IMG/VR virus record: IMGVR_UViG_3300029240_000018
Location: 1-45,667 of that record
Reading direction: 5' to 3' (one strand)
From: a virus
Length of the DNA: 45,667 nt
Shown: piece by piece, positions 1 to 45,667 of the stretch
How positions within the stretch are numbered: the stretch's first letter is position 1
How the letters are laid out: every line of letters begins with the position of its first letter
Translations under genes and position numbers: made by a program
Notes under the pieces: generated by a model
What the model was told of the DNA's origin: nothing
The model's database searches: none
What the model saw: only the letters and a program-made list of their open reading frames with translations

Positions 1-99
1 GCACGCAATGACGGCAAAGGAATTAAACGACTTATATAAGAGTTTGGAAAATTTCATTGCTGATTGTACCCGGTCAGAGGTTGACGCCAACCGGGATGC
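1..99. repeat. Terminal duplication. Bases 1-99 are identical to 45569-45667, indicating circular closure or an assembly overlap.
   Basis: Direct comparison of both ends. The string gcacgcaatgacggcaaagg...ccaaccgggatgc is present at both termini. Confidence 0.95.
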
Positions 100-154
100 G
101 CTTAACAAGGTGCAAACCATGATACACCAACGAATGAGATTAACAACAAAATAG
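2..154 (+). CDS. 3' part of a small wrap-around ORF (hypothetical protein, about 56 aa). The 5' part is at 45552-45667.
   Basis: The frame continues from ATG 45552 through the duplicated end to TAG 152-154. Translation: MDKDELHAMTAKELNDLYKSLENFIADCTRSEVDANRDALNKVQTMIHQRMRLTTK. Confidence 0.5.
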   Translation, partial: HAMTAKELNDLYKSLENFIADCTRSEVDANRDALNKVQTMIHQRMRLTTK

Positions 155-162
155 TAATAACC

Positions 163-180
163 GCCGGGGGAAACCCCGGC
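163..180 (+). promoter_or_regulatory. Intergenic GC hairpin (7-bp stem GCCGGGG/CCCCGGC, GAAA loop) followed by CATAAACAATTAGAGCGATG
   Basis: Stem pairing read directly. It is related to the hairpins at 35370 and 38020. No T-run follows. Confidence 0.5.
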
Positions 181-196
181 ATAAACAATTAGAGCG

Positions 197-1642
197 ATGT
201 ATATTAAGAAATTGGAATTGTTGAATTTTCAAGTTATCAAAGAGTTCAACGCAGATTTTGAGGGTAATGTATATTTCATTACCGGGGACAATGAGTTAGG
301 CAAATCAACCCTTTTAAAAGCAATCGGCGCAATGTTGACCGGGAACCGGGACGCCGTGTTGAAAAATGGAGAGGACAAAGGGTTTGCAAAAATGGTTGTA
401 GGTAACGACGGCGAAAATTACGAGGTCGAATTAAAGTTTACCAAAGCCAACCCCCGTGGGACGTTATCCATTAAATCCCAAACAACCGGGATGCGTTCGG
501 ATAACGTTTCTATGTTGCAAAAGATTTTCGGCTACCAAGACTTTGACGCCGTGGAGTTTTCCCGTTGGAGCGAAACCGCCGAGGGACGCCGCAAACAAAT
601 TGAGGTTGTAAAGGCTTTGTTGCCGGAAAAAGTGCGCACCCGTATTGCAGAAATTGACGCCGAGGTTACGACCGTTAAGGACAAAAGAAAAGACGCCAAC
701 GCCGAGGTTAAGACGTACACAACCATTTGCGCCAACGCCGAAAAGCAATTGAAGCCCGGCGACGTCAAAACGTATGCCGAGAAAAAGGATATTACGGCGT
801 TGATGGAAGAGCAAAACGAAAATGCCCGGTTGATTGAGAAAGCGAAAACGGTACGCCAAGCCCGGCAACAAAGGATTGAACAATTGGAGGCAATCCCCGG
901 ACGAATTAAAGAGGCGGAAGAAACCCGAAAAAGTAATATTAAGGCAATCGACGACAAATTAGCCGCCGAGGAAAAAGAAGTTGCCCGGATAATTGCCGAG
1001 GCAAACGCCCGGTTGGAAAAAGCCAAAGAAGATGCGAAAGCCAACAAAAAAGCCATTGAAAACGATTATAAGGAAACGTTGCAAGTTATTGTAAACGACA
1101 AATCCGAGTTTGTGAAACGCAAAGCGAATGCCGACAAATGGTTAGAGGAATACGAAGCCAACAACCCGGAACAATTAGACACGGCGGAACAACTGAAAAA
1201 AGCCGAGGAACACAACCGTATCAATGCGTTGGTTGTGGATTACATGGCAAAGAAGAAACAAAAGGAAGCCGCCGAGAAAACCGCCCGCACGTTTGAGGAC
1301 AAATTAGGCGCATTGGCAAAGGAGCGGGAAACGCTTATTGCCACGTCCAAATTACCGATTGCCGGGCTTTCGTTCACGGACGACGGATTAGAATTAAACG
1401 GCGTGCCGTTCGTCGCCGGGAAAGTTTCAGATAGTCAAATTATGGAGGTTGCCGCCAAATTGATTATTGCAAGCAATCCGACGGTTAAGGTGTTCCGCAT
1501 TGCAAGGGGCGAAAGTTTGGGCGAAAAGCGTTTACAGGCGATTATAGACATTGCAAGGGCAAACGGTTTTCAGGGCTTTATAGAGGAAGTAAAGCGGGGA
1601 CAAACTGATTTAGTTGTTGAGGAATACACGGAAAACGAATAA
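197..1642 (+). CDS. Rad50/SbcC/RecF-type SMC-like ABC ATPase
   Basis: 481 aa with an ATG start. Walker A GDNELGKST near the N-terminus, a long K/E/A-rich coiled-coil middle, a C-terminal signature-like VSDSQ, and a hydrophobic strand ending in acidic residues. Confidence 0.7.
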   Translation: MYIKKLELLNFQVIKEFNADFEGNVYFITGDNELGKSTLLKAIGAMLTGNRDAVLKNGEDKGFAKMVVGNDGENYEVELKFTKANPRGTLSIKSQTTGMRSDNVSMLQKIFGYQDFDAVEFSRWSETAEGRRKQIEVVKALLPEKVRTRIAEIDAEVTTVKDKRKDANAEVKTYTTICANAEKQLKPGDVKTYAEKKDITALMEEQNENARLIEKAKTVRQARQQRIEQLEAIPGRIKEAEETRKSNIKAIDDKLAAEEKEVARIIAEANARLEKAKEDAKANKKAIENDYKETLQVIVNDKSEFVKRKANADKWLEEYEANNPEQLDTAEQLKKAEEHNRINALVVDYMAKKKQKEAAEKTARTFEDKLGALAKERETLIATSKLPIAGLSFTDDGLELNGVPFVAGKVSDSQIMEVAAKLIIASNPTVKVFRIARGESLGEKRLQAIIDIARANGFQGFIEEVKRGQTDLVVEEYTENE

Positions 1643-1648
1643 TAACCG

Positions 1649-1668
1649 GGGGCGGGCTTTCCGTCCCC
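1649..1668 (+). promoter_or_regulatory. Intergenic GC hairpin (GGGGCGG...CCGTCCCC, one bulge)
   Basis: Read directly downstream of the stop at 1642. Only a weak T-run follows. Confidence 0.35.
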
Positions 1669-1683
1669 TTAAAATCTAAAACA

Positions 1684-2832
1684 ATGGCATATACATTGAA
1701 CGATAATTTGAAACGTTGGGCGGAACAATACGAAACCGCCGAGTTTATCCAATCCGACCCGGTGCAAATCCCGCACCGTTACGATAGTCGGGTAAATATT
1801 GAGATTAGCGCATTTGTTACGGCGTGGATTGCGTGGGGTTCCCGCAAACAGATAATCCAAAAGGCGGATTTTATCGACCGGAAAATTTTCAAGGGTGCGC
1901 CGTATCATTACATTGTTGGAACCGATACGCAGGGAACCGCCCCGGAATGGAAGCAATACAAAGGCAGTAAAGAGAATTTTTATAGAACGTTTACATACGC
2001 CGATTTTCACGACCTTTGCGCCCGCTTATTTGACGTATATAGTAAGTTTGAGAACATGGAAAAGGCATTGCAAGCGCAACCGGGCGGGCGTCCATTGGAG
2101 CAATTACAACGTCTTTTCGGCGATGTTAAGGGCGTGCCGGATATGGAAACGAAAAGCGGTTGCAAACGCTTATGTATGTTTTTGCGTTGGATGTGTCGCC
2201 ACGGTTCCCCGGTTGACTTTGGATTGTGGACGATTTGCGACCCCCGTAATTTAATCATTCCATTAGATACCCACGTACATAAACAGGCATTGCGGTTGGG
2301 GCTTGTAAAACGTCGGACGCCGGATTTGCAAACAGCCATTGAGATAACCGACCGTTTCGCCGAGATATTCCCGGACGACCCGACAAAGGGCGATTTTGCG
2401 TTATTTGGTTATGGAGTGAACAACGGTAAGGTTGCACCCGTTACGACGGAACCGGAGCCGGAAAAAGAACAACCAACCGCCGTGGCTGATTTATCAATTG
2501 CCGATGTTTTGAAAATGCGATTGTTTTACGACAATGCCGCCGCCGAGGTTCGGGAAATATGGGAAAGCCGGGAAAAAGCCCGCAAAGAATTGAAAGCGAC
2601 CGAGCGTTTGAAAGCGCACCCAATCGACGGGTTACACAATGCCGGATTGTTGGAGCCGGGCGAATTTGTTGTTACATTCGCAAAGGTATTGGATAAACGG
2701 GAAACGAAGTTATCACGGGCGGAACGGGACGTTATCCATACAATCGGAATGACAGCGTTTAATAAGACAATGAAAAAATTAATAGCCGATGAAAAAGCGA
2801 GAAATAACAGCAACGGGGACAATAAACAATAA
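1684..2832 (+). CDS. TIGR02757/DUF2400-like protein (putative HhH-type DNA-base-processing fold) with a C-terminal extension of about 130 aa
   Basis: 382 aa. The N-terminal 250 aa or so (…AEFIQSDPVQIPHRY…, …CKRLCMFLRWMCR…, …IIPLDTHVH…) match my recollection of the DUF2400 family. The extension after a PEPEKE linker is unassigned. Confidence 0.5.
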   Translation: MAYTLNDNLKRWAEQYETAEFIQSDPVQIPHRYDSRVNIEISAFVTAWIAWGSRKQIIQKADFIDRKIFKGAPYHYIVGTDTQGTAPEWKQYKGSKENFYRTFTYADFHDLCARLFDVYSKFENMEKALQAQPGGRPLEQLQRLFGDVKGVPDMETKSGCKRLCMFLRWMCRHGSPVDFGLWTICDPRNLIIPLDTHVHKQALRLGLVKRRTPDLQTAIEITDRFAEIFPDDPTKGDFALFGYGVNNGKVAPVTTEPEPEKEQPTAVADLSIADVLKMRLFYDNAAAEVREIWESREKARKELKATERLKAHPIDGLHNAGLLEPGEFVVTFAKVLDKRETKLSRAERDVIHTIGMTAFNKTMKKLIADEKARNNSNGDNKQ

Positions 2833-2845
2833 CGGCGGGTTGGCA

Positions 2846-3220
2846 ATGTACATGGGGGAATTAAACGAGTTTTTCAAGGGTTGGAAAGGTTCCCGCATTA
2901 TCGCCCGGTTCATTGTAGCGTCGCCCGGTTCGTCCGAGGCTTTGAAAGGGTATTACTTTAACTATGTTGTACCGACGTTTAAGCACGCAATTTGGGAGGC
3001 GGGCGAACGTCTTACAGAGGAACAAACCGAACGACGTTTGCGGGAATTTTCCCCAATTATGTACGTTGAACGGGTCAACGAGGAAACGGGGGTATATTCC
3101 CACGATTTGCGCACCGTGGCGGATTTGTCGAACGCCGAGTTAATCGAACATATCGAAACGCTCAAACAGATAGCCGCCGAGGAATACAATACATTTATTG
3201 ACGACCCCCGAACGTTGTAG
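2846..3220 (+). CDS. Hypothetical protein
   Basis: The ORF is trimmed to ATG 2846, the first start after the upstream stop at 2832. There is a very tentative resemblance to small NinB/Orf-like recombination mediators. Confidence 0.55.
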   Translation: MYMGELNEFFKGWKGSRIIARFIVASPGSSEALKGYYFNYVVPTFKHAIWEAGERLTEEQTERRLREFSPIMYVERVNEETGVYSHDLRTVADLSNAELIEHIETLKQIAAEEYNTFIDDPRTL

Positions 3221-3222
3221 GT

Positions 3223-3408
3223 ATGTTTTGCAAGTGTAACGGAAAGCGGAAAAATTACCCGTTGGCGGGTTGGCGGATTATCCGCCACGAATACACGCCA
3301 AAGCATTACAGCCGGATAAAGTGTTTGCGATGCGGGTGCGTTTGGATTACACGGGCAAAATATGTTGAACAAACCCCCAACGAGGATGGGCAAAAAAGAC
3401 TTTTTTAG
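3223..3408 (+). CDS. Small Cys-containing (zinc-ribbon-like) hypothetical protein
   Basis: 61 aa with CKC…CLRCGC cysteine pairs, tightly packed between its neighbours. Confidence 0.45.
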   Translation: MFCKCNGKRKNYPLAGWRIIRHEYTPKHYSRIKCLRCGCVWITRAKYVEQTPNEDGQKRLF

Positions 3409-3409
3409 T

Positions 3410-3607
3410 ATGGAATTAAACGACAAATCCCCGATGCCGCAAGGTAAATTTAAGGGGCAACCGATGGAAAACGTACCGTATTGGCATTTGCTTTGGTTAG
3501 AGAACCAACCGTATTGCCGCAAAGATGTAAAACAATACATTGAGGAAAACCGGGACGTTTTGGAATTGGAGAAAAAGCGGGATAAATACCGCAATGAAAA
3601 TGAGTAA
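3410..3607 (+). CDS. DUF3820-like protein
   Basis: Start at ATG 3410. MPQGKFKGQPMENVPYWHLLWLENQ matches the MPFGKYKG…YLLWL pattern of DUF3820 as I recall it. Confidence 0.55.
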   Translation: MELNDKSPMPQGKFKGQPMENVPYWHLLWLENQPYCRKDVKQYIEENRDVLELEKKRDKYRNENE

Positions 3608-3630
3608 TTAACAATTTAATAACCGATAGT

Positions 3631-3882
3631 ATGACAAATGAGCAATTACAGAACGGCGCAAAGTTAGCCGAAAAAATCGACGCATTGGAGGCGCAATTAG
3701 AGGGTTGGAAACGTGCAACATGTTTCATGTATGAAAATGTTACTTTATACTGCAAAGAAGATGGACGGGTTTTTGATAAAATTAAAACGTCCTTTATTGA
3801 TTTTGATGTTATGAAAACTCTAACAATCGCCCGTATTGAGAAAGAATTAAGTAAGTTAAAAACAGACTTTGAAAATTTATAA
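3631..3882 (+). CDS. Hypothetical protein
   Basis: 83-aa ORF with an ATG start and no recognisable motif. Confidence 0.5.
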   Translation: MTNEQLQNGAKLAEKIDALEAQLEGWKRATCFMYENVTLYCKEDGRVFDKIKTSFIDFDVMKTLTIARIEKELSKLKTDFENL

Positions 3883-3886
3883 GGTT

Positions 3887-4693
3887 ATGCAAAAATTTGA
3901 TTTGAAAGATATTTGTTTCTTTGATTGTGAAACAACCGGGGTTCCGGCAAAGGGTTTGAAATGGGATGCGGATTTTGAGCAATTCCCGCACGTCGTCCAA
4001 TTGGCATGGTCGTTTGGCGATAAGGAAAAAAGTTATATAATCAAGCCGGACAATTACGAGATACCCCCGGAAACAACCGCAATACACGGTATAACAACCG
4101 AACGGGCAATTAAAGAGGGCGTACCATTTGCCGAGGTTGTGGACGAATTTTTAGCGGATGCAAACGCCGCCCCGCTTGTATGTGCGCATAACATTTACTT
4201 TGATACGTCGATGTTGAAAGCAAACATTTTGCGCTATTGTGGTAAAGAGTATTACGATGCCAAAGCCGAGGACGCATTGCACAAAGGAAAGCGCATTGAT
4301 ACAATGATGAAAACAATTAAATTTGTCGGCGCATTGTTTGCAAATGGTCGTCCCGGTAAGTTTCCGCAATTAGAGGAATTATATACAAAGTTATTCCCCG
4401 GCGAAACATTCCCGGCGCATGACGCATTAGAGGACATACGGGCGTTGCGCCGTTGCGTCCCGGAATTGGTTAATTTGGGGATTATTGAGTTGGCGCAAAA
4501 GGAATACCCGGCGGAACAACTCAAAGCCCAATTTGAGCCGGAAAAGCCCAAAGGCGGGCGTAATATTGAGTTCCACGACCCCAACCCGGTAACGGAACCA
4601 ATCGGAACCGGGGAACCCGTCCCGGAACCGGAACGCCCGGCGGTTCCGTCGAATAGTAAGACACGGGAATTGTTGGACGAAAACGATTTTTGA
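3887..4693 (+). CDS. DnaQ/epsilon-like DEDDh 3'-5' exonuclease
   Basis: Exo I FFDCETTG, Exo II AHNIYFDTSML and Exo III HDALEDIRAL. The track start at 3869 is TTG and overlaps the previous gene, so ATG 3887 is preferred. Confidence 0.85.
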   Translation: MQKFDLKDICFFDCETTGVPAKGLKWDADFEQFPHVVQLAWSFGDKEKSYIIKPDNYEIPPETTAIHGITTERAIKEGVPFAEVVDEFLADANAAPLVCAHNIYFDTSMLKANILRYCGKEYYDAKAEDALHKGKRIDTMMKTIKFVGALFANGRPGKFPQLEELYTKLFPGETFPAHDALEDIRALRRCVPELVNLGIIELAQKEYPAEQLKAQFEPEKPKGGRNIEFHDPNPVTEPIGTGEPVPEPERPAVPSNSKTRELLDENDF

Positions 4694-4694
4694 A

Positions 4695-5582
4695 ATGGCA
4701 AAGCGAACGAAAGACGAATTTACACGGGATTGGATAATTGAAAATTCCGTTGAGATATTGAGCCGATACGAACCCGGAGTTTTAACAATCCGTGCGTTGC
4801 ATTATCAATTAGTTAGTATTGGCATGACAAACACGTTACAGCACTATAAACGTGTTGTTTCTGCAATGGAGGTTGCCCGATGGGACGGACGGGTTGATTT
4901 TGAAGCATTCAGCGACCGAGATAGGGCAATGTGTGGCGAAACCAAAGCGGAACCAACCGATTTGGAAGAAAAGCAAGACGAAGCAAAAGCGCAGGTTAGG
5001 GCGTGGATGCGTTCGTATCATAAAAACCGTTGGGAAAATCAACCGATTTACCCGGAAATACTGATTGAAAAGAAAGCATTGGAGGGCGTTTTTGCGAAAC
5101 CGTGCCGTAATTGGGACATTGCGGTTGGGGCTTGTAAGGGCTACCCGTCGTTAACATTCTTATTTGAATTGTCGGAACGATTGAGAGAGGCGCAAGCCAA
5201 CGGCAAACAATGCGTTATCCTATATTTTGGCGATTACGACCCGTCGGGGGAAGATATACCCCGGTCGATTGGCGAAAACTTGCAAAAGTTCGGTGTTTTT
5301 GGGGTCGAAATACGACGTATTGCGTTGATGGAACAACAGGTTATCGAATGGAATTTGCCGCCCGCCCCGGCAAAGGAAACAGATAGCCGGACGGCGAATT
5401 GGGACGGATTGGGACAGGTTGAGTTAGACGCCGTAAAACCGGAAAAACTGATTTCCTTATTGGACGATGCAATTAACGAGATATTCGACCGGGAATTATA
5501 CGACGAATTGTTAGAACGTGAAAGCGACGAACGGGAACAATTCCAAACCGAATTAAAACGTTACGTTGAAGATGATTTATAA
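4695..5582 (+). CDS. Topo VI-A/Spo11-like protein (5Y-CAP-like winged helix plus Toprim), 'Topo mini-A'-like
   Basis: 295 aa. R-x-L-H-Y (TIRALHYQL) sits in the N-terminal domain. The Toprim Glu context is ILIEKKALEGVF, and the DxD motif is YFGDYDPSGEDI. Confidence 0.6.
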   Translation: MAKRTKDEFTRDWIIENSVEILSRYEPGVLTIRALHYQLVSIGMTNTLQHYKRVVSAMEVARWDGRVDFEAFSDRDRAMCGETKAEPTDLEEKQDEAKAQVRAWMRSYHKNRWENQPIYPEILIEKKALEGVFAKPCRNWDIAVGACKGYPSLTFLFELSERLREAQANGKQCVILYFGDYDPSGEDIPRSIGENLQKFGVFGVEIRRIALMEQQVIEWNLPPAPAKETDSRTANWDGLGQVELDAVKPEKLISLLDDAINEIFDRELYDELLERESDEREQFQTELKRYVEDDL

Positions 5583-5589
5583 AACCGAC

Positions 5590-5607
5590 GCCGGGCGGGT
5601 TCCCGGC
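5590..5607 (+). promoter_or_regulatory. Intergenic GC hairpin (GCCGGG-cgggtt-CCCGGC)
   Basis: Read directly after the stop at 5582. Confidence 0.4.
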
Positions 5608-5624
5608 AACAATATTATAATAAA

Positions 5625-6314
5625 ATGAGCGAAAAAGAAAAAGCCGCAAACGTTATGTTGATACCAAGCGAAAAGGCGTTTGCATTGTCGAAAGTCAAGA
5701 CATTAAAGGACGGCGGGTTAGACGTGCATTATGAAGTTACCGAAACAATCGGCAATGAGAGTTACACGAACAAATACCACGTCGAAAGCGCAAAGGACAT
5801 ACACCCCGATTTACGGGATTGTTTCGACCGTTTGCGCCCAATCATGGGACGAATTTTTAATATTACGTCCTTTCTTTCAATGGTTGAAACGTCCGATTTC
5901 AAGGCAACCAAAAAGCAAAGCGAATTATCAAGGGATTTTGCCGACGAAATGTTGAAAAACATAGAGGTTCGGGGCGTGTCCTTTTCCGGTCAAGATGATA
6001 ACGTTGGGGTTGTTTTAACCGGATTGTTTACCGTGTCGAACAATCAAAAAACCGCTATCAATTCCCCCCGCCTTAAATTCAATACGGAAACGTTCGGGTT
6101 TGAGGAAGAATTAGAAGAAATTGCCGCCGACATTGAAACCGAGGTTTACGCATTTCTTTTCAAGGGGAAAAAGGCACAATTGGAGTTGTTCGGGGCTGAT
6201 GGCGAAGCCGCACCCGGATTGAATGCCGAAAAGGTAGAGGATAACGGATTGTTCCCGGACGTTGACGACCCGGCGGACGAAAACGAGGAAAACGACGAAA
6301 CCGGGGATATGTAA
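5625..6314 (+). CDS. Hypothetical protein with a strongly acidic C-terminal tail
   Basis: 229 aa ending in …DVDDPADENEENDETGDM. Confidence 0.55.
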   Translation: MSEKEKAANVMLIPSEKAFALSKVKTLKDGGLDVHYEVTETIGNESYTNKYHVESAKDIHPDLRDCFDRLRPIMGRIFNITSFLSMVETSDFKATKKQSELSRDFADEMLKNIEVRGVSFSGQDDNVGVVLTGLFTVSNNQKTAINSPRLKFNTETFGFEEELEEIAADIETEVYAFLFKGKKAQLELFGADGEAAPGLNAEKVEDNGLFPDVDDPADENEENDETGDM

Positions 6315-6317
6315 GGC

Positions 6318-6779
6318 ATGGAACCGTATTTGCTAACAGACCGGGACGAATACAATTATTGCATCCAAAGGGGGTATAATCCCCTTTTGGATTTGCGTAA
6401 TTTCCGCATGGATATTCGTTTGAGGGTTGAGATACAACGGGAGTTGTTCGGGCATTGTATTACGGGGCGGGGCGCAAATATCATGGCGGCAAATGAACGC
6501 TTTTTCCGTTGGGTTTGGGAACATAAGCCGCACCGATGCGAGGAATGTTTAAAACCATTGCGGAATTATTCCGCCGTGTATTGTTCCCATATTTTAACCC
6601 GTGGAGCATTCCCGGAGGCGGCGCACGATGCAAGGAATATAAATATACTTTGCTTTGAACACCACAACGAATGGGAAAACGGCAATAAAACCAAAATGCG
6701 TATTTATCCCGGAAATGTGAAAATAATAGAGTTAATTAAAAATGAATATGGAAGTTTGGAAAGAGATAGACGGTTATAA
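6318..6779 (+). CDS. HNH endonuclease
   Basis: CEEC…CSHIL…HDARNINILCFEHHNEW gives a CxxC plus H-N-H arrangement. Confidence 0.7.
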   Translation: MEPYLLTDRDEYNYCIQRGYNPLLDLRNFRMDIRLRVEIQRELFGHCITGRGANIMAANERFFRWVWEHKPHRCEECLKPLRNYSAVYCSHILTRGAFPEAAHDARNINILCFEHHNEWENGNKTKMRIYPGNVKIIELIKNEYGSLERDRRL

Positions 6780-7155
6780 CCAACGTTACGAGGTTAGCAA
6801 TTACGGGCGGGTTCGTTCTAAAGATATGGTTGTAAATGGACGGTTACAGAATTGCCACAAAATAAAAGGGCGAATATTAAAACCGTACACGGATAAAGAG
6901 GGATATAAGGGCGTTGTACTCTGTATTAATCAAAAACGCAAAACGTTTCGATTACATAGATTAGTTGCGGCGGCTTTCATTCCGAACCCGGACAATTTGC
7001 CGGAAATAGACCATATCGACGGCAACCGAGCCAATAACGATACGACTAATTTACGTTGGAGTACCCGCAAACAAAATTCCAATAATCCAATAACCCGCAA
7101 ACGGGTTGCATTGTCTAAAATGGGACAATTGAACCCACAATATAAAGGCGAATGA
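6742..7155 (+). CDS. NUMOD4/HNH_3-type homing endonuclease
   Basis: WKEIDGYNQRYEVSNYGRVRS is NUMOD4-like. HRLVAAAFIPNP…EIDHIDGNRANNDTTNLRW is HNH_3-like. Confidence 0.85.
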   Translation: MNMEVWKEIDGYNQRYEVSNYGRVRSKDMVVNGRLQNCHKIKGRILKPYTDKEGYKGVVLCINQKRKTFRLHRLVAAAFIPNPDNLPEIDHIDGNRANNDTTNLRWSTRKQNSNNPITRKRVALSKMGQLNPQYKGE

Positions 7156-7505
7156 GAACAAAAAAGAGAACCCCCGATTTTGGGGCAATTTCCCGGTCAT
7201 CAATCAAAAAAGACTTTCAGAGGGTACAAAGATACCCCGCCGAGGAAAAACGCCCTCAAATCGAAGAATTGCCAAAAATAAACGCCGAACGTCGCATTAT
7301 CCATATATCAGAAACGAGCGCATACGCCAAGTTTGCCCGGTACATTGTCGGTAAATTGGTACGCCTCAAAGAAAAAGCGAACGTTGGCGGCAATTCATGG
7401 TATTGCGAGTTTGTACACGACGACGACCGGAAAGCCTTAAACATGGCGGCGGGTTGGTCTGATAATAAGAAATTGTATTTGTTAGATGGAATTAAATTCA
7501 AATAA
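7152..7505 (+). CDS. Hypothetical protein
   Basis: 117 aa with an ATGA overlap to the upstream stop. Confidence 0.5.
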   Translation: MRTKKRTPDFGAISRSSIKKDFQRVQRYPAEEKRPQIEELPKINAERRIIHISETSAYAKFARYIVGKLVRLKEKANVGGNSWYCEFVHDDDRKALNMAAGWSDNKKLYLLDGIKFK

Positions 7506-7507
7506 TT

Positions 7508-7921
7508 ATGAGTGTAAATAAAGTTACTTTATTGGGGCATACAGGAAAAGCCCCGGATTTTAAGGAGTTCGACAACGGCGGTTGCGTTGCGACCTTTTCG
7601 TTGGCAACCACGAAACGAGGGTTTACGACAAAGGACGGGCGGCAAATCCCGGAGCGTACCGAATGGCATAACATAGTATTGCAAAATGGTTTAGCAAAAG
7701 TTGCCAATCAGTACGTCAAAAAGGGCGATAAACTTTATATTGAGGGAGAATTAAGAACCCGGAGTTATGACGATGCGCAAGGCGTGAAACGATACATTAC
7801 CGAGATTGTCGCAACCGATATGGAAATGTTGACCCCGAAAACAACCGGAGCCGGAACGCAAGCCCCGCCAACCGCACCGCCCGCACCCGCCCCGGAACCG
7901 TCGGACGATTTACCGTTTTAA
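7508..7921 (+). CDS. ssb: Single-stranded DNA-binding protein
   Basis: OB-fold N-terminus MSVNKVTLLGHTGKAPD…TEWHNIVL, a Pro/Ala-rich linker, and the acidic tip DDLPF. Confidence 0.9.
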   Translation: MSVNKVTLLGHTGKAPDFKEFDNGGCVATFSLATTKRGFTTKDGRQIPERTEWHNIVLQNGLAKVANQYVKKGDKLYIEGELRTRSYDDAQGVKRYITEIVATDMEMLTPKTTGAGTQAPPTAPPAPAPEPSDDLPF

Positions 7922-7933
7922 TCTGTTTGAGTT

Positions 7934-8773
7934 ATGGGAGCGATAAACGGACGGGTTATTTACAGCCCAAAAGGAAAAGCCGGGGAATATGCCGAGAACG
8001 CCGCCAATTTTTACGTTGGTTGTTCCAACGGATGCACGTATTGTTATTTGCGCAAAGGGCGGGGCGCAAAAGTGTTGGGCGGCAATACCCCGGAATTGAA
8101 AAAGACATTACGGGAATATCCATACGCATTGGATATATTTACGAATGAGTTGTTGAAGCATAAGGACGAATTGCAAAAAACGGGGTTATTCTTTTCGTTT
8201 ACAACCGACCCGTTATTGCCGGAAACGCAAAGGTTGACCCGCCAAGCAATCGGCGTTTGTCAACGCCACGGCGTCCCGGTTAAGGTATTGAGTAAATGCG
8301 CCGAGGGTATCAATATTTTAATCGACTTTGCCGAGGCGTCCGAGGGTTGGGATAAATCCCGCATTGCCATTGGTTCCACGTTGACCGGGTGCGACGAATT
8401 GGAACCAAAAGCAAGCCCAAACCGGATGCGTATAAACGCATTGGCACGGGCGAAACGCCACGGGTTCCGTACCTTTGCAAGCGTTGAACCAATCCCCGTG
8501 GGAATGTTTGACCGGGCGTTTTCTGTAATTGCTTTGTCGTACCCGTTTGTTGACTTGTTTAAGATAGGGTTGCAAAGTGGTTGCAGATATACCAAGCGGG
8601 AAACATTGATGTTTTACAACGACGTGTTCGACTATTGGGAGGCGCACCCGAACAAAACGCCCCGGATATATTGGAAAGATAGTTTTGTTAAGGCGTCCGG
8701 GATTGAACGGGAAACATTACCCGGTTATTGTGTCCCGGCTAATTATAATTTATTCGACAATGGCAGAACATGA
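7934..8773 (+). CDS. Radical SAM protein, SPL/'DNA repair photolyase' (COG1533)-like
   Basis: CX3CX2C cluster in YVGCSNGCTYCYLRKG near the N-terminus. At 279 aa, its size and layout resemble SplB-like enzymes. Confidence 0.65.
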   Translation: MGAINGRVIYSPKGKAGEYAENAANFYVGCSNGCTYCYLRKGRGAKVLGGNTPELKKTLREYPYALDIFTNELLKHKDELQKTGLFFSFTTDPLLPETQRLTRQAIGVCQRHGVPVKVLSKCAEGINILIDFAEASEGWDKSRIAIGSTLTGCDELEPKASPNRMRINALARAKRHGFRTFASVEPIPVGMFDRAFSVIALSYPFVDLFKIGLQSGCRYTKRETLMFYNDVFDYWEAHPNKTPRIYWKDSFVKASGIERETLPGYCVPANYNLFDNGRT

Positions 8774-9080
8774 AGTTACAGAAACAACGACCCGTAAAAT
8801 ATACGTTTACCCATGCGTTAAATGCGGTTGCGATGATATAGAAATATATAATTGCGGTTATAGTTCATTTAATTGTGCCGGTGGTAAATGTAAAAAATGC
8901 GGGCATAAAATCGAAACGGGCGCAAGTTGGAACGCCAAAAATAGCGAGTTAATCAAAGCATGGAACCGGGGTAATAATCCCGACGTTTTGATTGAACAAT
9001 TGGAAAAGGATAAACAAGCAATCGCCGAGGAAATAAAGCGTTTGCGAAAAATTAAAAGGAGGTTGCAAAATGCAGTATAA
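8760..9080 (+). CDS. Lar-family-like zinc-ribbon protein (possible restriction alleviation) with a C-terminal coiled coil
   Basis: Start at ATG 8760. PCVKCG…CKKCGH…ELIKAWNRGN matches the CPFCG…C..CG…AWNRR pattern of the Lar family as I recall it. Confidence 0.45.
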   Translation: MAEHEVTETTTRKIYVYPCVKCGCDDIEIYNCGYSSFNCAGGKCKKCGHKIETGASWNAKNSELIKAWNRGNNPDVLIEQLEKDKQAIAEEIKRLRKIKRRLQNAV

Positions 9081-9576
9081 CAACAAAGGTTATAAACCGA
9101 AATTGCACGACCGTTGGCGTGCATTAACCGTTAAAAATCCGTATGCAACGCAGTTGGTAACGGCGGCGTATGAGGACAACGGGATTGTTTACGGCGAAAA
9201 ATGTATTGAGGTACGAAGCAAAAACACGCCGTACCGGGGCGATTTAATGGTTTGTTCGTCCGCTAATCCCGTAATTCCGGGATATGAAAACGGGGTAACG
9301 TTGGGATTGGTTGAGTTGTACGACGTTAAGCCCGTCGCCGATTTCACCCCCGAAGATTGGGAAAATACCCGCATACCGCCCGAAAAACGTAAGTCAATAA
9401 CAAAGGGGTTCGGTTGGATGATGCGGAACCCCCGCCGGGTTGTTGAGTTTCCAATTAAGGGGCAATTGGGTATTTACAATTTGGTGTACACAAAGGGCGT
9501 AATAACTGAATACCCACGGGCGTTGGTAGTTGACAAAGAGAGTTACGAATTATTAAACAGAAAAGGCAATGAGTAA
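9070..9576 (+). CDS. ASCH (PUA-like) domain protein
   Basis: ALTVKNPYATQLV…GEKCIEVRSKNTPYRGDLMVCSS…GLVELYDV…GFGWMMRNP…KGQLGIYNL is the typical ASCH pattern. Confidence 0.65.
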   Translation: MQYNNKGYKPKLHDRWRALTVKNPYATQLVTAAYEDNGIVYGEKCIEVRSKNTPYRGDLMVCSSANPVIPGYENGVTLGLVELYDVKPVADFTPEDWENTRIPPEKRKSITKGFGWMMRNPRRVVEFPIKGQLGIYNLVYTKGVITEYPRALVVDKESYELLNRKGNE

Positions 9577-9823
9577 AAAGCAAATCGGAATTATCCCGAA
9601 CAATGGCGACGTTCATACGGCGCAAATTGGGGTTCATATCGGACGGGTTGGCGTGTCTGTTTACGTCCGGGAATATTGGAAATATAAGAGTTGGTTTATT
9701 GTTCCCGGCGTGTCCGTGGATGCGGTCAACGGTTACGACCGTTACGTTGACATTGAGGCGAAAATATTATTTGTCGGCATTGGCATACGGTTTATATGGA
9801 TTAAAAGAAAGGTAAAACGATGA
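9569..9823 (+). CDS. Hypothetical protein
   Basis: 84 aa. It overlaps the upstream stop by 8 nt. Confidence 0.45.
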   Translation: MSKKQIGIIPNNGDVHTAQIGVHIGRVGVSVYVREYWKYKSWFIVPGVSVDAVNGYDRYVDIEAKILFVGIGIRFIWIKRKVKR

Positions 9824-10116
9824 AAGCAAAGATTTTATTGTTATCTTTGGCAACGCTTTTGTTGGGGGCGTGTCAAAGCGAGAACGAACCAACGGAAACA
9901 TTTTATTTACTACAAAAATCCGAGAGCATGGAAGAAAGAAACGAGTTTGTAACGAATACCACGGCGGCAATGATACAGATAAACGCCCCCCGGTATAATT
10001 GTGAGATTGTCGAAACCGCATTAGCGGGCGGCGATAGGGTACGAATTTGCGTAAAAGGCGCAAAGGAAGATTTGGACGCATTGTTTGACTATGTAAACGA
10101 AGCGGGCAAAGAATGA
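9820..10116 (+). CDS. Lipoprotein
   Basis: Signal peptide MKAKILLLSLATLLLGAC with a lipobox (LLGAC). ATGA overlaps on both sides. Confidence 0.75.
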   Translation: MKAKILLLSLATLLLGACQSENEPTETFYLLQKSESMEERNEFVTNTTAAMIQINAPRYNCEIVETALAGGDRVRICVKGAKEDLDALFDYVNEAGKE

Positions 10117-10472
10117 GAGTAAAGCAACCCGAACCGTTCGACCCAAATAGAGAATACAGCCCCGGCGAACGTTGCGTTTACCGGGGTATGGTATTGATTG
10201 CCGAGATATGGACGGCGGCGGATGCACGATTAGCCAACAACAACCCCGCAGTATTTACGCAACGTTGCGTTCGCTGTAAAATCAAAAGGGAAGATTGCCC
10301 CGGAATAGGTAGGCAATGCGACAAATACCATAGGAGCGACCGGAAAACGATTTATTGGCGGTTGTTGCGAATTGCCGGGGGATTTAAAGGGGTTGAAACA
10401 TTGGAATTTAATTATAACGGAACAATTGCCGGGGTAAAGGTTGAAGCCGCCCCGGATAGTAATAACAAATAA
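10113..10472 (+). CDS. Hypothetical Cys-rich protein
   Basis: 119 aa containing CVRCKIKREDCPGIGRQC. Confidence 0.5.
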   Translation: MRVKQPEPFDPNREYSPGERCVYRGMVLIAEIWTAADARLANNNPAVFTQRCVRCKIKREDCPGIGRQCDKYHRSDRKTIYWRLLRIAGGFKGVETLEFNYNGTIAGVKVEAAPDSNNK

Positions 10473-10484
10473 ATTTTTAGAGCG

Positions 10485-11222
10485 ATGAACAAACAAGTAT
10501 TAAGCCCGTTCGATTGCGATATGTGCGCAATGATTGAGGACATTACAAAACAAGAAATTGAGGTTACAGCGTCCGACACTTCAATACGTTTAAGTTGGGC
10601 GCAAAATGGAAGCGAGGGAAACGATAAAGCCGAGGGACAAAGGATTGAGGCGTTAAAACAGGCAATCCGGGGACGATTGGGCGACCGCCTTATTGAGTTC
10701 TTTTATGACGACGGGATGCAATCGGTTTATATGAAGTATGACCCGGAGGAATACCCGGAGGAAATGCGCACCCGATTAACCGACCCGGACGCCACAGCGG
10801 GAACCCGGTATTGTCGCACTTTGTTAGAGGTTGACGCAATCCAATTTAGACGGGACAACGTGAACGACGTTTTGAGATTTACCGGAGGCGGAACGGTTAC
10901 GACGCCACGCACCCCGGACGGCAAAGCAATGTTTTCTTTTCCCGATGGCAACGGCATATTCGTTGACGTGCCGGAAAGTTGGTACATTATCCGGGAATTG
11001 AACGGACGATTTACCGCCCGCCCGGAACGGGATTTTAAACGAGAATTTGAACCTAAAAACAATCCCGTCGAAAATACCCAAAAGGAACCCACAAACAAAG
11101 GATGCGGCGATTGTGCCAATTTCACGAATGAGGACGTAAACGGTAACGGATATTGCGAGGCGTTCAAATCTGAACAATCATGCGGAATGTGTCGTTGCCA
11201 AGAGTATAAACCTAAAAATTAA
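10485..11222 (+). CDS. Hypothetical protein with a C-terminal Cys-rich module
   Basis: 245 aa with the C-terminus CGDCANF…GNGYCEAF…CGMCRC. The start is preceded by TTAGAGCGATG. Confidence 0.55.
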   Translation: MNKQVLSPFDCDMCAMIEDITKQEIEVTASDTSIRLSWAQNGSEGNDKAEGQRIEALKQAIRGRLGDRLIEFFYDDGMQSVYMKYDPEEYPEEMRTRLTDPDATAGTRYCRTLLEVDAIQFRRDNVNDVLRFTGGGTVTTPRTPDGKAMFSFPDGNGIFVDVPESWYIIRELNGRFTARPERDFKREFEPKNNPVENTQKEPTNKGCGDCANFTNEDVNGNGYCEAFKSEQSCGMCRCQEYKPKN

Positions 11223-11247
11223 AAAGTAATGAAAGGAGGCAAACACA

Positions 11248-11496
11248 ATGAAAAATAAATGTTCGTCGGAAATTCCCAATATGCCGACCGGATGCGCCCC
11301 GGATAATCGACGCCCCGAAAAGATATGCGGAACGTGTCGATATTTTAACCCGGAATTTCCGGTAAAAGGAAAGCCCGCCCCGGTATGTTTGGCAATAAAG
11401 ACAATGAAAGGGGGAACGGAATACACCAACCCCCGTGGAACCCAACCGCATTTTCGTTGTTCAAATGGAAGGTACGAAAACGGTATAGGACAATAG
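11248..11496 (+). CDS. Small Cys-rich protein (CGTCRYF module)
   Basis: 82 aa with AAAGGAGG upstream. It shares the CxxC(R/A)(Y/F)(F/S) motif with the 10485 and 12532 products. Confidence 0.5.
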   Translation: MKNKCSSEIPNMPTGCAPDNRRPEKICGTCRYFNPEFPVKGKPAPVCLAIKTMKGGTEYTNPRGTQPHFRCSNGRYENGIGQ

Positions 11497-11500
11497 GCAT

Positions 11501-11529
11501 AAAAGCCCCGGAAACAAAGCCGGGGTTTT
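11501..11529 (+). terminator. Rho-independent terminator ending the early/middle unit
   Basis: Stem CCCCGG (11506-11511) / CCGGGG (11520-11525), an 8-nt loop, then TTTT. Confidence 0.75.
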
Positions 11530-11557
11530 GCCGTTTATATACATGAGATAACAAAGG

Positions 11558-11589
11558 TTTGGCAATGCCCCGGAAAAGCCGTAAATTTG
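11558..11589 (+). promoter_or_regulatory. Bacteroidota-type promoter (late)
   Basis: TTTG 11558-11561, a 20-nt spacer, then TAAATTTG 11582-11589 (a TAnnTTTG box). Confidence 0.55.
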
Positions 11590-11700
11590 CCCCGTGGTTG
11601 AAAGATAACCATAAAGACAATAAAAGTATTGAGTTAATAACAAAAGCCTCTTAAAATGGAAATTCCCCGCAAATAACTTGTAAAGGGTAAACACGTTTTA

Positions 11701-11807
11701 AGGAGGGACGGGATAAGAAAAGACATAGAGCCGGAAAGGAACCAAAGGGGAAAAGGGACAAAGGAACCGAGGAACCAAAAGGACGGAAAAGCAAAAAGGC
11801 GCAAAGG
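11701..11807 (+). repeat. Purine-rich tract (about 84% A+G) with three GGAACC repeats, lying in the leader of the packaging operon
   Basis: I counted 17 pyrimidines in 107 nt. GGAACC is at 11738, 11763 and 11771. Confidence 0.8.
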
Positions 11808-11848
11808 TCTATTTTTTACCCCGTTTGAACATTAAAAGAGGTTGAAAA

Positions 11849-12532
11849 ATGGAAAAATTGAAAACGGGTAATAAGAACCGGAAACCCGCCGGATATAACA
11901 AGCGTACCGAGGAACAACGGGCGTATGATATTGCGTATTGTTCCAATCTGTTTTTACGTGGTTATACTTATCGGGAAATAACCGAGGCATTGAACCGGGA
12001 TTTGTCCGACCGGGGCGTTGGTTACACAATTACGCTTTCAATGGTTTATTACGACTTACAACAAACCCTTATCGAATGGAAGCGGGAACGGTTGGATAAT
12101 ATCGACGATTACGTTACACAGGAATTGCGCAAATTGGATGCAATGGAGGTGCAAGCATGGGAGGCGTGGGAGGCGTCGAAAACCGGAAAGATGCGCACCA
12201 AAGAGAAAACCAACAAGGGGCGACCAATCAAAACCGATGCCGAGGACGGCGACCCGGAATATTACGGGTACAATGAAACCGCAACCGAAACGTCCGCCGG
12301 GAACCCCCGGTTTTTAGATTTGCTTTTGAATATCCAACAACGCCGGGCAAAGATGTTAGGGTTTGACGCCCCGGTTAAAATTGAGATACCCGGATATAAC
12401 GCCACGACCGACGACGACAAACCAAAGTACGACGTTAAAGCAATCCCGGACGATTTATTGTTTGCATTGGCGGACAAATTACAATCCGCCGAATACCAAA
12501 AGGCATTAGCCGAGAAAGGAGGGTCGCAATAA
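11849..12532 (+). CDS. terS: Putative terminase small subunit
   Basis: It sits two genes upstream of terL. It has an HTH-like segment (YTYREITEALN) and a basic N-terminus. Confidence 0.5.
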   Translation: MEKLKTGNKNRKPAGYNKRTEEQRAYDIAYCSNLFLRGYTYREITEALNRDLSDRGVGYTITLSMVYYDLQQTLIEWKRERLDNIDDYVTQELRKLDAMEVQAWEAWEASKTGKMRTKEKTNKGRPIKTDAEDGDPEYYGYNETATETSAGNPRFLDLLLNIQQRRAKMLGFDAPVKIEIPGYNATTDDDKPKYDVKAIPDDLLFALADKLQSAEYQKALAEKGGSQ

Positions 12533-12750
12533 TGGCAAAGAGAGTAACCGCACCCCGTCCGGGAACCAAGCAACCGGAATGGCAAACCGAGATTTGCGAC
12601 ACGTGCCGTTTTTCGGAATGGATAACGGACGACCATAGACACCGGGATTTAAACGGGAACCCGATTTGTTTACGTTGCCCGCATTATGAATTTTACATTG
12701 TCCGAGGTCGTCGGGCGTGTTCTAAATGGGAGAAAGGAGCAAAGCAATGA
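12532..12750 (+). CDS. Small Cys-rich protein (CDTCRF module)
   Basis: 72 aa containing CDTCRFSEW…CLRCPHYEF. TAATG and ATGA overlaps link it to its neighbours. Confidence 0.5.
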   Translation: MAKRVTAPRPGTKQPEWQTEICDTCRFSEWITDDHRHRDLNGNPICLRCPHYEFYIVRGRRACSKWEKGAKQ

Positions 12751-14300
12751 ACAACGAACAATTATTGCAGATGTACGACGCAATCCGGCAACAACCGGAT
12801 TTGCTTGTTAAAGCCGCCGCCCGTAAACGCCTTATCAACTTTGCCCGGTATATGCAACCGGATTTAGTATTAGAGCCGTTCCACGTCGTTTATTATACGT
12901 TGTTGGATATGTTCGCACACGGCAAAATACGAAAGATGATTGTACAACAACCGCCCCAACATGGCAAATCGGAGGGGTCGAGCCGTAAATTACCCGCATT
13001 TATGTTGGGGTTAGACCCCGACCGCAAAATATGTATCGGTTCGTATGCGGCGACAATCGCACGGGATTTTAACCGGGACGTTCAACGAATAATCGACACG
13101 CCCCGGTATCGTGAATTATTCCCCGGCACGTACTTAAATGGGTCAAACGTCGTAACAATGGCTAATACCTATTTGCGCAATTCCGATGTTATCGAAATGG
13201 TAGGGCGTAAGGGGTCGTTGCGTGTCGTCGGTCGTGGCGGTTCGCTGACGTCTAAAACCGTGGACGTTTCGATATTGGACGACGTGTATAAGGATTACGC
13301 CGAGGGTAACAGCCCGATAGTACGGGCGGCGGCGTGGAAATGGTACACGACCGTTGTACGCACCCGTTTACACAACGATAGTCAAGAATTGATTGTGTTT
13401 ACCCGTTGGCACGACGACGATTTGATAGGGCGCATTGAAAAGAGCGGCGAAACGATTATTGATGTTAAGTGTTGGGCGGATTTAGAGAACGTAACGCCGG
13501 GGGCGTGGGTGCGCATAAATTTTGAGGGATTGAAAACCGGGGAACCGACCGAGATAGACCCACGGGAACCGGGGGCGGCATTATGGGAAAGCCGACACAG
13601 TAAGCAAAAGTTGGAAGCGCAAAAAGCATTAGACCCGGTACAATTTCAATGCCTCTATCAAGGCAACCCCGGTTCCGCCGAGGGTCGATTATATCAACCG
13701 TTCAAAACATGGGTTGAAAAATCCGATTACGGCACGTACATACGTTCCGGCGCATACATAGATGTTGCCGATGAGGGGGACGACCTTTTGTTTGCCGCCA
13801 CGTATGACGTTTATAAATCGGACAACATGATTTTCAACGAGAAAACAAAGCGTATGGAACCGTTGTTATTTGCTTTAATTACGGATATGGAAATGACGGA
13901 CGAAAATACGGACGTTACAACCGTAACCGTTCCGGCAATGATTAACAGGAACGGCACGCAAAAAGTATGGGTTGAGAGTAACAACGGCGGTGCGGGTTAC
14001 GAAAAGGTTATTAAAAAGAAAATGCGGGCAATGACAGACCCGTTTTATCAAGGCGGCAATAAGGAAAGCCGGATAATTACGGCGTCCGCAATGGTAAATC
14101 AAAGTATTATTATGCCGTTCGGTTGGGAAACCCGGTACAAAGCGATTTACGACCATGTTACAACCTTTTTGCGCAATTTCGATGCGAACACGCACGACGA
14201 CCCGGAGGACGGATTAACCGGGATTTACGAAAAAGAGATTGCCGACGGTAATATACAACCATACGCACACGCAAACCGGGGCGTTAAACGTCGTAACTAA
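12747..14300 (+). CDS. terL: Terminase large subunit
   Basis: Walker A-like QPPQHGKSE, Walker B VSILDDVYKD and the TRWHDDDLIGR motif. ATG 12747 has AGGAG upstream and an ATGA overlap. Confidence 0.9.
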   Translation: MNNEQLLQMYDAIRQQPDLLVKAAARKRLINFARYMQPDLVLEPFHVVYYTLLDMFAHGKIRKMIVQQPPQHGKSEGSSRKLPAFMLGLDPDRKICIGSYAATIARDFNRDVQRIIDTPRYRELFPGTYLNGSNVVTMANTYLRNSDVIEMVGRKGSLRVVGRGGSLTSKTVDVSILDDVYKDYAEGNSPIVRAAAWKWYTTVVRTRLHNDSQELIVFTRWHDDDLIGRIEKSGETIIDVKCWADLENVTPGAWVRINFEGLKTGEPTEIDPREPGAALWESRHSKQKLEAQKALDPVQFQCLYQGNPGSAEGRLYQPFKTWVEKSDYGTYIRSGAYIDVADEGDDLLFAATYDVYKSDNMIFNEKTKRMEPLLFALITDMEMTDENTDVTTVTVPAMINRNGTQKVWVESNNGGAGYEKVIKKKMRAMTDPFYQGGNKESRIITASAMVNQSIIMPFGWETRYKAIYDHVTTFLRNFDANTHDDPEDGLTGIYEKEIADGNIQPYAHANRGVKRRN

Positions 14301-14431
14301 CAATTTAATTGAGATATGCAAGTTTATAACGGAAAAAGTTTATAACTTTGCAACGTAGAAGTAATACAGAGGGCAAAGGGACAGCCCAACGAGGTAACAA
14401 ATGTAATTTTTAACGTTAAAATTTAAAGAGT

Positions 14432-15082
14432 ATGATTACTTGTAAGTGTCCGGCGGCGGCTTCATTGCCCGATATTCCCGCCGTAAAATGCGCCGAAAGT
14501 TTCGGGCAAATCCAAAAGGTAGCGTTTCAACGTCTAACCAAAGACGATGGAAGCAAAAACAGTTTTACCACGGAAAAGGCAATTACTTTGCTTGCATCAT
14601 GGACGCCGTTGTTGACGGCGGCGAATAGTACCAAAATCGTTGTTTCCCCGTATATCCAAGCCCCGACCAACGAAGCCGGAGCCGCCCGAACCTTTGGCGG
14701 CGGTAACGAAACATTGGGAGGCGTTGAGGAAATTATAGGGCGTGAACCGAACCCGTTTACCGGGGTAATGCGTAAAATCCCCCAATCAGTAATTAAGGCA
14801 ATGAAAGAATTGCAATGCGAAAGTTGGGCGGACAATTTGGGCGTTTATCTGTTTGACGAAAACGGAAGTATTGAGGCAATACAGGATGAAACAACCGCAA
14901 CAACGTATTATCCTATTCCTATTCGTTCGTTGTTCATTGGCGACAAAACGCATGGCGGATTAGAAGCCCCGGACAGCAACGCAATACAATGGGCGTTTTT
15001 GCCTAACTATTCCGACAACCTTGCAATCATTGCCCCGGATTTTAATCCGTTGACGGATTTAAAAGTTGCCGTTGGAGGTTGA
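14432..15082 (+). CDS. Hypothetical virion-module protein
   Basis: 216 aa between terL and the portal gene. No motif recognised. Confidence 0.5.
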   Translation: MITCKCPAAASLPDIPAVKCAESFGQIQKVAFQRLTKDDGSKNSFTTEKAITLLASWTPLLTAANSTKIVVSPYIQAPTNEAGAARTFGGGNETLGGVEEIIGREPNPFTGVMRKIPQSVIKAMKELQCESWADNLGVYLFDENGSIEAIQDETTATTYYPIPIRSLFIGDKTHGGLEAPDSNAIQWAFLPNYSDNLAIIAPDFNPLTDLKVAVGG

Positions 15083-15086
15083 CGAT

Positions 15087-15308
15087 ATGGCGGCGAAAGT
15101 ACAAAAGGTTGCGTTAATCAATGATACATTGAACGTAACCGAACAATTCGAGATTACGCACGCCGAACGTCTTTTGCGAATGCCTAATAATGGCGGTTGG
15201 AGATTGCCGGATAATTCAGACTTTAAATTTGACAAAGACAATGGGATTGGATATAAACGAAATAAAAAAGCGGATAACGGAGCCGAAAAAGCGCAAAACG
15301 ATAAATAA
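15087..15308 (+). CDS. Hypothetical small protein
   Basis: ATG 15087 with GGAGG upstream. It overlaps the proposed portal start. Confidence 0.4.
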   Translation: MAAKVQKVALINDTLNVTEQFEITHAERLLRMPNNGGWRLPDNSDFKFDKDNGIGYKRNKKADNGAEKAQNDK

Positions 15309-16968
15309 GGCTATTTATCACCAACAGCGCATTAATTTTCACGCCCGCACCCGTATAACGTCGTTTGACATTTGCCAACCGATAACGGATTTTATGGCAT
15401 TTGTTTCTAACCTATTGCCGCATGACAAATTTAAGATGTTCAAAACATTGTTCCGTTACCCCGTTAAAACAAACGAGGTAACGGGCGTTTGTTTTGATAA
15501 GTTAAGCCGGATTTTTGACGGTCGTAACCCGGCGTTCAATTATCAATTCCAAAACCCGGAACAACGGGACGATTGGGAATATTACCGCCAAGACGTATTA
15601 CACGAACCGGAAATTTGGAGTACAAAAGGATGGGAGTTTTTCCAAACCGAAATAAATAGCGTTCTAATTGTCGATATGCCGAGCGAACAAAACCCCGCCG
15701 ACAAATACCCGCAACCGTATTTCTATTGGTTGCCTATTGCATCCGTGATTGATTACAGAGCCAACCCGACGACGGGGGTAATGGATTATATCATATTTAG
15801 GCAAGACGGGGAACGTATCGCAGTAATTGACGACGAACGTTATAGGGTATTCAGAGAGGACAAAAACCACAATATCGGCGAATTGCTGATTGATAACCCG
15901 CACGACGTCGGTTATTGTCCCGCCCGTTTCTTTTGGAATGAACCGTTGAGTTTATCGGAACCCGACGTTAAGCAATCCCCGCTAACCAAGCAATTGGAGG
16001 CGTTGGATTGGTTTTTGTTTTATCATATCAGTAAACGACATTTAGATTTATACGGAGCATATCCGATATATTCCGGTTACGAACAATCATGCGATTTCAG
16101 TAACGGCGAAAATGGCGATTATTGCGACGGTGGGTTTTTGAAAGACAAACAAGGGTTTTACAGATTGGACGCCGCCGGGCTTTTGATGCGTTGCCCCAAA
16201 TGCGGGGATAGTCGTATTAACGGCGTCGGTTCGTTCGTTGAAATACCAATACCGGACGGGGATAAACAACCCGATTTGCGTAACCCGGTGCAAATGCTAA
16301 CCGTTGACCGTGGGAGTTTGGATTATAACGTTGAGGAAGAAAACCGCCTAAAGAATGACATTATTACGTCGGTTGTTGGAACCAACGAGGAAATAACCAC
16401 ACGGGACGCATTGAACGAGCAACAAATACAGGCGAATTTTGAGAGCCAAAGCACGGTATTAAACCGGGTAAAAAAGGGATTTGAGGCGGCGCAACAATTC
16501 GTCGATGAAACCGTTTGCCGTTTGAGGTATGGCGGTTTGTTCGTTTCTGCAAAAGTCAATTACGGCACGGAGTTTTATTTATCTAACGCAACGGAGTTAC
16601 GGGAACGTTACAAGGTAGCAAAGGAAAGCGGCGCAAGCGAGGCGGAATTAGACGCACTACAAAACCAAATTATCGAAACGGAATACCGGAACAATCCAAC
16701 CCAATTGCAACGTATGTTGACGTTGGCGGAATTGGAACCGTACCGACATTTAACCCGTAACGAGGTATTGGATTTGTACGACAAACAGATTATCAGCGAA
16801 AACGATATGCGTATAAAGTTGAATTTTGCTAACTTTGTACGCAGATTTGAACGTGAATATTTGAACGTGTTAGAGTTTGGGTATAATATGCCGTTCAACT
16901 CTAAGATAAATTTTATAACAAGTAAATTTAACGATTATGCGAGTGAAAGTAAGCGAGGGCAAAACTAA
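15241..16968 (+). CDS. Putative portal protein
   Basis: About 575 aa, the first large ORF after terL. The start is uncertain: ATG 15241 was chosen over the track start at 15190. Confidence 0.55.
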   Translation: MGLDINEIKKRITEPKKRKTINKAIYHQQRINFHARTRITSFDICQPITDFMAFVSNLLPHDKFKMFKTLFRYPVKTNEVTGVCFDKLSRIFDGRNPAFNYQFQNPEQRDDWEYYRQDVLHEPEIWSTKGWEFFQTEINSVLIVDMPSEQNPADKYPQPYFYWLPIASVIDYRANPTTGVMDYIIFRQDGERIAVIDDERYRVFREDKNHNIGELLIDNPHDVGYCPARFFWNEPLSLSEPDVKQSPLTKQLEALDWFLFYHISKRHLDLYGAYPIYSGYEQSCDFSNGENGDYCDGGFLKDKQGFYRLDAAGLLMRCPKCGDSRINGVGSFVEIPIPDGDKQPDLRNPVQMLTVDRGSLDYNVEEENRLKNDIITSVVGTNEEITTRDALNEQQIQANFESQSTVLNRVKKGFEAAQQFVDETVCRLRYGGLFVSAKVNYGTEFYLSNATELRERYKVAKESGASEAELDALQNQIIETEYRNNPTQLQRMLTLAELEPYRHLTRNEVLDLYDKQIISENDMRIKLNFANFVRRFEREYLNVLEFGYNMPFNSKINFITSKFNDYASESKRGQN

Positions 16969-17455
16969 AGACGTTGCGATTATCGACGTTACGCCCGAAA
17001 ACTACATTGTCCCGGACAATGAGAAACATTTGTATCATTGCGTTATCGAAATTAAGAAATTCGACAGCGAAACGGGCAAACGGTTATCAATTCCCCGTAT
17101 TCAGAAGTTCGGCAAAAAGGGTTATGAAAATAGCATTGCCGACAATCTGAAAAAACAGGGTTACACGATTACCGTATTGCACGACCCCAACGAGTACATG
17201 AAAGCGAAAGCCGAGGCGGACGAAAAGGCAAAGGCAGAGAAAGCCAAAGCCGCCGAGGAAAAAGCCAAAGCCGATGCCAAAGCAAAAGCCGAGGCGGACG
17301 CCAAAGCCCGTGCCGAGGAAAAGGCAGCATTGAAAGCCGAGATTTTGGCAGAATTGAAAGCGGCGGGCGTTATCCCGGCGACAACTGCAAAGGAACCCAA
17401 AGCCGATGCCAAAGCAAAAGCCGAGGCGGACGCCAAAGCCGAGGGCAAAAAGTAA
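16937..17455 (+). CDS. Hypothetical head-module protein with an Ala/Lys/Glu-rich repeat tail
   Basis: 172 aa with the C-terminal half KAKAEADEKAKAEKAKAAEEKAKADAKAKAEADAKA…. Confidence 0.55.
   Translation: MRVKVSEGKTKDVAIIDVTPENYIVPDNEKHLYHCVIEIKKFDSETGKRLSIPRIQKFGKKGYENSIADNLKKQGYTITVLHDPNEYMKAKAEADEKAKAEKAKAAEEKAKADAKAKAEADAKARAEEKAALKAEILAELKAAGVIPATTAKEPKADAKAKAEADAKAEGKK
17266..17440 (+). repeat. Perfect 43-bp direct repeat (17266-17308 and 17398-17440), in frame and 132 bp apart
   Basis: caaagccgatgccaaagcaaaagccgaggcggacgccaaagcc was read at both positions. Confidence 0.9.
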
Positions 17456-17489
17456 CCGAATATTAATTTAATAATCAAAGGGAAAGATT

Positions 17490-18443
17490 ATGGCATTAAC
17501 GATTGATGTTTTAAAGGCAAATGCGGCATTAGCCGGATTAACCGACGAACAATTGACAGCGATAACCACGTTATCAGTCAACGACGAAAATAGCGTAATA
17601 GCAAAGAAAACCGGGGAAATTTACGGCGGTTTGGATGCGGACATTTTAGCCGTTTCCGGTATCGCCAAGAACGGAACCGAAAAAACGTTTGATTACGCCA
17701 AACGAGTATTAACCGAGTTCAAAACCAAAGTTGAGGGCGCAAACGGTCTGCAATCACAGATTGACAGCCTAACCAAAGAAAAGGCACGTTTGGAAAAAGC
17801 CATTGCCGACGGTGCGACGGATGCGGAAACCGCAAAGGCATTGAAGCAAGCAAAGGCAGATTTGCAAAGCGTTACGACCCAATACAACGACCTCAAAACG
17901 AAATACGACCAAGCCGAACAAACCCACGCAAACGAGGTGTTCGGCATTCGTGTTGAAACGGCATTGCAGACCGCAACCGCCGGATTGAAGTTTAAGGCGG
18001 GATTGCCCGAAAGCGCAACAAAGGTGTTGTTAGGTCAAGCAATCGACAAAATCAAGGGTATGCACCCGGAATATATCGACGATGGCAAAGGCGGCAAAAT
18101 GTTAGCGTTTAAGGACGAAACCGGGGCGATTATGCGCAACCCGAACAATCAGTTGAACCCGTACACGCCCGGCGACCTGTTAACCCGTGAATTGGAAACA
18201 ATGGGTATATTAGACAAAGGACGCCAAGCGGCGGGCGGCGGAACAATCCCCCCGGCGGGCGGCGGCGGTGCGGGCGGTAACATTACCGTTGATATATCCG
18301 GTGCAAAAACAAGGGTTGAGGCATACGACGCAATTAGTGCGACGTTGGAACAACAGGGGTTAAAAGTCGGAACGGCTGAATTTGACGCCGGAATGCAACA
18401 AGCATGGAAAGACAACAATATTTCCGCATTACCGGAAAAGTAA
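17490..18443 (+). CDS. Putative scaffolding protein
   Basis: 317 aa with a coiled-coil middle and a Gly-rich segment, immediately upstream of the capsid gene. Confidence 0.55.
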   Translation: MALTIDVLKANAALAGLTDEQLTAITTLSVNDENSVIAKKTGEIYGGLDADILAVSGIAKNGTEKTFDYAKRVLTEFKTKVEGANGLQSQIDSLTKEKARLEKAIADGATDAETAKALKQAKADLQSVTTQYNDLKTKYDQAEQTHANEVFGIRVETALQTATAGLKFKAGLPESATKVLLGQAIDKIKGMHPEYIDDGKGGKMLAFKDETGAIMRNPNNQLNPYTPGDLLTRELETMGILDKGRQAAGGGTIPPAGGGGAGGNITVDISGAKTRVEAYDAISATLEQQGLKVGTAEFDAGMQQAWKDNNISALPEK

Positions 18444-18500
18444 AAGACAACACGGGTAAAGGGTAAACCCGCATTTATAAACAATTTAATTTTTTAAACA

Positions 18501-19607
18501 ATGAGTTTAATAGCAACGAGAGTACAGAATTGGCGGATAGAAAACCCGGAATTAGACCGTAATATGTTCCGCCCGTGTGAGTACGGCGCATTGGATTTCT
18601 TCATTGAGCAAACCAACGCCCCCAACTCAATTATTAGCCCTAATTTGAGAGATAGGGCATTAGTAAGTATCGGTAACACGGTACAAGTTCCTGTTATCAA
18701 TTACGACGAAAACGTACAGGTTAGCAACGTGCGTTCGTGCGTTATTGCCGATAACGAAAATACGTCCGCATTGGTAACGCTTGTTTGGGCGACTTATGCA
18801 ATTGGTTTTACAATGGTTCCGGCGGCTTATTCCAACAACGAAATTTCGTACAATCACGACTTTATGCGTAAAATGGAAAAGACGACACGGGCGTTGGCAA
18901 ATACTTTGGACGCCGGGGCGGTTGCCGCATTGGAAGCAAACAAAACACAGGTGTTCAAAACATTGCTCAATTATACGCAAACGGGTAACGTGGTACAGGT
19001 TCCAACCCAAATGGCAACCGAGATTTTGGGCGACATTAACCCGATTATGCGGGCGAATTGTTACCCCGAATATATCCATTTGATTGCAAACGCCGGGGTT
19101 GATAGCCTTATCCGCAAGTTGGCGCAACATGGCGTTTACAATGACGTTAACAAGCGTATGGAGTACGACAACAAAGTATTGCATTACACCAACAATGTAA
19201 CGGATGAAGCGGGCAAAATGGGAACAATGTTTGCAGTTGCCGACGGAAACGTTGGTATCTTAACACGTGTTGACCGTGAAGCATACCGCCGCACCCGTGC
19301 GAATTTCCACGAATGGGACATTGTACGATTGCCGTACATTGATTTGCCCGTTGGTTCGCATTATTACACCGCCGTTGGCGACCAATCCGCAATTATGGGG
19401 GATGCGACCGCCGATTTGACGTGTGCGGTTAAGGAGTATTTCGGGTTTAGCGTTGATGTTGCCTACATGGTAGCGTATAACAGCAACCCGGACACCGTGG
19501 CAAACCCAATTATCAAAGCCGAGATTGCCGCACGCAATCCAAACGAACCGTTGGGAATGCCTGTATATGTAACCAACGCCGGGGAATTTCCCGCCGGGGG
19601 CGCATAA
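18501..19607 (+). CDS. Putative major capsid protein
   Basis: 368 aa. It follows the scaffold-like gene and is followed by the strongest internal terminator. Confidence 0.65.
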   Translation: MSLIATRVQNWRIENPELDRNMFRPCEYGALDFFIEQTNAPNSIISPNLRDRALVSIGNTVQVPVINYDENVQVSNVRSCVIADNENTSALVTLVWATYAIGFTMVPAAYSNNEISYNHDFMRKMEKTTRALANTLDAGAVAALEANKTQVFKTLLNYTQTGNVVQVPTQMATEILGDINPIMRANCYPEYIHLIANAGVDSLIRKLAQHGVYNDVNKRMEYDNKVLHYTNNVTDEAGKMGTMFAVADGNVGILTRVDREAYRRTRANFHEWDIVRLPYIDLPVGSHYYTAVGDQSAIMGDATADLTCAVKEYFGFSVDVAYMVAYNSNPDTVANPIIKAEIAARNPNEPLGMPVYVTNAGEFPAGGA

Positions 19608-19636
19608 TCCGAAAGACGGAACAATTATTTAACCGA

Positions 19637-19669
19637 GGGGACGGGGTGGTTATTCCCCGCCCCCTTTTT
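19637..19669 (+). terminator. Rho-independent terminator after the capsid gene
   Basis: Stem GGGGACGGGG / CCCCGCCCCC (one mismatch), an 8-nt loop, then TTTTT. Confidence 0.8.
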
Positions 19670-19682
19670 AATTTTACGCAGT

Positions 19683-21005
19683 ATGTACCGGATTAAAGAG
19701 ATACAAGATAAATTATTAAACGTCGTCGGTTGGGAACAATCATATAATCCCGCCGAGGCAATCGCCGAACGGTTGACGGAAACCAAAAGCGGGTTATATT
19801 TTCAAGGGGCGCACCCCCTTGTTACGTTGGATAACATGGCGGCAATCGTCCCGGACAATTGGGGGTATCAATACCCGGATTGGAACGATACAACCCCGTA
19901 CACAGCCGGAAAAGTTGTACATTACGCCAACGATGCGGCGGGCAATAAAAAGTATTGGGCGGCTTTGGTTGATAACGTCGCCGAGGTTCCCGCCGAGGGT
20001 TCGACATTTTGGGAGCCTTACAATATCTTATCGGATTATTTGGAGCGTTTGACCCGCAACGGAATTTCCACGGCGGTACAAACGTTTACCCAAATAAAGG
20101 GGTTGGATAAGGAAACAAAGAACCTTTTGGAGCGTCGCACGTTCTTTGATGGTGCGGGACGTATCAGAGCAACCCAACCGAACGCACATAAATTGGTAGG
20201 CTTTGAGATTATCCCGGTGCGGGCGATGGGAGTAACCGCACAAATACACCGGGTTGGCTTACAAATGACAGGCGGAACCGGGATTGTTAAGTTGTATTTG
20301 TTCCATAGTTCACAGATTGACCCGATAAAGACATTTGATTTGAATTTCACGTTAACAAACGGCGGTTTTCAATGGTTTAATTTAGACGAATGTTATTTGC
20401 CATATATCAGCGATGCCAACAACGCCGGGGGTGCGTGGTTCCTTTGTTACAACCAAGACGATTTACCCGCCGGGATGCAAGCAATTAACGTGTCGAAAGA
20501 TTGGAGCGGCGAACCGTGCGGAACGTGTACCGGGTACGGCAATATTGAGGCGTGGCGACAATTGACAAAGTATTTGCAGATTTCCCCGTTTATGTACAAC
20601 GCCCCGGAAACATTCGCAGAATACCCGGAGTTGTGGGATATAGCCTATACGATGTACACAAATACGCTTAATTACGGGTTGAATTGTGAAATTACCGTAG
20701 GTTGTGATTTAACGGATTTTATCGTTGAACAACGGGCGATATTCCAAACCGTTATACAACGACAGGTTGCCGCAATCGCTTTGCGAACGTTGGCAATGAA
20801 CCCCAATGTACGGGTTAACCGGAACCAATCCAACGCCTCTAAAATGGATATATTGTACGAGTTGGACGGCAATGTTGAGGGGCGACCCGGCGGTTTGGGT
20901 TATGACCTTAAAAAAGCGTATGAGGCTTTGCGATTAGATACACAAGGAATTGACCGCATTTGTTTGAGTTGCAACAACCGGGGCGTTAAATACCGGACAA
21001 CATAA
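19683..21005 (+). CDS. Hypothetical structural protein with a CBM5/12-like aromatic motif
   Basis: 440 aa containing W-x…YTAGKVVHYANDAAGNKKYWAAL…FWEPY. Confidence 0.5.
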   Translation: MYRIKEIQDKLLNVVGWEQSYNPAEAIAERLTETKSGLYFQGAHPLVTLDNMAAIVPDNWGYQYPDWNDTTPYTAGKVVHYANDAAGNKKYWAALVDNVAEVPAEGSTFWEPYNILSDYLERLTRNGISTAVQTFTQIKGLDKETKNLLERRTFFDGAGRIRATQPNAHKLVGFEIIPVRAMGVTAQIHRVGLQMTGGTGIVKLYLFHSSQIDPIKTFDLNFTLTNGGFQWFNLDECYLPYISDANNAGGAWFLCYNQDDLPAGMQAINVSKDWSGEPCGTCTGYGNIEAWRQLTKYLQISPFMYNAPETFAEYPELWDIAYTMYTNTLNYGLNCEITVGCDLTDFIVEQRAIFQTVIQRQVAAIALRTLAMNPNVRVNRNQSNASKMDILYELDGNVEGRPGGLGYDLKKAYEALRLDTQGIDRICLSCNNRGVKYRTT

Positions 21006-21012
21006 TTGCACG

Positions 21013-21489
21013 ATGGCGGGGTTACAATCAATAATTGATTTACGCAACCGGGTTAATACATTTAACGACGGGTTGACGTCCGGGTTGATTATACGGGACA
21101 TAATCGACGACGGATTAACAACGGCGTTTATCATTGACGCCAACGCCGAGGAACAATTATTTGAGCAGGGTATTAACCGATTGGGCGTTGATATAATGGA
21201 TTACCGACCATATACCCCGTTAACGATAGCCATAAAGGAGGAAAAGGGACAACCGACGAACCGGGTAACGTTGCGGGATGAGGGCGATTTTGAGAGTAGT
21301 TTTTATTTGGAAGTCGGCGACAAACAATTTGAAATTAAGGCGTCGGATTTCAAGACGGAAGATTTGATAAAAAAGTACGGGCGGCAAATATTGGGGTTGA
21401 CGAATGAAAACATTGCTAAATTGATTTGGCAATACGTTTACCCGGATTTGCTAACCAAAGCAAAAAAAACAATATACGGTAATGGATAG
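21013..21489 (+). CDS. Hypothetical structural protein
   Basis: 158 aa in the head-tail/tail region. Confidence 0.5.
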   Translation: MAGLQSIIDLRNRVNTFNDGLTSGLIIRDIIDDGLTTAFIIDANAEEQLFEQGINRLGVDIMDYRPYTPLTIAIKEEKGQPTNRVTLRDEGDFESSFYLEVGDKQFEIKASDFKTEDLIKKYGRQILGLTNENIAKLIWQYVYPDLLTKAKKTIYGNG

Positions 21490-22051
21490 AGTACCAATTA
21501 TAAAGAACCCGGAGTTATTCGACCGGGTTATTGCCAATATACAAAAAGGGTTGGCGGACGGGTTGCCGTGGCTTAACTATTCGTTCGGACGGGCGGAACG
21601 GTTGGTTAAATCCATACAGGGCAAACGGTATTATACCCCCAATATTTACGTTGGCGGCAATGAATATATGTTGATTGCCCCGGATAGTAAGATTGGGAAT
21701 TTTTCGTTTTTCGTGTTGGACGACCCGCAACAAATTGATTGGTTCCCCGGCGAACAAAACAAATATACAACGCCGTTTTCGGTTATCTTTTGGTTTGATA
21801 TGCGGACGATAACCAACGATGCCAACAACCGGAACACGGAGGCGGTCAAACAGGAAATTATGAGAGTATTAAACGGGGGTATATGGTTACGTTCGGGTTC
21901 CATGAAAATAAACAGAGTGTACGCAAAGGCGGAAAACATATTTGCCGGGTTCACTTTGGACGAAATAGACAACCAATTTTTAATGCACCCGTTCGCCGGG
22001 TTCCGGTTCGCCGGGGAATTGGGAATTGATGAAACGTGTTTAACGCAGTAA
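21482..22051 (+). CDS. Hypothetical structural protein
   Basis: 189 aa. It overlaps the upstream stop. Confidence 0.5.
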   Translation: MDRVPIIKNPELFDRVIANIQKGLADGLPWLNYSFGRAERLVKSIQGKRYYTPNIYVGGNEYMLIAPDSKIGNFSFFVLDDPQQIDWFPGEQNKYTTPFSVIFWFDMRTITNDANNRNTEAVKQEIMRVLNGGIWLRSGSMKINRVYAKAENIFAGFTLDEIDNQFLMHPFAGFRFAGELGIDETCLTQ

Positions 22052-22062
22052 ATTTATAGAGA

Positions 22063-22320
22063 ATGAAAGCATTTTTATTTTATACGGTCGTAACCGCTTT
22101 GGTCGCCGCCTTTGGTTTGACCTTGTTACGCAAATGGGGGGTCGTTGAATGGGTACAGGTTCACGGCAACGAGTTTTTCGCAAAGATGTTTAATTGCGAT
22201 TTCTGTTTGTCCTTTTGGGCGGGGTTGGCTTTGTCAATCCTATTTGTGTTTATAACCGGGAACCCGGCATTGTTGTTGGTTCCTTTTTGTTCCACTATGA
22301 TAACCCGTTATTTGCTATGA
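22063..22320 (+). CDS. Small membrane protein, DUF1360-like
   Basis: 85 aa with two or three hydrophobic helices and a CDFCLSFW motif resembling the CxxCxSxW motif of DUF1360. Confidence 0.45.
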   Translation: MKAFLFYTVVTALVAAFGLTLLRKWGVVEWVQVHGNEFFAKMFNCDFCLSFWAGLALSILFVFITGNPALLLVPFCSTMITRYLL

Positions 22321-23090
22321 GAACCGTTAAAATTGGAGAACATACCGTTGAGATATACGACGCAATAGACGATTTGCCAATGTTGCGATTTCATAAGTAC
22401 AACAAAATGTTGTTAGTTGACGCCGGGATTGGTTCCGATTTGGCAGATTTCGACACGCATATTGAAAAGGCGATGCGATACGCCCGGAGTAAAACCCCGG
22501 AATTGGCGGCAATCGAATTGGATAATATGCGGCAAAACGTGTATTTCATTCAAACGGGGATAAGCCCGAAACATTTAGCCTTTGCCGTGTTGGTTAAGAC
22601 AATCGACGGGGAGCCGTTCAACGATTTGTCGGACGATGGATTACAAAAGGTCGTCGATATGTTCGGGGACGTCCCGGTTAAAGAGTTGACCGCCCAAATT
22701 GAGGCGGTCAAAAAAAAAATAGATGAAGAATTGCAAATGTATTTCCCCCGGTTGTTCGATGATGCCACGGTTAAAGAGTATTACGACGAATTACGTAGCC
22801 GGACAATGTTAATGTTGGATGCGATAATTAACGGCGATACAGAGGACAAACGGGCGGAAATTGAGAGAATAACAACGGCGTTGTTGCTTTATAGTCGCCC
22901 GGTTGTTTTCAGTGGTTCCGATAACATGGAAATTCAGTACGATAAACAGTTTGAAAATATGTGTTTAACGATTTCCCAATATTTACACGTGCCGGAACCA
23001 AAGAAATACACCGTTTTAGAATATTACAACGCATTTGAGCGTATAAAGGAGTTGTTGAAACCAACCAAAAATAAAAAAGGCGTCAAATAA
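22317..23090 (+). CDS. Hypothetical protein (tail assembly chaperone by position)
   Basis: ATG 22317 forms an ATGA overlap. It lies directly upstream of the tape measure gene. Confidence 0.4.
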   Translation: MRTVKIGEHTVEIYDAIDDLPMLRFHKYNKMLLVDAGIGSDLADFDTHIEKAMRYARSKTPELAAIELDNMRQNVYFIQTGISPKHLAFAVLVKTIDGEPFNDLSDDGLQKVVDMFGDVPVKELTAQIEAVKKKIDEELQMYFPRLFDDATVKEYYDELRSRTMLMLDAIINGDTEDKRAEIERITTALLLYSRPVVFSGSDNMEIQYDKQFENMCLTISQYLHVPEPKKYTVLEYYNAFERIKELLKPTKNKKGVK

Positions 23091-23186
23091 GGCGATTTCC
23101 GGCGTTGTTTTTCTTTGGTTGAATAACTACATTAAAAAGAAAAGATAATTGAACACGGGGCAAATTGCCCGCAAATAACGTTAAGT

Positions 23187-26100
23187 ATGGCAGATAATAA
23201 CAACCCAATAAAATATAGCGACCTTGTAAAGCCGGACGATAGTATTACAAAGTTGATTGCGCAATTAGACCAATTGAGCGACGCATATATGAATACGTTG
23301 CAAAATATCAAGTCGGAGGCAATCACGGTTAAGGCGGCATTGGATGGCGTAAGCGGTGCAACCGAAAGCGGACGTAAGACGATACGGGGGGCGTCGAATG
23401 ATACCGACAAATTAACACGGGCGGCACGGGATTTGGCGTTTGCCGAAAGTGAGAACGCAAAGCGTTTGGCAGAATTGAAGCAAGCCCAAAAGGAGGCGAA
23501 CGAATTAAACAAGTTAACGACCCGGTTAAACCAATCCGCCGAGGGTTCATATAATCGGTTATCGGCGCAATACTCAATCAATAAAATATACCTCAATAAT
23601 ATGACGGTTGAGGAAAGAGAGGCAACCGCCGAGGGGCGCAAATTGGTTGAGGAAACAAAAGCAATTTACGACGAAATGAAACGGTTACAGGAGGCAACCG
23701 GGAAAACGTCGTTAAACGTTGGTAATTATTCCGATGCCGCCAAAGGTTTAACAACCCAAATAGAGAACCAAACAAAGCAATTGGCGTTGTTGCGTTTGGA
23801 GGGCAAACAAGGCACGGCGGAATATCAGCAATTGAGCAAAGAAACCGCAATATTACGGGATGCGGTCAAGGATGCAACCGCCGAGATTACCCGCATGGCG
23901 TCCGATACGTCCAATTTGGATGCCGTGTTAAGTTTTGCGGCGGGTGCGTCCGGTGGGTTTGCTGCATTTACCGGGGCAATGGAGTTGTTCGGAAGTGAAA
24001 GCGAGGAAGTACAGGAAGCACAAAAGAAATTACAAGCGGCAATAGCCATTACAACCGGGGTGCAAGCCATACAAAACGCCGTGCAAAAGCAATCGGCAAT
24101 CATGTTGGGTATTTCCCGGCTACAAATGGCGGCTTTGAGTAAGGCACAAGTATATAACCGCCTTGTTACCATGCAAGGCACAAAGGCAACGTTGGCGGCT
24201 ACAATTGCGCAAAAGGCGTTCAATCTTATTGCCGCCGCAAATCCTTATGTTCTTTTGGCATTGGCTTTGGTTACGGTCGTGGGTGCATTGGTATTGTTTG
24301 CCTCTAATACGGATAAATCGGCAAAGAACCAACAAAAACTAAACGAGGCGCAAAAGGTTTGGTTGGATTATTTGGAAACCGAGGCAACCGAAATGAACCG
24401 AGTTAGCAACGAACGTGTCGCCCAATTAAACCGGGAATTAAACATTGCCAAAGCCCGGAACGCCGGGTTGAGTGAAACCCGAAAAATTGAGGACGAAATA
24501 TTAGCCGAACGCACAAAGGCGCATAATAAAAGCGTTGGTTTTTATGGCAAAGAATTAGACGATTTGGAGGCAAACCGCAAAAAGTTGAAACAACTAAACG
24601 AAATGTTGGTACAACTCAATAACGCCAAAGCCCGTGGAGATAAGAAAGTTTATATTGATGTTGATTTAGACGGTAAAATTGATAAAGTCAAGGTTGACGA
24701 AGCGATTGACGCCGTACAGGGTCAAATAGATAATACCGGGCGGGCGGTTGACATTGCGGTTAATCTGAAAACCGAGGGGGCGGATTTGGACGCCGAAAGA
24801 AAGATACAAACCGCCCAAAGGTTACAGCAAAACCGGGATGCCGCCAAAGCGGAAACCGATATATTGCGCAAAGCCGAGGACGCCCGGATTGCCTTAATTA
24901 AAAACACGTTCGACCAACAACGGGCGCAACGTCAAGCCGCCAACGCCCGTGCGATTGCTGACATACAATTGCAGTTAAGAACCGAAACGAATTTGTCCGT
25001 TAAGGCACGCAAAGCCCTAAACGAACAAATTGTTTTATTACGGGAACAATTGGCGGTTGATATGGTAGATATTGCCAACCAACAACGGGCGGCGGAATTA
25101 TCAGCGCAACGGGCAACACAGGACGCCCAAATTGCATTAATGGTAGAGGGGGCGGAAAAGCAACGGGAACAATTGCGGGTTGAGTATGAAAGACAAATAC
25201 AGGACATTAATACCCGGTTGGAAACTGAAAAGGGATTAACCGAGGCGCAAACGACCGAGTTGTTAAACCAACAAATCCTTTTGCAACAACAATATGCAAA
25301 GAGTTTGGGAGAATTGAACGACCAAATTACAATTAACCAAATGCAAGCCGCCGCCGACCGGACGCAATTACAATTAGACGCCGTTCGTGAGGGTTCACAG
25401 GAGGAAATAAATTTGCGTATTCAGTTGTTACAGCAACAACGGGCAATCGAATTGGCACAAAACAGGCAATTAGCCGAGGACGTCCGCCAATCCGAGGCGG
25501 ATATTAACGCCAAATATGATGCCGAGGTATTGAAGCAAACGACCGAGTTAAACCAACAACGGGCGTTAATGCTATTCGACCAAACGCAAGCGTTGGAGGC
25601 GTCGGAGTTTGATTTAATCCGTAATTCAGAGGAACGCAAAACCCGGTTCCGGTTGGCGCAAGAAAAGGCACGGTTGCAAAAGATTTTAGAGTTGAACAAA
25701 GCCGCCGGGGTTAAAATGACGGATGCCGAGGTTAAGACAATCGAAAATACCATTGCGAAAATTAACCAAGAAATTGAGAAAAGCAAAGGCGACGAACGGG
25801 GTAACGACATATACGGGTTGTTTGGGCTGAATTTGGACGACGACCAAAAGGAGGCAATAAGTACGTCCGTATCGTTTGCCATTGAGCAATTAAATAGTTT
25901 CTTAGATGCAAAGGTACAAGCCGCCGACGCCGCCGTTTCCGCCGCCGACAAAGAGGTTGACGCAAGCCAACGCCGATTAGATGCGGAATTAGAGGCACGG
26001 GCGAACGGTTACGCCAATAACGTTGCAATGGCGCAAAAGGAGTTAGACCAAGCGAAAAAGAACCAAGAAAAAGCCCTAAAGGAGCAACAAAAGGCACAAA

Positions 26101-26681
26101 AGGCACAGGCGGCAATACAGACGATACAACAAATTGGCAACCTTGTAACGGCGTCCGCTTTGATTTGGTCGCAATTGGGGTTCCCGTTTGCAATCCCGGC
26201 TATTGCGGTAATGTGGGGTTCCTTTGCAGCCTCTAAAATCAAAGCCGCCCAATTATCGAAAACGGCAAACGCCGGGGGTTCCGAAAGTTACGGGGATGGA
26301 ACGGTTGAGTTATTGGGGGGCGGTTCCCACCAATCCGGGGACGATGTGGATTTAGGAACCAAACCGGATGGAACCCGGAGGCGTGCCGAGGGCGGGGAAT
26401 TTTTCGCCGTTATCAATAAACGCAATTCCCGCCGTTTCCGTCGTCTAATCCCGGACGTTATTAATAGTTTGAACCGTGGGACATTTCCGCAAAAATACCT
26501 TAACGCCTACAATACGGACGGCGTAAACGTAACGGTTCAACAAAACAACGCCCCGGATTTGCGAGATTTGAAAGACGATGTAAGGGAGATTAAAGAGCAA
26601 AACCGCCGTCGCCGTTATGTTGACGGCAACGGTAATGTTATTGAAGTTTACAAGAATTTGACACGTAAAATAAAAAAATAG
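23187..26681 (+). CDS. Tail tape measure protein
   Basis: 1164 aa. It is long and Q/A/E/K-rich with coiled coils, and has hydrophobic segments at roughly aa 255-370 and 990-1010. Confidence 0.9.
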   Translation: MADNNNPIKYSDLVKPDDSITKLIAQLDQLSDAYMNTLQNIKSEAITVKAALDGVSGATESGRKTIRGASNDTDKLTRAARDLAFAESENAKRLAELKQAQKEANELNKLTTRLNQSAEGSYNRLSAQYSINKIYLNNMTVEEREATAEGRKLVEETKAIYDEMKRLQEATGKTSLNVGNYSDAAKGLTTQIENQTKQLALLRLEGKQGTAEYQQLSKETAILRDAVKDATAEITRMASDTSNLDAVLSFAAGASGGFAAFTGAMELFGSESEEVQEAQKKLQAAIAITTGVQAIQNAVQKQSAIMLGISRLQMAALSKAQVYNRLVTMQGTKATLAATIAQKAFNLIAAANPYVLLALALVTVVGALVLFASNTDKSAKNQQKLNEAQKVWLDYLETEATEMNRVSNERVAQLNRELNIAKARNAGLSETRKIEDEILAERTKAHNKSVGFYGKELDDLEANRKKLKQLNEMLVQLNNAKARGDKKVYIDVDLDGKIDKVKVDEAIDAVQGQIDNTGRAVDIAVNLKTEGADLDAERKIQTAQRLQQNRDAAKAETDILRKAEDARIALIKNTFDQQRAQRQAANARAIADIQLQLRTETNLSVKARKALNEQIVLLREQLAVDMVDIANQQRAAELSAQRATQDAQIALMVEGAEKQREQLRVEYERQIQDINTRLETEKGLTEAQTTELLNQQILLQQQYAKSLGELNDQITINQMQAAADRTQLQLDAVREGSQEEINLRIQLLQQQRAIELAQNRQLAEDVRQSEADINAKYDAEVLKQTTELNQQRALMLFDQTQALEASEFDLIRNSEERKTRFRLAQEKARLQKILELNKAAGVKMTDAEVKTIENTIAKINQEIEKSKGDERGNDIYGLFGLNLDDDQKEAISTSVSFAIEQLNSFLDAKVQAADAAVSAADKEVDASQRRLDAELEARANGYANNVAMAQKELDQAKKNQEKALKEQQKAQKAQAAIQTIQQIGNLVTASALIWSQLGFPFAIPAIAVMWGSFAASKIKAAQLSKTANAGGSESYGDGTVELLGGGSHQSGDDVDLGTKPDGTRRRAEGGEFFAVINKRNSRRFRRLIPDVINSLNRGTFPQKYLNAYNTDGVNVTVQQNNAPDLRDLKDDVREIKEQNRRRRYVDGNGNVIEVYKNLTRKIKK

Positions 26682-26682
26682 T

Positions 26683-29190
26683 ATGAATCCAATTTATAGA
26701 CATTCATTTGCGGATGCGTTGTATAATACCGGAATAATAAATAGCAATACGGGCGTACCTATTACGACCGGGGAGGCGGTGCAAAACCGATATTATACAA
26801 CAAACTATATTCCGGTAAGTAACATTTATCCCCGCATATTGTACAAAAGTACAACAGTTGAACGGGGGGCGTTTTATGATAGTAATAAAAAGTTTATCAG
26901 TAGTTTTATAGGAGTAACGACGGGTTCCGTGGATATTCCTAATAACGCATATTATTTGCGTTTTGTCGTTTATAAAACAAGTTATAACGCAGGAACCGCT
27001 TATATACGTTTAGGTTCGGAAACGGCGCAAAATTTGGTTTATGGACGAAAAGCAACCCCCGTTTATAAGGATGATTTGGCAAAGGAGTATGAGTTAGAAA
27101 CGAACCAACGATTTTACCGGGCGAAATTGTCCGGTAAATTGTCGTTTATCCGGGACGATTACGATTATATCAACAATAAACCGTTCGACAATGAATTTTT
27201 GTATAGTATTGAAAAGAGCAACGACGGGGGGCGCACATGGTCGCAATACTATCAAGGCAAATTTATGAAAACGGATTGTACATTTGTTGACTATGATAAA
27301 AAAGTAACCGTACAACCGGACGTAATCGACGAATATAACGACGTATTGGCGGGTTTGGAAAAAGAATACAATCTAATAACATTAGCCCCGACAATTCAGC
27401 GTATAACCATAAACAAACGCCCGTTAATTCAAATATATGTTCCGGGCGATACGGTCGTTTCCTGTTTTTTGGGCGGTACGAATTGGGAACAAGACGCAAA
27501 CGAAACGACCGACCAAAACGCATTAGTTAGGACGTATCATTTTGCTTTGTGTAATATCCTAAAGGAAATACAAATAACGTCGGAGGGTTCCCCGGCGGTA
27601 ATATCTGGGTTATATTCCGGGCGAATGGCAACGGGTGCGAGTGCGGACGCATTTACAGGAAATTTGTACCCGGAATTAAACGTTAATTATTATATCTATA
27701 TTTCGCAACAACGTATTGACGGATTGCCCGTTGGTATTGCATTAGTTGAGATACGCCGCCGTTCGGATGATGTGGCAATGTTTCGTTATCAGAAAATAAC
27801 GCAAGAACCGTTTGATACATTACAATTCGATTTGCAAGCGGTTGAGGGTTCCGGGGCAACCGGGGTAATGCACGCCGATATGAAAAGTTATAATATTTAT
27901 GCCCGGTATTTGTGCGATGTGGAAAAGATAAACGATTTAGATACATACCCGTTGCCGTCCGACGACATTGTAGATAACAACCGTAATTATCGCCGGGCAA
28001 TCGGTTACGCAATCGACGTGGCGTTTATATCAAATAACTTTTCCGACACGCCGACCGAGTGGGGATTAGCCGACAACGGAAAGTATTTTGCGCCGCCTTA
28101 TTCCATATACGGACAAACGTTTTATCCAATCGCCCGGTCAACGTGGCGTTATGCGTCGTTGTGGTTTGGCTTTTATTTGATGGATTGGATATTAGAGGAA
28201 CAAGCCCGGAAAGCATATACTTTGCGGGATGCGTTCCCCGTTGCGTCGTGCATACAAGTTCTATTAAATCAAATTGCGCCCGGTATTACCCACGCAGCCA
28301 CGGCGGAATACAGCCAATTTTTATATAGCGGGAACAATCCAATATCCGGGTTAAATTTTCGGTTACTTGTATCGCAGAAAACCAACATAATAAACGGGGA
28401 ATATCAGCAGCCCGCACAAAAAGCCCCAACGACATTACAACAATTTACAAATATGTTGCGGGATTGCTTTAAATGTTATTGGTTCATTGAGAACGGCAAA
28501 TTTAAAATTGAACATATCCAATATTTCCGCAATGGAGGTTCCTATTCCGGCGGGGTTGTATTAAGCCATGATTTAACACAGGAAATAAATTTGCGTAATG
28601 GGAAACCGTGGGCGTTCAACACGTCGGAATATTCGTTTGATAAGGTAGATTTGCCGGAACGTTACCAATTTAAGTGGATGGACGACGTTACAACCGCTTT
28701 TGAGGGTTTGCCAATACAGGTAATTAGTAAGTATATAACCCCCGGAAAAGTTGAGGACGTAAACGTTTCAAATTTTACGTCCGATATTGATTTGATGTTA
28801 TTAAACCCCGGCAATATGAGTTCCGACGGGTTCGCCTTGTTTGCCGCCGTTCCCCCAACGTCCGGGTCACAATGGATATTACCATTTACCCGGCAAACCG
28901 TTAACGGTGTGGAATACTTTTTGCAAAACGGGTATTTGGCATTTATAAATTTACAAATGCCTTATTGGTTGTATGATTTGCCCGCCCGCCGGGTATCAAT
29001 AAACGGTTCCGAAACATACGCATACGGAATTGAGAGAAAGAAGAAACAAACGTTTAATTTCCCGGCAATAGACGACCCAAACCCCATGCAATTAATAAAA
29101 ACCTATTTGGGTAACGGTCAAGTTGATAAATTAAGCGTAAATTTGTGCAGTCGTTCCATTAAAACAACATTGAAGTATGACACCGAATAA
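26683..29190 (+). CDS. Tail tip/distal tail protein (putative)
   Basis: 835 aa, directly after the tape measure gene. The N-terminus carries one copy of the FYD..FIS…IP.NA.Y.R module that is repeated in the 30058 product. Confidence 0.5.
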   Translation: MNPIYRHSFADALYNTGIINSNTGVPITTGEAVQNRYYTTNYIPVSNIYPRILYKSTTVERGAFYDSNKKFISSFIGVTTGSVDIPNNAYYLRFVVYKTSYNAGTAYIRLGSETAQNLVYGRKATPVYKDDLAKEYELETNQRFYRAKLSGKLSFIRDDYDYINNKPFDNEFLYSIEKSNDGGRTWSQYYQGKFMKTDCTFVDYDKKVTVQPDVIDEYNDVLAGLEKEYNLITLAPTIQRITINKRPLIQIYVPGDTVVSCFLGGTNWEQDANETTDQNALVRTYHFALCNILKEIQITSEGSPAVISGLYSGRMATGASADAFTGNLYPELNVNYYIYISQQRIDGLPVGIALVEIRRRSDDVAMFRYQKITQEPFDTLQFDLQAVEGSGATGVMHADMKSYNIYARYLCDVEKINDLDTYPLPSDDIVDNNRNYRRAIGYAIDVAFISNNFSDTPTEWGLADNGKYFAPPYSIYGQTFYPIARSTWRYASLWFGFYLMDWILEEQARKAYTLRDAFPVASCIQVLLNQIAPGITHAATAEYSQFLYSGNNPISGLNFRLLVSQKTNIINGEYQQPAQKAPTTLQQFTNMLRDCFKCYWFIENGKFKIEHIQYFRNGGSYSGGVVLSHDLTQEINLRNGKPWAFNTSEYSFDKVDLPERYQFKWMDDVTTAFEGLPIQVISKYITPGKVEDVNVSNFTSDIDLMLLNPGNMSSDGFALFAAVPPTSGSQWILPFTRQTVNGVEYFLQNGYLAFINLQMPYWLYDLPARRVSINGSETYAYGIERKKKQTFNFPAIDDPNPMQLIKTYLGNGQVDKLSVNLCSRSIKTTLKYDTE

Positions 29191-30046
29191 TAATTTGTCC
29201 GTATTGCCTTTTTATGAGGGCGTACAATATCAAGATTACCGCAAAAGTTATGCGTATGGCGACGTTTACCCGTTATTTACGCCGATAAATAAGTTATTGC
29301 CTTTTCAAATCATACGACCGACACGGAGCAACCAAATTGCATGGGTTCGATTGTATAATTACAAAATGACAAAGAGAATAGCGGATATAACGCAACCAAT
29401 GAAAGAAACCGGGTTGCAAATCGTCCGTAATCAATCATACGGTTATGACGTTATATTATACCCCGGTAACTTGTTAATGGCTTTGGATGAAGCAACGGAG
29501 GGTCGTTATATGATTGCAATAAACGACGGCGTACAAACTTATTATTCGGACGTATTTACGTGGGTTAATGGAATGGACGGTTATTTGTGTATAGAATGGA
29601 GCGACGCCGAAAACATGGGGGTTGACGGCGGACAAATCGTTTACGATGTTGCACAATTCAAAAACCGGGTATATGTGTGTGCCGAATTGGGAAAACCGGA
29701 ATACAAATTTGAGGAAGAGGGCGAAGAGCGGGACGGGTATTTTTTCCCGGAAAAACAAATATCGGAAAAAACGTTTCGGTTTATCTTTTTAGCCCCGGAG
29801 TATCTTTGTGACGTAATGCGATTAATCCGTATGAGTGACTTTGTTACGGTATATAGTCAAGGACGGAAATATGATTGCGATACGTTTTTGATTACCCCCA
29901 AATGGCAGACACAGGGTAATTTAGCGTCCGTTGAATGTGAGTTTGAATGCGCAACGGTCGTTAAGAAAATCGGACGGGGTGTTTTGCCGCCGGGAGCAAA
30001 TGGAGATTTTAACAACGATTTCAATAACGATTTCAACAATCAGTAA
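29177..30046 (+). CDS. Tail-associated hypothetical protein ending in (DFNN)x3
   Basis: 289 aa. Three 12-bp tandem units at 30005-30040 encode DFNNDFNNDFNN. Confidence 0.5.
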   Translation: MTPNNNLSVLPFYEGVQYQDYRKSYAYGDVYPLFTPINKLLPFQIIRPTRSNQIAWVRLYNYKMTKRIADITQPMKETGLQIVRNQSYGYDVILYPGNLLMALDEATEGRYMIAINDGVQTYYSDVFTWVNGMDGYLCIEWSDAENMGVDGGQIVYDVAQFKNRVYVCAELGKPEYKFEEEGEERDGYFFPEKQISEKTFRFIFLAPEYLCDVMRLIRMSDFVTVYSQGRKYDCDTFLITPKWQTQGNLASVECEFECATVVKKIGRGVLPPGANGDFNNDFNNDFNNQ

Positions 30047-30057
30047 TTTATTTTTTT

Positions 30058-33000
30058 ATGGGAAATTATGAACAATTAAAAGCCGCAATTGCCGCCGTTA
30101 TCAAACAAAACGGGAATAATGAGATAACGGGCGATTTGTTGCAAAACACGCTAACAACGATTGTTAGCAATGTGGGGAGTGAATCAACGTTTGCGGGGGT
30201 CGCAACGCCGGACACCGTGCCGGGTTCCCCCGACCAAAACGTTTTTTACATTGCCGGAACCCGTGGCGTTTATTCCAACTTTGATGGCACGGTATTAGTT
30301 AACGAAATGGTCGTTTTCACAAATGAAACGGGCGTTTGGACGTCGCAAAACATTGGTATCGCTTTAAATGGTGTGCCGAATTTGTTTTTAGGTATTGGAT
30401 ATGTTCGTAAGGACAACGGGAATATTAATACCCCGTCAACTTCTTTTCGGAGTACACCGTTTATTCCGATTGATGTAACAAAGGATTTGCAAATTAAAGC
30501 CTATGAGGGCGTAACAAATCTAATGGCGTTTTGTGCGTTCTATGATAGTGATTACAAATTTATTTCGGTATGGCAACCGGGCGGGGCGTCCGATGGAACC
30601 CGAACCGCCGTAATACCCGCCGCACAAATCCCGGCAAATGCGGTATATGTGCGTTGTTCCGGGCATGGTAACACAACGGACAATTACGTTATCCCGTTTG
30701 ATTTGTACAATGTGTTGGTAAATTTGGCGACAAAAACCAACGTTGATGCCGTAATTGCTCAAATTAACACGTATTTACAAGGTAGTTACGTTTATAGAGG
30801 TATAGTTAGCCCGGCAACAATACCGTCGTCCACGGTATCGAATGTTTTTTATATCGCCACAACGCCCGGTATTTATACCAATTTCGGCAATTTCGAGGTA
30901 ACGAACCGTTTAACCATATTTCGCAGAACAAACCCGACGGACGAATTTGTTGCAACCGAATTGGGCGTACCATTAAACGGCGTGCGTTCCCTGTTTAGAG
31001 AAATTGGGTATATTCGTAGCGATAACGGAGAGGTAAACACGGATTCGACGTCGTGGCGTTGTACGCCTTTTTTGCGTATAAACGAAAATACAGATTTCAA
31101 AATCAAAGCGTCGGTTAGTGAAGAGGGATTAACGGCGGCGTGTGCTTTCTATGATGAAAATTATAATTTCATATCTGCAATTACCATTCCGGGAACCGGG
31201 CAATTTGTTGTTGATGTTGCCGCCGCCGATATTCCCGCCAATGCCGTATATATGCGTTGTACAGGTTCAGAAAATACCGGATATGTATTGCCGTGGGATA
31301 TATTCGATTTGATTAAAGACGTAAATAGTAAAGCAAGCCAAACCGACGTAAACAACGTTTATGGCGATTTCTTTACGATACCCGATTATGGATTGAGTTA
31401 TACAACCGGAGTACCAATAAAACAAACTATTCCGGGATATACTATTACGCCGTTTATTCCATTAAACCGGGATGCCGATTTGATTGTTTCCGGTTACAGG
31501 GGCGGCGGTAATACAGCGTTGTTGTGTTTCTATGATAAGGACGAAAATTTTATATCGTCAATTTTTGAGCAAATAAGTAGCGGTTATCACAAAGATTATT
31601 TAATCAAAAAAGAAGATTTCCCGGAAAATGCGGCGTTGATACGTGCCGGGGGTAATACAAATTACGATTGTTATATTAGAAATATGACGGTTAAATATTT
31701 GTTAGATGTAATTGAGGGTAACACATGGTTAGATATGTTTTATTTTTACCCGGATAAAATATACTCAACCCGTGCCGAGGCTTACAACGATGTGCCGGGA
31801 TATATGCGCAAAGCAAATCTAACAATCAAATACCGTTTGAACGAACCCAACAACGTTGTTGTTGAAACGTCGTTAACTAATATAAATTGGGATAGTGAAA
31901 CTAATTGGAGGGGCGAACAAATGCGGGATATTATCGAGGGTAATTATTTGTACGCAATAATCGACGCCAACAACAATGTTTTATTTTCCATTGATGAATA
32001 CGGGTATTGTCGTTTTAAAAGTGATGTTACAAACTTTTTGAGCGTTGAGGAATGGGATTATCTTTACGCAATTGTTGACGCTGAAAACAATATTGTTTTC
32101 GCAATCGACAAATACGGCAATATCGTTGGAAAATCCGGGCAATCCGTGGGGTCGTCGCTTATATCTAACAATCTGAAAAATCAAAGCGATATGTTAACGA
32201 CGTTAAGCGATGTAAGGAATTACGGAGCGCAAAACGCCGAATATCTAATTGATTTGAATTTTATCGGGCGTGTGTCTGTTAAGGGTAAGATAAAAAACCC
32301 GGTAAATGATGTTAACGGTTATGTCCCCTTTGCCACGTTTGAGAACGGCGGAGCAATTGCAGCGACCCAATCAGTAAAACACGCAATACCAACACAGGCA
32401 ACGGAAACAATTTACGGGGTTACGGGTAAAGTGCCGTTTTCCTTGTTTCAATCCGGGTTTGCTTGCAACAATGCCGAAATTGTATATAACAGAGTAGCGA
32501 AAGCCGGAAGCACACACAACGGAGGGCGTAACAATCTTTGCGGCGATAAAGTAATGATGTTTTGGTTTAAAGGGTTAGACGTGATTAACAAAGCGTATGC
32601 CATAACTAACTATGAAACCGCCGACGATTATTTTATACCCGATACCGACACGTGGGGCGAAAGTACGTTGCCAATTATTGTGGAACCTGTAAACGGAGTT
32701 GCAACCATTGATTTGTTAACGCCTAATCGCTTGTATTTCGTTACCGGAAAAGTAAAGAAAGTTGTTATTGCAGATAAACGCCGGACAACCGAGGATATTA
32801 ATACAACATGGGTTAGTTCGTCACAATCTTACATTGTGGTTAATTGGGACAATCCAATTGATGCAACCCCGGTAGATACCGGAGCGTCCGGCATTGTTGT
32901 TGGTTCCGGTTCAGAAACCCCGGTTGCCGATGGTTTTAGTACCTTGCAAATGAAAGGCAATAATTATATCATTAAAAACACGGCTACACGTGCATTTAAT

Positions 33001-34368
33001 AATTATTTGCCCTATGAGGAATTAAAAGCCCGTAGCGAGTTATTTGCACAATATCAAGATTTGTACATTGACCTTTCAAACGACACGTTTACGGTTGGTC
33101 GTGATAGTACCGGGGTAATCTTTACCACGCCTTTAAAAGATGGTTCCGGCGCATGGAAAACGTTACAGGCGTTATATGAGGAATTTGTACCGCCAACGCC
33201 AAACGATAGTTACCCCCGTGAGGGCTACCCGCACGCAGTGATACCGGAATTATCGGATTTTTACATTACGTTTTATGATATGCCCGCAAAAGATTGTTCA
33301 ACCATTTTGCAAAATGGCAAAATATACCTTATCGGGGAATATCCGCAACAAATGGTTTTAAATCCGTGCGGTTCGGCAAATGCGCCTTATAATTTGCCTT
33401 ATACAAATCAATTTGATTGTTTCCCGTATTGGATTTATGACAAATACGATACACAAGAACACGTGTTTGATTACATAATTGGCAACGAGCGTATCAAAGT
33501 GTATGTAAATGGGGAAAAGTTGACCGAGATAAACAAGACGTCGCAATTACGTATCGGAAATGCTTTGTCGGATATTCAATTTACCGATTTGGAAATTACA
33601 AAGGGATATTTGGGCGATGCCGAGGTTATGAGCGACGATTATTATTTAGTATCGTCCCGGACGCCGTTTTGTTTCGGTATGATTTGCCACAATATTTATG
33701 ACACATATATTGGCTCAAATCATGCGCTTTCAAATAGTGGGGCGTCAATTACTCAAATGATGGTTATTGCAAAGCAATTGCACGACAAAGGTTATACGAC
33801 CTTATCAATGCAACAATTAGCGGATTGGAAAGCCGGGAATTATAAGATACCGCCTAAATCCGCCGTATTAGTATGCGATGATTGGCAAATACCCCGAAAT
33901 TGGTTAGGGCAACCGAGCGGACAACAAACAACAAAAATGGGCTTTGATTTTCGTGTAAAACAAAGTTTCCTAAAGTATGGATTGAAGTTGAATTTTGCGC
34001 AAGTTGGCGACCACATGAAAGGGTTAAACCATGATATTGTAATGAATATCAGAATGAGCAATTGCGGCGTTGGCAACCATACCCGTTGGCACAATGAACC
34101 GATACAACAAAAACCCGTTCCGACTTTATTTTTGGAATTGCAGGAAATGCGGTATATGATGCACGAATACGGGTTTAACGACGATGTATTTGTTTATAAT
34201 AAATCGGGGGGTACGTTTGTGGCTCAACAGGATTTGTTAGATTACTTTGGTTATTCGGCGGGGGTTGGTTTAGGATTATTAACCGATAAATACACCCGCA
34301 TTATAACAAATCGCTTTTCGTTAAATAGAACGAATATAGGCGATAATGCAGTTATTGACGTATTATAA
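30058..34368 (+). CDS. Tail fibre/receptor-binding protein with tandem binding-module repeats and a C-terminal NodB-like (polysaccharide deacetylase) domain
   Basis: 1436 aa. Internal repeats span aa 44-222, 245-421 and partly 445-545. A YLYAI(I/V)DA.NN..F.ID.YG pair is present. The C-terminus has VLVCDDWQ…LNFAQVG…GNHTRWH. Confidence 0.65.
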   Translation: MGNYEQLKAAIAAVIKQNGNNEITGDLLQNTLTTIVSNVGSESTFAGVATPDTVPGSPDQNVFYIAGTRGVYSNFDGTVLVNEMVVFTNETGVWTSQNIGIALNGVPNLFLGIGYVRKDNGNINTPSTSFRSTPFIPIDVTKDLQIKAYEGVTNLMAFCAFYDSDYKFISVWQPGGASDGTRTAVIPAAQIPANAVYVRCSGHGNTTDNYVIPFDLYNVLVNLATKTNVDAVIAQINTYLQGSYVYRGIVSPATIPSSTVSNVFYIATTPGIYTNFGNFEVTNRLTIFRRTNPTDEFVATELGVPLNGVRSLFREIGYIRSDNGEVNTDSTSWRCTPFLRINENTDFKIKASVSEEGLTAACAFYDENYNFISAITIPGTGQFVVDVAAADIPANAVYMRCTGSENTGYVLPWDIFDLIKDVNSKASQTDVNNVYGDFFTIPDYGLSYTTGVPIKQTIPGYTITPFIPLNRDADLIVSGYRGGGNTALLCFYDKDENFISSIFEQISSGYHKDYLIKKEDFPENAALIRAGGNTNYDCYIRNMTVKYLLDVIEGNTWLDMFYFYPDKIYSTRAEAYNDVPGYMRKANLTIKYRLNEPNNVVVETSLTNINWDSETNWRGEQMRDIIEGNYLYAIIDANNNVLFSIDEYGYCRFKSDVTNFLSVEEWDYLYAIVDAENNIVFAIDKYGNIVGKSGQSVGSSLISNNLKNQSDMLTTLSDVRNYGAQNAEYLIDLNFIGRVSVKGKIKNPVNDVNGYVPFATFENGGAIAATQSVKHAIPTQATETIYGVTGKVPFSLFQSGFACNNAEIVYNRVAKAGSTHNGGRNNLCGDKVMMFWFKGLDVINKAYAITNYETADDYFIPDTDTWGESTLPIIVEPVNGVATIDLLTPNRLYFVTGKVKKVVIADKRRTTEDINTTWVSSSQSYIVVNWDNPIDATPVDTGASGIVVGSGSETPVADGFSTLQMKGNNYIIKNTATRAFNNYLPYEELKARSELFAQYQDLYIDLSNDTFTVGRDSTGVIFTTPLKDGSGAWKTLQALYEEFVPPTPNDSYPREGYPHAVIPELSDFYITFYDMPAKDCSTILQNGKIYLIGEYPQQMVLNPCGSANAPYNLPYTNQFDCFPYWIYDKYDTQEHVFDYIIGNERIKVYVNGEKLTEINKTSQLRIGNALSDIQFTDLEITKGYLGDAEVMSDDYYLVSSRTPFCFGMICHNIYDTYIGSNHALSNSGASITQMMVIAKQLHDKGYTTLSMQQLADWKAGNYKIPPKSAVLVCDDWQIPRNWLGQPSGQQTTKMGFDFRVKQSFLKYGLKLNFAQVGDHMKGLNHDIVMNIRMSNCGVGNHTRWHNEPIQQKPVPTLFLELQEMRYMMHEYGFNDDVFVYNKSGGTFVAQQDLLDYFGYSAGVGLGLLTDKYTRIITNRFSLNRTNIGDNAVIDVL

Positions 34369-34388
34369 ATTTTTTAAAAAGTAAAAAT

Positions 34389-35363
34389 ATGAAGACAGTT
34401 GTTTTAAAATTAGAGGAAACCGCAATAGGCGAGTTTGAAAAATTGGGCGTTTATCGCATTAATTTAAACCGTAATGCAACGGTTGATAACGTGGGCTTTA
34501 TCCATTTAAGCGCATTAACCGCCAATGTTAGTGTAATGACTATTGTAAACGCTGAATTTTACCAAGATGCGGAAACAACGCAATCATTAGGGCAACAATA
34601 TATTATGCCCGCCGGAATTTCAACGTTATATTTTAAAGTTACAGGCGGCAACCCTTACATTGAAATTTCAAACCCATACAACATTAATATGTTTGGAGGT
34701 TCGGGAAATTACCTATTTGGCGAGGGGTCAAGCCGGGCAAATGGATATATTTATACGGACGACTTGTATAAATTGGCAGGATTACGCACTCTTTGGACGT
34801 CGTTAGCCGGATTAGTAGGCGAAGTTAGGAATATACCGGAGTATATAACGGATTTGCGAGTTGAAAACGCCGGGTTATCCGGTTCATTGGCAGACTTAAA
34901 ACCGGAAGTATTGACAATGTTACGTTTCCGACAAACAGGGGTAATAGGTCGATATTCAGATTTTGCGGGTAAAACCATAACACAGACGATATTAGATTTG
35001 CCATTGGTAACAGGCGATATTATCGACTTTTTGAACGTGAACGGATTGCAAAGGCTTTCAATTGGTAATCCGGCACTAACTACAATTTCCCCGGCATATC
35101 CGGTAACGTGTGCTTTAAGTTCTGTTAGATATTTCCCAACTCTCACATACTTAACAATGAAAAGAGTACATTTAACCCGTGCCGTATTATTAAGCACGTT
35201 GCAAAGTTTGACCCAAACAACGTGGAATAATATAACAGGAACACAAGTTGAGTTAACAACAACCATGTCGCAAACAGATTACAACGCTGATACAGAAATA
35301 CAATCCGCCGTTACTGCATTGAAAGCGGTATTAAAGGGCAATTTTGTTATCAACTTTGCATAA
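34389..35363 (+). CDS. Leucine-rich-repeat-like tail-associated protein
   Basis: 324 aa. The C-terminal half has irregular L/I-spaced repeats (…LRVENAGLSGSLADL…LRFRQTGVIG…LDLPLVTGDI…LQRLSIGNPALTTI…). Confidence 0.4.
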   Translation: MKTVVLKLEETAIGEFEKLGVYRINLNRNATVDNVGFIHLSALTANVSVMTIVNAEFYQDAETTQSLGQQYIMPAGISTLYFKVTGGNPYIEISNPYNINMFGGSGNYLFGEGSSRANGYIYTDDLYKLAGLRTLWTSLAGLVGEVRNIPEYITDLRVENAGLSGSLADLKPEVLTMLRFRQTGVIGRYSDFAGKTITQTILDLPLVTGDIIDFLNVNGLQRLSIGNPALTTISPAYPVTCALSSVRYFPTLTYLTMKRVHLTRAVLLSTLQSLTQTTWNNITGTQVELTTTMSQTDYNADTEIQSAVTALKAVLKGNFVINFA

Positions 35364-35369
35364 TTAACC

Positions 35370-35391
35370 GCCGGGGGCGCAATCCCCCGGC
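35370..35391 (+). promoter_or_regulatory. GC hairpin GCCGGGGG-cgcaat-CCCCCGGC, an exact copy of 38020-38041
   Basis: 8-bp stem read directly. A 23-nt identity is shared with the second copy. Confidence 0.6.
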
Positions 35392-35408
35392 AATAATATT
35401 TTAATGAT

Positions 35409-35924
35409 ATGGATAAACTTTTTACGTGGGAACAATGGCGTATGATATTTGCCACGTCGTTAAGTCCTGTTTTAGCCTATTTAACCCCAACGGCGGGTTT
35501 TATGTACGCATTGGTTATAATGTTCGCTTTCAATATTTGGGCGGGTATGCGGGCGGACGGGGTAAGTGTAAAGCATTGCAAAAACTTTCGTTTTGGAAAG
35601 TTTAAGAACGCATTAGCGGAATTGTTGTTGTATGTTACCATTATACACGTTATTTATTCGGTAATGCTGCAATGTGGGGATAATGACGCCGCCCAAATAG
35701 TAATTAAATCGCTTACTTATGTTTTCATGTACGTATATTTGCAAAATGCGTTTCGCAATCTTATAAAGGCATACCCCACAAAGGTAGCGTTGCGCATTAT
35801 TTACCACGTTATCCGGTTGGAATTTACACGGATATTGCCGGGATATTGGCAACCAATCATTGAGAGATACCAACGGGAACATGACGATATTATTAACGAT
35901 AAAGAAAAGGAGGGCGAAAAATGA
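35409..35924 (+). CDS. Putative holin
   Basis: 171 aa with several hydrophobic helices. An ATGA overlap links it to the amidase gene. Confidence 0.55.
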   Translation: MDKLFTWEQWRMIFATSLSPVLAYLTPTAGFMYALVIMFAFNIWAGMRADGVSVKHCKNFRFGKFKNALAELLLYVTIIHVIYSVMLQCGDNDAAQIVIKSLTYVFMYVYLQNAFRNLIKAYPTKVALRIIYHVIRLEFTRILPGYWQPIIERYQREHDDIINDKEKEGEK

Positions 35925-36436
35925 ACCAAAGCGAAATTTTAACCTATTTGCAAGGTCAAAAGGCAAACCGGACGATTACGGATTTAATCGTACATTGTAG
36001 TGCAACGAAACCCGGTGCAAAAGTCAATGTTGATATTATCGACGGTTGGCACAAACAACGGGGTTTTAAAAAGCAACCGCAAAGCGGGCGAATTTGTGGT
36101 TATCACTTTGTTGTATTGCCGGACGGAACAATTGAAACCGGGCGTTACTTATCGGAGATTGGAGCGCACGTGTCCGGACAAAATTCCCGGTCGATTGGTA
36201 TTTGTTACGTCGGCGGATTGGATGCCAACGGCAAAGGAGCGGACACACGCACCCCGGAGCAAAAAGAGGCTTTAATTTGGTTGTTATCCCGGTTAGCCTG
36301 TATGTTCCCGGATGCAACCATTAAGGGACACCGGGATTATAGCCCGGATTTGAACGGCGACGGAATTATTGAGCCGTGGGAGTATATAAAAGAGTGTCCG
36401 TGTTTTGATGCGGCAATTGAATATAGTAACATTTAA
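35921..36436 (+). CDS. N-acetylmuramoyl-L-alanine amidase (T7-lysozyme/PGRP type endolysin)
   Basis: IVHCSATKPG…WHKQRGF…GYHFVV…DGTIETGR…GAHV…NSRSIGICYVGG…KECPCFD aligns motif by motif with T7 lysozyme. Confidence 0.93.
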   Translation: MNQSEILTYLQGQKANRTITDLIVHCSATKPGAKVNVDIIDGWHKQRGFKKQPQSGRICGYHFVVLPDGTIETGRYLSEIGAHVSGQNSRSIGICYVGGLDANGKGADTRTPEQKEALIWLLSRLACMFPDATIKGHRDYSPDLNGDGIIEPWEYIKECPCFDAAIEYSNI

Positions 36437-36439
36437 TTT

Positions 36440-37054
36440 ATGAAAAAGTATTTGATTTTGAAGGCAATCATTTTGGCGGTTGCCGCCGCCTTTTGGGTAC
36501 AACAAAAGCGCATTAATAATTTGACCGTGGAGCGGGACAAATACCGGAGCAATACCGAAACGTTATTGCAAGATGTAAAGACGTACCAAACGAAAGATAG
36601 TTTGAACGCCGCAAAGGTTGGCGGGTTGGAGTTGAAATTATCGGAGTTCAAAAAATACCGGGCGGACGATGCGGCGTTGATAAAATCGTTGCAGACAAAG
36701 AACCGGGATTTGCAAAGGGTTACGACTGCACAAATGGAAACGATAAACGAATTACGGGCGAACGTCCGGGATAGTATTGTATATTTGCCCGGCGATACGG
36801 TTACGACCGTATTACGTTGTATTGACATTGTGGAACCGTGGTTTGAGTTGCACGGATGCACAACGCCCGCCGGGGTATTTACCGGGACGCATATAAACCG
36901 GGATAGTCTGTTAATAGCGGAAACGGTGCAATATAAACGCTTTTGGGGGTTCCTTTGGAAAACAAAGAAGATAAAGAACCGGGAAATTGACGTTGTAAGC
37001 AAGAACCCATCTACCCGAATATTGGGGGTTGAGTTCGTAACCATAGAAAAGTAA
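36440..37054 (+). CDS. Lysis accessory/spanin-like protein (N-terminal TM plus coiled coil)
   Basis: MKKYLILKAIILAVAAAFWV anchor followed by a coiled coil. It is the last gene of the late operon. Confidence 0.4.
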   Translation: MKKYLILKAIILAVAAAFWVQQKRINNLTVERDKYRSNTETLLQDVKTYQTKDSLNAAKVGGLELKLSEFKKYRADDAALIKSLQTKNRDLQRVTTAQMETINELRANVRDSIVYLPGDTVTTVLRCIDIVEPWFELHGCTTPAGVFTGTHINRDSLLIAETVQYKRFWGFLWKTKKIKNREIDVVSKNPSTRILGVEFVTIEK

Positions 37055-37061
37055 TAAACCG

Positions 37062-37093
37062 GGGGTTGTAACAAGACGTTGCAACCCCTTTTT
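37062..37093 (+). terminator. Strong rho-independent terminator at the end of the late operon
   Basis: 11-bp stem GGGGTTGTAAC / GTTGCAACCCC (one G-U pair), a 5-nt loop, then TTTTT. Confidence 0.9.
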
Positions 37094-37258
37094 CTATTGA
37101 CGCATTTTTAGCCCGTTTCCGGGCATTTTATTTCAAAGTGGATAATTTACCCGTCCCGCTTGCAAAAGTCGCTTAAATCGAAAATTCCAAGAAAATAACT
37201 CTTTTGGAACCAAAAACGGAATTTTTTATAGGAAAACACGAAAATAAAAGATAAAACC

Positions 37259-37289
37259 TTTGGTAATTAAAATAAAGGTTGTATATTTG
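37259..37289 (+). promoter_or_regulatory. Early promoter P1 (TTTGGTAAT-N-TATATTTGC)
   Basis: TTTG 37259-37262, a 19-nt spacer, then TATATTTG 37282-37289. It is collinear with 45269-45299. Confidence 0.7.
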
Positions 37290-37308
37290 CATCATCAAAC
37301 AAGAACGA

Positions 37309-37324
37309 CCGGGCGTTTTCCCGG
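37309..37324 (+). promoter_or_regulatory. Leader hairpin CCGGG-cgtttt-CCCGG
   Basis: Part of the 20-nt string acgaccgggcgttttcccgg, which is repeated exactly at 45316-45335. Confidence 0.7.
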
Positions 37325-37344
37325 AAAATAGAGAGCGAAACAAT

Positions 37345-37596
37345 ATGAATACTCAAAGCATTTATAACGGATTAGATTACACAACAAAAGAGATTAACCG
37401 CAATTTCAAAATCAAGGTAAACGGAATTGTAAACGGCAAAAAGGTTAATGTATTGGTTGGCGTGTCCGGTTTAATAAAGATTGTCGGCGACATTAAGTTA
37501 GTCAATCGCTTATTAAAACGTGCTTTCAATTGTTACGGAGACAAAGAGGTTTGCAAATTGCGCCGAGGCGTTAAAATCACTTTCTATTATCAGTAA
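37345..37596 (+). CDS. Early small hypothetical protein
   Basis: The internal ATG 37345 is used, because the track start at 37279 is TTG and lies inside the promoter. 83 aa. Confidence 0.55.
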   Translation: MNTQSIYNGLDYTTKEINRNFKIKVNGIVNGKKVNVLVGVSGLIKIVGDIKLVNRLLKRAFNCYGDKEVCKLRRGVKITFYYQ

Positions 37597-37604
37597 ACAA
37601 CGAC

Positions 37605-37618
37605 GGGGCGTTTTCCCC
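37605..37618 (+). promoter_or_regulatory. Variant leader hairpin GGGG-cgtttt-CCCC
   Basis: acgacggggcgttttcccc has the same loop and flank as the P1 and P3 hairpins. Confidence 0.55.
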
Positions 37619-37640
37619 AGAACAATATAAATTTTCAATC

Positions 37641-38012
37641 ATGGCAAAGTACATTTTAGTTAAGAAAGTAAAGGGAAAGAAATACGAGTACCAAGTTATT
37701 GACGTTGATAGTAAAGCGATTGTTTCAAAAAGAACGTCCGCCCGTGATTATGTGGCGTGTACCGCCGACGGTTCGTTTTATTTCGGGCGTTTGGATTTAA
37801 TCGGGAAAGGCGACCACGGCAAAAGATTGAGCCATACGGCGGCAATATTGGCAAACCCGGAGGCGGCATATAAAAAACAAGTTGCATACTTTACGCCGGA
37901 TTATCGGAGTAAATGGATAGCCGAAAACCCCGCCGAACAATGGATTGCCCGAAACGTTGAATATGCGACAAAGGAAAAAGAGAGATTAAACGCAATTGCG
38001 TATTTGCAGTAA
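37641..38012 (+). CDS. Early hypothetical protein
   Basis: 123 aa with an ATG start. Confidence 0.55.
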   Translation: MAKYILVKKVKGKKYEYQVIDVDSKAIVSKRTSARDYVACTADGSFYFGRLDLIGKGDHGKRLSHTAAILANPEAAYKKQVAYFTPDYRSKWIAENPAEQWIARNVEYATKEKERLNAIAYLQ

Positions 38013-38019
38013 TAACCAA

Positions 38020-38041
38020 GCCGGGGGCGCAATCCCCCGGC
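38020..38041 (+). promoter_or_regulatory. GC hairpin, an exact copy of 35370-35391, followed by CATAACCATTTAGAGCGATG
   Basis: Read directly. Confidence 0.6.
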
Positions 38042-38057
38042 ATAACCATTTAGAGCG

Positions 38058-38273
38058 ATGAACAAAACGAAACGTTACCGATTAAGTCAAGATATGTATA
38101 AGATAATCCAAAATGCAAACGGCGGGTTATTTTTGCTTTATACCCGGCACAATCCCGGCGATGTGTTGAACCTATTGTTAGACGGCAACGATATTGGGTT
38201 GACGTGCCGAGTTGAGAGCCGACACGACCAATATTATAAGTATTGCAAAGTAATTACGGAGGGCGTACAATGA
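38058..38273 (+). CDS. Early small hypothetical protein
   Basis: 71 aa. The start is embedded in TTAGAGCGATG. Confidence 0.55.
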   Translation: MNKTKRYRLSQDMYKIIQNANGGLFLLYTRHNPGDVLNLLLDGNDIGLTCRVESRHDQYYKYCKVITEGVQ

Positions 38274-38788
38274 GCCGTAACAGAGAGCGACAACAAGAAT
38301 TGCAGCCGGGGCGGGTCGATTACGCCCGTACCCGGTTGGAGGCGTTGGGCTATCCGGTTATGGAGGTCAACGCCACGACCTTACAATTTACTTTCCGGGG
38401 TTCCCCGGTTACATTATACCCGTATTCCGGTTGGTTTACCGGGCGCACCGTTACCGATGGACGGGGAATTAAGAACCTATTAAAACAAATACCTATGCGA
38501 TTTGCATTAAGAAAACAAGAAAAGATAAAAGCGTATTTTGAGCCAAACGGGGACGAAATATTGAACCGGATAAAAGAAAGTTTAACCCGGTATTTTTCCG
38601 CCGACCGTTCGGAGTTCCCGGAGGGGTTCCGGGATATTGAAAGCGATTATAACCAATTGCCGGGGGAACCGTACCCAACCATTGCGATAAACGACACCGG
38701 GAACCCGGAACGTATGATTGAGTTCTATGTTACCGGGAAACAATACGACGTTTACCATGTGGCATTTAAAGGATTTACAAAGGGTTAA
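38270..38788 (+). CDS. Hypothetical protein
   Basis: ATG 38270 forms an ATGA overlap with GGAGGG upstream. 172 aa. Confidence 0.55.
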   Translation: MSRNRERQQELQPGRVDYARTRLEALGYPVMEVNATTLQFTFRGSPVTLYPYSGWFTGRTVTDGRGIKNLLKQIPMRFALRKQEKIKAYFEPNGDEILNRIKESLTRYFSADRSEFPEGFRDIESDYNQLPGEPYPTIAINDTGNPERMIEFYVTGKQYDVYHVAFKGFTKG

Positions 38789-38791
38789 TAT

Positions 38792-39067
38792 ATGGGAATG
38801 ATAAAAAGGAATTGCGACAATTGCGGCAAAGAATACAACGCCGATACCCGGAATTTACGCCGAGGTTGGGGACGTTGTTGTTGTAAGAGTTGCGCCGCCC
38901 AATTGAGGGAAAAGAATAAACCCGGATATAACCCGGAACGGGTCGCCGTAAATAATGCACGCCGGAAATTTTGGGCGGATTGCCCGGAACCGGAACATTA
39001 CCCGTTGAGTTATGACGGGGCGGATTTCGACCAATGGGGGGATTGTGAATTTGGAATACATGATTAA
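38792..39067 (+). CDS. Small zinc-ribbon protein
   Basis: CDNCGKEY…GWGRCCCKSC. Confidence 0.5.
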   Translation: MGMIKRNCDNCGKEYNADTRNLRRGWGRCCCKSCAAQLREKNKPGYNPERVAVNNARRKFWADCPEPEHYPLSYDGADFDQWGDCEFGIHD

Positions 39068-39073
39068 AAAGAT

Positions 39074-39106
39074 AACCCCCGACGCAATGAAGTAACGCCG
39101 GGGGTT
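39074..39106 (+). promoter_or_regulatory. Hairpin AACCCCCG…CGGGGGTT (8-bp stem, 17-nt loop)
   Basis: Read directly. No T-run follows, so terminator function is uncertain. Confidence 0.35.
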
Positions 39107-39220
39107 GGTACGCAGTAACCGAGAGCGATGTTTTAGGTTATGCGGTGCAACAAAATTAGTGCTTTTTATCTGTATTACAAGCGTCCAACATGAACAAATA
39201 AAACTTTCAAAGGTTTTATT

Positions 39221-39251
39221 TTTGGTAATACAAATATTATTTATACATTTG
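39221..39251 (+). promoter_or_regulatory. Early promoter P2 (TTTGGTAAT-N-TACATTTGC)
   Basis: TTTG 39221-39224, a 19-nt spacer, then TACATTTG 39244-39251. Confidence 0.65.
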
Positions 39252-39267
39252 CAGAAACAAAAACCCA

Positions 39268-39283
39268 CCGGGGGAGTACCCGG
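39268..39283 (+). promoter_or_regulatory. Leader hairpin CCGGG-ggagta-CCCGG
   Basis: It occupies the same position relative to the -7 box as the P1 and P3 hairpins. Confidence 0.55.
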
Positions 39284-39290
39284 CAAAGAT

Positions 39291-39725
39291 ATGAGAATAA
39301 AAGAGAGCGATTTATTAAAAAAATTGGCGACCGATAGCGGGAAAACAGCCAACCAAGTTGCCGAAATTATCATTTCGGAATTACTCAAAAACAAAGTTAT
39401 TGAGGACACCCCGGAAAATTGGGGCGTTTCCGTTTTCGATGCAATAAACGAGGACGTAACCGAGGAACAAACCGCCAATTGTTATGCGGCTATTTCCGAG
39501 GCGTTGGGCGTGTATCTGAAACGGGTATATTTCATTGTCCCGGATTTGGATTTAATGGGTAACGACGATTGCCCGGAATGCGGCGGCGAAATGGAAGTTA
39601 CCGACGGCGAATATAAACAGACCGGAGGCGACGGATATTTGACCCCGCCGGAATATACCGCAATTTGGGAGGAAATGACGTGTACGCATTGCGGACACAA
39701 AGAGAGCAACGAACCGAGTTATTAA
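39291..39725 (+). CDS. Acidic early protein with a C-terminal zinc ribbon
   Basis: The internal ATG 39291 is used, because the track ORF start at 39105 runs through the promoter. CPECGG…CTHCGH, with many D/E residues. Confidence 0.55.
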   Translation: MRIKESDLLKKLATDSGKTANQVAEIIISELLKNKVIEDTPENWGVSVFDAINEDVTEEQTANCYAAISEALGVYLKRVYFIVPDLDLMGNDDCPECGGEMEVTDGEYKQTGGDGYLTPPEYTAIWEEMTCTHCGHKESNEPSY

Positions 39726-39743
39726 CAATAAAAGACTAAAGAA

Positions 39744-39986
39744 ATGGCAGAAATGACGAAATTAAGAGTAAACGAGGCAATCGCACGGGCGCAAACCGCC
39801 GGAATTAAAGTTTATAAAAAAGAGGTTGCCGCCCGGTTATGGGAGGGACGCACCGAAAGCGCACAACAAGTTAATATGACTAACTTATGTAACGGAACGA
39901 CTAAACAGATACGCCCGGAATGGGTCGTTATCATTTGCGAAATGTGTAATTGTACCCCTAATTATTTGTTTGGCTATGAAGAATAA
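39744..39986 (+). CDS. XRE-family helix-turn-helix regulator (Cro/Aca-like)
   Basis: 80 aa. …KEVAARLW…QVNMTNLCNGTT…ICEMCNCTPNYLFG is the typical HTH_3 ending. Confidence 0.7.
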   Translation: MAEMTKLRVNEAIARAQTAGIKVYKKEVAARLWEGRTESAQQVNMTNLCNGTTKQIRPEWVVIICEMCNCTPNYLFGYEE

Positions 39987-40188
39987 CGGGTTACAATGGT
40001 TTGAACGCATGGCGGACGTTATGTTTTCCGATAGGTTCCAAGCGAAAGCGATTATTGCGACATTTGGAACGTTGGGCGTTGTTTGTCTGATTGGCGCATT
40101 TTGGAACCCGTGGCAATTGATGTTTGCGGGTCTGTGTGCCGCAATGGTATTATGTGGATTTTCAGAATTAAAAAAGAGTAGAAAATGA
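39976..40188 (+). CDS. Small membrane protein
   Basis: ATG 39976. Two hydrophobic helices (IIATFGTLGVVCLIGAF and LMFAGLCAAMVLCGF). Confidence 0.45.
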   Translation: MKNNGLQWFERMADVMFSDRFQAKAIIATFGTLGVVCLIGAFWNPWQLMFAGLCAAMVLCGFSELKKSRK

Positions 40189-41528
40189 GAGCGAACAAAA
40201 AGAAACCGGAAAACCCGGTACAAAAGACGGTTGAAAGTTTGGGAGCCGTTCCCGCCGACCAATTCCCGGAAATTACCGAGGAACAACAACAAATAATCCC
40301 ACCGTTTGAAGCGGTCGAGGTTGAACAACCAACCGGAATATTTGAGATATTGCCGGGCATGACGGTTGAGGAAATGACGGCAATGTTTTTTGATGAAAAA
40401 ACGTTGATTGAACCCCCGTATAAGGTTTGGCAATTGAATAGTAAGGGACACCGCTATTATTACCGATATGACGACAACGGGAACCCGGAGTTTTTCCCGT
40501 CGGTTACAACGATATTGTCCCAAACGTTACCCAAAGCCCCGCACTTAATACAATGGATTGCCAACAAAGGCATTGAGGAAGCGGAACGATACAAAGGCGA
40601 ACGGGCGGCGTATGGTACGTTTATGCACGCCGCATTTGAGGAATTATTAATTAACCGGGCTTATGATTTGGACGGGTTAAAAGGCAAACTAAAAGAATAT
40701 ATTGAGGTTTACCGATTGCCGGACGATTTTATATATTATGCCGACGATTTGAAAAAGGACGTATTGGCGTTTGCTCAATTCGTATTAGATTACGACGTGC
40801 GCCCGTTGGCGGTTGAAATTGCTTTAGTGCATCCATATTACAAGTATGCCGGAATGATTGATTGCCCGTGTACCATGTTGGCAAAGATAGGCGGCGACGA
40901 ACGTATTAACGCAATCGTCGATTTTAAGAGCGGACGCAAAGGATTTTACGAGGAAAGCGAGATACAATTAGGGATGTACCGGGATATGTGGAACGTCAAT
41001 TTTGAGCAATTCCCCGTTACCCGTATTTTCAATTTCAGCCCGAAAGATTGGCGCAAACGTCCGTCGTACAATCTGAAAGAACAAACGGATAGCCCCAATA
41101 TACGGAAAATCCCGTATCTGTTAGAAATTGCAGCCATTGAGGACGAAAAGAAAGATAATACGTTTACGTCGGTTAATGGTATGGTTTTATTGGATAATGC
41201 ACCCGATTTGACGCAAAACGTAATATCCTTATCGTTGGCGGAATTGATTAAAACGAAAGCCCCAAAGGAGGCGACCCCGGACGAAAACACGGACGCCGCC
41301 GAGAAAGTCAAGGCGGATGCACCGGAACCGGAAAAGGAGCCAAAGAAAACAACCATTGTTAAACGTGCGCCCAAAAAGGCAAAGGAGGCGGAAAAGAAAG
41401 CCGCCACGGGCAAAACGACCGCAAAGCGAGGTAATACCACGGAAAAGAAAGTAAAGCCCGCAAACGAGCCTAAAAAGCCCAAAAATGAGAGTAGGAAAAA
41501 GATGTTGAACGACGACCCCGAAATTTAA
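40185..41528 (+). CDS. PD-(D/E)XK (RecB/Cas4-like) nuclease with a Lys/Ala/Pro-rich C-terminal tail
   Basis: GTFMHAAFE…, GMID…IVDFKSG…EIQLGMY (D, DxK and QxxxY motifs). The last 90 aa or so are KKxK-rich. Confidence 0.6.
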   Translation: MRANKKKPENPVQKTVESLGAVPADQFPEITEEQQQIIPPFEAVEVEQPTGIFEILPGMTVEEMTAMFFDEKTLIEPPYKVWQLNSKGHRYYYRYDDNGNPEFFPSVTTILSQTLPKAPHLIQWIANKGIEEAERYKGERAAYGTFMHAAFEELLINRAYDLDGLKGKLKEYIEVYRLPDDFIYYADDLKKDVLAFAQFVLDYDVRPLAVEIALVHPYYKYAGMIDCPCTMLAKIGGDERINAIVDFKSGRKGFYEESEIQLGMYRDMWNVNFEQFPVTRIFNFSPKDWRKRPSYNLKEQTDSPNIRKIPYLLEIAAIEDEKKDNTFTSVNGMVLLDNAPDLTQNVISLSLAELIKTKAPKEATPDENTDAAEKVKADAPEPEKEPKKTTIVKRAPKKAKEAEKKAATGKTTAKRGNTTEKKVKPANEPKKPKNESRKKMLNDDPEI

Positions 41529-41533
41529 TTATT

Positions 41534-41737
41534 ATGAATATAGTATATTACGCAGTTGATGAGAGTGGACGGGCAATTGTACATACAGAAAAACCCGAAA
41601 GATGTACACGGGATTTTGATAGCCCCGTTTGGATTGATGCGGTTGAACTATTGGGAGAAATACCGCCGGAATTATCGCATATAAATTGGGAAAATTCGCC
41701 CGTTAAATTAGAGTTAAATATAAAAATTGTTGAATGA
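41534..41737 (+). CDS. Hypothetical small protein
   Basis: 67 aa. Confidence 0.45.
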   Translation: MNIVYYAVDESGRAIVHTEKPERCTRDFDSPVWIDAVELLGEIPPELSHINWENSPVKLELNIKIVE

Positions 41738-42453
41738 TGAAAGGAAGAATAAAACGACCGGAGGCGCAACAATCCCGTTTGATATTGCCCCGTGTCGGTC
41801 AAATAAAAATCGGTATGAAAAACGCAAACGGTTATCCGCAAAGCGTTGATTACTTCATACCAACGGGAAAATATGCCGGGTTATTTACACAGGCATACGG
41901 CGAAAAGCCGCAAACAATACAAATTGTTTTCCCGGACGACGACCCGGCAAAAGTATGTAACGAGCGTTACGAATACCGGGACGACGACGGGCGATTGATT
42001 GCGGCGGGCGATGGCGACGCATTCCAAGTATGGGACGGAAAGAAATACGAAACGTTGACAACGGAGAAATACCCAAACTTAATGCAGTCAATAACGAAGC
42101 GTTACCCGAATAAAAAGAGCCGCCAACCGGATTGCGACGGTTGGGAGGTAACATTAACGCTAAACTTTATTGTTCCTTTGGTTCGTGGGGTTGCCGGGGT
42201 TTGGCAATTCGCAACAAAGGGAACGGCGTCCACAATCCCGCAAATACGGGAAACGTTCGACGGTATGTTAGCGGAACGGGGATTTTGCAAAGGCATTATC
42301 TTTGATTTGAATGTACAATTTGCCACGACCCAAAAGCCGGGCGACCGTTCCCGTTTTCCCGTCGTGTCGTTGGTTCCCAATGAGAGTGCAGACAATGTTT
42401 TGAAAGTACGTAAAGCATGGGAACCCGTTAAAAAATTGGAGGGCGGCGAATAA
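41734..42453 (+). CDS. Hypothetical protein (possible annealase/recombination partner, by position only)
   Basis: 239 aa, between the nuclease and the initiator. No motif assigned with confidence. Confidence 0.4.
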   Translation: MMKGRIKRPEAQQSRLILPRVGQIKIGMKNANGYPQSVDYFIPTGKYAGLFTQAYGEKPQTIQIVFPDDDPAKVCNERYEYRDDDGRLIAAGDGDAFQVWDGKKYETLTTEKYPNLMQSITKRYPNKKSRQPDCDGWEVTLTLNFIVPLVRGVAGVWQFATKGTASTIPQIRETFDGMLAERGFCKGIIFDLNVQFATTQKPGDRSRFPVVSLVPNESADNVLKVRKAWEPVKKLEGGE

Positions 42454-43298
42454 TGGCGGATACTATCAGACGAACCAAAAGGACGGGTAATTTTACGACC
42501 GTCCGCAACGAATATTTACAGGACGTAAATTTGAGTTGGAAAGCAAAGGGATTGATAACGTATATTATGAGTTTACCCCCGGATTGGCAATTGAATTTGT
42601 CCGATTTAAAAAATAGGTCAAAGGACGGACGGGACGCAACCGCCGCCGGATTACGTGAATTGATAACGAACGGATATTGCCAACGTTGCAAAGTTCGTGG
42701 CGACGGCGGAACGTTCGTCGGGTGTGATTACGAGGTTAGCGATATTAAAGAGTTTGAACCACAAACGGAAAACCCGTTTATGGATGCGCCACAAACGGAA
42801 AATCCGGTTGCGGTAAATCCCGAAACGGAAAAACCCGATACGGGAAAGCCGACATTAATAAATACTAATCTTACTAAAGACTCAAATACACTAAATACTA
42901 ATCCAAGTAATACGCCGCAAAATGCTTTTGCGTCTTTGTTCCCCGACGAACCAAAGGTTGAGGAACCAAAGGAGAAAAAAACGTTATTCCGCAATTCCGA
43001 CGTTTACAAAATGGTTAAATTTGAAAACGGCGTTGGCGTGGATTATTCCGAGTTTGAAAGTAAGTTTGCGACCCCGGAATTTGAAAAGGTCGATTTGGTT
43101 TATTACTTTCATTCGGTTAGCGATTGGAGCGACCAAAAGAATATGAAGCGAACTAAAAACGGTTGGTTGGCGACCGTCCGCAATTTCATACGGGGGGACG
43201 TCGAAAAGAAAAAGTTGCATTTGAAACCCGAATACAAAGCCCCAACGCACAGATTGAACGTTGCCGGGGCTATTGAGTATTTGAAAGATGATTATTAA
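42453..43298 (+). CDS. Replication initiator/replisome organiser (N-terminal winged-helix type)
   Basis: FTTVRNEYLQDVNLSWKAKGLITYIMSLPPDWQLNLSDL…GRDATAAGLRELITNGY, then PQTENP/ETEKP decapeptide repeats. Confidence 0.6.
   Translation: MADTIRRTKRTGNFTTVRNEYLQDVNLSWKAKGLITYIMSLPPDWQLNLSDLKNRSKDGRDATAAGLRELITNGYCQRCKVRGDGGTFVGCDYEVSDIKEFEPQTENPFMDAPQTENPVAVNPETEKPDTGKPTLINTNLTKDSNTLNTNPSNTPQNAFASLFPDEPKVEEPKEKKTLFRNSDVYKMVKFENGVGVDYSEFESKFATPEFEKVDLVYYFHSVSDWSDQKNMKRTKNGWLATVRNFIRGDVEKKKLHLKPEYKAPTHRLNVAGAIEYLKDDY
42759..42912 (+). repeat. Origin-like element: three 30-bp-phased iterons plus an AT-rich segment with two AAATACTAATC repeats
   Basis: CCACAAACGGAAAA(C/T)CCG at 42759 and 42789, and CCCGAAACGGAAAAACCCG at 42819. 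AAATACTAATC at 42860 and 42893. Confidence 0.55.
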
Positions 43299-44256
43299 CA
43301 TGGAAGCATTACCCGAAAAGACAAACAGATTGCCACAAACGTTGCCCGAAAAACGACAATCCGCCGCCGTTTTGCTTTATAGCGGAACGGCAAAAGCAAT
43401 TGACGTTCGCCGGGCGATGGTTGAGTTACCGGAGGTTGCCAAAGCATTAACCCCGGTTGAAAAGTATATTTTCGTGGCGTCCACAAAAAAACAGATTGCC
43501 GAGATTGACGACGAAACGTTGATTGCCAAAACCGGGCAAATGTTCCGGTTTATCGCAATGGACGTGGGGTTTATCATTCCCACGGAAAACCGGGACGATT
43601 GGACGTATATTTGTACCCGGTTGTTGGATTTACTAAAACGCTATTATTCGCAATTAACATTGTCCGAGGTTAAATTAGCGTTTGAATTGCTGATTACGGG
43701 GGAATTGGACGACTATTTGCCAAAGGATAGGGACGGGAACGCAGAACGGAAACATTACCAACAATTCAACGCCGATTATTTCGCAAAGGTATTGAACGCA
43801 TATTGCCGGAAACAAAACCAAGTTATCGGCAAAGCATATACAGCGTTACCGGAACCGAAAAAGGAGTTAAGCCCGGAGCAAATCCGGTATTATCGCAATC
43901 AATCGGTTATGACTTGTTTAATGTGTTTTTTGCGCTATAAATATACCGGGCGTTTAGTGTTTGGATTAACCGACGAAATGTTTGTTTATAATTGGTTGTT
44001 GGGCGTTCGGTTAGCGGATGAAGTGAAAGAAACCGAGGACGACCGGAAAGAAGCATATAACCGATTTTTGGCACGTGCCGCCCGTGGGTTAGTTAATGAA
44101 TTTACGGTTTACCACGTTCGTAAACAAGGAACCCAAAGCCCGGAAATTGATTATACAGCCTTTGAGGTTGCCCGGCGTAAAGAAATTAAACGGACTTTCG
44201 ACCGAATGATTAAGGACGAAATTTATATTTACCATTATTTGAAATTTGAAAAATGA
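43288..44256 (+). CDS. Hypothetical protein (replication accessory by position)
   Basis: 322 aa. An alternative start is ATG 43300. Confidence 0.5.
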   Translation: MIINMEALPEKTNRLPQTLPEKRQSAAVLLYSGTAKAIDVRRAMVELPEVAKALTPVEKYIFVASTKKQIAEIDDETLIAKTGQMFRFIAMDVGFIIPTENRDDWTYICTRLLDLLKRYYSQLTLSEVKLAFELLITGELDDYLPKDRDGNAERKHYQQFNADYFAKVLNAYCRKQNQVIGKAYTALPEPKKELSPEQIRYYRNQSVMTCLMCFLRYKYTGRLVFGLTDEMFVYNWLLGVRLADEVKETEDDRKEAYNRFLARAARGLVNEFTVYHVRKQGTQSPEIDYTAFEVARRKEIKRTFDRMIKDEIYIYHYLKFEK

Positions 44257-44807
44257 AAATAGATTGCATTATTGGAATTGACCCCGGAGCCGCCGGGGGT
44301 ATCGTGGTTTGGCGACCCAACCATAACGCAACGGCAATAAAGATGCCTAAAGACATTAACGAGATACGGGATTTTCTCAATTACTACAAAGAGATTAGCA
44401 CGCCGATTGTCTTTTTGGAAAAATTGAGCGTTCGCCCGGACGACGTAACGGTTGGGGATGCCGGGGCAAACATGGGTAAGTTGTACCGCATTCAAAAGAT
44501 GTTGCAAAACTTTGAGCATTTGAAAGCTATTATAACCGTCGCCGAAATACCATTTGTTTTGGTTAATGCTATGAAGTGGCAAAACGACCTTAAATTGCGT
44601 ATCAAAGTAAAAGGGAAAAAGGAGGAAAAGGCAGACCGCAAACGACGGTTCCGGGATATTGCCGGGAAATTATACCCGGAAATTACCCCGGCGTTGTGGA
44701 ATGCGGACGCAACGTTAATAATGCACTTTGGACGGTTCATTTTACAAAACAACCCCCGTTGGGTTTTGGAAAATTTGCCCCAACAAATGCACAACCGTTT
44801 ATTTTAA
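44253..44807 (+). CDS. RuvC-like Holliday junction resolvase
   Basis: IIGIDPGAAGG (Asp), VFLEK (Glu) and NADATLIMHFGR (C-terminal acidic/His motif). Confidence 0.7.
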   Translation: MKIDCIIGIDPGAAGGIVVWRPNHNATAIKMPKDINEIRDFLNYYKEISTPIVFLEKLSVRPDDVTVGDAGANMGKLYRIQKMLQNFEHLKAIITVAEIPFVLVNAMKWQNDLKLRIKVKGKKEEKADRKRRFRDIAGKLYPEITPALWNADATLIMHFGRFILQNNPRWVLENLPQQMHNRLF

Positions 44808-44833
44808 GCCCGTAGGGACGTTTAATTATTCAA

Positions 44834-45055
44834 ATGGTTGCTTATATGGCAGACGAAACAAAAGCCCCGCAAATCGAAAATCCCGAAAAAATAACGGCAA
44901 AAGATTTGGCGGAAATGGTAAAACAGATGCGGCACAACCAACGACGTTGCCAACGGAACCCAACCCCGGAAAAATTGGCAACGTTGGAAAGTTGGGAACG
45001 CAAAGTTGATGCGGTCGTTGCTGTATTGACCGATACACAAATGAAATTGTTTTGA
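44834..45055 (+). CDS. Hypothetical small protein
   Basis: 73 aa. Confidence 0.45.
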   Translation: MVAYMADETKAPQIENPEKITAKDLAEMVKQMRHNQRRCQRNPTPEKLATLESWERKVDAVVAVLTDTQMKLF

Positions 45056-45056
45056 T

Positions 45057-45248
45057 ATGGACGAAATGGATTATATCTATTTAGGCGACCGATTGACCCG
45101 CCCGGAATTGCGACGTATGCCGTGCCGGGCGGTTCGTCGTTCTGATGGTAAATGTATAAGAGGGCGCAACGGCAATATGTTAGTTGAGTTTGACGGCGTG
45201 GGTAAATGCGTTATTTTGGGGCGATTATTGCGGAAAATAAAAAAATAG
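45057..45248 (+). CDS. Hypothetical small basic protein
   Basis: 63 aa. Confidence 0.45.
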   Translation: MDEMDYIYLGDRLTRPELRRMPCRAVRRSDGKCIRGRNGNMLVEFDGVGKCVILGRLLRKIKK

Positions 45249-45268
45249 CCGAAAATAAAAGATAAAAG

Positions 45269-45299
45269 TTTTGGTAATATAAAAACTATACGTATATTT
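45269..45299 (+). promoter_or_regulatory. Early promoter P3 (TTTGGTAAT-N-TATATTTGC)
   Basis: TTTG 45269-45272, a 19-nt spacer, then TATATTTG 45292-45299. The upstream CGAAAATAAAAGATAAAA is identical to that of P1. Confidence 0.7.
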
Positions 45300-45319
45300 G
45301 CGGCATGATAATAACACGA

Positions 45320-45335
45320 CCGGGCGTTTTCCCGG
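45320..45335 (+). promoter_or_regulatory. Leader hairpin CCGGG-cgtttt-CCCGG (copy of 37309-37324)
   Basis: Exact 20-nt identity, acgaccgggcgttttcccgg. Confidence 0.7.
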
Positions 45336-45355
45336 TAACTCTAAAATTAAAAGAT

Positions 45356-45559
45356 ATGAGAGCGAAAACAACAATTAGCGATTTCCGGTTTGAATTTGCC
45401 GGGTACGGACATTACAAAGTAACCTACACGTCCCCCGTTACCGGGAAACAATGGACGGCAAAAACAAATGATATGCCGTTGATTGATGCGACAAAGAACG
45501 CCGACGAACCCAAACGCCGGGATTTAGAAACGCTTAAAAGAGTTTGCAAAAATGGATAA
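45356..45559 (+). CDS. Early small hypothetical protein
   Basis: The internal ATG 45356 is used, because the track start at 45305 lies just downstream of the promoter -7 box and would read through the leader hairpin. 67 aa, containing FRFEFAGYGHYKVTY. Confidence 0.55.
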   Translation: MRAKTTISDFRFEFAGYGHYKVTYTSPVTGKQWTAKTNDMPLIDATKNADEPKRRDLETLKRVCKNG

Positions 45560-45667
45560 AGACGAATTGCACGCAATGACGGCAAAGGAATTAAACGACT
45601 TATATAAGAGTTTGGAAAATTTCATTGCTGATTGTACCCGGTCAGAGGTTGACGCCAACCGGGATGC
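45552..45667 (+). CDS. 5' part of the wrap-around small ORF (continues at 2-154)
   Basis: ATG 45552 overlaps the upstream stop. The frame runs into the terminal duplication. Confidence 0.5.
   Translation, partial: MDKDELHAMTAKELNDLYKSLENFIADCTRSEVDANRD

Follow-up and report, generated by a model that had tools for sequence, protein, structure and literature searches.

The 45,667-nucleotide stretch of viral DNA analysed here (the window) belongs to a virulent PDS1-like siphovirus of gut Bacteroidales with about 95% identity to Parabacteroides phage PDS1, and would represent its entire or almost entire genome. Over a long history of Bacteroidales infection, this phage has very probably lost nearly all of the short words that host restriction enzymes would cut, passively and in four layers. 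Judged from the genes alone, its DNA would enter cells unmethylated and would be defended passively against restriction, and infection of many Bacteroidales strains and genera would have fixed site-destroying substitutions, mostly synonymous, until the sequence became a negative print of the restriction-modification specificities of the host group. In the first layer, both strands would have been cleared of 4-6 bp Type II palindromes, degenerate versions included; in the second, two-part sites of the Type I or Type IIB kind would have been lost at exactly the spacer lengths of those enzymes; in the third, many asymmetric sites would have been reduced to one orientation, which would disarm enzymes needing inverted pairs (Type III, Type ISP and some BREX-related systems); and in the fourth, the coding strand would have been purged of CT and, to a lesser degree, of TC and AG, removing very many words together and reducing even the serine content.

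Restriction-driven site avoidance is strongly supported, and it builds on direct observations, namely which words are missing and how their counts compare statistically, the confinement of gaps to certain spacers, the match to host motifs, the absence of the pattern from cellular DNA and its variation with the host. From these we infer that the selecting agents are restriction enzymes of these specificities, beyond methyltransferases alone, and that the fourth layer is a consequence of the other three. The sequence-only reading had proposed selection by Type II systems of the MboI/Sau3AI, HaeIII and FnuDII/BstUI specificities. Type II selection fits every test run, but these three specificities are too narrow, as dozens of Type II specificities, together with two-part Type I-like and single-orientation asymmetric sites, are affected.

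Gene content and DNA modification

The window contains 59 ORFs, and one strand holds all genes, so the transcript corresponds to the + strand. No methyltransferase domain was detected by a Pfam scan of these ORFs (0/59), in agreement with the earlier statement that no methyltransferase was recognisable; the relative BKO1-3 has an annotated methyltransferase. A candidate Lar-like restriction-alleviation ORF is located at 8760-9080 on the + strand (weak Pfam match with E 0.004, under the curated cut-off; PHROG 599, E 2.5e-4), and no other anti-restriction gene candidates were seen in the window. Composition islands, that is, recently acquired genes with normal composition, were not found in the window. 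The HNH endonuclease inserts of PD491P1 were observed to carry the signature too.

It is very unlikely that an unrecognised DNA modification is the main protection, with the missing sites left over from earlier times or dictated by the modification pathway. Four candidate genes without an assigned role lie together in the replication module and encode a TIGR02757/DUF2400 protein, a radical SAM enzyme, an ASCH protein and a MazG-like protein, but no protein of this set is known to modify bases in phage DNA, the radical SAM enzyme comes nearest to the PA0069 radical SAM family with a score far under the model cut-off, and no DNA modification pathway was recognised among the genes of the window. 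In addition, site avoidance is kept strictly across relatives of 76-95% identity, whose agreement is non-independent evidence because of their common ancestry, and this strictness implies ongoing selection, which would be needless under a protective modification.

Loss of palindromic and degenerate sites

Exact k-mer counting in the window gave GATC 0, GGCC 0, CGCG 0, CTAG 0 and AGCT 1, the sole AGCT lying at 44525-44528 within ORF 44253-44807, exactly as the sequence-only reading had reported. Expected counts for these tetramers, in the order GATC, GGCC, CGCG, CTAG and AGCT, were 168, 109, 109, 168 and 168 by base composition and 83, 191, 206, 14 and 24 under a second-order Markov model, the kind of check that reading had proposed. 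In 300 shuffles of synonymous codons that preserved the proteins and the codon usage, the expectations were 98±8, 131±9, 166±11, 14±3 and 47±6, all far above the observed counts, and the lowest counts in any shuffle were 76, 101, 128, 7 and 32. Scarcity of CT had been offered as a partial explanation for the loss of CTAG and AGCT; it does lower the expectation (CT odds 0.23), but is insufficient for counts of 0 and 1. The further claims that the remaining 4-bp palindromes all occur, with CCGG frequent, and that the constituent trinucleotides are common also held on counting (CCGG 467, AATT 511 and ACGT 283 among the palindromes; GGC 721, GCC 639, CGC 623, GCG 796 and GAT 824).

CCAG and CTGG occur once each (expected 76 and 63), at 37617-37620 on the + strand and at 27605-27608, respectively, CTCC and CTCG have no copies, and the hexamer palindromes without a copy number 45 of 64, where about 5 would be expected. 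These absences had escaped the sequence-only reading. Degenerate enzyme-type sites (RCCGGY, RGCGCY, GGWCC, CCWGG and GANTC) are absent or near-absent, and GGWCC, GANTC, GTCTC, GGTGA and CCTTC have next to no copies in either orientation. Despite the 467 copies of CCGG, the RCCGGY variants were counted at 0/0/1/0, CCCGGG at 0 and TCCGGA at 1 (36173-36178), and RGCGCY at 0 in every variant, indicating that the gaps follow enzyme-style degeneracy. Only two of the CCGG copies, the TCCGGA at 36173 and a GCCGGT at 8877, have palindromic or RCCGGY-type flanks.

Comparison with cellular DNA and with relatives on other hosts

A 130-kb sample of cellular Bacteroidales loci, drawn from Prevotella, Segatella and unclassified members of the order and not from Parabacteroides or Bacteroides themselves, had normal counts (per 45.7 kb: GATC 144, GGCC 114, CGCG 102, AGCT 121), with CTAG alone low. 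Equal depletion in the host chromosome had been named as the result that would make the pattern not phage-specific; apart from the low CTAG, the depletion is unshared by these loci, with the exact host genera lying outside the sample. A homologue search with the phage amidase led to Mu-like prophages and to no chromosome.

Among relatives, the missing sites vary with the host. The Elizabethkingia relative has 139 copies of GATC, 14 of CCCGGG and 20 of TCCGGA, and the Croceibacter relative shows another set of gaps, with CATG and CCGG missing instead.

Match to host motifs and spacer-specific gaps

The missing words match reported host methylation motifs so closely that together they resemble a negative print of the defences. 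The motifs compared were compiled by hand from part of the supplement of PMC10333322; they are methylation motifs, many from orphan methyltransferases, and a cognate nuclease is assumed. In that study, CGCG and CCWGG are methylated in every sequenced P. distasonis isolate, and GATC and CTGCAG motifs are present in 5/5 Bacteroides fragilis-group species studied. The 41 palindromic host motifs compiled have a median observed/expected ratio of 0 in the window, while the compiled motifs CCGG, CCNGG, CGSCG, CGWCG, GCSGC and GRCGYC are enriched and not avoided.

About 54 two-part words of the 3+3 form have no copy on either strand, solely at spacers of 4-9 bases, across the whole window (1-45,667), for example CCA-N6/7/8-TCG, CGA-N6-9-TCG, GGA-N7/8-TCC, GCA-N6-TGC, GAC-N6-TAC and GCC-N5-GGC. 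The counts of CCA-Nk-TCG for k = 2 to 11 (27, 15, 22, 30, 0, 0, 0, 13, 9 and 18) indicate that the gaps are spacer-specific. In a motif-free test, the numbers of zero-count word pairs at spacers 0 to 9 were 225, 35, 2, 0, 4, 26, 34, 16, 16 and 3, with 0 at spacers 10-20, and the codon shuffles gave means of ≤0.2 at each spacer ≥1.

The gaps coincide with Type I motifs reported for Bacteroides and Parabacteroides and, compared as sequences, many of the avoided two-part words are identical to motifs catalogued in the compiled part of PMC10333322. Among the pure 3+3 motifs in this compilation, 10/25 are complete gaps versus 89/20,443 other words (odds ratio 152, p 1e-17), and 38 of its 82 two-part host motifs have no site in the window. 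The compiled Type I motifs with CT or TC in the 3' half-site, in both orientations, are the most fully removed (13/15 siteless).

Single-orientation words

The same compilation holds 123 asymmetric host motifs, of which 45 are found in a single orientation, compared with 24.8±4.0 (maximum 36) in 200 letter-shuffled control sets, and 23 are absent, compared with 14±3 in the controls. Words kept in one orientation include CTCC (0) versus GGAG (148), CTCG (0) versus CGAG (149) and CATCG (0) versus CGATG (56), and host motifs of this kind include GATKCG (35) versus CGMATC (0) and ATGGCG (23) versus CGCCAT (0). Compiled asymmetric motifs without CT are scarcely depleted (median observed/expected 0.8). 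Type III methyltransferases with adjacent nucleases are reported in these hosts (PMC10333322).

Depletion of CT on the coding strand

On the + strand, the dinucleotide odds are CT 0.23 versus AG 0.55 and TC 0.52 versus GA 0.90, a 4- to 5-fold reduction of CT on the coding strand that is uniform over all genes. The CT odds are 0.22-0.23 at each codon phase (1-2, 2-3 and 3-1) and 0.33 in non-coding DNA, where the asymmetry between CT and AG is also present (p 1e-4). NCT and CTN codons make up only 1-6% each of their families, and serine use is lower by one third. The remaining CT sites are mostly CTTT, CTAA, CTAT and CTTA, with CTGG, CTCC, CTCG, CTAG and CTTC at 0-5 copies. The low CT, which the sequence-only reading took as background, is probably part of the same avoidance signature.

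Codon usage or translational selection, acting on genes that all share one strand, would fit the rarity of NCT and CTN codons, but CT is as depleted over codon boundaries and in non-coding DNA, and in the usage-preserving shuffles the missing tetramers return at 76-166 copies while every spacer gap disappears. The phase-independent CT loss and the restoration of the missing words by shuffling rule codon usage out as the cause, and this explanation is hardly credible. A mutational origin by context-dependent cytosine deamination or replication-strand bias, with no restriction selection, is equally far-fetched. The over-representation of TT (1.67) and AA (1.28) with CT and AG reduced is what C-to-T change beside T would yield, but the + strand has A>T and G>C, opposite to C-to-T pressure there, which together with the spacer-specific gaps rules out a C-to-T deamination bias. 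Nor can a mutational bias of any kind account for the selective loss of palindromes (ACCGGT, CCCGGG and GCCGGC at 0 while CCGG is enriched), and gaps at single spacer lengths and the tracking of the compiled host motifs are beyond its reach.

Two other sources were considered. At codon positions 1-2, synonymous removal is possible for CT, TC, AG and CG only, which might produce the strand asymmetry, but the cheapest synonymous route was partly rejected as the cause, because non-coding DNA shows the CT/AG asymmetry too, which therefore goes beyond it. The richness of restriction motifs in AG/CT and GA/TC steps is weak as a sole cause of the dinucleotide depletion (15-16% of steps versus 12.5% expected), and CC/GG is equally common in host motifs yet enriched in the phage.

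CpG and UpA are suppressed in eukaryotic RNA viruses, which is attributed to ZAP and RNase L, and the CT loss resembles this by analogy as a sense-strand dinucleotide depletion independent of codon phase; unlike it, the loss in the window is context-dependent (CT followed by A or T is tolerated) and tied to restriction half-sites. It is doubtful, though conceivable, that stripping one strand of CT, and partly of TC, serves by itself as a counter-defence that does not depend on particular motifs, in either of two forms. In one possible form, it makes most asymmetric and two-part words impossible or one-oriented and so pre-empts fast-switching Type I, Type III and BREX-like systems. In the other, it may be a response to a hypothetical Bacteroidota factor sensing CpT/CpU on single-stranded DNA or RNA, which could play in bacteria the part that dinucleotide sensing plays in the antiviral immunity of animals. 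The different dinucleotide purges in related phages of other Bacteroidota (Croceibacter phage P2559S, TC 0.25; FpV9, CT 0.32 and TA 0.48) suggest a recurrent host-tuned strategy.

A stronger separation, in which a host factor (a nuclease, an ADP-ribosyltransferase or a deaminase-type defence) recognises CpT/CpU contexts on single-stranded DNA or transcripts and the palindrome and Type I avoidance is independent of it, is rather unlikely. It agrees with the even CT loss in the three codon phases and in non-coding DNA, with an asymmetry that holds without codons, with a transcript equal to the + strand, with the single-strand purges of P2559S and FpV9, and with a serine loss that implies strong pressure. 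We know of no bacterial sensor of CpT/CpU, however, and the rarest CT words complement CAG/GAG/GAAG-type half-sites common among the compiled host motifs. The context of the surviving CT sites thus points to words and against a bare dinucleotide, and the near-complete removal of the compiled Type I motifs with CT/TC 3' half-sites also stands against a separate factor.

Relation to known systems and significance

Avoidance of Type II palindromic sites by virulent phages is established (survey PMC6286503; review PMC12707154), with near-complete elimination of individual sites in roughly a tenth of viral genomes (PMC6286503). The window resembles these cases in that short palindromes are lost from a virulent, methyltransferase-less dsDNA phage, the sampled cellular Bacteroidales DNA is undepleted and the host specificities are matched; it differs in losing five tetramers, 45/64 hexamer palindromes and several degenerate 5-6-mers together. 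Type I sites are stated to be unavoided in phages in the general survey (PMC6286503), whereas the window has no site for 38/82 compiled motifs and its gaps can be found without a motif list. Bacteroides carries Type I restriction systems, including phase-variable ones (PMC7641763; motifs PMC10333322), and the avoided words share half-sites and 4-9 base spacers with the compiled ones.

All 36 EcoP15I sites of T7 are in one orientation (PMC3874151), and strand-biased depletion is described for the MANTIS system (bioRxiv 10.64898/2026.09.23.753747). Asymmetric host motifs are likewise confined to one strand in the window, although those set beside T7/EcoP15I could be Type III or Type IIS/IIG; unlike either system, the window has 45/123 compiled motifs affected and a genome-wide loss of CT from one strand. 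Its breadth, Type I component and CT purge exceed the descriptions in PMC6286503 and PMC12707154, and literature searches turned up no previous account of such a signature for this phage group.

If the proposed explanation is true, a virulent lineage can, given enough exposure, lose Type I as well as Type II sites, Type I site shedding being not generally seen in virulent phages (PMC6286503, PMC12707154). One 45-kb phage genome would then be a readable catalogue of the restriction specificities of a host group, hosts and specificities, Type I spacers included, could be predicted from sequence without methylome data, and anyone designing DNA to enter hard-to-engineer gut Bacteroidales by transformation or infection would have a natural template in this genome. 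With the CT purge and the serine loss, defence pressure at the nucleotide level would extend into protein composition, and the purge makes it a testable idea that bacteria or their phages use defences or counter-defences acting on dinucleotides.

Identity and gene content of the window

All 59 predicted genes of the window are carried on the + strand. Its first 20 kb showed about 95% identity to the phages PDS1 (Parabacteroides), C1_85S2P (Bacteroides) and PD491P1 (Parabacteroides), 86% to BKO1-3 (Bacteroides) and 82% to AS73P1 (Alistipes), and the Elizabethkingia phage TCUEAP2 was aligned over a further 11% of the query at 76%. PDS1 was characterised as lytic, and restriction sites are unmentioned in its paper (PMC10773633). 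The large terminase (12726-14300) is one intact ORF of 524 aa in the window, whereas it is two CDS in the PDS1 record, for which the PDS1 authors suspected an assembly problem.

No methyltransferase domain was found in any ORF of the window by a Pfam scan of all ORFs, and the sole candidate anti-restriction gene seen (8760-9080) gave a weak Lar-like match. Four proteins of the replication module (1684-2832, 7934-8773, 9070-9576 and 10485-11222) have no assigned role. The module encodes a TIGR02757/DUF2400 protein scoring above the curated cut-off with about 135 aa of additional C-terminal region, a radical SAM protein whose nearest, weakly matching family is PA0069, a protein with an ASCH domain and another that matches MazG weakly, and these proteins might have a role in DNA repair or modification. 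On a 12-kb Bacteroidaceae contig whose composition is normal (L016, CT 0.96), there is a homologue with 63% identity to the TIGR02757 protein of the phage; it may represent a cellular source of the gene, or one with a different adaptation.

Absence of contiguous words

Exact counting agreed with the sequence-only reading: GATC, GGCC, CGCG and CTAG were absent, AGCT occurred once (44525), and the other eleven 4-bp palindromes were all found, with CCGG at 467. The expectation for the five tetramers was 109-168 from base composition, and under a second-order Markov model it was 83 for GATC, 191 for GGCC, 206 for CGCG, 14 for CTAG and 24 for AGCT. When synonymous codons were permuted with all proteins and codon usage retained (300 shuffles), 98±8, 131±9, 166±11, 14±3 and 47±6 copies were expected, respectively, and none of the shuffles approached the observed counts. 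Low CT content, proposed as a partial cause of the CTAG and AGCT depletion, does reduce the expectation, but leaves counts of 0 and 1 unexplained.

The absences extended to other words. CCAG and CTGG occurred once each (76 and 63 expected), while CTCC and CTCG were absent against 148 and 149 copies of their complements GGAG and CGAG. Among the 64 hexamer palindromes, 45 were missing, compared with about 5 expected from dinucleotide composition, including ACCGGT, CCCGGG, GCCGGC, GGCGCC, TTCGAA, CGTACG, GAATTC, GATATC, GTATAC, GGTACC, ATCGAT, ATGCAT and CATATG. The flanks of the 467 CCGG sites showed an enzyme-style degeneracy, with the four members of RCCGGY at 0, 0, 1 and 0, CCCGGG at 0 and TCCGGA at 1; no member of RGCGCY occurred, and GGWCC, GANTC, GAGAC/GTCTC, GGTGA/TCACC and CCTTC/GAAGG were close to zero in either orientation.

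Comparison with cellular DNA and related phages

Equal depletion in the host chromosome had been named as a counter-argument. In 130 kb of cellular loci from Segatella, Prevotella and unclassified Bacteroidales, retrieved by homology to the TIGR02757 protein of the phage, nothing was shared except rare CTAG: per 45.7 kb there were 144 GATC, 114 GGCC, 102 CGCG, 121 AGCT and 13 CTAG, the CT odds were about 1.0 and all hexamer palindromes were present. The absences were common to all gut members of the clade of PDS1-like relatives. The Elizabethkingia relative had 139 GATC, 14 CCCGGG, 13 GCCGGC and 20 TCCGGA; B124-14 and PD482P1, distant relatives by capsid protein, had normal dinucleotides and 17-18 missing hexamer palindromes; and Croceibacter phage P2559S, likewise a distant capsid relative, lacked CATG, CCGG and CGCG. 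Site absence therefore varies with the host and is not a host property.

One-strand dinucleotide purges and missing palindromes differ among related phages of other Bacteroidota, with TC 0.25, GC 1.74 and no CATG or CCGG in P2559S, and CT 0.32, AG 0.49, TA 0.48 and one CATG in Flavobacterium phage FpV9. At 16354-18558 of PD491P1, the tail-fibre gene or the sequence immediately upstream of it holds all four CATATG sites of that phage and several of its rare CCAG, CTGG and CTCC words, a pattern that would fit recent recombination of the host-range module. The purged composition is already shared by the three HNH endonuclease inserts of PD491P1. In cellular contexts, the nearest homologues found for the phage amidase belong to Mu-like prophages from gut Bacteroidales (L028-L037), and Dam-type and cytosine-5 methyltransferase genes are present in several of these prophages; GATC, GGCC and CGCG were abundant in the three analysed, which is the opposite anti-restriction strategy to that of the window. 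Phage contigs of the clade of about 46 kb (L012 and L015; also L011 and L014) were binned in MAGs labelled Clostridia bacterium and Propionibacterium sp., probably through mis-binning.

Spacer-dependent absence of two-part words

Words made of two half-sites separated by a spacer, as in Type I sites, were absent depending on spacer length. For spacers of 2 to 11, the counts were 27, 15, 22, 30, 0, 0, 0, 13, 9 and 18 for CCA-Nk-TCG; 14, 22, 24, 20, 0, 5, 16, 23, 13 and 13 for GAC-Nk-TAC; and 36, 21, 25, 16, 64, 2, 0, 28, 32 and 30 for CAA-Nk-TGG. In a test free of any motif list, covering every trinucleotide pair whose baseline count was 10 or more, 4, 26, 34, 16, 16 and 3 pairs had zero copies at spacers 4-9 and none at each spacer from 10 to 20, against a mean of at most 0.2 in codon shuffles. 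The window had about 54 distinct gaps, such as CGA-N6-9-TCG, GGA-N7/8-TCC, GCA-N6-TGC and GCC-N5-GGC, the last of which is the BglI site.

For many gaps, the adjacent spacer was strongly over-represented: CGA-N5-TCG reached 50 where the baseline was 15, CAA-N6-TGG 64 where it was 34, and CGA-N5-TCC 47 where it was 13. Gap totals were 83 in AS73P1, 38 in TCUEAP2, 28 in P2559S and 5 each in B124-14 and PD482P1, and the P2559S set, based on CAG, CAC and CAA, differs from that of the window. For 3+4 two-part words at control spacers, 15% had no site in the window, compared with 6-7% in compositionally normal relatives and 1.2% in base-shuffled sequence, rising in the window to 20-21% at spacers 5-6. 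A Type I component in the window appears clear from these counts. This layer looks unusual, because a general survey reports no avoidance of Type I sites in phages (PMC6286503) and a 2025 review mentions only Type II site depletion (PMC12707154).

Match to host methylation motifs

CGCG and CCWGG are methylated in all P. distasonis isolates, GATC and CTGCAG motifs are found across all five species studied, and a Type IIS motif, TCAGG/CCTGA, is depleted (Tisza et al., PMC10333322). From the part of Supplementary Data 11 of that study that was covered, 246 host motifs were compiled by hand. The 41 palindromic motifs in this set had a median observed/expected ratio of 0 in the window. The exceptions were CCGG, CCNGG, CGSCG, CGWCG, GCSGC, GRCGYC, GGNNCC and TCGA, the majority of them enriched (CCGG 467 against 307 expected, CCNGG 339 against 180, CGSCG 278 against 135, CGWCG 173 against 102). 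These enriched motifs are methylated in some Bacteroides isolates and may belong to orphan methyltransferases, or may have accumulated as a side effect of NCT to NCG codon replacement.

Of the 82 two-part motifs compiled, 38 had no site in the window, and complete gaps comprised 10 of the 25 exact published 3+3 motifs in the set against 89 of 20,443 other words (odds ratio 152, p 1e-17). The 123 compiled asymmetric motifs included 23 missing both ways and 45 present in one orientation only, whereas 200 letter-shuffled control sets gave 14.0±3.2 and 24.8±4.0. Some CT-free motifs were also one-sided: CGMATC, CGCCAT and ACATC were absent, against 35, 23 and 42 copies of their respective complements. 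The one-orientation situation is the same as in T7/EcoP15I (PMC3874151), but its scale in the window is much larger; strand-biased depletion at Type III and MANTIS sites is described in a 2026 preprint (bioRxiv 10.64898/2026.09.23.753747).

Extent and origin of the CT purge

The coding-strand odds were 0.23 for CT, 0.52 for TC, 0.55 for AG, 0.90 for GA, 1.63 for CG and 1.67 for TT. Every gene was CT-depleted, with odds of 0.23, 0.23 and 0.22 at codon positions 1-2, 2-3 and 3-1, and the 2.1 kb of non-coding DNA held 31 CT against 95 expected and 112 AG against 162 (asymmetry p 1e-4). Codon usage was ruled out as the cause, since the purge is equal in all codon phases and occurs in non-coding DNA, and C-to-T decay was ruled out because A exceeds T and G exceeds C on the coding strand.

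The surviving CT was mainly in CTTT, CTAA, CTAT and CTTA, while CTGG, CTAG, CTCC, CTCG and CTTC occurred 0-5 times each; the scarce tetramers are complements of the CAG/GAG/GAAG-type half-sites frequent among host motifs. In either orientation, the first half-site of a Type I site carries A and the second carries T, and therefore loss of CT and TC from one strand abolishes many sites. Among the compiled two-part motifs, no site was found for 13 of 15 with CT or TC in the 3' half-site in both orientations, 21 of 40 with it in one, and 4 of 27 with it in neither. We judge the CT purge to be mostly the accumulated outcome of restriction-word avoidance. A less likely alternative is a separate factor that targets RNA or single-stranded DNA; asymmetric motifs lacking CT showed only slight overall depletion, and dinucleotide depletion followed motif content loosely.

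Serine, each codon of which has TC or AG, made up 4.0-4.4% of residues in the clade (L003 and L006 included) compared with 6.5-6.7% in B124-14 and PD482P1, and nucleotide-level pressure thus seems to have altered protein composition.

The initial reading as restriction avoidance was supported and proved too narrow, since avoidance has several layers. Neither the clear Type I component nor the strand-specific dinucleotide purge was found described in the literature searched. Judged from its sequence, the window appears to evade restriction passively, at several layers and to an extreme degree.

Follow-up and report, generated by a model that had tools for sequence, protein, structure and literature searches.

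A gene at positions 4695–5582 of a phage genome was predicted, from the sequence alone, to encode a minimal Topo VI-A/Spo11-like protein with no B subunit. This raises the question of whether the protein is indeed of that kind and, if so, what a catalytic subunit without its partner might do. Two upstream genes, for a Rad50-like ABC ATPase and a DEDDh exonuclease, had been noted as possible companions in a machine of the OLD, Wadjet or Topo VI type split over separate genes. The DNA analysed here (the window) is the complete IMG/VR virus record IMGVR_UViG_3300029240_000018, which is 45,667 bp long and has direct terminal repeats (exact, 99 bp). It is a PDS1-like Bacteroidales phage, with 95–96% nucleotide identity to two cultured phages of the gut, Parabacteroides phage PDS1 and Bacteroides phage C1_85S2P; identity to Bacteroides phage BKO1-3 is ∼91% over an aligned part that makes up 31% of the query.

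Sequence and fold of the protein

The features of the gene and its product that are needed below are as follows.

4695–5582, + strand: Mini-A gene, 295 aa, ATG start; C-terminal half of a 5Y-CAP domain plus a Toprim domain; A-subunit-only type IIB topoisomerase-like protein
4791–4805, + strand: R33-A-L-H-Y37, 5Y-CAP domain, with a conserved Arg and the Tyr predicted to be catalytic; M. jannaschii Topo VI-A has TLREAYY at the aligned site
5067–5072, + strand: E125-K126, with the Toprim metal-binding Glu at the end of strand β1, within ILIEKKALEG; invariant (84/84)
5232–5249, + strand: D180-Y-D182-P-S-G185, Toprim DxDxxG metal-binding motif, within GDYDPSGEDI; aligned to DGDPYG of 1d3y
5373–5390, + strand: K227-E-T-D230-S-R232, conserved PAKxTDSR motif, common to Topo VI-A (PLKEQD) in the alignment to 1d3y
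5418–5435, + strand: V242-E-L-D-A-V247, T2BI box, a local version of the Mini-A signature xWELDAL

The assignment to stand-alone 5Y-CAP plus Toprim proteins of the Topo VI-A/Spo11 type, the "Topo mini-A" kind (Mini-A), is backed by sequence, profile, fold and literature. In PHROGs the protein belongs to phrog_6247, "DNA topoisomerase" (3.5e-64). BLASTP aligns it with gp49 of Pseudomonas phage NP1 (E = 3e-46, 36% identity over 263 aa), and tblastn matches are found in Chi-like Salmonella phages (E ∼1e-29) and in the archaeal virus HCIV-1. Copies 99% identical to the window protein are present in BKO1-3, where the GenBank name is "DNA topoisomerase", and in C1_85S2P, where the protein is annotated as "hypothetical protein"; homologues in nr with ∼83–85% identity are named "MAG TPA: DNA TOPOISOMERASE VI". 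The family comprises 6568 clusters at 50% identity (E≤1e-3). The original prediction was thus right that such proteins had been noted bioinformatically, but not in the obscurity that it implied: the family has a published name and thousands of members, some deposited in GenBank as "DNA topoisomerase". The identity of the protein is already known, from the published family and from the near-identical GenBank copies. The window gene adds no new family, and the useful part of the analysis is the comparative result.

The motifs on which the prediction was based (R-x-L-H-Y, ILIEKKALEG and GDYDPSGEDI) are all present in the 295-aa product. In an alignment of 84 full-length homologues (29–59% identity), the invariant residues are R33, Y37, Y51, D74, R77, E125, K126, G149, S152, D180, D182, G185 and E243, and the family consensus reads LTLRQLYY ... 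EK.AL ... GDHDPSG.DI ... PAK.TDSR ... WELDAL. Since R33, Y37, E125, K126, D180, D182, G185 and E243 belong to this set, the motifs are not a chance resemblance. The candidate catalytic tyrosine, whose lack of conservation had been named in advance as one observation that would count against the prediction, is kept in every homologue (84/84), as is R33, while the preceding position 36 varies (H in 6, Y in 63 and F in 15 of the 84). The PAKxTDSR motif is nearly as well conserved (K in 82/84, D in 83/84 and R in 77/84). In the T2BI box, E243 is invariant, L244, D245 and A246 are each conserved in >94% of the sequences, and W/V and L/I/V alternate. Position 242 is W in 43 and V in 35 of the 84 sequences; QVELDAV is therefore a normal variant of the Mini-A box.

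Searches of Pfam, NCBIfam and the PDB with the single sequence gave no match, so that profiles and structure were needed. A family profile searched against the PDB ranks M. jannaschii Topo VI-A (1d3y) first, at a marginal E-value of 0.011, and the alignment matches both sites (TLRqlYY with TLREAYY, GDhDpsG with TDGDPYG). The AlphaFold2 model is confident (pLDDT 92.8, pTM 0.81) and consists of an N-terminal helical/winged-helix part and a Toprim α/β core, in which a strand at residues 118–124 lies just before E125. A Foldseek comparison with the PDB had been proposed as a check; its top four matches are all Topo VI-A (1d3y chains A and B, 9o0g chain A and 9o7o chain A), each with probability 1.0, and the rest are noise. 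The global TM-scores of these matches are low (∼0.3), such that the structural support is local rather than that of a rigid-body superposition. Entries 9o0g and 9o7o are M. mazei cryo-EM structures from 2026. A fold search of BFVD returned just a fragment of the same protein and noise, and ten longer homologues (378–461 aa) contain no informative Pfam domain as a fusion partner. Weak Pfam matches among the 84 members are to DUF2399 (24 members), JetD_C (4) and two Topo VI-A models (5 and 7). As the DUF2399/JetD-type models are matched by more members than the Topo VI-A models, the Toprim domain alone does not discriminate between these families.

Neighbouring genes and the search for a partner

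A GHKL ATPase domain (Pfam HATPase_c) gave no match at E≤1 in six frames of the complete 45,667-bp record, whereas all control genomes were positive (14/14), which bears out the statement that no B subunit is encoded. ATP-driven strand passage is accordingly not expected for this protein. The gene sits in a replication/recombination module together with genes for a NinB-like protein, exonucleases, an SSB, a RuvC-like resolvase and the phage's own replication initiator. The two neighbours singled out in the original prediction are also as described.

197–1642, + strand: ABC/SMC-type ATPase, phrog_1499; matches AAA_15 and AAA_23; best PADLOC match AriA (9e-14)
3869–4693, + strand: DEDDh 3'-5' exonuclease; matches RNase_T (1.7e-10) and PADLOC DEDDh (1e-21); upstream anchor of the slot described below

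These two genes could in principle supply what the Mini-A protein lacks. In such a multi-gene system, with OLD, PARIS (AriA/AriB), Wadjet JetABC-JetD and Topo VI as analogues, the protein would be the Toprim/CAP cutting module, the 197–1642 ATPase would replace the B subunit, and the exonuclease would process the ends. The arrangement is suggestive: the three genes run in one direction within a tightly packed stretch, and a single nucleotide separates the exonuclease stop codon from the Mini-A ATG. A shared transcript is plausible; a promoter and terminator scan of positions 1–8000, which is not suited to Bacteroides promoters, gave counts at chance level. The best match of this protein in the defence library is the ATPase AriA, whose partner in PARIS is a Toprim nuclease, and members of the Mini-A family weakly match the JetD_C and DUF2399 Toprim models, as noted above.

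Comparison across genomes, however, separates Mini-A from the other two genes in both directions. The ATPase and the exonuclease occur in essentially all close relatives of the window phage, while Mini-A occurs in ∼14%; where both flanks are complete, the counts are 60/60 for the ATPase and 9/60 for Mini-A. Conversely, of 43 other virus records that carry Mini-A, whole-record searches found phrog_1499 in 9, and of the 24 that are at least 90% complete, in 6. We further surveyed the context of Mini-A in 80 IMG/VR loci fetched via Mini-A itself, three annotated phage loci and the window, which form 59 groups at 75% identity. Within ±10 kb of Mini-A, iterative HMM searches detected the ATPase in 4/59 groups and the exonuclease in 5/59, and no Pfam family recurs among the immediate neighbours of Mini-A in the 59 groups. 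The presence of Mini-A is also random relative to the ATPase gene tree, on which the 11 carriers require 10 state changes, compared to 9–11 in the first ten label shuffles. The linkage of ATPase, exonuclease and Mini-A is lineage-specific, and the first two are core genes irrespective of Mini-A. The comparative data thus largely refute the proposed split machine, and we regard it as very unlikely.

Nor did a broader search reveal another co-inherited gene. No candidate emerged when the window neighbours were sought at the 80 Mini-A loci by tblastn and iterative HMMs, or when 2061 ORFs from the flanks were clustered de novo. Among the 114 genes directly adjacent to Mini-A, no Pfam family had more than 2 members. 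The flanking genes are a mixture of replication and recombination functions (VapE, SSB, RusA, ligase, Rad52, Sak4-like and others), and the contexts in NP1, the Chi-like phages and HCIV-1 agree with this varied picture. A gene-content comparison of 10 Mini-A-positive and 18 Mini-A-negative genomes (27 further near-complete genomes and the window's own) identified no gene among 214 clusters that co-varies significantly with Mini-A. The top non-self cluster, an 84-aa ORF at 9569–9823, is present in 7/10 versus 2/18 genomes (p = 0.003 uncorrected, not significant after correction for 214 clusters). This ORF lies 4 kb from Mini-A, and its association is therefore likely due to linkage. Should Mini-A have a partner, it would have to come from a core gene of the phage or from the host.

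An optional cassette in PDS1-like phages

The variable distribution of Mini-A can be followed at a single site. We compared the interval between the exonuclease stop codon and the next conserved gene (orf5625) in 80 close relatives, selected by an exonuclease at least 91% identical to that of the window; most of these relatives come from a single IMG/VR dataset and cannot be counted as independent. The downstream boundary of this slot is formed by two features.

5583–5624, + strand: conserved spacer downstream of the slot, AACCG followed by the hairpin GCCGGGCGGGTTCCCGGC at 5590–5607
5625–6314, + strand: conserved gene phrog_9513, downstream anchor of the slot

The contents of the slot in the 80 relatives are:

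Empty, with a spacer of 48–57 bp: 62/80
Intact Mini-A: 9/80
Broken Mini-A: 2/80
C5 cytosine methyltransferase, type 1: 4/80
C5 cytosine methyltransferase, type 2, unrelated to type 1: 3/80

Mini-A is thus an optional single-gene cassette in PDS1-like Bacteroidales phages and is absent from most of the close relatives. All cassettes are located between the exonuclease stop codon and the AACCG/hairpin spacer, which is kept (AACCG plus GCCGGG-N6-CCCGGC) in empty, Mini-A-filled and methyltransferase-filled alleles. The hairpin after Mini-A alone is not thermodynamically unusual (z = −1.37), and the GC content of the Mini-A cassette equals that of its flanks. Whole-record searches found no Mini-A elsewhere in the genomes with an empty slot, and of the 43 exonuclease-anchored records with a completeness of 90% or more, 4 carry Mini-A.

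The same polymorphism is found among deposited phage genomes. Mini-A is intact in the slot of BKO1-3 and C1_85S2P, both of which are cultured. In the deposited PDS1 genome, a 1-nt deletion splits the gene into two ORFs, annotated as "DNA topoisomerase" and "DNA primase". The slot of PD491P1 holds a type 1 methyltransferase, and that of MT836156 is empty. Further decayed copies are seen in G127, where the gene is in two pieces, and in G128, where it is in three pieces with an in-frame stop; some of the broken copies may be assembly errors. The dN/dS values between the window gene and the intact copies in relatives are low (0.02–0.15), which indicates that intact copies are under strong purifying selection and functional when present.

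These observations bear on whether Mini-A might be a core enzyme of replication or DNA topology, required for normal growth, which would cut the phage genome for rolling-circle or recombination-dependent replication, or relax or decatenate DNA. Such a function would suit the placement of the gene in the replication/recombination module, the replication and recombination genes that likewise neighbour Mini-A in other phages, and the invariance of its catalytic residues; a rolling-circle initiator role in skuldviruses, the sole functional proposal in the literature that we searched, points in the same direction (bioRxiv 10.1101/2021.07.29.453957). Several observations argue against it: Mini-A is missing from the whole record in 39 of the 43 near-complete close relatives, PDS1 is cultured and plaque-forming although it was deposited with a frameshifted copy, PD491P1 has a methyltransferase instead, and the phage has its own replication initiator. 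An essential replication role is therefore unlikely.

A second possibility is that Mini-A is a selfish, homing-type cassette, which would cut the empty-slot allele of co-infecting relatives and be copied in by recombinational repair, in the manner of free-standing phage homing endonucleases. The cassette consists of a single gene placed precisely between two conserved genes, its occurrence is sporadic (11/80) and some copies are decayed, as would be expected of a homing element. Free-standing HNH homing endonucleases are abundant in PDS1-like phages, which indicates that homing is active in this lineage. The presence of Mini-A is also nearly random on the backbone and flank trees, implying frequent gain and loss. 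Trees of the 450 bp on each side of the slot refine this picture. On the left-flank tree, Mini-A requires 7 changes, compared to a minimum of 8 in shuffles, and the filled versus empty state also requires 7, compared to a minimum of 11, i.e. filled alleles share left-flank haplotypes above chance, as the homing scheme would have it. The right flank is indistinguishable from random, and overall the 450-bp flanks are weakly associated with slot content. Against homing, two unrelated C5 methyltransferases, neither of them a homing enzyme, occupy the slot in some relatives, and the site may simply be tolerant of insertions. The family is, moreover, large (6568 clusters) and ancient, with an invariant core and low dN/dS, which is unusual for purely selfish endonucleases, and a covalent tyrosine-linked break would be a single-turnover event. 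On balance, we consider homing quite unlikely. If Mini-A did cut the empty allele, it would be a homing or exclusion nuclease of a new kind.

Proposed role and comparison with known systems

Taken together, the gene is very probably a bona fide Mini-A, i.e. an A-subunit-only relative of Topo VI-A and Spo11, optional in the PDS1-like lineage, for which we propose homodimeric cleavage. The residues needed for tyrosine-mediated, Mg2+-dependent DNA cleavage are all invariant across the aligned family. Because the literature that we searched reports no demonstrated function or biochemical activity for any Mini-A, we infer cleavage, dimerisation and formation of a covalent adduct. Like Topo VI-A and Spo11, the protein may act as a homodimer, and it would do so independently of ATP, with Tyr37 of one subunit attacking the DNA beside an Mg2+ ion bound by E125, D180 and D182 of the other subunit. 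The product would be a protein-linked break with a 5'-phosphotyrosyl bond, reversible or not, and the T2BI glutamate E243 could help to restrain the tyrosine. Strand passage is unlikely without an ATPase gate, and the output is probably a regulated break that would bring a conditional benefit rather than serve a core replication function.

What this benefit might be can be narrowed by the company that Mini-A keeps. Since its slot is shared with orphan methyltransferases, and the gene is frequently lost and dispensable yet conserved when present, we tentatively propose a role in conflict or host range. Among the possible roles, we tentatively prefer one in phage-host or phage-phage conflict, in which Mini-A may cut host or competitor DNA or counter defence. 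The more specific form of this proposal is possible but doubtful: Mini-A would be a conflict gene and not a replication enzyme, an ATP-independent, Spo11-like double-strand breaker that is swapped through slots otherwise holding anti-restriction methyltransferases. The enzyme would act on the DNA of the host or of competing phages or on the empty allele, or it would serve to defeat a host defence. The main alternative to the conflict role is that the breaks seed recombination; a non-essential stimulation of recombination fits the genomic module.

The conflict role is directly testable with a natural near-isogenic set of phages, in which the gene is intact (BKO1-3 and C1_85S2P), frameshifted (PDS1) or replaced by a methyltransferase (PD491P1). 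In PDS1-like gut phages, Mini-A can be dispensed with, has no partner and varies between near-identical phages that can be cultivated; this lineage therefore offers a natural system for phage genetics. To our knowledge, no other branch of the Topo VI/Spo11 group is without a known partner, and the question of what Mini-A does dates from 2019. The family bears on how Spo11-type cleavage is controlled without a B subunit and on the origin of type IIB topoisomerases.

Several known systems share part of this architecture. The Toprim domain is related to that of Wadjet JetD/DUF2399, and PADLOC JetD3 matches the protein over the DxD segment (E = 0.017, residues 171–197, 27 residues). A Wadjet system would show a full-length JetD match together with jetA, jetB and jetC; JetABC genes are lacking here, and the 197–1642 ATPase matches JetC at the P-loop only (2e-5). 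As far as is known, JetD cuts with its Toprim domain alone, whereas Mini-A keeps an invariant CAP tyrosine. Systems of the OLD/PARIS type have their ATPase and Toprim domains either fused or adjacent and co-inherited, whereas in the window six genes lie between the two and co-inheritance is not observed.

Topo VI-A and Spo11 are closer. They provide the best structural and profile matches (1d3y, 9o0g and 9o7o), and the catalytic Tyr and Arg, the Toprim E and DxD, the K-x-x-D motif and the T2BI Glu all align. The window protein differs in being ∼100 aa shorter; it is missing the N-terminal half of CAP, through which the B subunit is bound (PMC7671362). Topo VI itself is an A2B2 assembly, and the window genome has no partner B subunit. 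The T2BI box is R/KxExxA/S in Topo VI and RVELNAM in Topo VIII (PMC7671362). Topo VIII also combines a truncated 5Y-CAP domain with Toprim on a mobile element, and its box begins with V-E-L after the first residue, like that of the window protein. However, Topo VIII is plasmid-borne and has B-type ATPase domains that are fused or adjacent, whereas the window protein has no ATPase domain. The RVELNAM box of Topo VIII is accompanied by a conserved R at Tyr+3, while the window protein has QVELDAV and V40 at this position (V in 82/84 homologues).

The closest agreement is with Mini-A as defined by Takahashi et al. (NAR Genom Bioinform 2020, PMC7671362), namely proteins of ∼300 aa with a truncated 5Y-CAP domain plus Toprim and the motifs R-x-x-Y/F-Y, E and DxDxxG, a C-terminal T2BI box xWELDAL, viral encoding and no B subunit. 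At 295 aa, the window protein contains a truncated 5Y-CAP domain and Toprim with no other Pfam domain. R33-A-L-H-Y37 corresponds to R-x-x-Y/F-Y, with the His before the Tyr as a minority variant (6/84), and E125 is followed by the DxDxxG residues D180, D182 and G185, all invariant. The T2BI box is present as QVELDAV, a minor variant of xWELDAL. The gene is encoded by a complete phage record without HATPase_c, and the protein is homologous to gp49 (E = 3e-46) of Pseudomonas phage NP1, the exemplar in Fig. 2 of that study.

Mini-A in the cultured phage PDS1 and other relatives

The cultured Parabacteroides phage PDS1 carries a counterpart of Mini-A, the A-subunit-only Topo VI-A/Spo11-like gene of the window. 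The two loci align as follows:

5456-6342 of PDS1 (L001, MN929097.1), Mini-A locus
4695-5582 of the window, plus strand, Mini-A

Relative to the window, the deposited PDS1 gene lacks one base in the run GAAAAGAAAGC, after window position ~5078 and shortly 3' of codons E125-K126-K127, which include the Toprim metal-binding glutamate. The deletion breaks the gene into two ORFs, annotated as 'DNA topoisomerase' and 'DNA primase'. It is either a true inactivation in the cultured phage or a sequencing error; whichever its origin, the 'DNA primase' annotation is an artefact.

Further decayed copies occur among the relatives, in genomes G127 (locus L054) and G128 (L059), at L091/L018 and at L130. These copies are in two or three pieces, one with an in-frame TGA or TAG, which suggests repeated pseudogenisation of Mini-A, with assembly error as a possible alternative.

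Methyltransferases in the Mini-A slot and flanking hairpins

The exact site occupied by Mini-A, between the DEDDh exonuclease gene and the conserved gene orf5625, is filled in other relatives by two mutually unrelated orphan C5 cytosine DNA methyltransferases (four and three of 80 relatives, respectively). Representatives are located at:

L087:5018-6070, slot methyltransferase of Parabacteroides phage PD491P1
L125: about 4831-5741, slot methyltransferase (L147 and L159 likewise)

The assignment is based on motifs picked out by eye in the translations, where motifs I, IV (PC) and VI (ENV) were read in both proteins.

Hairpins of the form CCGGG-N(3-9)-CCCGG are found ten times in the window, compared to an expected 1.17:

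164-179, hairpin
5591-5606, hairpin
37309-37324, hairpin
39268-39283, hairpin
45320-45335, hairpin
five other sites

Two of these extend to GCCGGG...CCCGGC (163-180 and 5590-5607), with their 3' ends 16-17 nt before the start codons of the ABC ATPase gene and orf5625, respectively. The pair thereby flanks, on both sides, the run of genes that begins with the ABC ATPase and ends with Mini-A.

Other genes and genome ends

Two other genes of the window are:

1684-2832, DUF2400/TIGR02757 protein (match 5e-65)
6742-7155, free-standing homing endonuclease (NUMOD4 and HNH_3)

The DUF2400/TIGR02757 protein, named 'N-glycosylase/DNA lyase' in the PDS1 record, has a C-terminal extension of ~135 aa, and its gene overlaps the next (2789-3220, NinB-like, phrog_23774) by 44 nt. 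It varies between relatives (50–99% identity). The endonuclease family is present at ~2–8 copies per genome in close relatives (eight in G115), in varying positions, as would fit a group of phages whose genomes are extremely mosaic.

An 84-aa ORF (9569-9823) is found in 7 of 10 genomes with Mini-A and 2 of 18 without it (p=0.003, uncorrected over 214 clusters), an association likely due to linkage or ORF-calling noise. The exact 99-bp direct terminal repeat (1-99 and 45569-45667) is consistent with a complete genome, terminally redundant or circularly assembled.

The ABC ATPase and defence ATPases

The ABC ATPase (197-1642, phrog_1499) is a core gene, present in all 60 close relatives with full flanks. 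Its top match in the defence library is AriA, the PARIS ATPase (9e-14), followed by PtuA, GajA and LmuB.

Follow-up and report, generated by a model that had tools for sequence, protein, structure and literature searches.

Predicted early promoter units of a PDS1-like phage

The window analysed here, IMGVR_UViG_3300029240_000018 over its full 45,667 nt, is the complete genome of a PDS1-like siphophage (rated 100% complete by IMG/VR, with direct terminal repeats), and its bases 1-99 are repeated exactly at 45569-45667. All long open reading frames lie on the + strand and there are no minus-strand genes. The relatives returned by nucleotide searches are Parabacteroides phage PDS1 and Bacteroides phage C1_85S2P (97%), Parabacteroides phage PD491P1 (94%), Alistipes phage AS73P1 (79%), Bacteroides phage BKO1-3 (77%) and Elizabethkingia phage TCUEAP2 (74%).

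Three intergenic promoter units, named P1, P2 and P3, are found in this genome (Table 1). P1 lies downstream of the lysis genes and of two terminator-like hairpins, P2 heads a block with an HTH gene, an exonuclease and replication genes, and P3 heads a block that crosses the circular junction and extends up to a terminator-like hairpin at 11506. That the window holds three promoter-plus-leader copies, as the original prediction had it, is confirmed by direct reading and by the pattern TTTGGTAAT-N12-16-TAnnTTTGC, which has exactly three matches (37259, 39221 and 45270; 0.00 expected from 100 shuffles), all in intergenic gaps ahead of + strand genes. These sites display the features of Bacteroidota primary-sigma promoters, i.e., a -33 TTTG and a -7 TAnnTTTG box about 19-21 nt apart (19-nt spacers in the three sites), in an intergenic position upstream of a gene, and the proposed fit to the Bacteroides consensus stands, the relatives being phages of Bacteroides, Parabacteroides, Alistipes and Elizabethkingia. 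A repeat finder detects the similarity of 37239-37348 to 45250-45359 (110 nt, 74% identity); the collinearity of P1 and P3 and their identical upstream element were correctly anticipated (both carry the same 18-mer), with the start of P3, at 45250, one position off the one first given.

In F. johnsoniae, transcription starts 4-5 nt past the -7 box (PMC6847099). When this rule is applied to the -7 boxes of the window, the leaders would begin at the positions given in Table 1, with the leader fold starting at about +9 to +12; these start sites, as well as the early timing and the transcribed strand of the three units, are predicted, and a strand-specific RNA-seq data set of phage PDS1 exists (bioRxiv 10.1101/2024.11.17.624012). 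Regarding the downstream genes, gene 1 of the P1 operon is kept in relatives, Elizabethkingia phage L006 included, and its AF2 model (pLDDT 86.5) has no fold match in the PDB, while comparison of the early proteins with Pfam and PHROGs gave no informative family.

Table 1. Coordinates of the promoter units, leader elements and adjacent features in the window
Feature	Position	Strand	Description
Two terminator-like hairpins	37059..37135	+	With T runs (37061-37089, 37111-37124); close the late/lysis block just upstream of P1
P1 upstream A-tract	37239..37256	+	UP-like, CGAAAATAAAAGATAAAA; identical 18-mer upstream of P3
P1 promoter	37259..37289	+	-33 TTTG(GTAAT) 37259-62, 19-nt spacer, -7 TATATTTG 37282-89; predicted TSS ~37294
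P1 leader element	37305..37324	+	Fold -7.9 kcal/mol; covariance model 42 bits; ATG 20 nt on
P1 element, proposed parts	37305..37324	+	ACG (S1 5' strand) 37305-07; A (L1) 37308; CCGGG 37309-13; loop CGUUUU 37314-19; CCCGG 37320-24
Gene 1 of the P1 operon	37345..37596	+	83 aa, phrog_32997; flanked on both sides by leader-element copies
Intercistronic copy	37600..37619	+	ACGACGGGGCGTTTTCCCCA; 3 mismatches; covariance model 47.4 bits; 21 nt to ATG at 37641
P2 promoter	39221..39251	+	TTTGGTAAT at 39221, -7 TACATTTG 39244-51; predicted TSS ~39256
P2 leader element	39264..39283	+	Flank CCC-A, CCGGG 39268-72, loop GGAGUA, CCCGG 39279-83; fold -10.5 kcal/mol
P3 upstream A-tract	45250..45267	+	Identical to that of P1; direct sequence reading
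P3 promoter	45270..45300	+	TTTGGTAAT, TTTG 45270-73, 19-nt spacer, TATATTTG 45293-45300; predicted TSS ~45305
P3 leader element	45316..45335	+	20-mer identical to that of P1; covariance model 47.6 bits; ATG at 45356 after 20 nt
Fourth pseudoknot-type copy, intercistronic	5585..5607	+	Missed by the original prediction; covariance-model match 5579-5619, 35.7 bits

The 20-mer ACGACCGGGCGTTTTCCCGG is identical at 37305 and 45316, exactly as announced for P1 and P3; when up to three mismatches are allowed, three matches are obtained (0.01 expected), and a diverged copy lies at 37600. The hairpin expected at this last position does exist (37600-37619), with three mismatches and a broken terminal pair: its stem reads GGGG/CCCC with a terminal C.A mismatch in the window genome, and CGGGG/CCCCG, CCGGG/CCCGG or CCCGG/CCGGG in its orthologues. 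The stem of P3 can be extended to 6 bp (45319-45336). With a covariance model derived from 65 distinct elements, four copies are retrieved from the window (45308, 37592, 37297 and 5579), all on the + strand. The copy at 5585..5607 carries the flank CCG-AC, the stem GCCGGG/CCCGGC and the loop CGGGUU, has an ATG at 5625, 17 nt downstream, and possesses an orthologue at 35811 in Elizabethkingia phage L006. The element is hence not tied to promoters, since intergenic copies occur too (37600 and 5590), and the trait shared by the copies is a distance of 16-22 nt to a start codon.

P2 had been described as a further copy of the same hairpin at the same distance. The distance is close (16 nt past the -7 box vs 19 nt in P1 and P3), whereas the sequence is different in both loop and flank, so that only a similar architecture is left, and the ATG, at 39291, is only 7 nt downstream. 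The covariance model gives this element only 21 bits, and in the window just two flank-loop pairs can form unless the stem is taken as 4 bp.

Covariation and fold of the leader element

Across the 65-element alignment, 97.8% of the cells in the stem are paired and four of the five stem pairs show double changes, with a covariation of 0.300 as compared to 0.085 in shuffles (0/500) and at most 0.083 in slid-partner controls. Orthologous stems read CCGGG/CCCGG, CGGGG/CCCCG or CCCGG/CCGGG, and distant relatives have CCGGA/UCCGG or UACGG/CCGUA. One genome can hold different stems while the asymmetric loop and one flank stay fixed. The P2-type stem occurs in relatives as CCGGG, CCCGG or CGCAC, with pairing in 100% of cases and covariation in four of five pairs. 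Covariation in related phages had been proposed as a check of the hairpin, and it is precisely through compensatory changes that stem pairing is kept among them; a shared post-initiation role of this transcribed and selected RNA element is therefore well supported, while antitermination, one of the forms of control initially suggested, appears less likely.

The 5' flank of the element, ACG, is complementary to the CGU of the loop. Bases -2 to -5 from the stem are paired with loop bases 1-4 in 83.8% of the cells (68.6% in shuffles), and their covariation reaches 0.332 as compared to 0.111 in shuffles (0/500), in an alignment in which some distant rows were chosen by eye, independent covariation events are few and the helix, S1, is only 3 bp long. 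Four complementary flank/loop pairs are present (ACG/CGU, CCG/CGG, CGG/CCG and CGC/GCG), distributed over several loop classes: CGUUUU goes with (A)ACG; CGGGUU, CGGUUU and CGGAUU with CCG; CCGGUU with CGG; and GCGGUU with CGC. Nearly always, one unpaired A separates flank and stem. In P2-type elements with 7-nt loops, the flank CCC or CCU pairs with GGG or AGG of the loop.

Because its flank is complementary to the loop and covaries with it, the 20-mer is probably a miniature H-type pseudoknot, ACG-A-CCGGG-CGU-UUU-CCCGG, in which, for P1, the CGU of the loop would form the 3' strand of S1 and UUU would be L3. The element follows the order S1a-L1-S2a-S1b-L3-S2b of H-type pseudoknots, with compensatory changes in both helices that correspond to few independent events and to partly hand-picked rows. 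A 1-nt loop 1 over a 5-bp stem 2 and a 3-nt loop 3 over a 3-bp stem 1 are feasible under the usual pseudoknot rules. ViennaRNA, which does not model pseudoknots, predicts the hairpin alone; in vivo, the pseudoknot is a putative fold. The putative flank-loop pairing, overlooked in the original prediction, is what explains the invariant 'ACGA' flank and the loop.

Watson-Crick covariation is blind to sense versus antisense RNA. Single-sided changes, in small counts, are roughly balanced, A.C being about as frequent as G.U; G.U pairs of the element are found on the sense strand. The strong copies are all on the coding strand, and the apparent antisense cases correspond to mis-oriented short loci. 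In the window, the other intergenic gaps of 41-45 nt almost all consist of a stop codon, a GC hairpin, 14-21 nt of A-rich sequence and ATG, and the generic hairpins neighbouring the element present GNRA or UUCG tetraloops or CGCAAU on the sense strand, which argues that the sense RNA is the functional form. An intrinsic terminator, i.e., a G+C hairpin followed by a U tract on the transcribed strand, is seen here in the minus-strand reading only; a + strand terminator or attenuator was thus rejected, the hairpins being followed by A-rich sequence and no U tract.

Regarding the position of the element, 138 of the 144 unique contexts examined across the family have a hairpin that ends 16-22 nt ahead of an open reading frame start, irrespective of an upstream promoter, and its distance to the -7 box varies from 9 to 30 nt in distant relatives. 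Outside the element, the leaders are predicted by folding to be single-stranded, and thermosensor- or riboswitch-like alternative folds that would hide the start codon were looked for in these otherwise unstructured leaders and none was found. Bacteroidota ribosomes ignore Shine-Dalgarno sequences. In F. johnsoniae, start codons are surrounded by a structure-poor -20..+20 window and adenines upstream are favourable (PMC6847099). The element sits where this low-structure window, needed by Shine-Dalgarno-blind Bacteroidota ribosomes, has its upstream boundary.

Distribution, mosaic junctions and related systems

The promoter-plus-hairpin unit is kept in six of six GenBank relatives, Elizabethkingia phage TCUEAP2 included, the ACGACGGGGCGTTTTCC(C/U)CG form being present in four of four promoter units of the Elizabethkingia phage. 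By exact-pattern scan, the unit is found in at least 106 IMG/VR stretches, nearly all of them contigs of 23-47 kb. Among 91 unique units, information peaks at the A-tract (a highly conserved block, aAAAtAAAAga.AA), the -33 box, the -7 box and the 20-mer, while the spacer and the sequence past the hairpin drift; the leader element is as conserved as the two boxes. The covariance model finds four to seven copies in each closer relative and no element in phages B40-8 and B124-14. These two phages have virion genes in common with the window and similar early promoters, and their early leaders are without a GC hairpin, from which it follows that early expression in Bacteroides does not depend on the element.

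In collections of bacterial genomes, the exact motif was confined to contigs of phage size that had been binned into MAGs, apart from a few chance matches in high-GC genomes. In a Dysgonomonas MAG, four of four covariance-model matches are on its 46.5-kb phage contig, and 0 of 200 other genomes of the order of this MAG (Bacteroidales) has a match, so that a host regulatory motif or a CRISPR-repeat mimic was rejected. Rfam searches returned no family for the whole window at gathering score and noise only for 37050-39400 at E<=5, and the papers on PDS1 make no mention of promoters or hairpins. The leader element is so far undescribed and is not in Rfam.

Several homology breakpoints coincide with the element. 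Indeed, the members of the pairs L047/L002 and L060 or L084/L005 have the same sequence up to and including the 3' arm of the hairpin and are unrelated thereafter, L067 is identical to the window and to L099 up to this 3' arm and then switches, and L004 also has a breakpoint at the hairpin edge. In PD491P1, an HNH endonuclease gene takes the place of 45307..191, in PDS1 extra genes are inserted at 37638-37649, and such units are followed, from one contig to another, by about ten unrelated first genes.

Promoter-early stem-loop (PeSL) cassettes of T4-type myoviruses provide a first comparison (Arbiol et al. 2010, PMC2839356; Comeau et al. 2014, PMC4122927). In common with them, the units described here combine a dispersed and near-identical host-sigma early promoter, an A/T-rich upstream region and an adjacent G/C stem-loop, in several copies ahead of small genes of unknown function, and the gene-swap junctions of relatives fall inside the units. 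Recombination between copies shuffles the genes around PeSLs; the phages compared here show homology breakpoints at the hairpin edge and many different first genes, which may or may not reflect such shuffling. The stem-loop of a PeSL is located inside the promoter, ahead of it or immediately before the TSS, and terminates upstream transcription, whereas the present one lies 16-19 nt past the -7 box, in the leader, and has no T run on the + strand. Moreover, its covariation is that of an RNA fold with a specific loop, and its position is linked to a start codon; host phylum, promoter type and phage family differ as well, and a genome has no more than 3-4 promoter units.

Strong Bacteroides phage promoters with UP elements, such as P_BfP1E6, serve as expression tools (bioRxiv 10.1101/2025.03.18.644028). 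Bacteroidota primary-sigma and P_BfP1E6-type promoters share with the window the same boxes, the 19-nt spacing and the upstream A-rich element; unlike the window, P_BfP1E6-type promoters and the leaders of B40-8 and B124-14 are devoid of a conserved leader hairpin.

Among phage leader structures, the pseudoknot in the 5' leader of the T4/T2 gene 32 mRNA is reportedly a translational operator that nucleates cooperative gp32 binding. It is likewise a small H-type fold whose loop 1 is a single nucleotide, located close to the 5' terminus of a phage mRNA and followed by an unstructured A/U-rich stretch to the start codon, but it is larger and belongs to a single autoregulated gene, whereas the present fold, of about 20 nt, occurs in multiple copies before unrelated genes. 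Cluster K mycobacteriophages have the SAS/ESAS, short motifs with inverted repeats at a fixed short distance upstream of many start codons, the SAS overlapping the Shine-Dalgarno region. The likeness to the present element lies in this conserved and fixed position; the sequence and the translation system of the host are different. A start-associated motif, AGAGCGA, is also found in the window.

Proposed function of the leader element

We favour, with about even confidence, an mRNA-level element placed at the ribosome-binding boundary, serving translation and/or stability and possibly as an operator, and doubling as a recombination joint; each functional step of this mechanism is one that we infer. 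Every unit would be a strong host-RNA-polymerase promoter (-33 TTTG, -7 TAnnTTTG, UP-like A-tract) switching on one early gene block. The first ~30 nt of the transcript would carry a compact and very stable fold beginning at about +9 to +12, predicted to be an H-type pseudoknot of ~20 nt (S1 of 3 bp, L1 = A, S2 of 5 bp, L3 = KUU), and this fold would act on the mRNA rather than on transcription. At the edge of the -20..+20 window, it would lock the sole G+C-rich stretch of an A-rich leader while the initiation region stays open; it could also serve as a docking or stand-by surface, impede RNase E-type attack from the 5' end, and provide an RNA-binding factor of phage or host origin with an operator for shut-off at a later stage. 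A side effect would be that the invariant block of 20-40 nt offers relatives a homologous recombination joint for cassette exchange. A more ambitious version, to which we give little credence, is that of a Shine-Dalgarno-independent translation element on which ribosomes dock or stand by, or else of an operator belonging to a post-transcriptional regulon of the phage; a large family of gut phages would launch and then silence its early genes with it, and it would be mobile with its promoter.

Some observations bear on the details of the favoured mRNA-level reading. A stable fold 7 nt before the AUG of P2 would be expected to hinder initiation, so that P2 may operate in another way. Compaction alone could also account for the constant spacing to the AUG, with a 3' hairpin that belongs to the preceding gene and, after it, an initiation region of minimal length. 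Family and structure searches identified no binding protein for the element among the early proteins. As for stability, an xrRNA-like block of 5'->3' exonucleases was considered and is unlikely, RNase J being over the cut-off in 0 of 31 genomes of the host order.

An unlikely but closely related explanation is an operator for a phage RNA-binding repressor or endoribonuclease that would shut off or process early mRNAs at a later stage of infection, as T4 gp32 (on its pseudoknot), RegA and RegB do. It would account for the invariant sequence of L1 (A) and L3 (KUU), beyond what pairing needs, and for the restriction of the element to early units, none being found at the late promoter at 11558; in addition, small proteins and an ASCH-domain protein (9070-9576) are common to all element-bearing phages and absent from B40-8 and B124-14. 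Yet the ASCH match falls short of the Pfam cut-off, an RNA-binding fold is recognisable in none of the candidates, gene 1 included, the confident model of which is without PDB match, and this explanation overlaps the favoured one to the point that sequence alone cannot separate them.

Processive antitermination of the nut type, in which a nascent-RNA element, with or without a phage N-like protein, modifies the host RNA polymerase for read-through, is distinctly improbable. The element does stand just past every early promoter and again after the first gene, as lambda nutL and nutR do, with a phage-specific combination of a conserved single-stranded flank and a small hairpin resembling boxA and boxB, and the many GC hairpins without U tracts in the operons could be weak pause or stop sites. 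However, no excess of + strand terminator-like sites over chance is seen between the genes of the P2 and P3 operons, and the lack of evident internal terminators in the early operons favours a role in translation or mRNA stability over antitermination. Instead of being a linear boxA-like element, the flank is paired with the loop, the loop is a 6-nt CGKKUU and not a GNRA-like pentaloop, and neither an N-like (arginine-rich) nor a NusG-like protein was recognised among the early genes. Fixed distances of 16-22 nt to start codons, shared by the intercistronic copies, would also be unexpected for nut sites.

Read on the minus strand, the hairpins and their U-rich tails might stop convergent transcription into the early promoters, and a consensus scan does call terminator-like sites there (37324-37309, 37619-37604, 39287-39264, 38041-38020, 45336-45319, 5608-5589 and 181-162). 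We regard such antisense terminators as very improbable: the minus strand is devoid of genes, the U tails have interruptions (UCGUUCUUG) and result merely from the complementarity to the A-rich sense leaders, GNRA/UUCG tetraloops and G.U pairs are on the sense strand, the loop orientation of this element class never flips, and the spacing to sense start codons is fixed. A duplex DNA operator for a dimeric repressor, or a mere recombination linker with no RNA role, would fit the inverted repeat at about +16 to +35 of each early promoter, the XRE-type HTH gene of the P2 operon (39744-39986; PDS1 annotation) and the mosaic junctions at the element, but is hardly credible since the arms vary yet stay complementary while conservation is seen in the asymmetric centre and in one flank, opposite to what a dimer operator would show, flank-loop complementarity is meaningless in duplex DNA, and a pure homology block needs no compensatory changes.

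Finally, the cis-elements that set initiation rates in the Shine-Dalgarno-independent Bacteroidota are poorly known, and a small, portable and selected leader fold, used by an abundant family of human-gut phages for its first genes, is a ready probe of Bacteroidota initiation. Together with its promoter, this leader is a candidate part for the engineering of Bacteroides. The element would be a new RNA family and a concrete sequence where PDS1-like phages swap early and anti-host gene cassettes.

The first early gene and the end of its operon

The first early gene (37345-37596), which encodes an 83-aa protein of phrog_32997, is kept from Bacteroides phages to Elizabethkingia phages, and it is always preceded by a hairpin, of either the leader or the intercistronic type. 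Regarding its product, the AlphaFold model is confident (pLDDT 86.5), and comparison with the folds of the PDB returned no significant match. At the other end of the operon transcribed from P1, the first of the three early promoter units, lies a long imperfect hairpin devoid of a T run (Table).

In Parabacteroides phage PD491P1, a relative of the window, three HNH endonuclease genes of the I-HmuI type have been inserted. One of the three stands directly behind the promoter of the third early unit, P3, where it takes the place of the leader element and of the first small genes.

Table. Coordinates of hairpins, repeats, promoter and inserted genes
Feature	Sequence	Position	Location or strand
Long imperfect hairpin	CCCCCGaCG-N11-CGcCGGGGG	window 39076-39110	P1 operon end, upstream of the P2 early unit
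HNH endonuclease genes, I-HmuI-type		PD491P1 (L004) 21599-22129, 30205-30687, 5657-6181	
37-nt repeat		window 11641-11677, 37163-37199, 44859-44895	
Short motif	AGAGCGA	window 191, 10479, 37332, 38052, 38284, 39122, 39304, 40188, 45359	+
Terminator-like hairpin		window 11506-11525	ahead of the fourth host-type promoter
Fourth host-type promoter (late)	TTTGGCAAT...TAAATTTG	window 11558-11589	
Second spacer repeat family		window 155-196, 35364-35408, 38013-38057; also 1643-1683	

Repeated sequences in spacers and at start codons

A second repeat family occupies intercistronic spacers, with the order TAATAACC-GCCGGGGG-loop-CCCCCGGC-ATAAnCAnTTAGAGCG-ATG. Two of its copies, at 35370 and 38020, carry the same 22-nt hairpin with no differences; relatives have either a tetraloop (GNRA or UUCG) or CGCAAU as the loop. 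Three relatives (L024, L085 and L100) show CGCAAT flipped to ATTGCG, a small inversion that spans the palindromic stem.

The motif AGAGCGA occurs nine times in the window (1.9 expected), always on the same strand, including once within the P1 leader. Four of these copies read AGAGCG-ATG and two ATG-AGAGCGA, and the motif is present in the Elizabethkingia phage as well. It looks like a start-associated sequence. Finally, the three copies of a 37-nt repeat, CAAAAGnCnC..AAATCGAAAATyCC..AAAATAAC, share 78-81% identity. One copy precedes P1 by about 60 nt, another follows the late promoter, and a similar string lies ahead of a promoter unit in the related phage L082.

The late promoter and the gene behind it

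The fourth host-type promoter possesses neither an A-tract nor a leader pseudoknot, and is followed by a purine-rich leader of about 110 nt and then by the gene at 11849. This layout of hairpin, promoter and purine-rich leader (11506-11848) is kept in all close relatives. The gene itself (11849-12532), for which no Pfam family was found, bears conflicting annotations: PDS1 and C1_85S2P list it as 'RNA polymerase sigma factor', BKO1-3 and phrog_645 as 'Rnase E'. The large terminase comes immediately after it, a position suggestive of a small terminase.

Follow-up and report, generated by a model that had tools for sequence, protein, structure and literature searches.

Repeated copies of (G/T)AGAGCGA at start codons of a gut-bacterial phage genome are probably the shared target sites of a small RNA (sRNA) that the phage itself encodes and that acts in trans. 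The window, by which we mean the whole stretch of DNA analysed, is the 45,667-nucleotide IMG/VR record IMGVR_UViG_3300029240_000018. The 8-base start-codon motif is real, and the loop of a candidate minus-strand sRNA gene carries its exact complement. On our best reading the sRNA is new, and neither it nor the motif element has been described for Bacteroidota phages.

Position of the motif

Enumeration of KAGAGCGA, i.e., (G/T)AGAGCGA, identified nine sites in the window, all on the plus strand and precisely where an earlier sequence-only reading had placed them. That reading had expected less than one copy per strand by chance, in agreement with dinucleotide shuffles (mean 0.77, maximum 5; nine or more in 0 of 100). 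The 7-nt core AGAGCGA occurs at the same nine sites (1.9 expected), and in 125 related loci (1.34 Mb) all of its 536 occurrences were on the coding strand, with none on the opposite one. Single-strand occurrence is weak evidence alone, because all genes share one strand and codon usage generates far stronger asymmetries; GCCGAGG is distributed 39 versus 0 by strand in the window, with every copy in frame. The telling feature of the motif is its position, not its strand.

With the offset defined as the motif's first base relative to the A of the nearest real ATG, eight of the nine copies lie within ~15 nt of a start codon (offsets -13 to +14), as had been claimed, whereas the copy at 39121 is the sole one away from a start (offset -169). 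The start-associated copies occupy all three reading frames. Three genes receive their ATG from the motif in the form AGAGCG-ATG (sites 190, 10478, and 38051; offset -6), and two others open with ATG-AGAGCGA (sites 40187 and 45358; offset +3). Placement in translation-initiation regions also held among relatives: an ORF-opening ATG was inside the initiation window in 68 of 77 distinct AGAGCGA contexts, compared with 20% of random positions. The earlier suggestion of action in RNA, rather than as a DNA site, is supported; the motif is tied to ATGs and not to promoters.

Orthologous genes retain the motif though its spacing and frame move, and motif sites are gained and lost between lineages (Table 1). 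In orthologues of the exonuclease gene the motif shifts among the first codons, with two copies in AS73P1, a copy at +10 in L086, and one at +9, as GAGAGCG, in P2559S. Site 39303 is missing in BKO1-3 (GAAAGTGA), indicating target turnover. GC hairpins, which had been reported to precede the motif, are upstream of most sites; however, they are also upstream of genes lacking the motif and are missing at the equivalent P2559S sites. Intergenic regions and 5' UTRs carry such hairpins generally, separately from the motif.

A candidate sRNA gene on the minus strand

The copy at 39121-39128 had been counted as one more site, a view that was not borne out, as the motif's complement there sits in the loop of a conserved candidate sRNA gene. 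Around this copy is a gap of 223 nt, non-coding in relatives; in AS73P1, the plus-strand frame over the locus is riddled with stops. The minus strand of the gap presents, in order, a -7 box, a stem-loop, the seed, and a terminator. Based on the sigma-ABfr consensus TAnnTTTG (PMC7366714), the putative promoter gives a predicted transcription start at about 39146-39147. The predicted transcript corresponds to positions of about 4390-4475 in PDS1. Genome-wide there are 64 TAnnTTTG matches versus 50 expected, and because a lone match is not significant in one genome, support for the box comes from its conservation across lineages. The minus strand of the locus has a minimum free energy of -30.8 kcal/mol (z = -6.2; 0 of 200 shuffles as stable). 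An Rfam search with the candidate sRNA returned no family match.

Table 1. Putative target sites and predicted elements of the candidate sRNA gene in the window
Feature	Position	Strand	Predicted duplex with sRNA loop (kcal/mol)	Remarks
Target site TAGAGCGA-TG	190..197	+	-17.0	10 contiguous pairs; final A opens the ATG of gene 197-1642 (AAA/SMC-like ATPase); kept with altered spacing in BKO1-3 and AS73P1 (AGAGCGAtaaaATG), also TCUEAP2
Target site TAGAGCGA-TG	10478..10485	+	-15.0	Start of gene 10485-11222 (MazG-like per PDS1 annotation); conserved in PDS1, C1_85S2P, PD491P1, AS73P1
Target site GAGAGCGA	37331..37338	+	-14.8	Offset -13; ends 6 nt before ATG of gene 37345-37596, the first after early promoter TATATTTG (37282-37289); altered distance to ATG in relatives (AGAGCGAaacaATG)
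Target site TAGAGCGA-TG	38051..38058	+	-15.4	Start of gene 38058-38273; conserved across many viral contigs
Target site GAGAGCGA	38283..38290	+	-14.3	Within gene 38270-38788, offset about +13/+14; longer sRNA match GTAACaGAGAGCGA (13/14)
Target site GAGAGCGA-T	39303..39310	+	-15.4	Within gene 39291-39725, offset about +12/+13
Target site ATG-AGAGCGA	40187..40194	+	-14.9	Start of exonuclease gene 40185-41528
Target site ATG-AGAGCGA	45358..45365	+	-14.9	Start of gene 45356-45559, downstream of promoter TATATTTG (45293-45300); conserved in AS73P1, BKO1-3
-7 promoter box TAATTTTG	39151..39158	-		Putative; fits TAnnTTTG
Predicted sRNA transcript, ~80 nt	39066..39146	-		Stem-loop 1, linker, terminator hairpin, U-tract
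Stem-loop 1	39111..39145	-		Predicted fold
Stem-loop 1, 5' arm CCGCAUAACC	39145-39136	-		
Stem-loop 1, loop UAAAACAUCGCUCUC	39135-39121	-		15 nt
Stem-loop 1, 3' arm GGUUACUGCG	39120-39111	-		
Seed UCGCUCU	39122..39128	-		Exact complement of AGAGCGA
Rho-independent terminator	39066..39106	-		Predicted; GC stem, loop, U-tract
Terminator stem, 12 bp GC	39106-39095 with 39085-39074	-		Loop 9 nt
Terminator T-tract AUCUUUUU	39073-39066	-		Adjoins hairpin

Conservation of the candidate sRNA gene and its predicted targets

The 22-nt core of the candidate sRNA is present in at least 119 IMG/VR contigs, from which 57 sequence variants were drawn. The TAnnTTTG box occurs in 57/57 variants, in six versions of nn and 20-23 nt upstream of the seed, and 57/57 also have 6-9 T among the 12 nt following the hairpin. 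The seed has a mean predicted unpaired probability of 0.97 across the variants. In AS73P1-type and BKO-type sequences, L026, and TCUEAP2, the terminator is swapped for an unrelated hairpin and T-tract. As a separate observation, the sRNA core seems to be the point at which shuffled modules, those of promoters and those of terminators, are joined.

In stem-loop 1, the 5' arm shows two independent C-to-U changes (L026 and L066), each giving U-G on the minus-strand RNA and an A-C mismatch on the plus strand, and terminator stem substitutions are mostly G-U-compatible on the minus strand alone. Counted by type, at least six substitutions keep G-U compatibility on the RNA strand alone, versus one contrary case. 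Whole-molecule folding energy is ambiguous with respect to strand: just 31 of 57 variants fold more stably as the minus strand. The 3' arm of stem-loop 1 is fully invariant, whereas the adjoining 5' arm is variable. The seed is invariant in the gut lineage, in part because the search pattern forces it to be, and strict double-compensatory changes are consequently not found there.

An unbiased profile of complements to sRNA 7-mers in initiation windows gave a sharp peak for the loop seed only. Initiation regions contained 7 of the 8 seed complements of the window, 10 of the 12 of AS73P1, and 4 of the 7 of BKO1-3 (0.4-0.6 expected). Contiguous sRNA-target pairing is short (7-10 bp). Duplex-energy enrichment relative to shuffled loops was weak (p about 0.11 at a cut-off of -10 kcal/mol), and start enrichment showed no clear difference between G-U-tolerant motif variants (1.8-fold) and non-pairable ones (1.2-fold). 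Analysis and comparison of the sequences establish the architecture of the candidate gene, its conservation, the predicted exposure of its seed in a loop, and the concentration of seed complements at starts.

In P2559S, a distant marine Croceibacter phage, the best start-enriched 7-mer genome-wide is CGAGAGC (9/9 at starts, p about 3e-12). The start-codon motif is shifted to ACCGAGAGC, with 9/9 copies at starts and 10 matches versus 1.67 expected, and the sole opposite-sense copy is a homologous candidate sRNA gene. This gene is inverted relative to that of the window, lying on the coding strand in the order TATATTTG, GAACGCUCUCGGUAUAUCUGCG, hairpin, UUUUGUUAUUU, and it has a shifted seed window (GCUCUCGGU). 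The P2559S layout recurs, with different terminators, in the related contigs L258/L266 and L310. The targets of PDS1-like RNAs, which carry AUCGCUCU, show constraint 3' of GAGAGC (G-A); those of the P2559S RNA, which carries AACGCUCUCGGU, show it on the 5' side (A-C-C) and are free 3'. At the level of predicted seed and target sites, the two change jointly between lineages. Both candidate sRNA and motif are present in TCUEAP2; a search of the relatives PD691P3 and B40-8 found neither the sRNA nor any such start-codon motif.

Proposed mechanism and alternative explanations

We infer that the sRNA is produced, that it pairs in vivo with the motif sites, and that repression is the outcome. The gene would be the window's only minus-strand transcription unit (about 39146 to 39066), in which a putative host-type TAnnTTTG promoter would drive synthesis of an RNA of ~80 nt ending at the predicted Rho-independent terminator. 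Stem-loop 1 would display 5'-(CA)UCGCUCU(C)-3' in its apical loop, which would pair over 8-10 bp with (G/T)AGAGCGA(UG) between -13 and +14 of the start codon in eight early or DNA-metabolism genes of the phage itself. A duplex at the start should block the 30S subunit, because Bacteroidota ribosomes use an unstructured, A-rich initiation region and not a Shine-Dalgarno sequence. The action of the sRNA on early genes would probably be repression.

An unlikely alternative is that a phage or host RNA-binding protein reads AGAGCGA as a RegA-like translational operator, with the orphan copy serving as an extra operator or decoy. Variable spacing around initiation regions suits steric repression, many phage ORFs have no assigned function, and the near-absolute need for the exact 7-mer, with wobble tolerance not clear, would suit a protein. 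However, among 40 non-structural ORFs scanned, none had an RNA-binding regulator domain, whether like RegA, like RegB, or of another kind, and an operator leaves unexplained both the placement of the complement, in a loop flanked by a conserved promoter and a terminator, and the movement of the motif window in step with the RNA sequence. Nor does it account for the P2559S cassette, whose inversion preserves its polarity and leaves P2559S with no orphan copy on the sense strand. The inverted cassette and the joint shift likewise count against sRNA-independent cutting of early mRNAs at their initiation regions by a RegB-like or host RNase, which we regard as very unlikely. T4 RegB acts at ribosome-binding regions, where the motif also lies, and ORF 11849-12532 matches phrog_645, labelled "RNase E"; that ORF, however, has no Pfam domain, is in the small-terminase position, and is elsewhere annotated as a sigma factor, and no nuclease of such specificity was found. 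Cleavage could still follow from sRNA pairing as a later step.

It seems highly improbable that the motif acts in the DNA, be it as an operator, as an element of a promoter or transcription start, or as a linker through which modules recombine. Promoters do precede several sites, and the apparent junction of modules at the sRNA core would fit a linker, but sites 10478 and 40187 are inside operons, the +3 to +14 sites are inside ORFs, and the motif is non-palindromic and of a single sense in the related loci. We give almost no credence to a translation enhancer that pairs with rRNA in place of a Shine-Dalgarno sequence, despite the motif's nearness to start codons and the lack of Shine-Dalgarno usage in Bacteroidota (PMC7366714): the motif is found on either side of the AUG, and 16S rRNA from nine Bacteroides/Phocaeicola/Parabacteroides/Segatella operons contained no UCGCUCU, none of its 6-mers, and no G-U-tolerant forms. 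The 23S parts of the same Bacteroidales operon set contained no conserved complement of the motif. Hardly any weight falls on the absence of function, whether through chance, codon usage, or duplicated leader cassettes. Codon usage does make large strand asymmetries in this phage genome, and some leaders share longer similarity (hairpin, cataaNcaNtt, and motif); nevertheless, the shuffle controls, the three reading frames, the variable spacing, the retention of the motif while flanks diverge, its gain and loss between lineages, and the independent motif and RNA pair in P2559S all speak against this explanation.

Comparison with known regulators

GibS of B. thetaiotaomicron has a single-stranded seed, which pairs with the initiation regions of the mRNAs that it represses (PMC7366714). 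The candidate sRNA resembles it as a trans-acting RNA of the same phylum with a putative sigma-ABfr promoter and Rho-independent terminator, in a setting lacking Hfq and ProQ; GibS pairing is longer (PMC7366714). Whereas GibS is a host RNA with a long unstructured 5' seed, extended pairing, and two validated targets, the candidate sRNA is phage-encoded, with a 7-9-nt seed in a hairpin loop and 8-10 predicted targets that carry an identical short motif; the two share no sequence similarity. VpdS of vibriophage VP882 and PreS of lambda are also phage-encoded trans-acting sRNAs with several mRNA targets, but they are Hfq-dependent, belong to temperate Proteobacteria phages, and have mainly host or mixed host/phage targets known; an identical target motif at phage gene starts genome-wide is not reported for them in the review drawn on here.

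The CI RNA of P4, a small phage RNA of the c4 kind, acts on the P4 alpha leader. In c4 antisense RNA of P1 and P7, loop sequences pair in trans around the ribosome-binding site of a phage mRNA and block its expression (PMC12197685), much as proposed here. However, c4 and CI serve a single operon (ant/icd or the P4 alpha leader), are processed from the target's own transcript, and function in prophage immunity, whereas the candidate sRNA has its own putative promoter and terminator, its targets lie scattered across about 19 kb in the early region, and its phages were isolated as lytic. The sar RNA of P22 and OOP RNA of lambda are likewise small phage RNAs that block translation of, or destabilise, a phage mRNA by pairing (PMC12197685). 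Both are cis-antisense and fully complementary to one overlapping target, unlike the candidate sRNA, which has its own locus with no gene on the other strand and targets elsewhere.

T4 RegA represses many early phage mRNAs via a short site at initiation regions. The sequence-only reading had likened the motif to the RegA regulon, and the likeness stood for one factor, a short sequence overlapping initiation regions, and a regulon of early and DNA-metabolism genes; it did not stand for a protein effector, as RegA is a protein with no homologue found in the 40 non-structural ORFs scanned, and the evidence favours an RNA. With 30S blocked at each start, translation of the early genes would be lowered jointly by one sRNA, which would do, as RNA, what RegA does in T4.

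A start-associated motif in early genes

The window has the size of a complete siphovirus genome, and all of its genes are on the + strand. It shares 97-98% identity with Parabacteroides phage PDS1, Bacteroides phage C1_85S2P and Parabacteroides phage PD491P1; with Alistipes phage AS73P1 and Bacteroides phage BKO1-3, identity falls to ~82%. Exact enumeration confirmed nine copies of (G/T)AGAGCGA, all on the + strand (190, 10478, 37331, 38051, 38283, 39121, 39303, 40187 and 45358), and the 7-nt core AGAGCGA returned the identical nine sites. Dinucleotide shuffles gave an expectation of 0.77 copies, and 0 of 100 shuffles reached nine.

The sequence-only reading had placed the motif at translation starts, and this proved correct for eight copies. 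Counted from the A of the closest genuine ATG, the first base of the motif is at -6 in three copies, at -13 in one, at +3 in two, and at +13 and +14 in one each; these eight copies, at -13 to +14, fall within the ribosome initiation footprint and in three reading frames. The same reading had stressed occurrence on a single strand, which is true but weak as evidence: strand exclusivity says little by itself here because every window gene is on the + strand, and codon usage alone gives GCCGAGG 39 copies on the + strand and 0 on the - strand (e.g. 578, 659, 17210-17438), all of them in-frame GCC-GAG-G (Ala-Glu). GCCGAGG was itself rejected as a signal, as its asymmetry reflects codon and dipeptide usage, and with that comparison the asymmetry of the motif was set aside as weak evidence. 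Position relative to starts, rather than strand, is the telling feature of the motif.

Conservation in relatives was borne out. All five relatives carry 8-13 coding-strand copies of the core and none on the opposite strand, and across 125 related loci (1.34 Mb) AGAGCGA occurs 536 times on the coding strand and 0 times on the other. Of 77 distinct motif contexts, 68 have an ATG that opens an ORF inside the initiation window, compared with 20% for random positions. Orthologues retain the motif even though its spacing and frame shift (the exonuclease gene has ATG-AGAGCGA, ATGagagcaaAGAGCGA or ATGagaacaaAGAGCGA); therefore, selection acts on the nucleotides. Literature searches with the motif strings returned nothing but primer coincidences.

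The BKO1-3 orthologue of gene 39291 has lost the motif (L003, the BKO1-3 locus, reverse complement ~33954: GAAAGTGA instead of GAGAGCGA), and AS73P1 has extra sites at 16287, 23481, 29466 and 30830. By sequence comparison, there is turnover of putative target sites between lineages.

A candidate small RNA gene at the ninth copy

The ninth copy (39121-39128) is 169 nt from the next start, inside a 223-nt gap. The minus strand of this gap contains a candidate gene for a ~80-nt RNA (39146-39066; hereafter the sRNA), whose seed UCGCUCU, the complement of AGAGCGA, is in the loop of stem-loop 1 (see table). The 81-nt sequence has a predicted fold of -30.8 kcal/mol (z = -6.2). Rfam covariance models gave no match at the gathering threshold anywhere in the window, and around the locus matches were at chance level only (E >= 1). 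A terminator scan with a loop limit of 8 nt missed the sRNA terminator because its loop is 9 nt.

As a membership test, we applied the published criteria (PMC7366714) by which a Bacteroides RNA counts as a "high-confidence intergenic sRNA". Judged on sequence, the candidate has its own intergenic promoter, of the TAnnTTTG type also found in Elizabethkingia phage TCUEAP2 and in the lineage of the marine Croceibacter phage P2559S; it has a Rho-independent terminator, with a GC hairpin and 6-9 T in all variants; and it has an accessible, conserved seed with complementary sites at predicted targets elsewhere (eight in the window, nine in P2559S). For P. distasonis infected with PDS1, a strand-specific RNA-Seq data set has been published (PMC12118408).

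In the annotation of PDS1, gp_11 (4430-5050 of locus L001; window 39105-39725) is assigned a TTG start, and the ORF is thereby drawn over the candidate sRNA gene. The frame of this TTG extension is riddled with stops in AS73P1, and translation probably begins instead at the ATG corresponding to window 39291, which a promoter TACATTTG (39244-39251) precedes.

Features of the candidate sRNA genes and predicted target genes (window coordinates unless stated otherwise)
Feature	Position	Strand	Description
Promoter -7 box TAATTTTG	39158-39151	-	matches Bacteroidota sigma-ABfr -7 consensus TAnnTTTG
Predicted TSS	~5 nt after -7 box	-	from sequence only
Stem-loop 1	39145-39111	-	15-nt loop UAAAACAUCGCUCUC, which includes the exact motif complement
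12-bp GC hairpin	39106-39074	-	candidate Rho-independent terminator
T-tract AUCUUUUU	39073-39066	-	directly after GC hairpin
Predicted target gene	37345	+	first early gene
Predicted target gene	38058	+
Predicted target gene	38270	+
Predicted target gene	39291	+
Predicted target gene	40185	+	exonuclease
Predicted target gene	45356	+
Predicted target gene	197	+	AAA/SMC-like ATPase
Predicted target gene	10485	+	MazG-like
P2559S RNA gene	gp39-gp40 gap of P2559S	coding strand	TATATTTG, then cuuacuccaauauuuccgaacGCUCUCGGUauaucugcg, GC hairpin, UUUUGUUAUUU

Conservation and predicted structure of the candidate RNA

A 22-nt block, TCGCTCTCGGTTACTGCGTACC, occurs in at least 119 IMG/VR contigs, from which we derived 57 usable distinct variants. 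In all 57, a TAnnTTTG box precedes the seed by 20-23 nt, with six different nn dinucleotides among the variants, the 12 nt after the second hairpin include 6-9 T, and the seed is predicted to be unpaired with a mean probability of 0.97. Promoter type, loop flank and terminator type are recombined in different combinations among the variants. In several lineages, including TCUEAP2, the terminator hairpin has been swapped outright for an unrelated one; across lineages, we counted at least seven terminator hairpins of unrelated sequence, and on the RNA strand every one of them has a T-tract behind it. This whole-hairpin replacement supports the predicted terminator.

Stem substitutions are mostly C-to-U, giving G-U pairs on the minus-strand RNA and A-C mismatches on the + strand, and at least six substitution types are G-U-compatible on the RNA strand only, versus one contrary case. 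RNAalifold analysis of 24 variants, whose 3' arm in stem-loop 1 was prescribed by the search pattern, identified mostly one-sided G-U changes and a single pair with a double change. Whole-molecule minimum free energies compared between the two strands gave an ambiguous result, with the minus strand more stable in 31 of 57 variants.

The 22-nt block (39107-39128, minus strand; loci L007-L125), which includes the 3' arm of stem-loop 1, shows no variation across the gut lineage, an invariance partly imposed by the search pattern, and the 5' arm is variable (ACCGCAUAACC, ACCGCAUUACC, ACCGCAUCAACC, GUCGCAUUACC). The invariant arm may contribute to a longer interaction surface or bind a protein.

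Predicted pairing of the candidate RNA with the motif

Counting the complements of sRNA 7-mers over the whole genome was rejected because coding composition dominates such raw counts, and we restricted the analysis to initiation windows (-20 to +20). When a 7-mer was slid along the candidate RNA and its reverse complements were counted in these windows, the profile had one sharp peak, at the loop seed (7/8 in the window, 10/12 in AS73P1 and 4/7 in BKO1-3; 0.4-0.6 expected), and the sole other signal was a trivial match of the U-tract to A-rich leaders. The T-AGAGCGA-UG sites can pair with CAUCGCUCU and the G-AGAGCGA sites with UCGCUCUC; thus, the variable edges of the motif that the sequence-only reading had recorded (G/T in front, TG behind) are explained by pairing with the sRNA loop. 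There are 8-10 predicted contiguous pairs at every site, and the eight sites head the list of predicted duplexes (-14.3 to -17.0 kcal/mol). Duplex-energy enrichment over shuffled loops was weak (p ~0.11), and G-U-tolerant variants of the motif, meant to separate RNA from protein recognition, showed no clear preferential enrichment at starts.

In the proposed mechanism, the sRNA would act in trans on ~eight genes of the early or DNA-metabolism class by pairing at their initiation regions, and pairing would block 30S binding on mRNAs that lack a Shine-Dalgarno sequence. Such a block is the most likely outcome, and it would resemble that of T4 RegA with an RNA as the effector.

An independent lineage with an inverted candidate RNA gene

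A protein search for exonuclease homologues returned only relatives with >= 80% identity and none that were distant; tblastn of the exonuclease gene against isolated phages reached P2559S, a phage of a marine Flavobacteriia host, at 48% protein identity. When every 7-mer of P2559S was scanned without bias, CGAGAGC (10 matches versus 1.67 expected) ranked top for concentration at starts (9/9, p ~3e-12), and it extends to aaACCGAGAGC(A/G). The lone opposite-sense copy is in the homologous RNA gene between gp39 and gp40. This cassette is inverted relative to the genome, and its internal order of promoter, anti-motif and terminator is kept, as expected if the product is an RNA bearing the anti-motif. 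The kept polarity would be hard to explain if the functional element were a motif copy on the sense strand.

When IMG/VR was scanned with relaxed seed variants, all but a few of the 170 hits were chance matches. The full gene architecture was present in just five (L270 and L345; L258 and L266; L310), which represent P2559S and a close relative plus two new lineages; contigs L258/L266 and L310 have the same layout with other terminator hairpins.

The motif follows the seed window, as both differ together between lineages. In the gut lineage, the RNAs have AUCGCUCUC with the next GGU buried in the stem, and constraint on the targets lies on the 3' side of GAGAGC (G-A), with the 5' side free, whereas the P2559S RNA has AACGCUCUCGGU, and its targets are constrained 5' (A 9/10, C 6/10, C 9/10) and free 3' (A 5, G 4). 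TCUEAP2 carries both RNA and motif. Parabacteroides phage PD691P3 and Bacteroides phage B40-8 are without the RNA signature and have only generic A/T-rich words at starts; AGAGCGA occurs on the coding versus the opposite strand 1 to 0 times in PD691P3 and 2 to 2 times in B40-8.

An 8-nt complement of the P2559S-type sRNA, CCGAGAGC-ATG, is present in the window at 9920-9930, at an internal in-frame ATG of ORF 9820-10116, and also in BKO1-3 (L003 reverse complement 4852-4862); this site may serve as an alternative start or an additional target, or may be coincidental.

Alternative explanations

A protein effector of the RegA or RegB type, acting at an operator or a cleavage signal, was the model suggested by the sequence-only reading. 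The likeness to T4 RegA is genuine in that a short operator covers the initiation regions of several early mRNAs, but the resemblance is functional only: among 40 non-structural ORFs scanned, we identified no RegA- or RegB-like Pfam domain and no RNA-binding regulator domain, and the PHROG hits for ten of these ORFs were uninformative. ORF 11849-12532 occupies the small-terminase position and has no Pfam domain; its annotation reads "sigma factor" in PDS1, and in BKO1-3 it reads "RNase E" (phrog_645). A RegA- or RegB-type protein is therefore not supported as the effector, and a remote homologue or another unrecognised protein may still serve as effector, or a chaperone may aid the RNA.

Pairing of the motif with rRNA, as a Shine-Dalgarno-like enhancer, is excluded for 16S: UCGCUCU, its 6-mers and its G-U-tolerant forms are all missing from nine Bacteroidales 16S sequences (3' end ...GGAACACCUCCUU), and a search for complementarity in 23S parts was also negative. 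A DNA-level site does not fit motif copies located inside ORFs and inside operons. Chance or duplication as the origin of the copies is contradicted by the shuffle controls together with the independent P2559S lineage.

Additional features of the window and its relatives

GC hairpins of the CCGGG...CCCGG type with no T-tract after them occur in many gaps between genes and in 5' UTRs, at 155-196, 1643-1683, 5583-5624, 35364-35408, 37597-37640, 38013-38057, 39264-39287 and 45300-45330. The sequence-only reading had linked such hairpins to the motif; they are indeed present in the leaders, but they are a separate feature, as they also occur in motif-less leaders and are absent from P2559S targets. 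These hairpins may be mRNA-stabilising or processing structures. PD491P1 (L005) has three inserted I-HmuI-like HNH endonuclease genes (30205-30687, 21599-22129 and 5657-6181), one of them directly upstream of the motif of the AAA/SMC-like gene, where the usual hairpin is replaced and AGAGCGATG is untouched.

The early region with promoters and motif sites runs over the window ends (1-200 and 45250-45667; sites 190 and 45358), consistent with a circularly permuted, complete genome. Upstream of ORF 11849-12532, a 352-nt non-coding gap (11497-11848) with purine-rich ggaac/caaagg repeats could be a packaging or late-regulatory region. Exonuclease homologues (proteins P0028-P0118) have two lengths, 446-448 aa and ~563 aa, which suggests a fused or extended variant in many contigs; in alignments to long-form homologues, the window exonuclease is covered over 85% of its own length. 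TCUEAP2 (L246), reported on a Flavobacteriales host, shares stretches of ~78% nt identity with gut Bacteroidales phages, in addition to the sRNA gene, and is unusually close to them for phages with hosts from different orders.

Relation to known systems and implications

On balance, we favour the view that these loci define a conserved, unrecognised family of phage trans-acting sRNAs in Bacteroidota siphoviruses of the B40-8/PDS1/P2559S type, from gut Bacteroidales to marine Flavobacteriia. Each RNA would control ~8-10 early genes of its own phage through a loop-exposed 7-9-nt seed that recognises an identical motif at start codons, as an RNA equivalent of T4 RegA that works without Hfq or Shine-Dalgarno sequences, and its gene could flip strand with the regulon kept.

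The proposed mode of action is that of GibS of B. thetaiotaomicron, from the same phylum; in the c4 RNA of P1/P7, loop-exposed sequences block a ribosome-binding site on a phage mRNA, and VpdS and PreS are phage trans-acting sRNAs, like the candidate. The candidate differs from all four in having a dispersed self-regulon marked by one identical short motif, in belonging to phages isolated as lytic within a phylum without Hfq, and in a gene orientation that flips between lineages. The sRNA is absent from the PDS1 papers and from a 2025 review of phage sRNAs, which includes none from Bacteroidota phages.

Riboregulation in Bacteroidota is barely charted: a single trans-acting sRNA has been studied well, Hfq and ProQ are absent, and Shine-Dalgarno sequences are not used. 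The annotation of PDS1 gp_11, which overlaps the RNA gene, is corrected here. If confirmed, this sRNA regulon would be the first in any phage of the dominant gut phylum, and it would illustrate clearly, in a natural setting, how a short loop seed can serve many target sites of identical sequence; it would provide a compact model for chaperone-independent sRNA targeting and initiation block on mRNAs lacking Shine-Dalgarno sequences, and a ready-made, orthogonal pair of 8-nt tag and sRNA for gene control in Bacteroides. It would also offer a handle on early-to-late timing, or persistence, of phages in long-term coexistence with their hosts.
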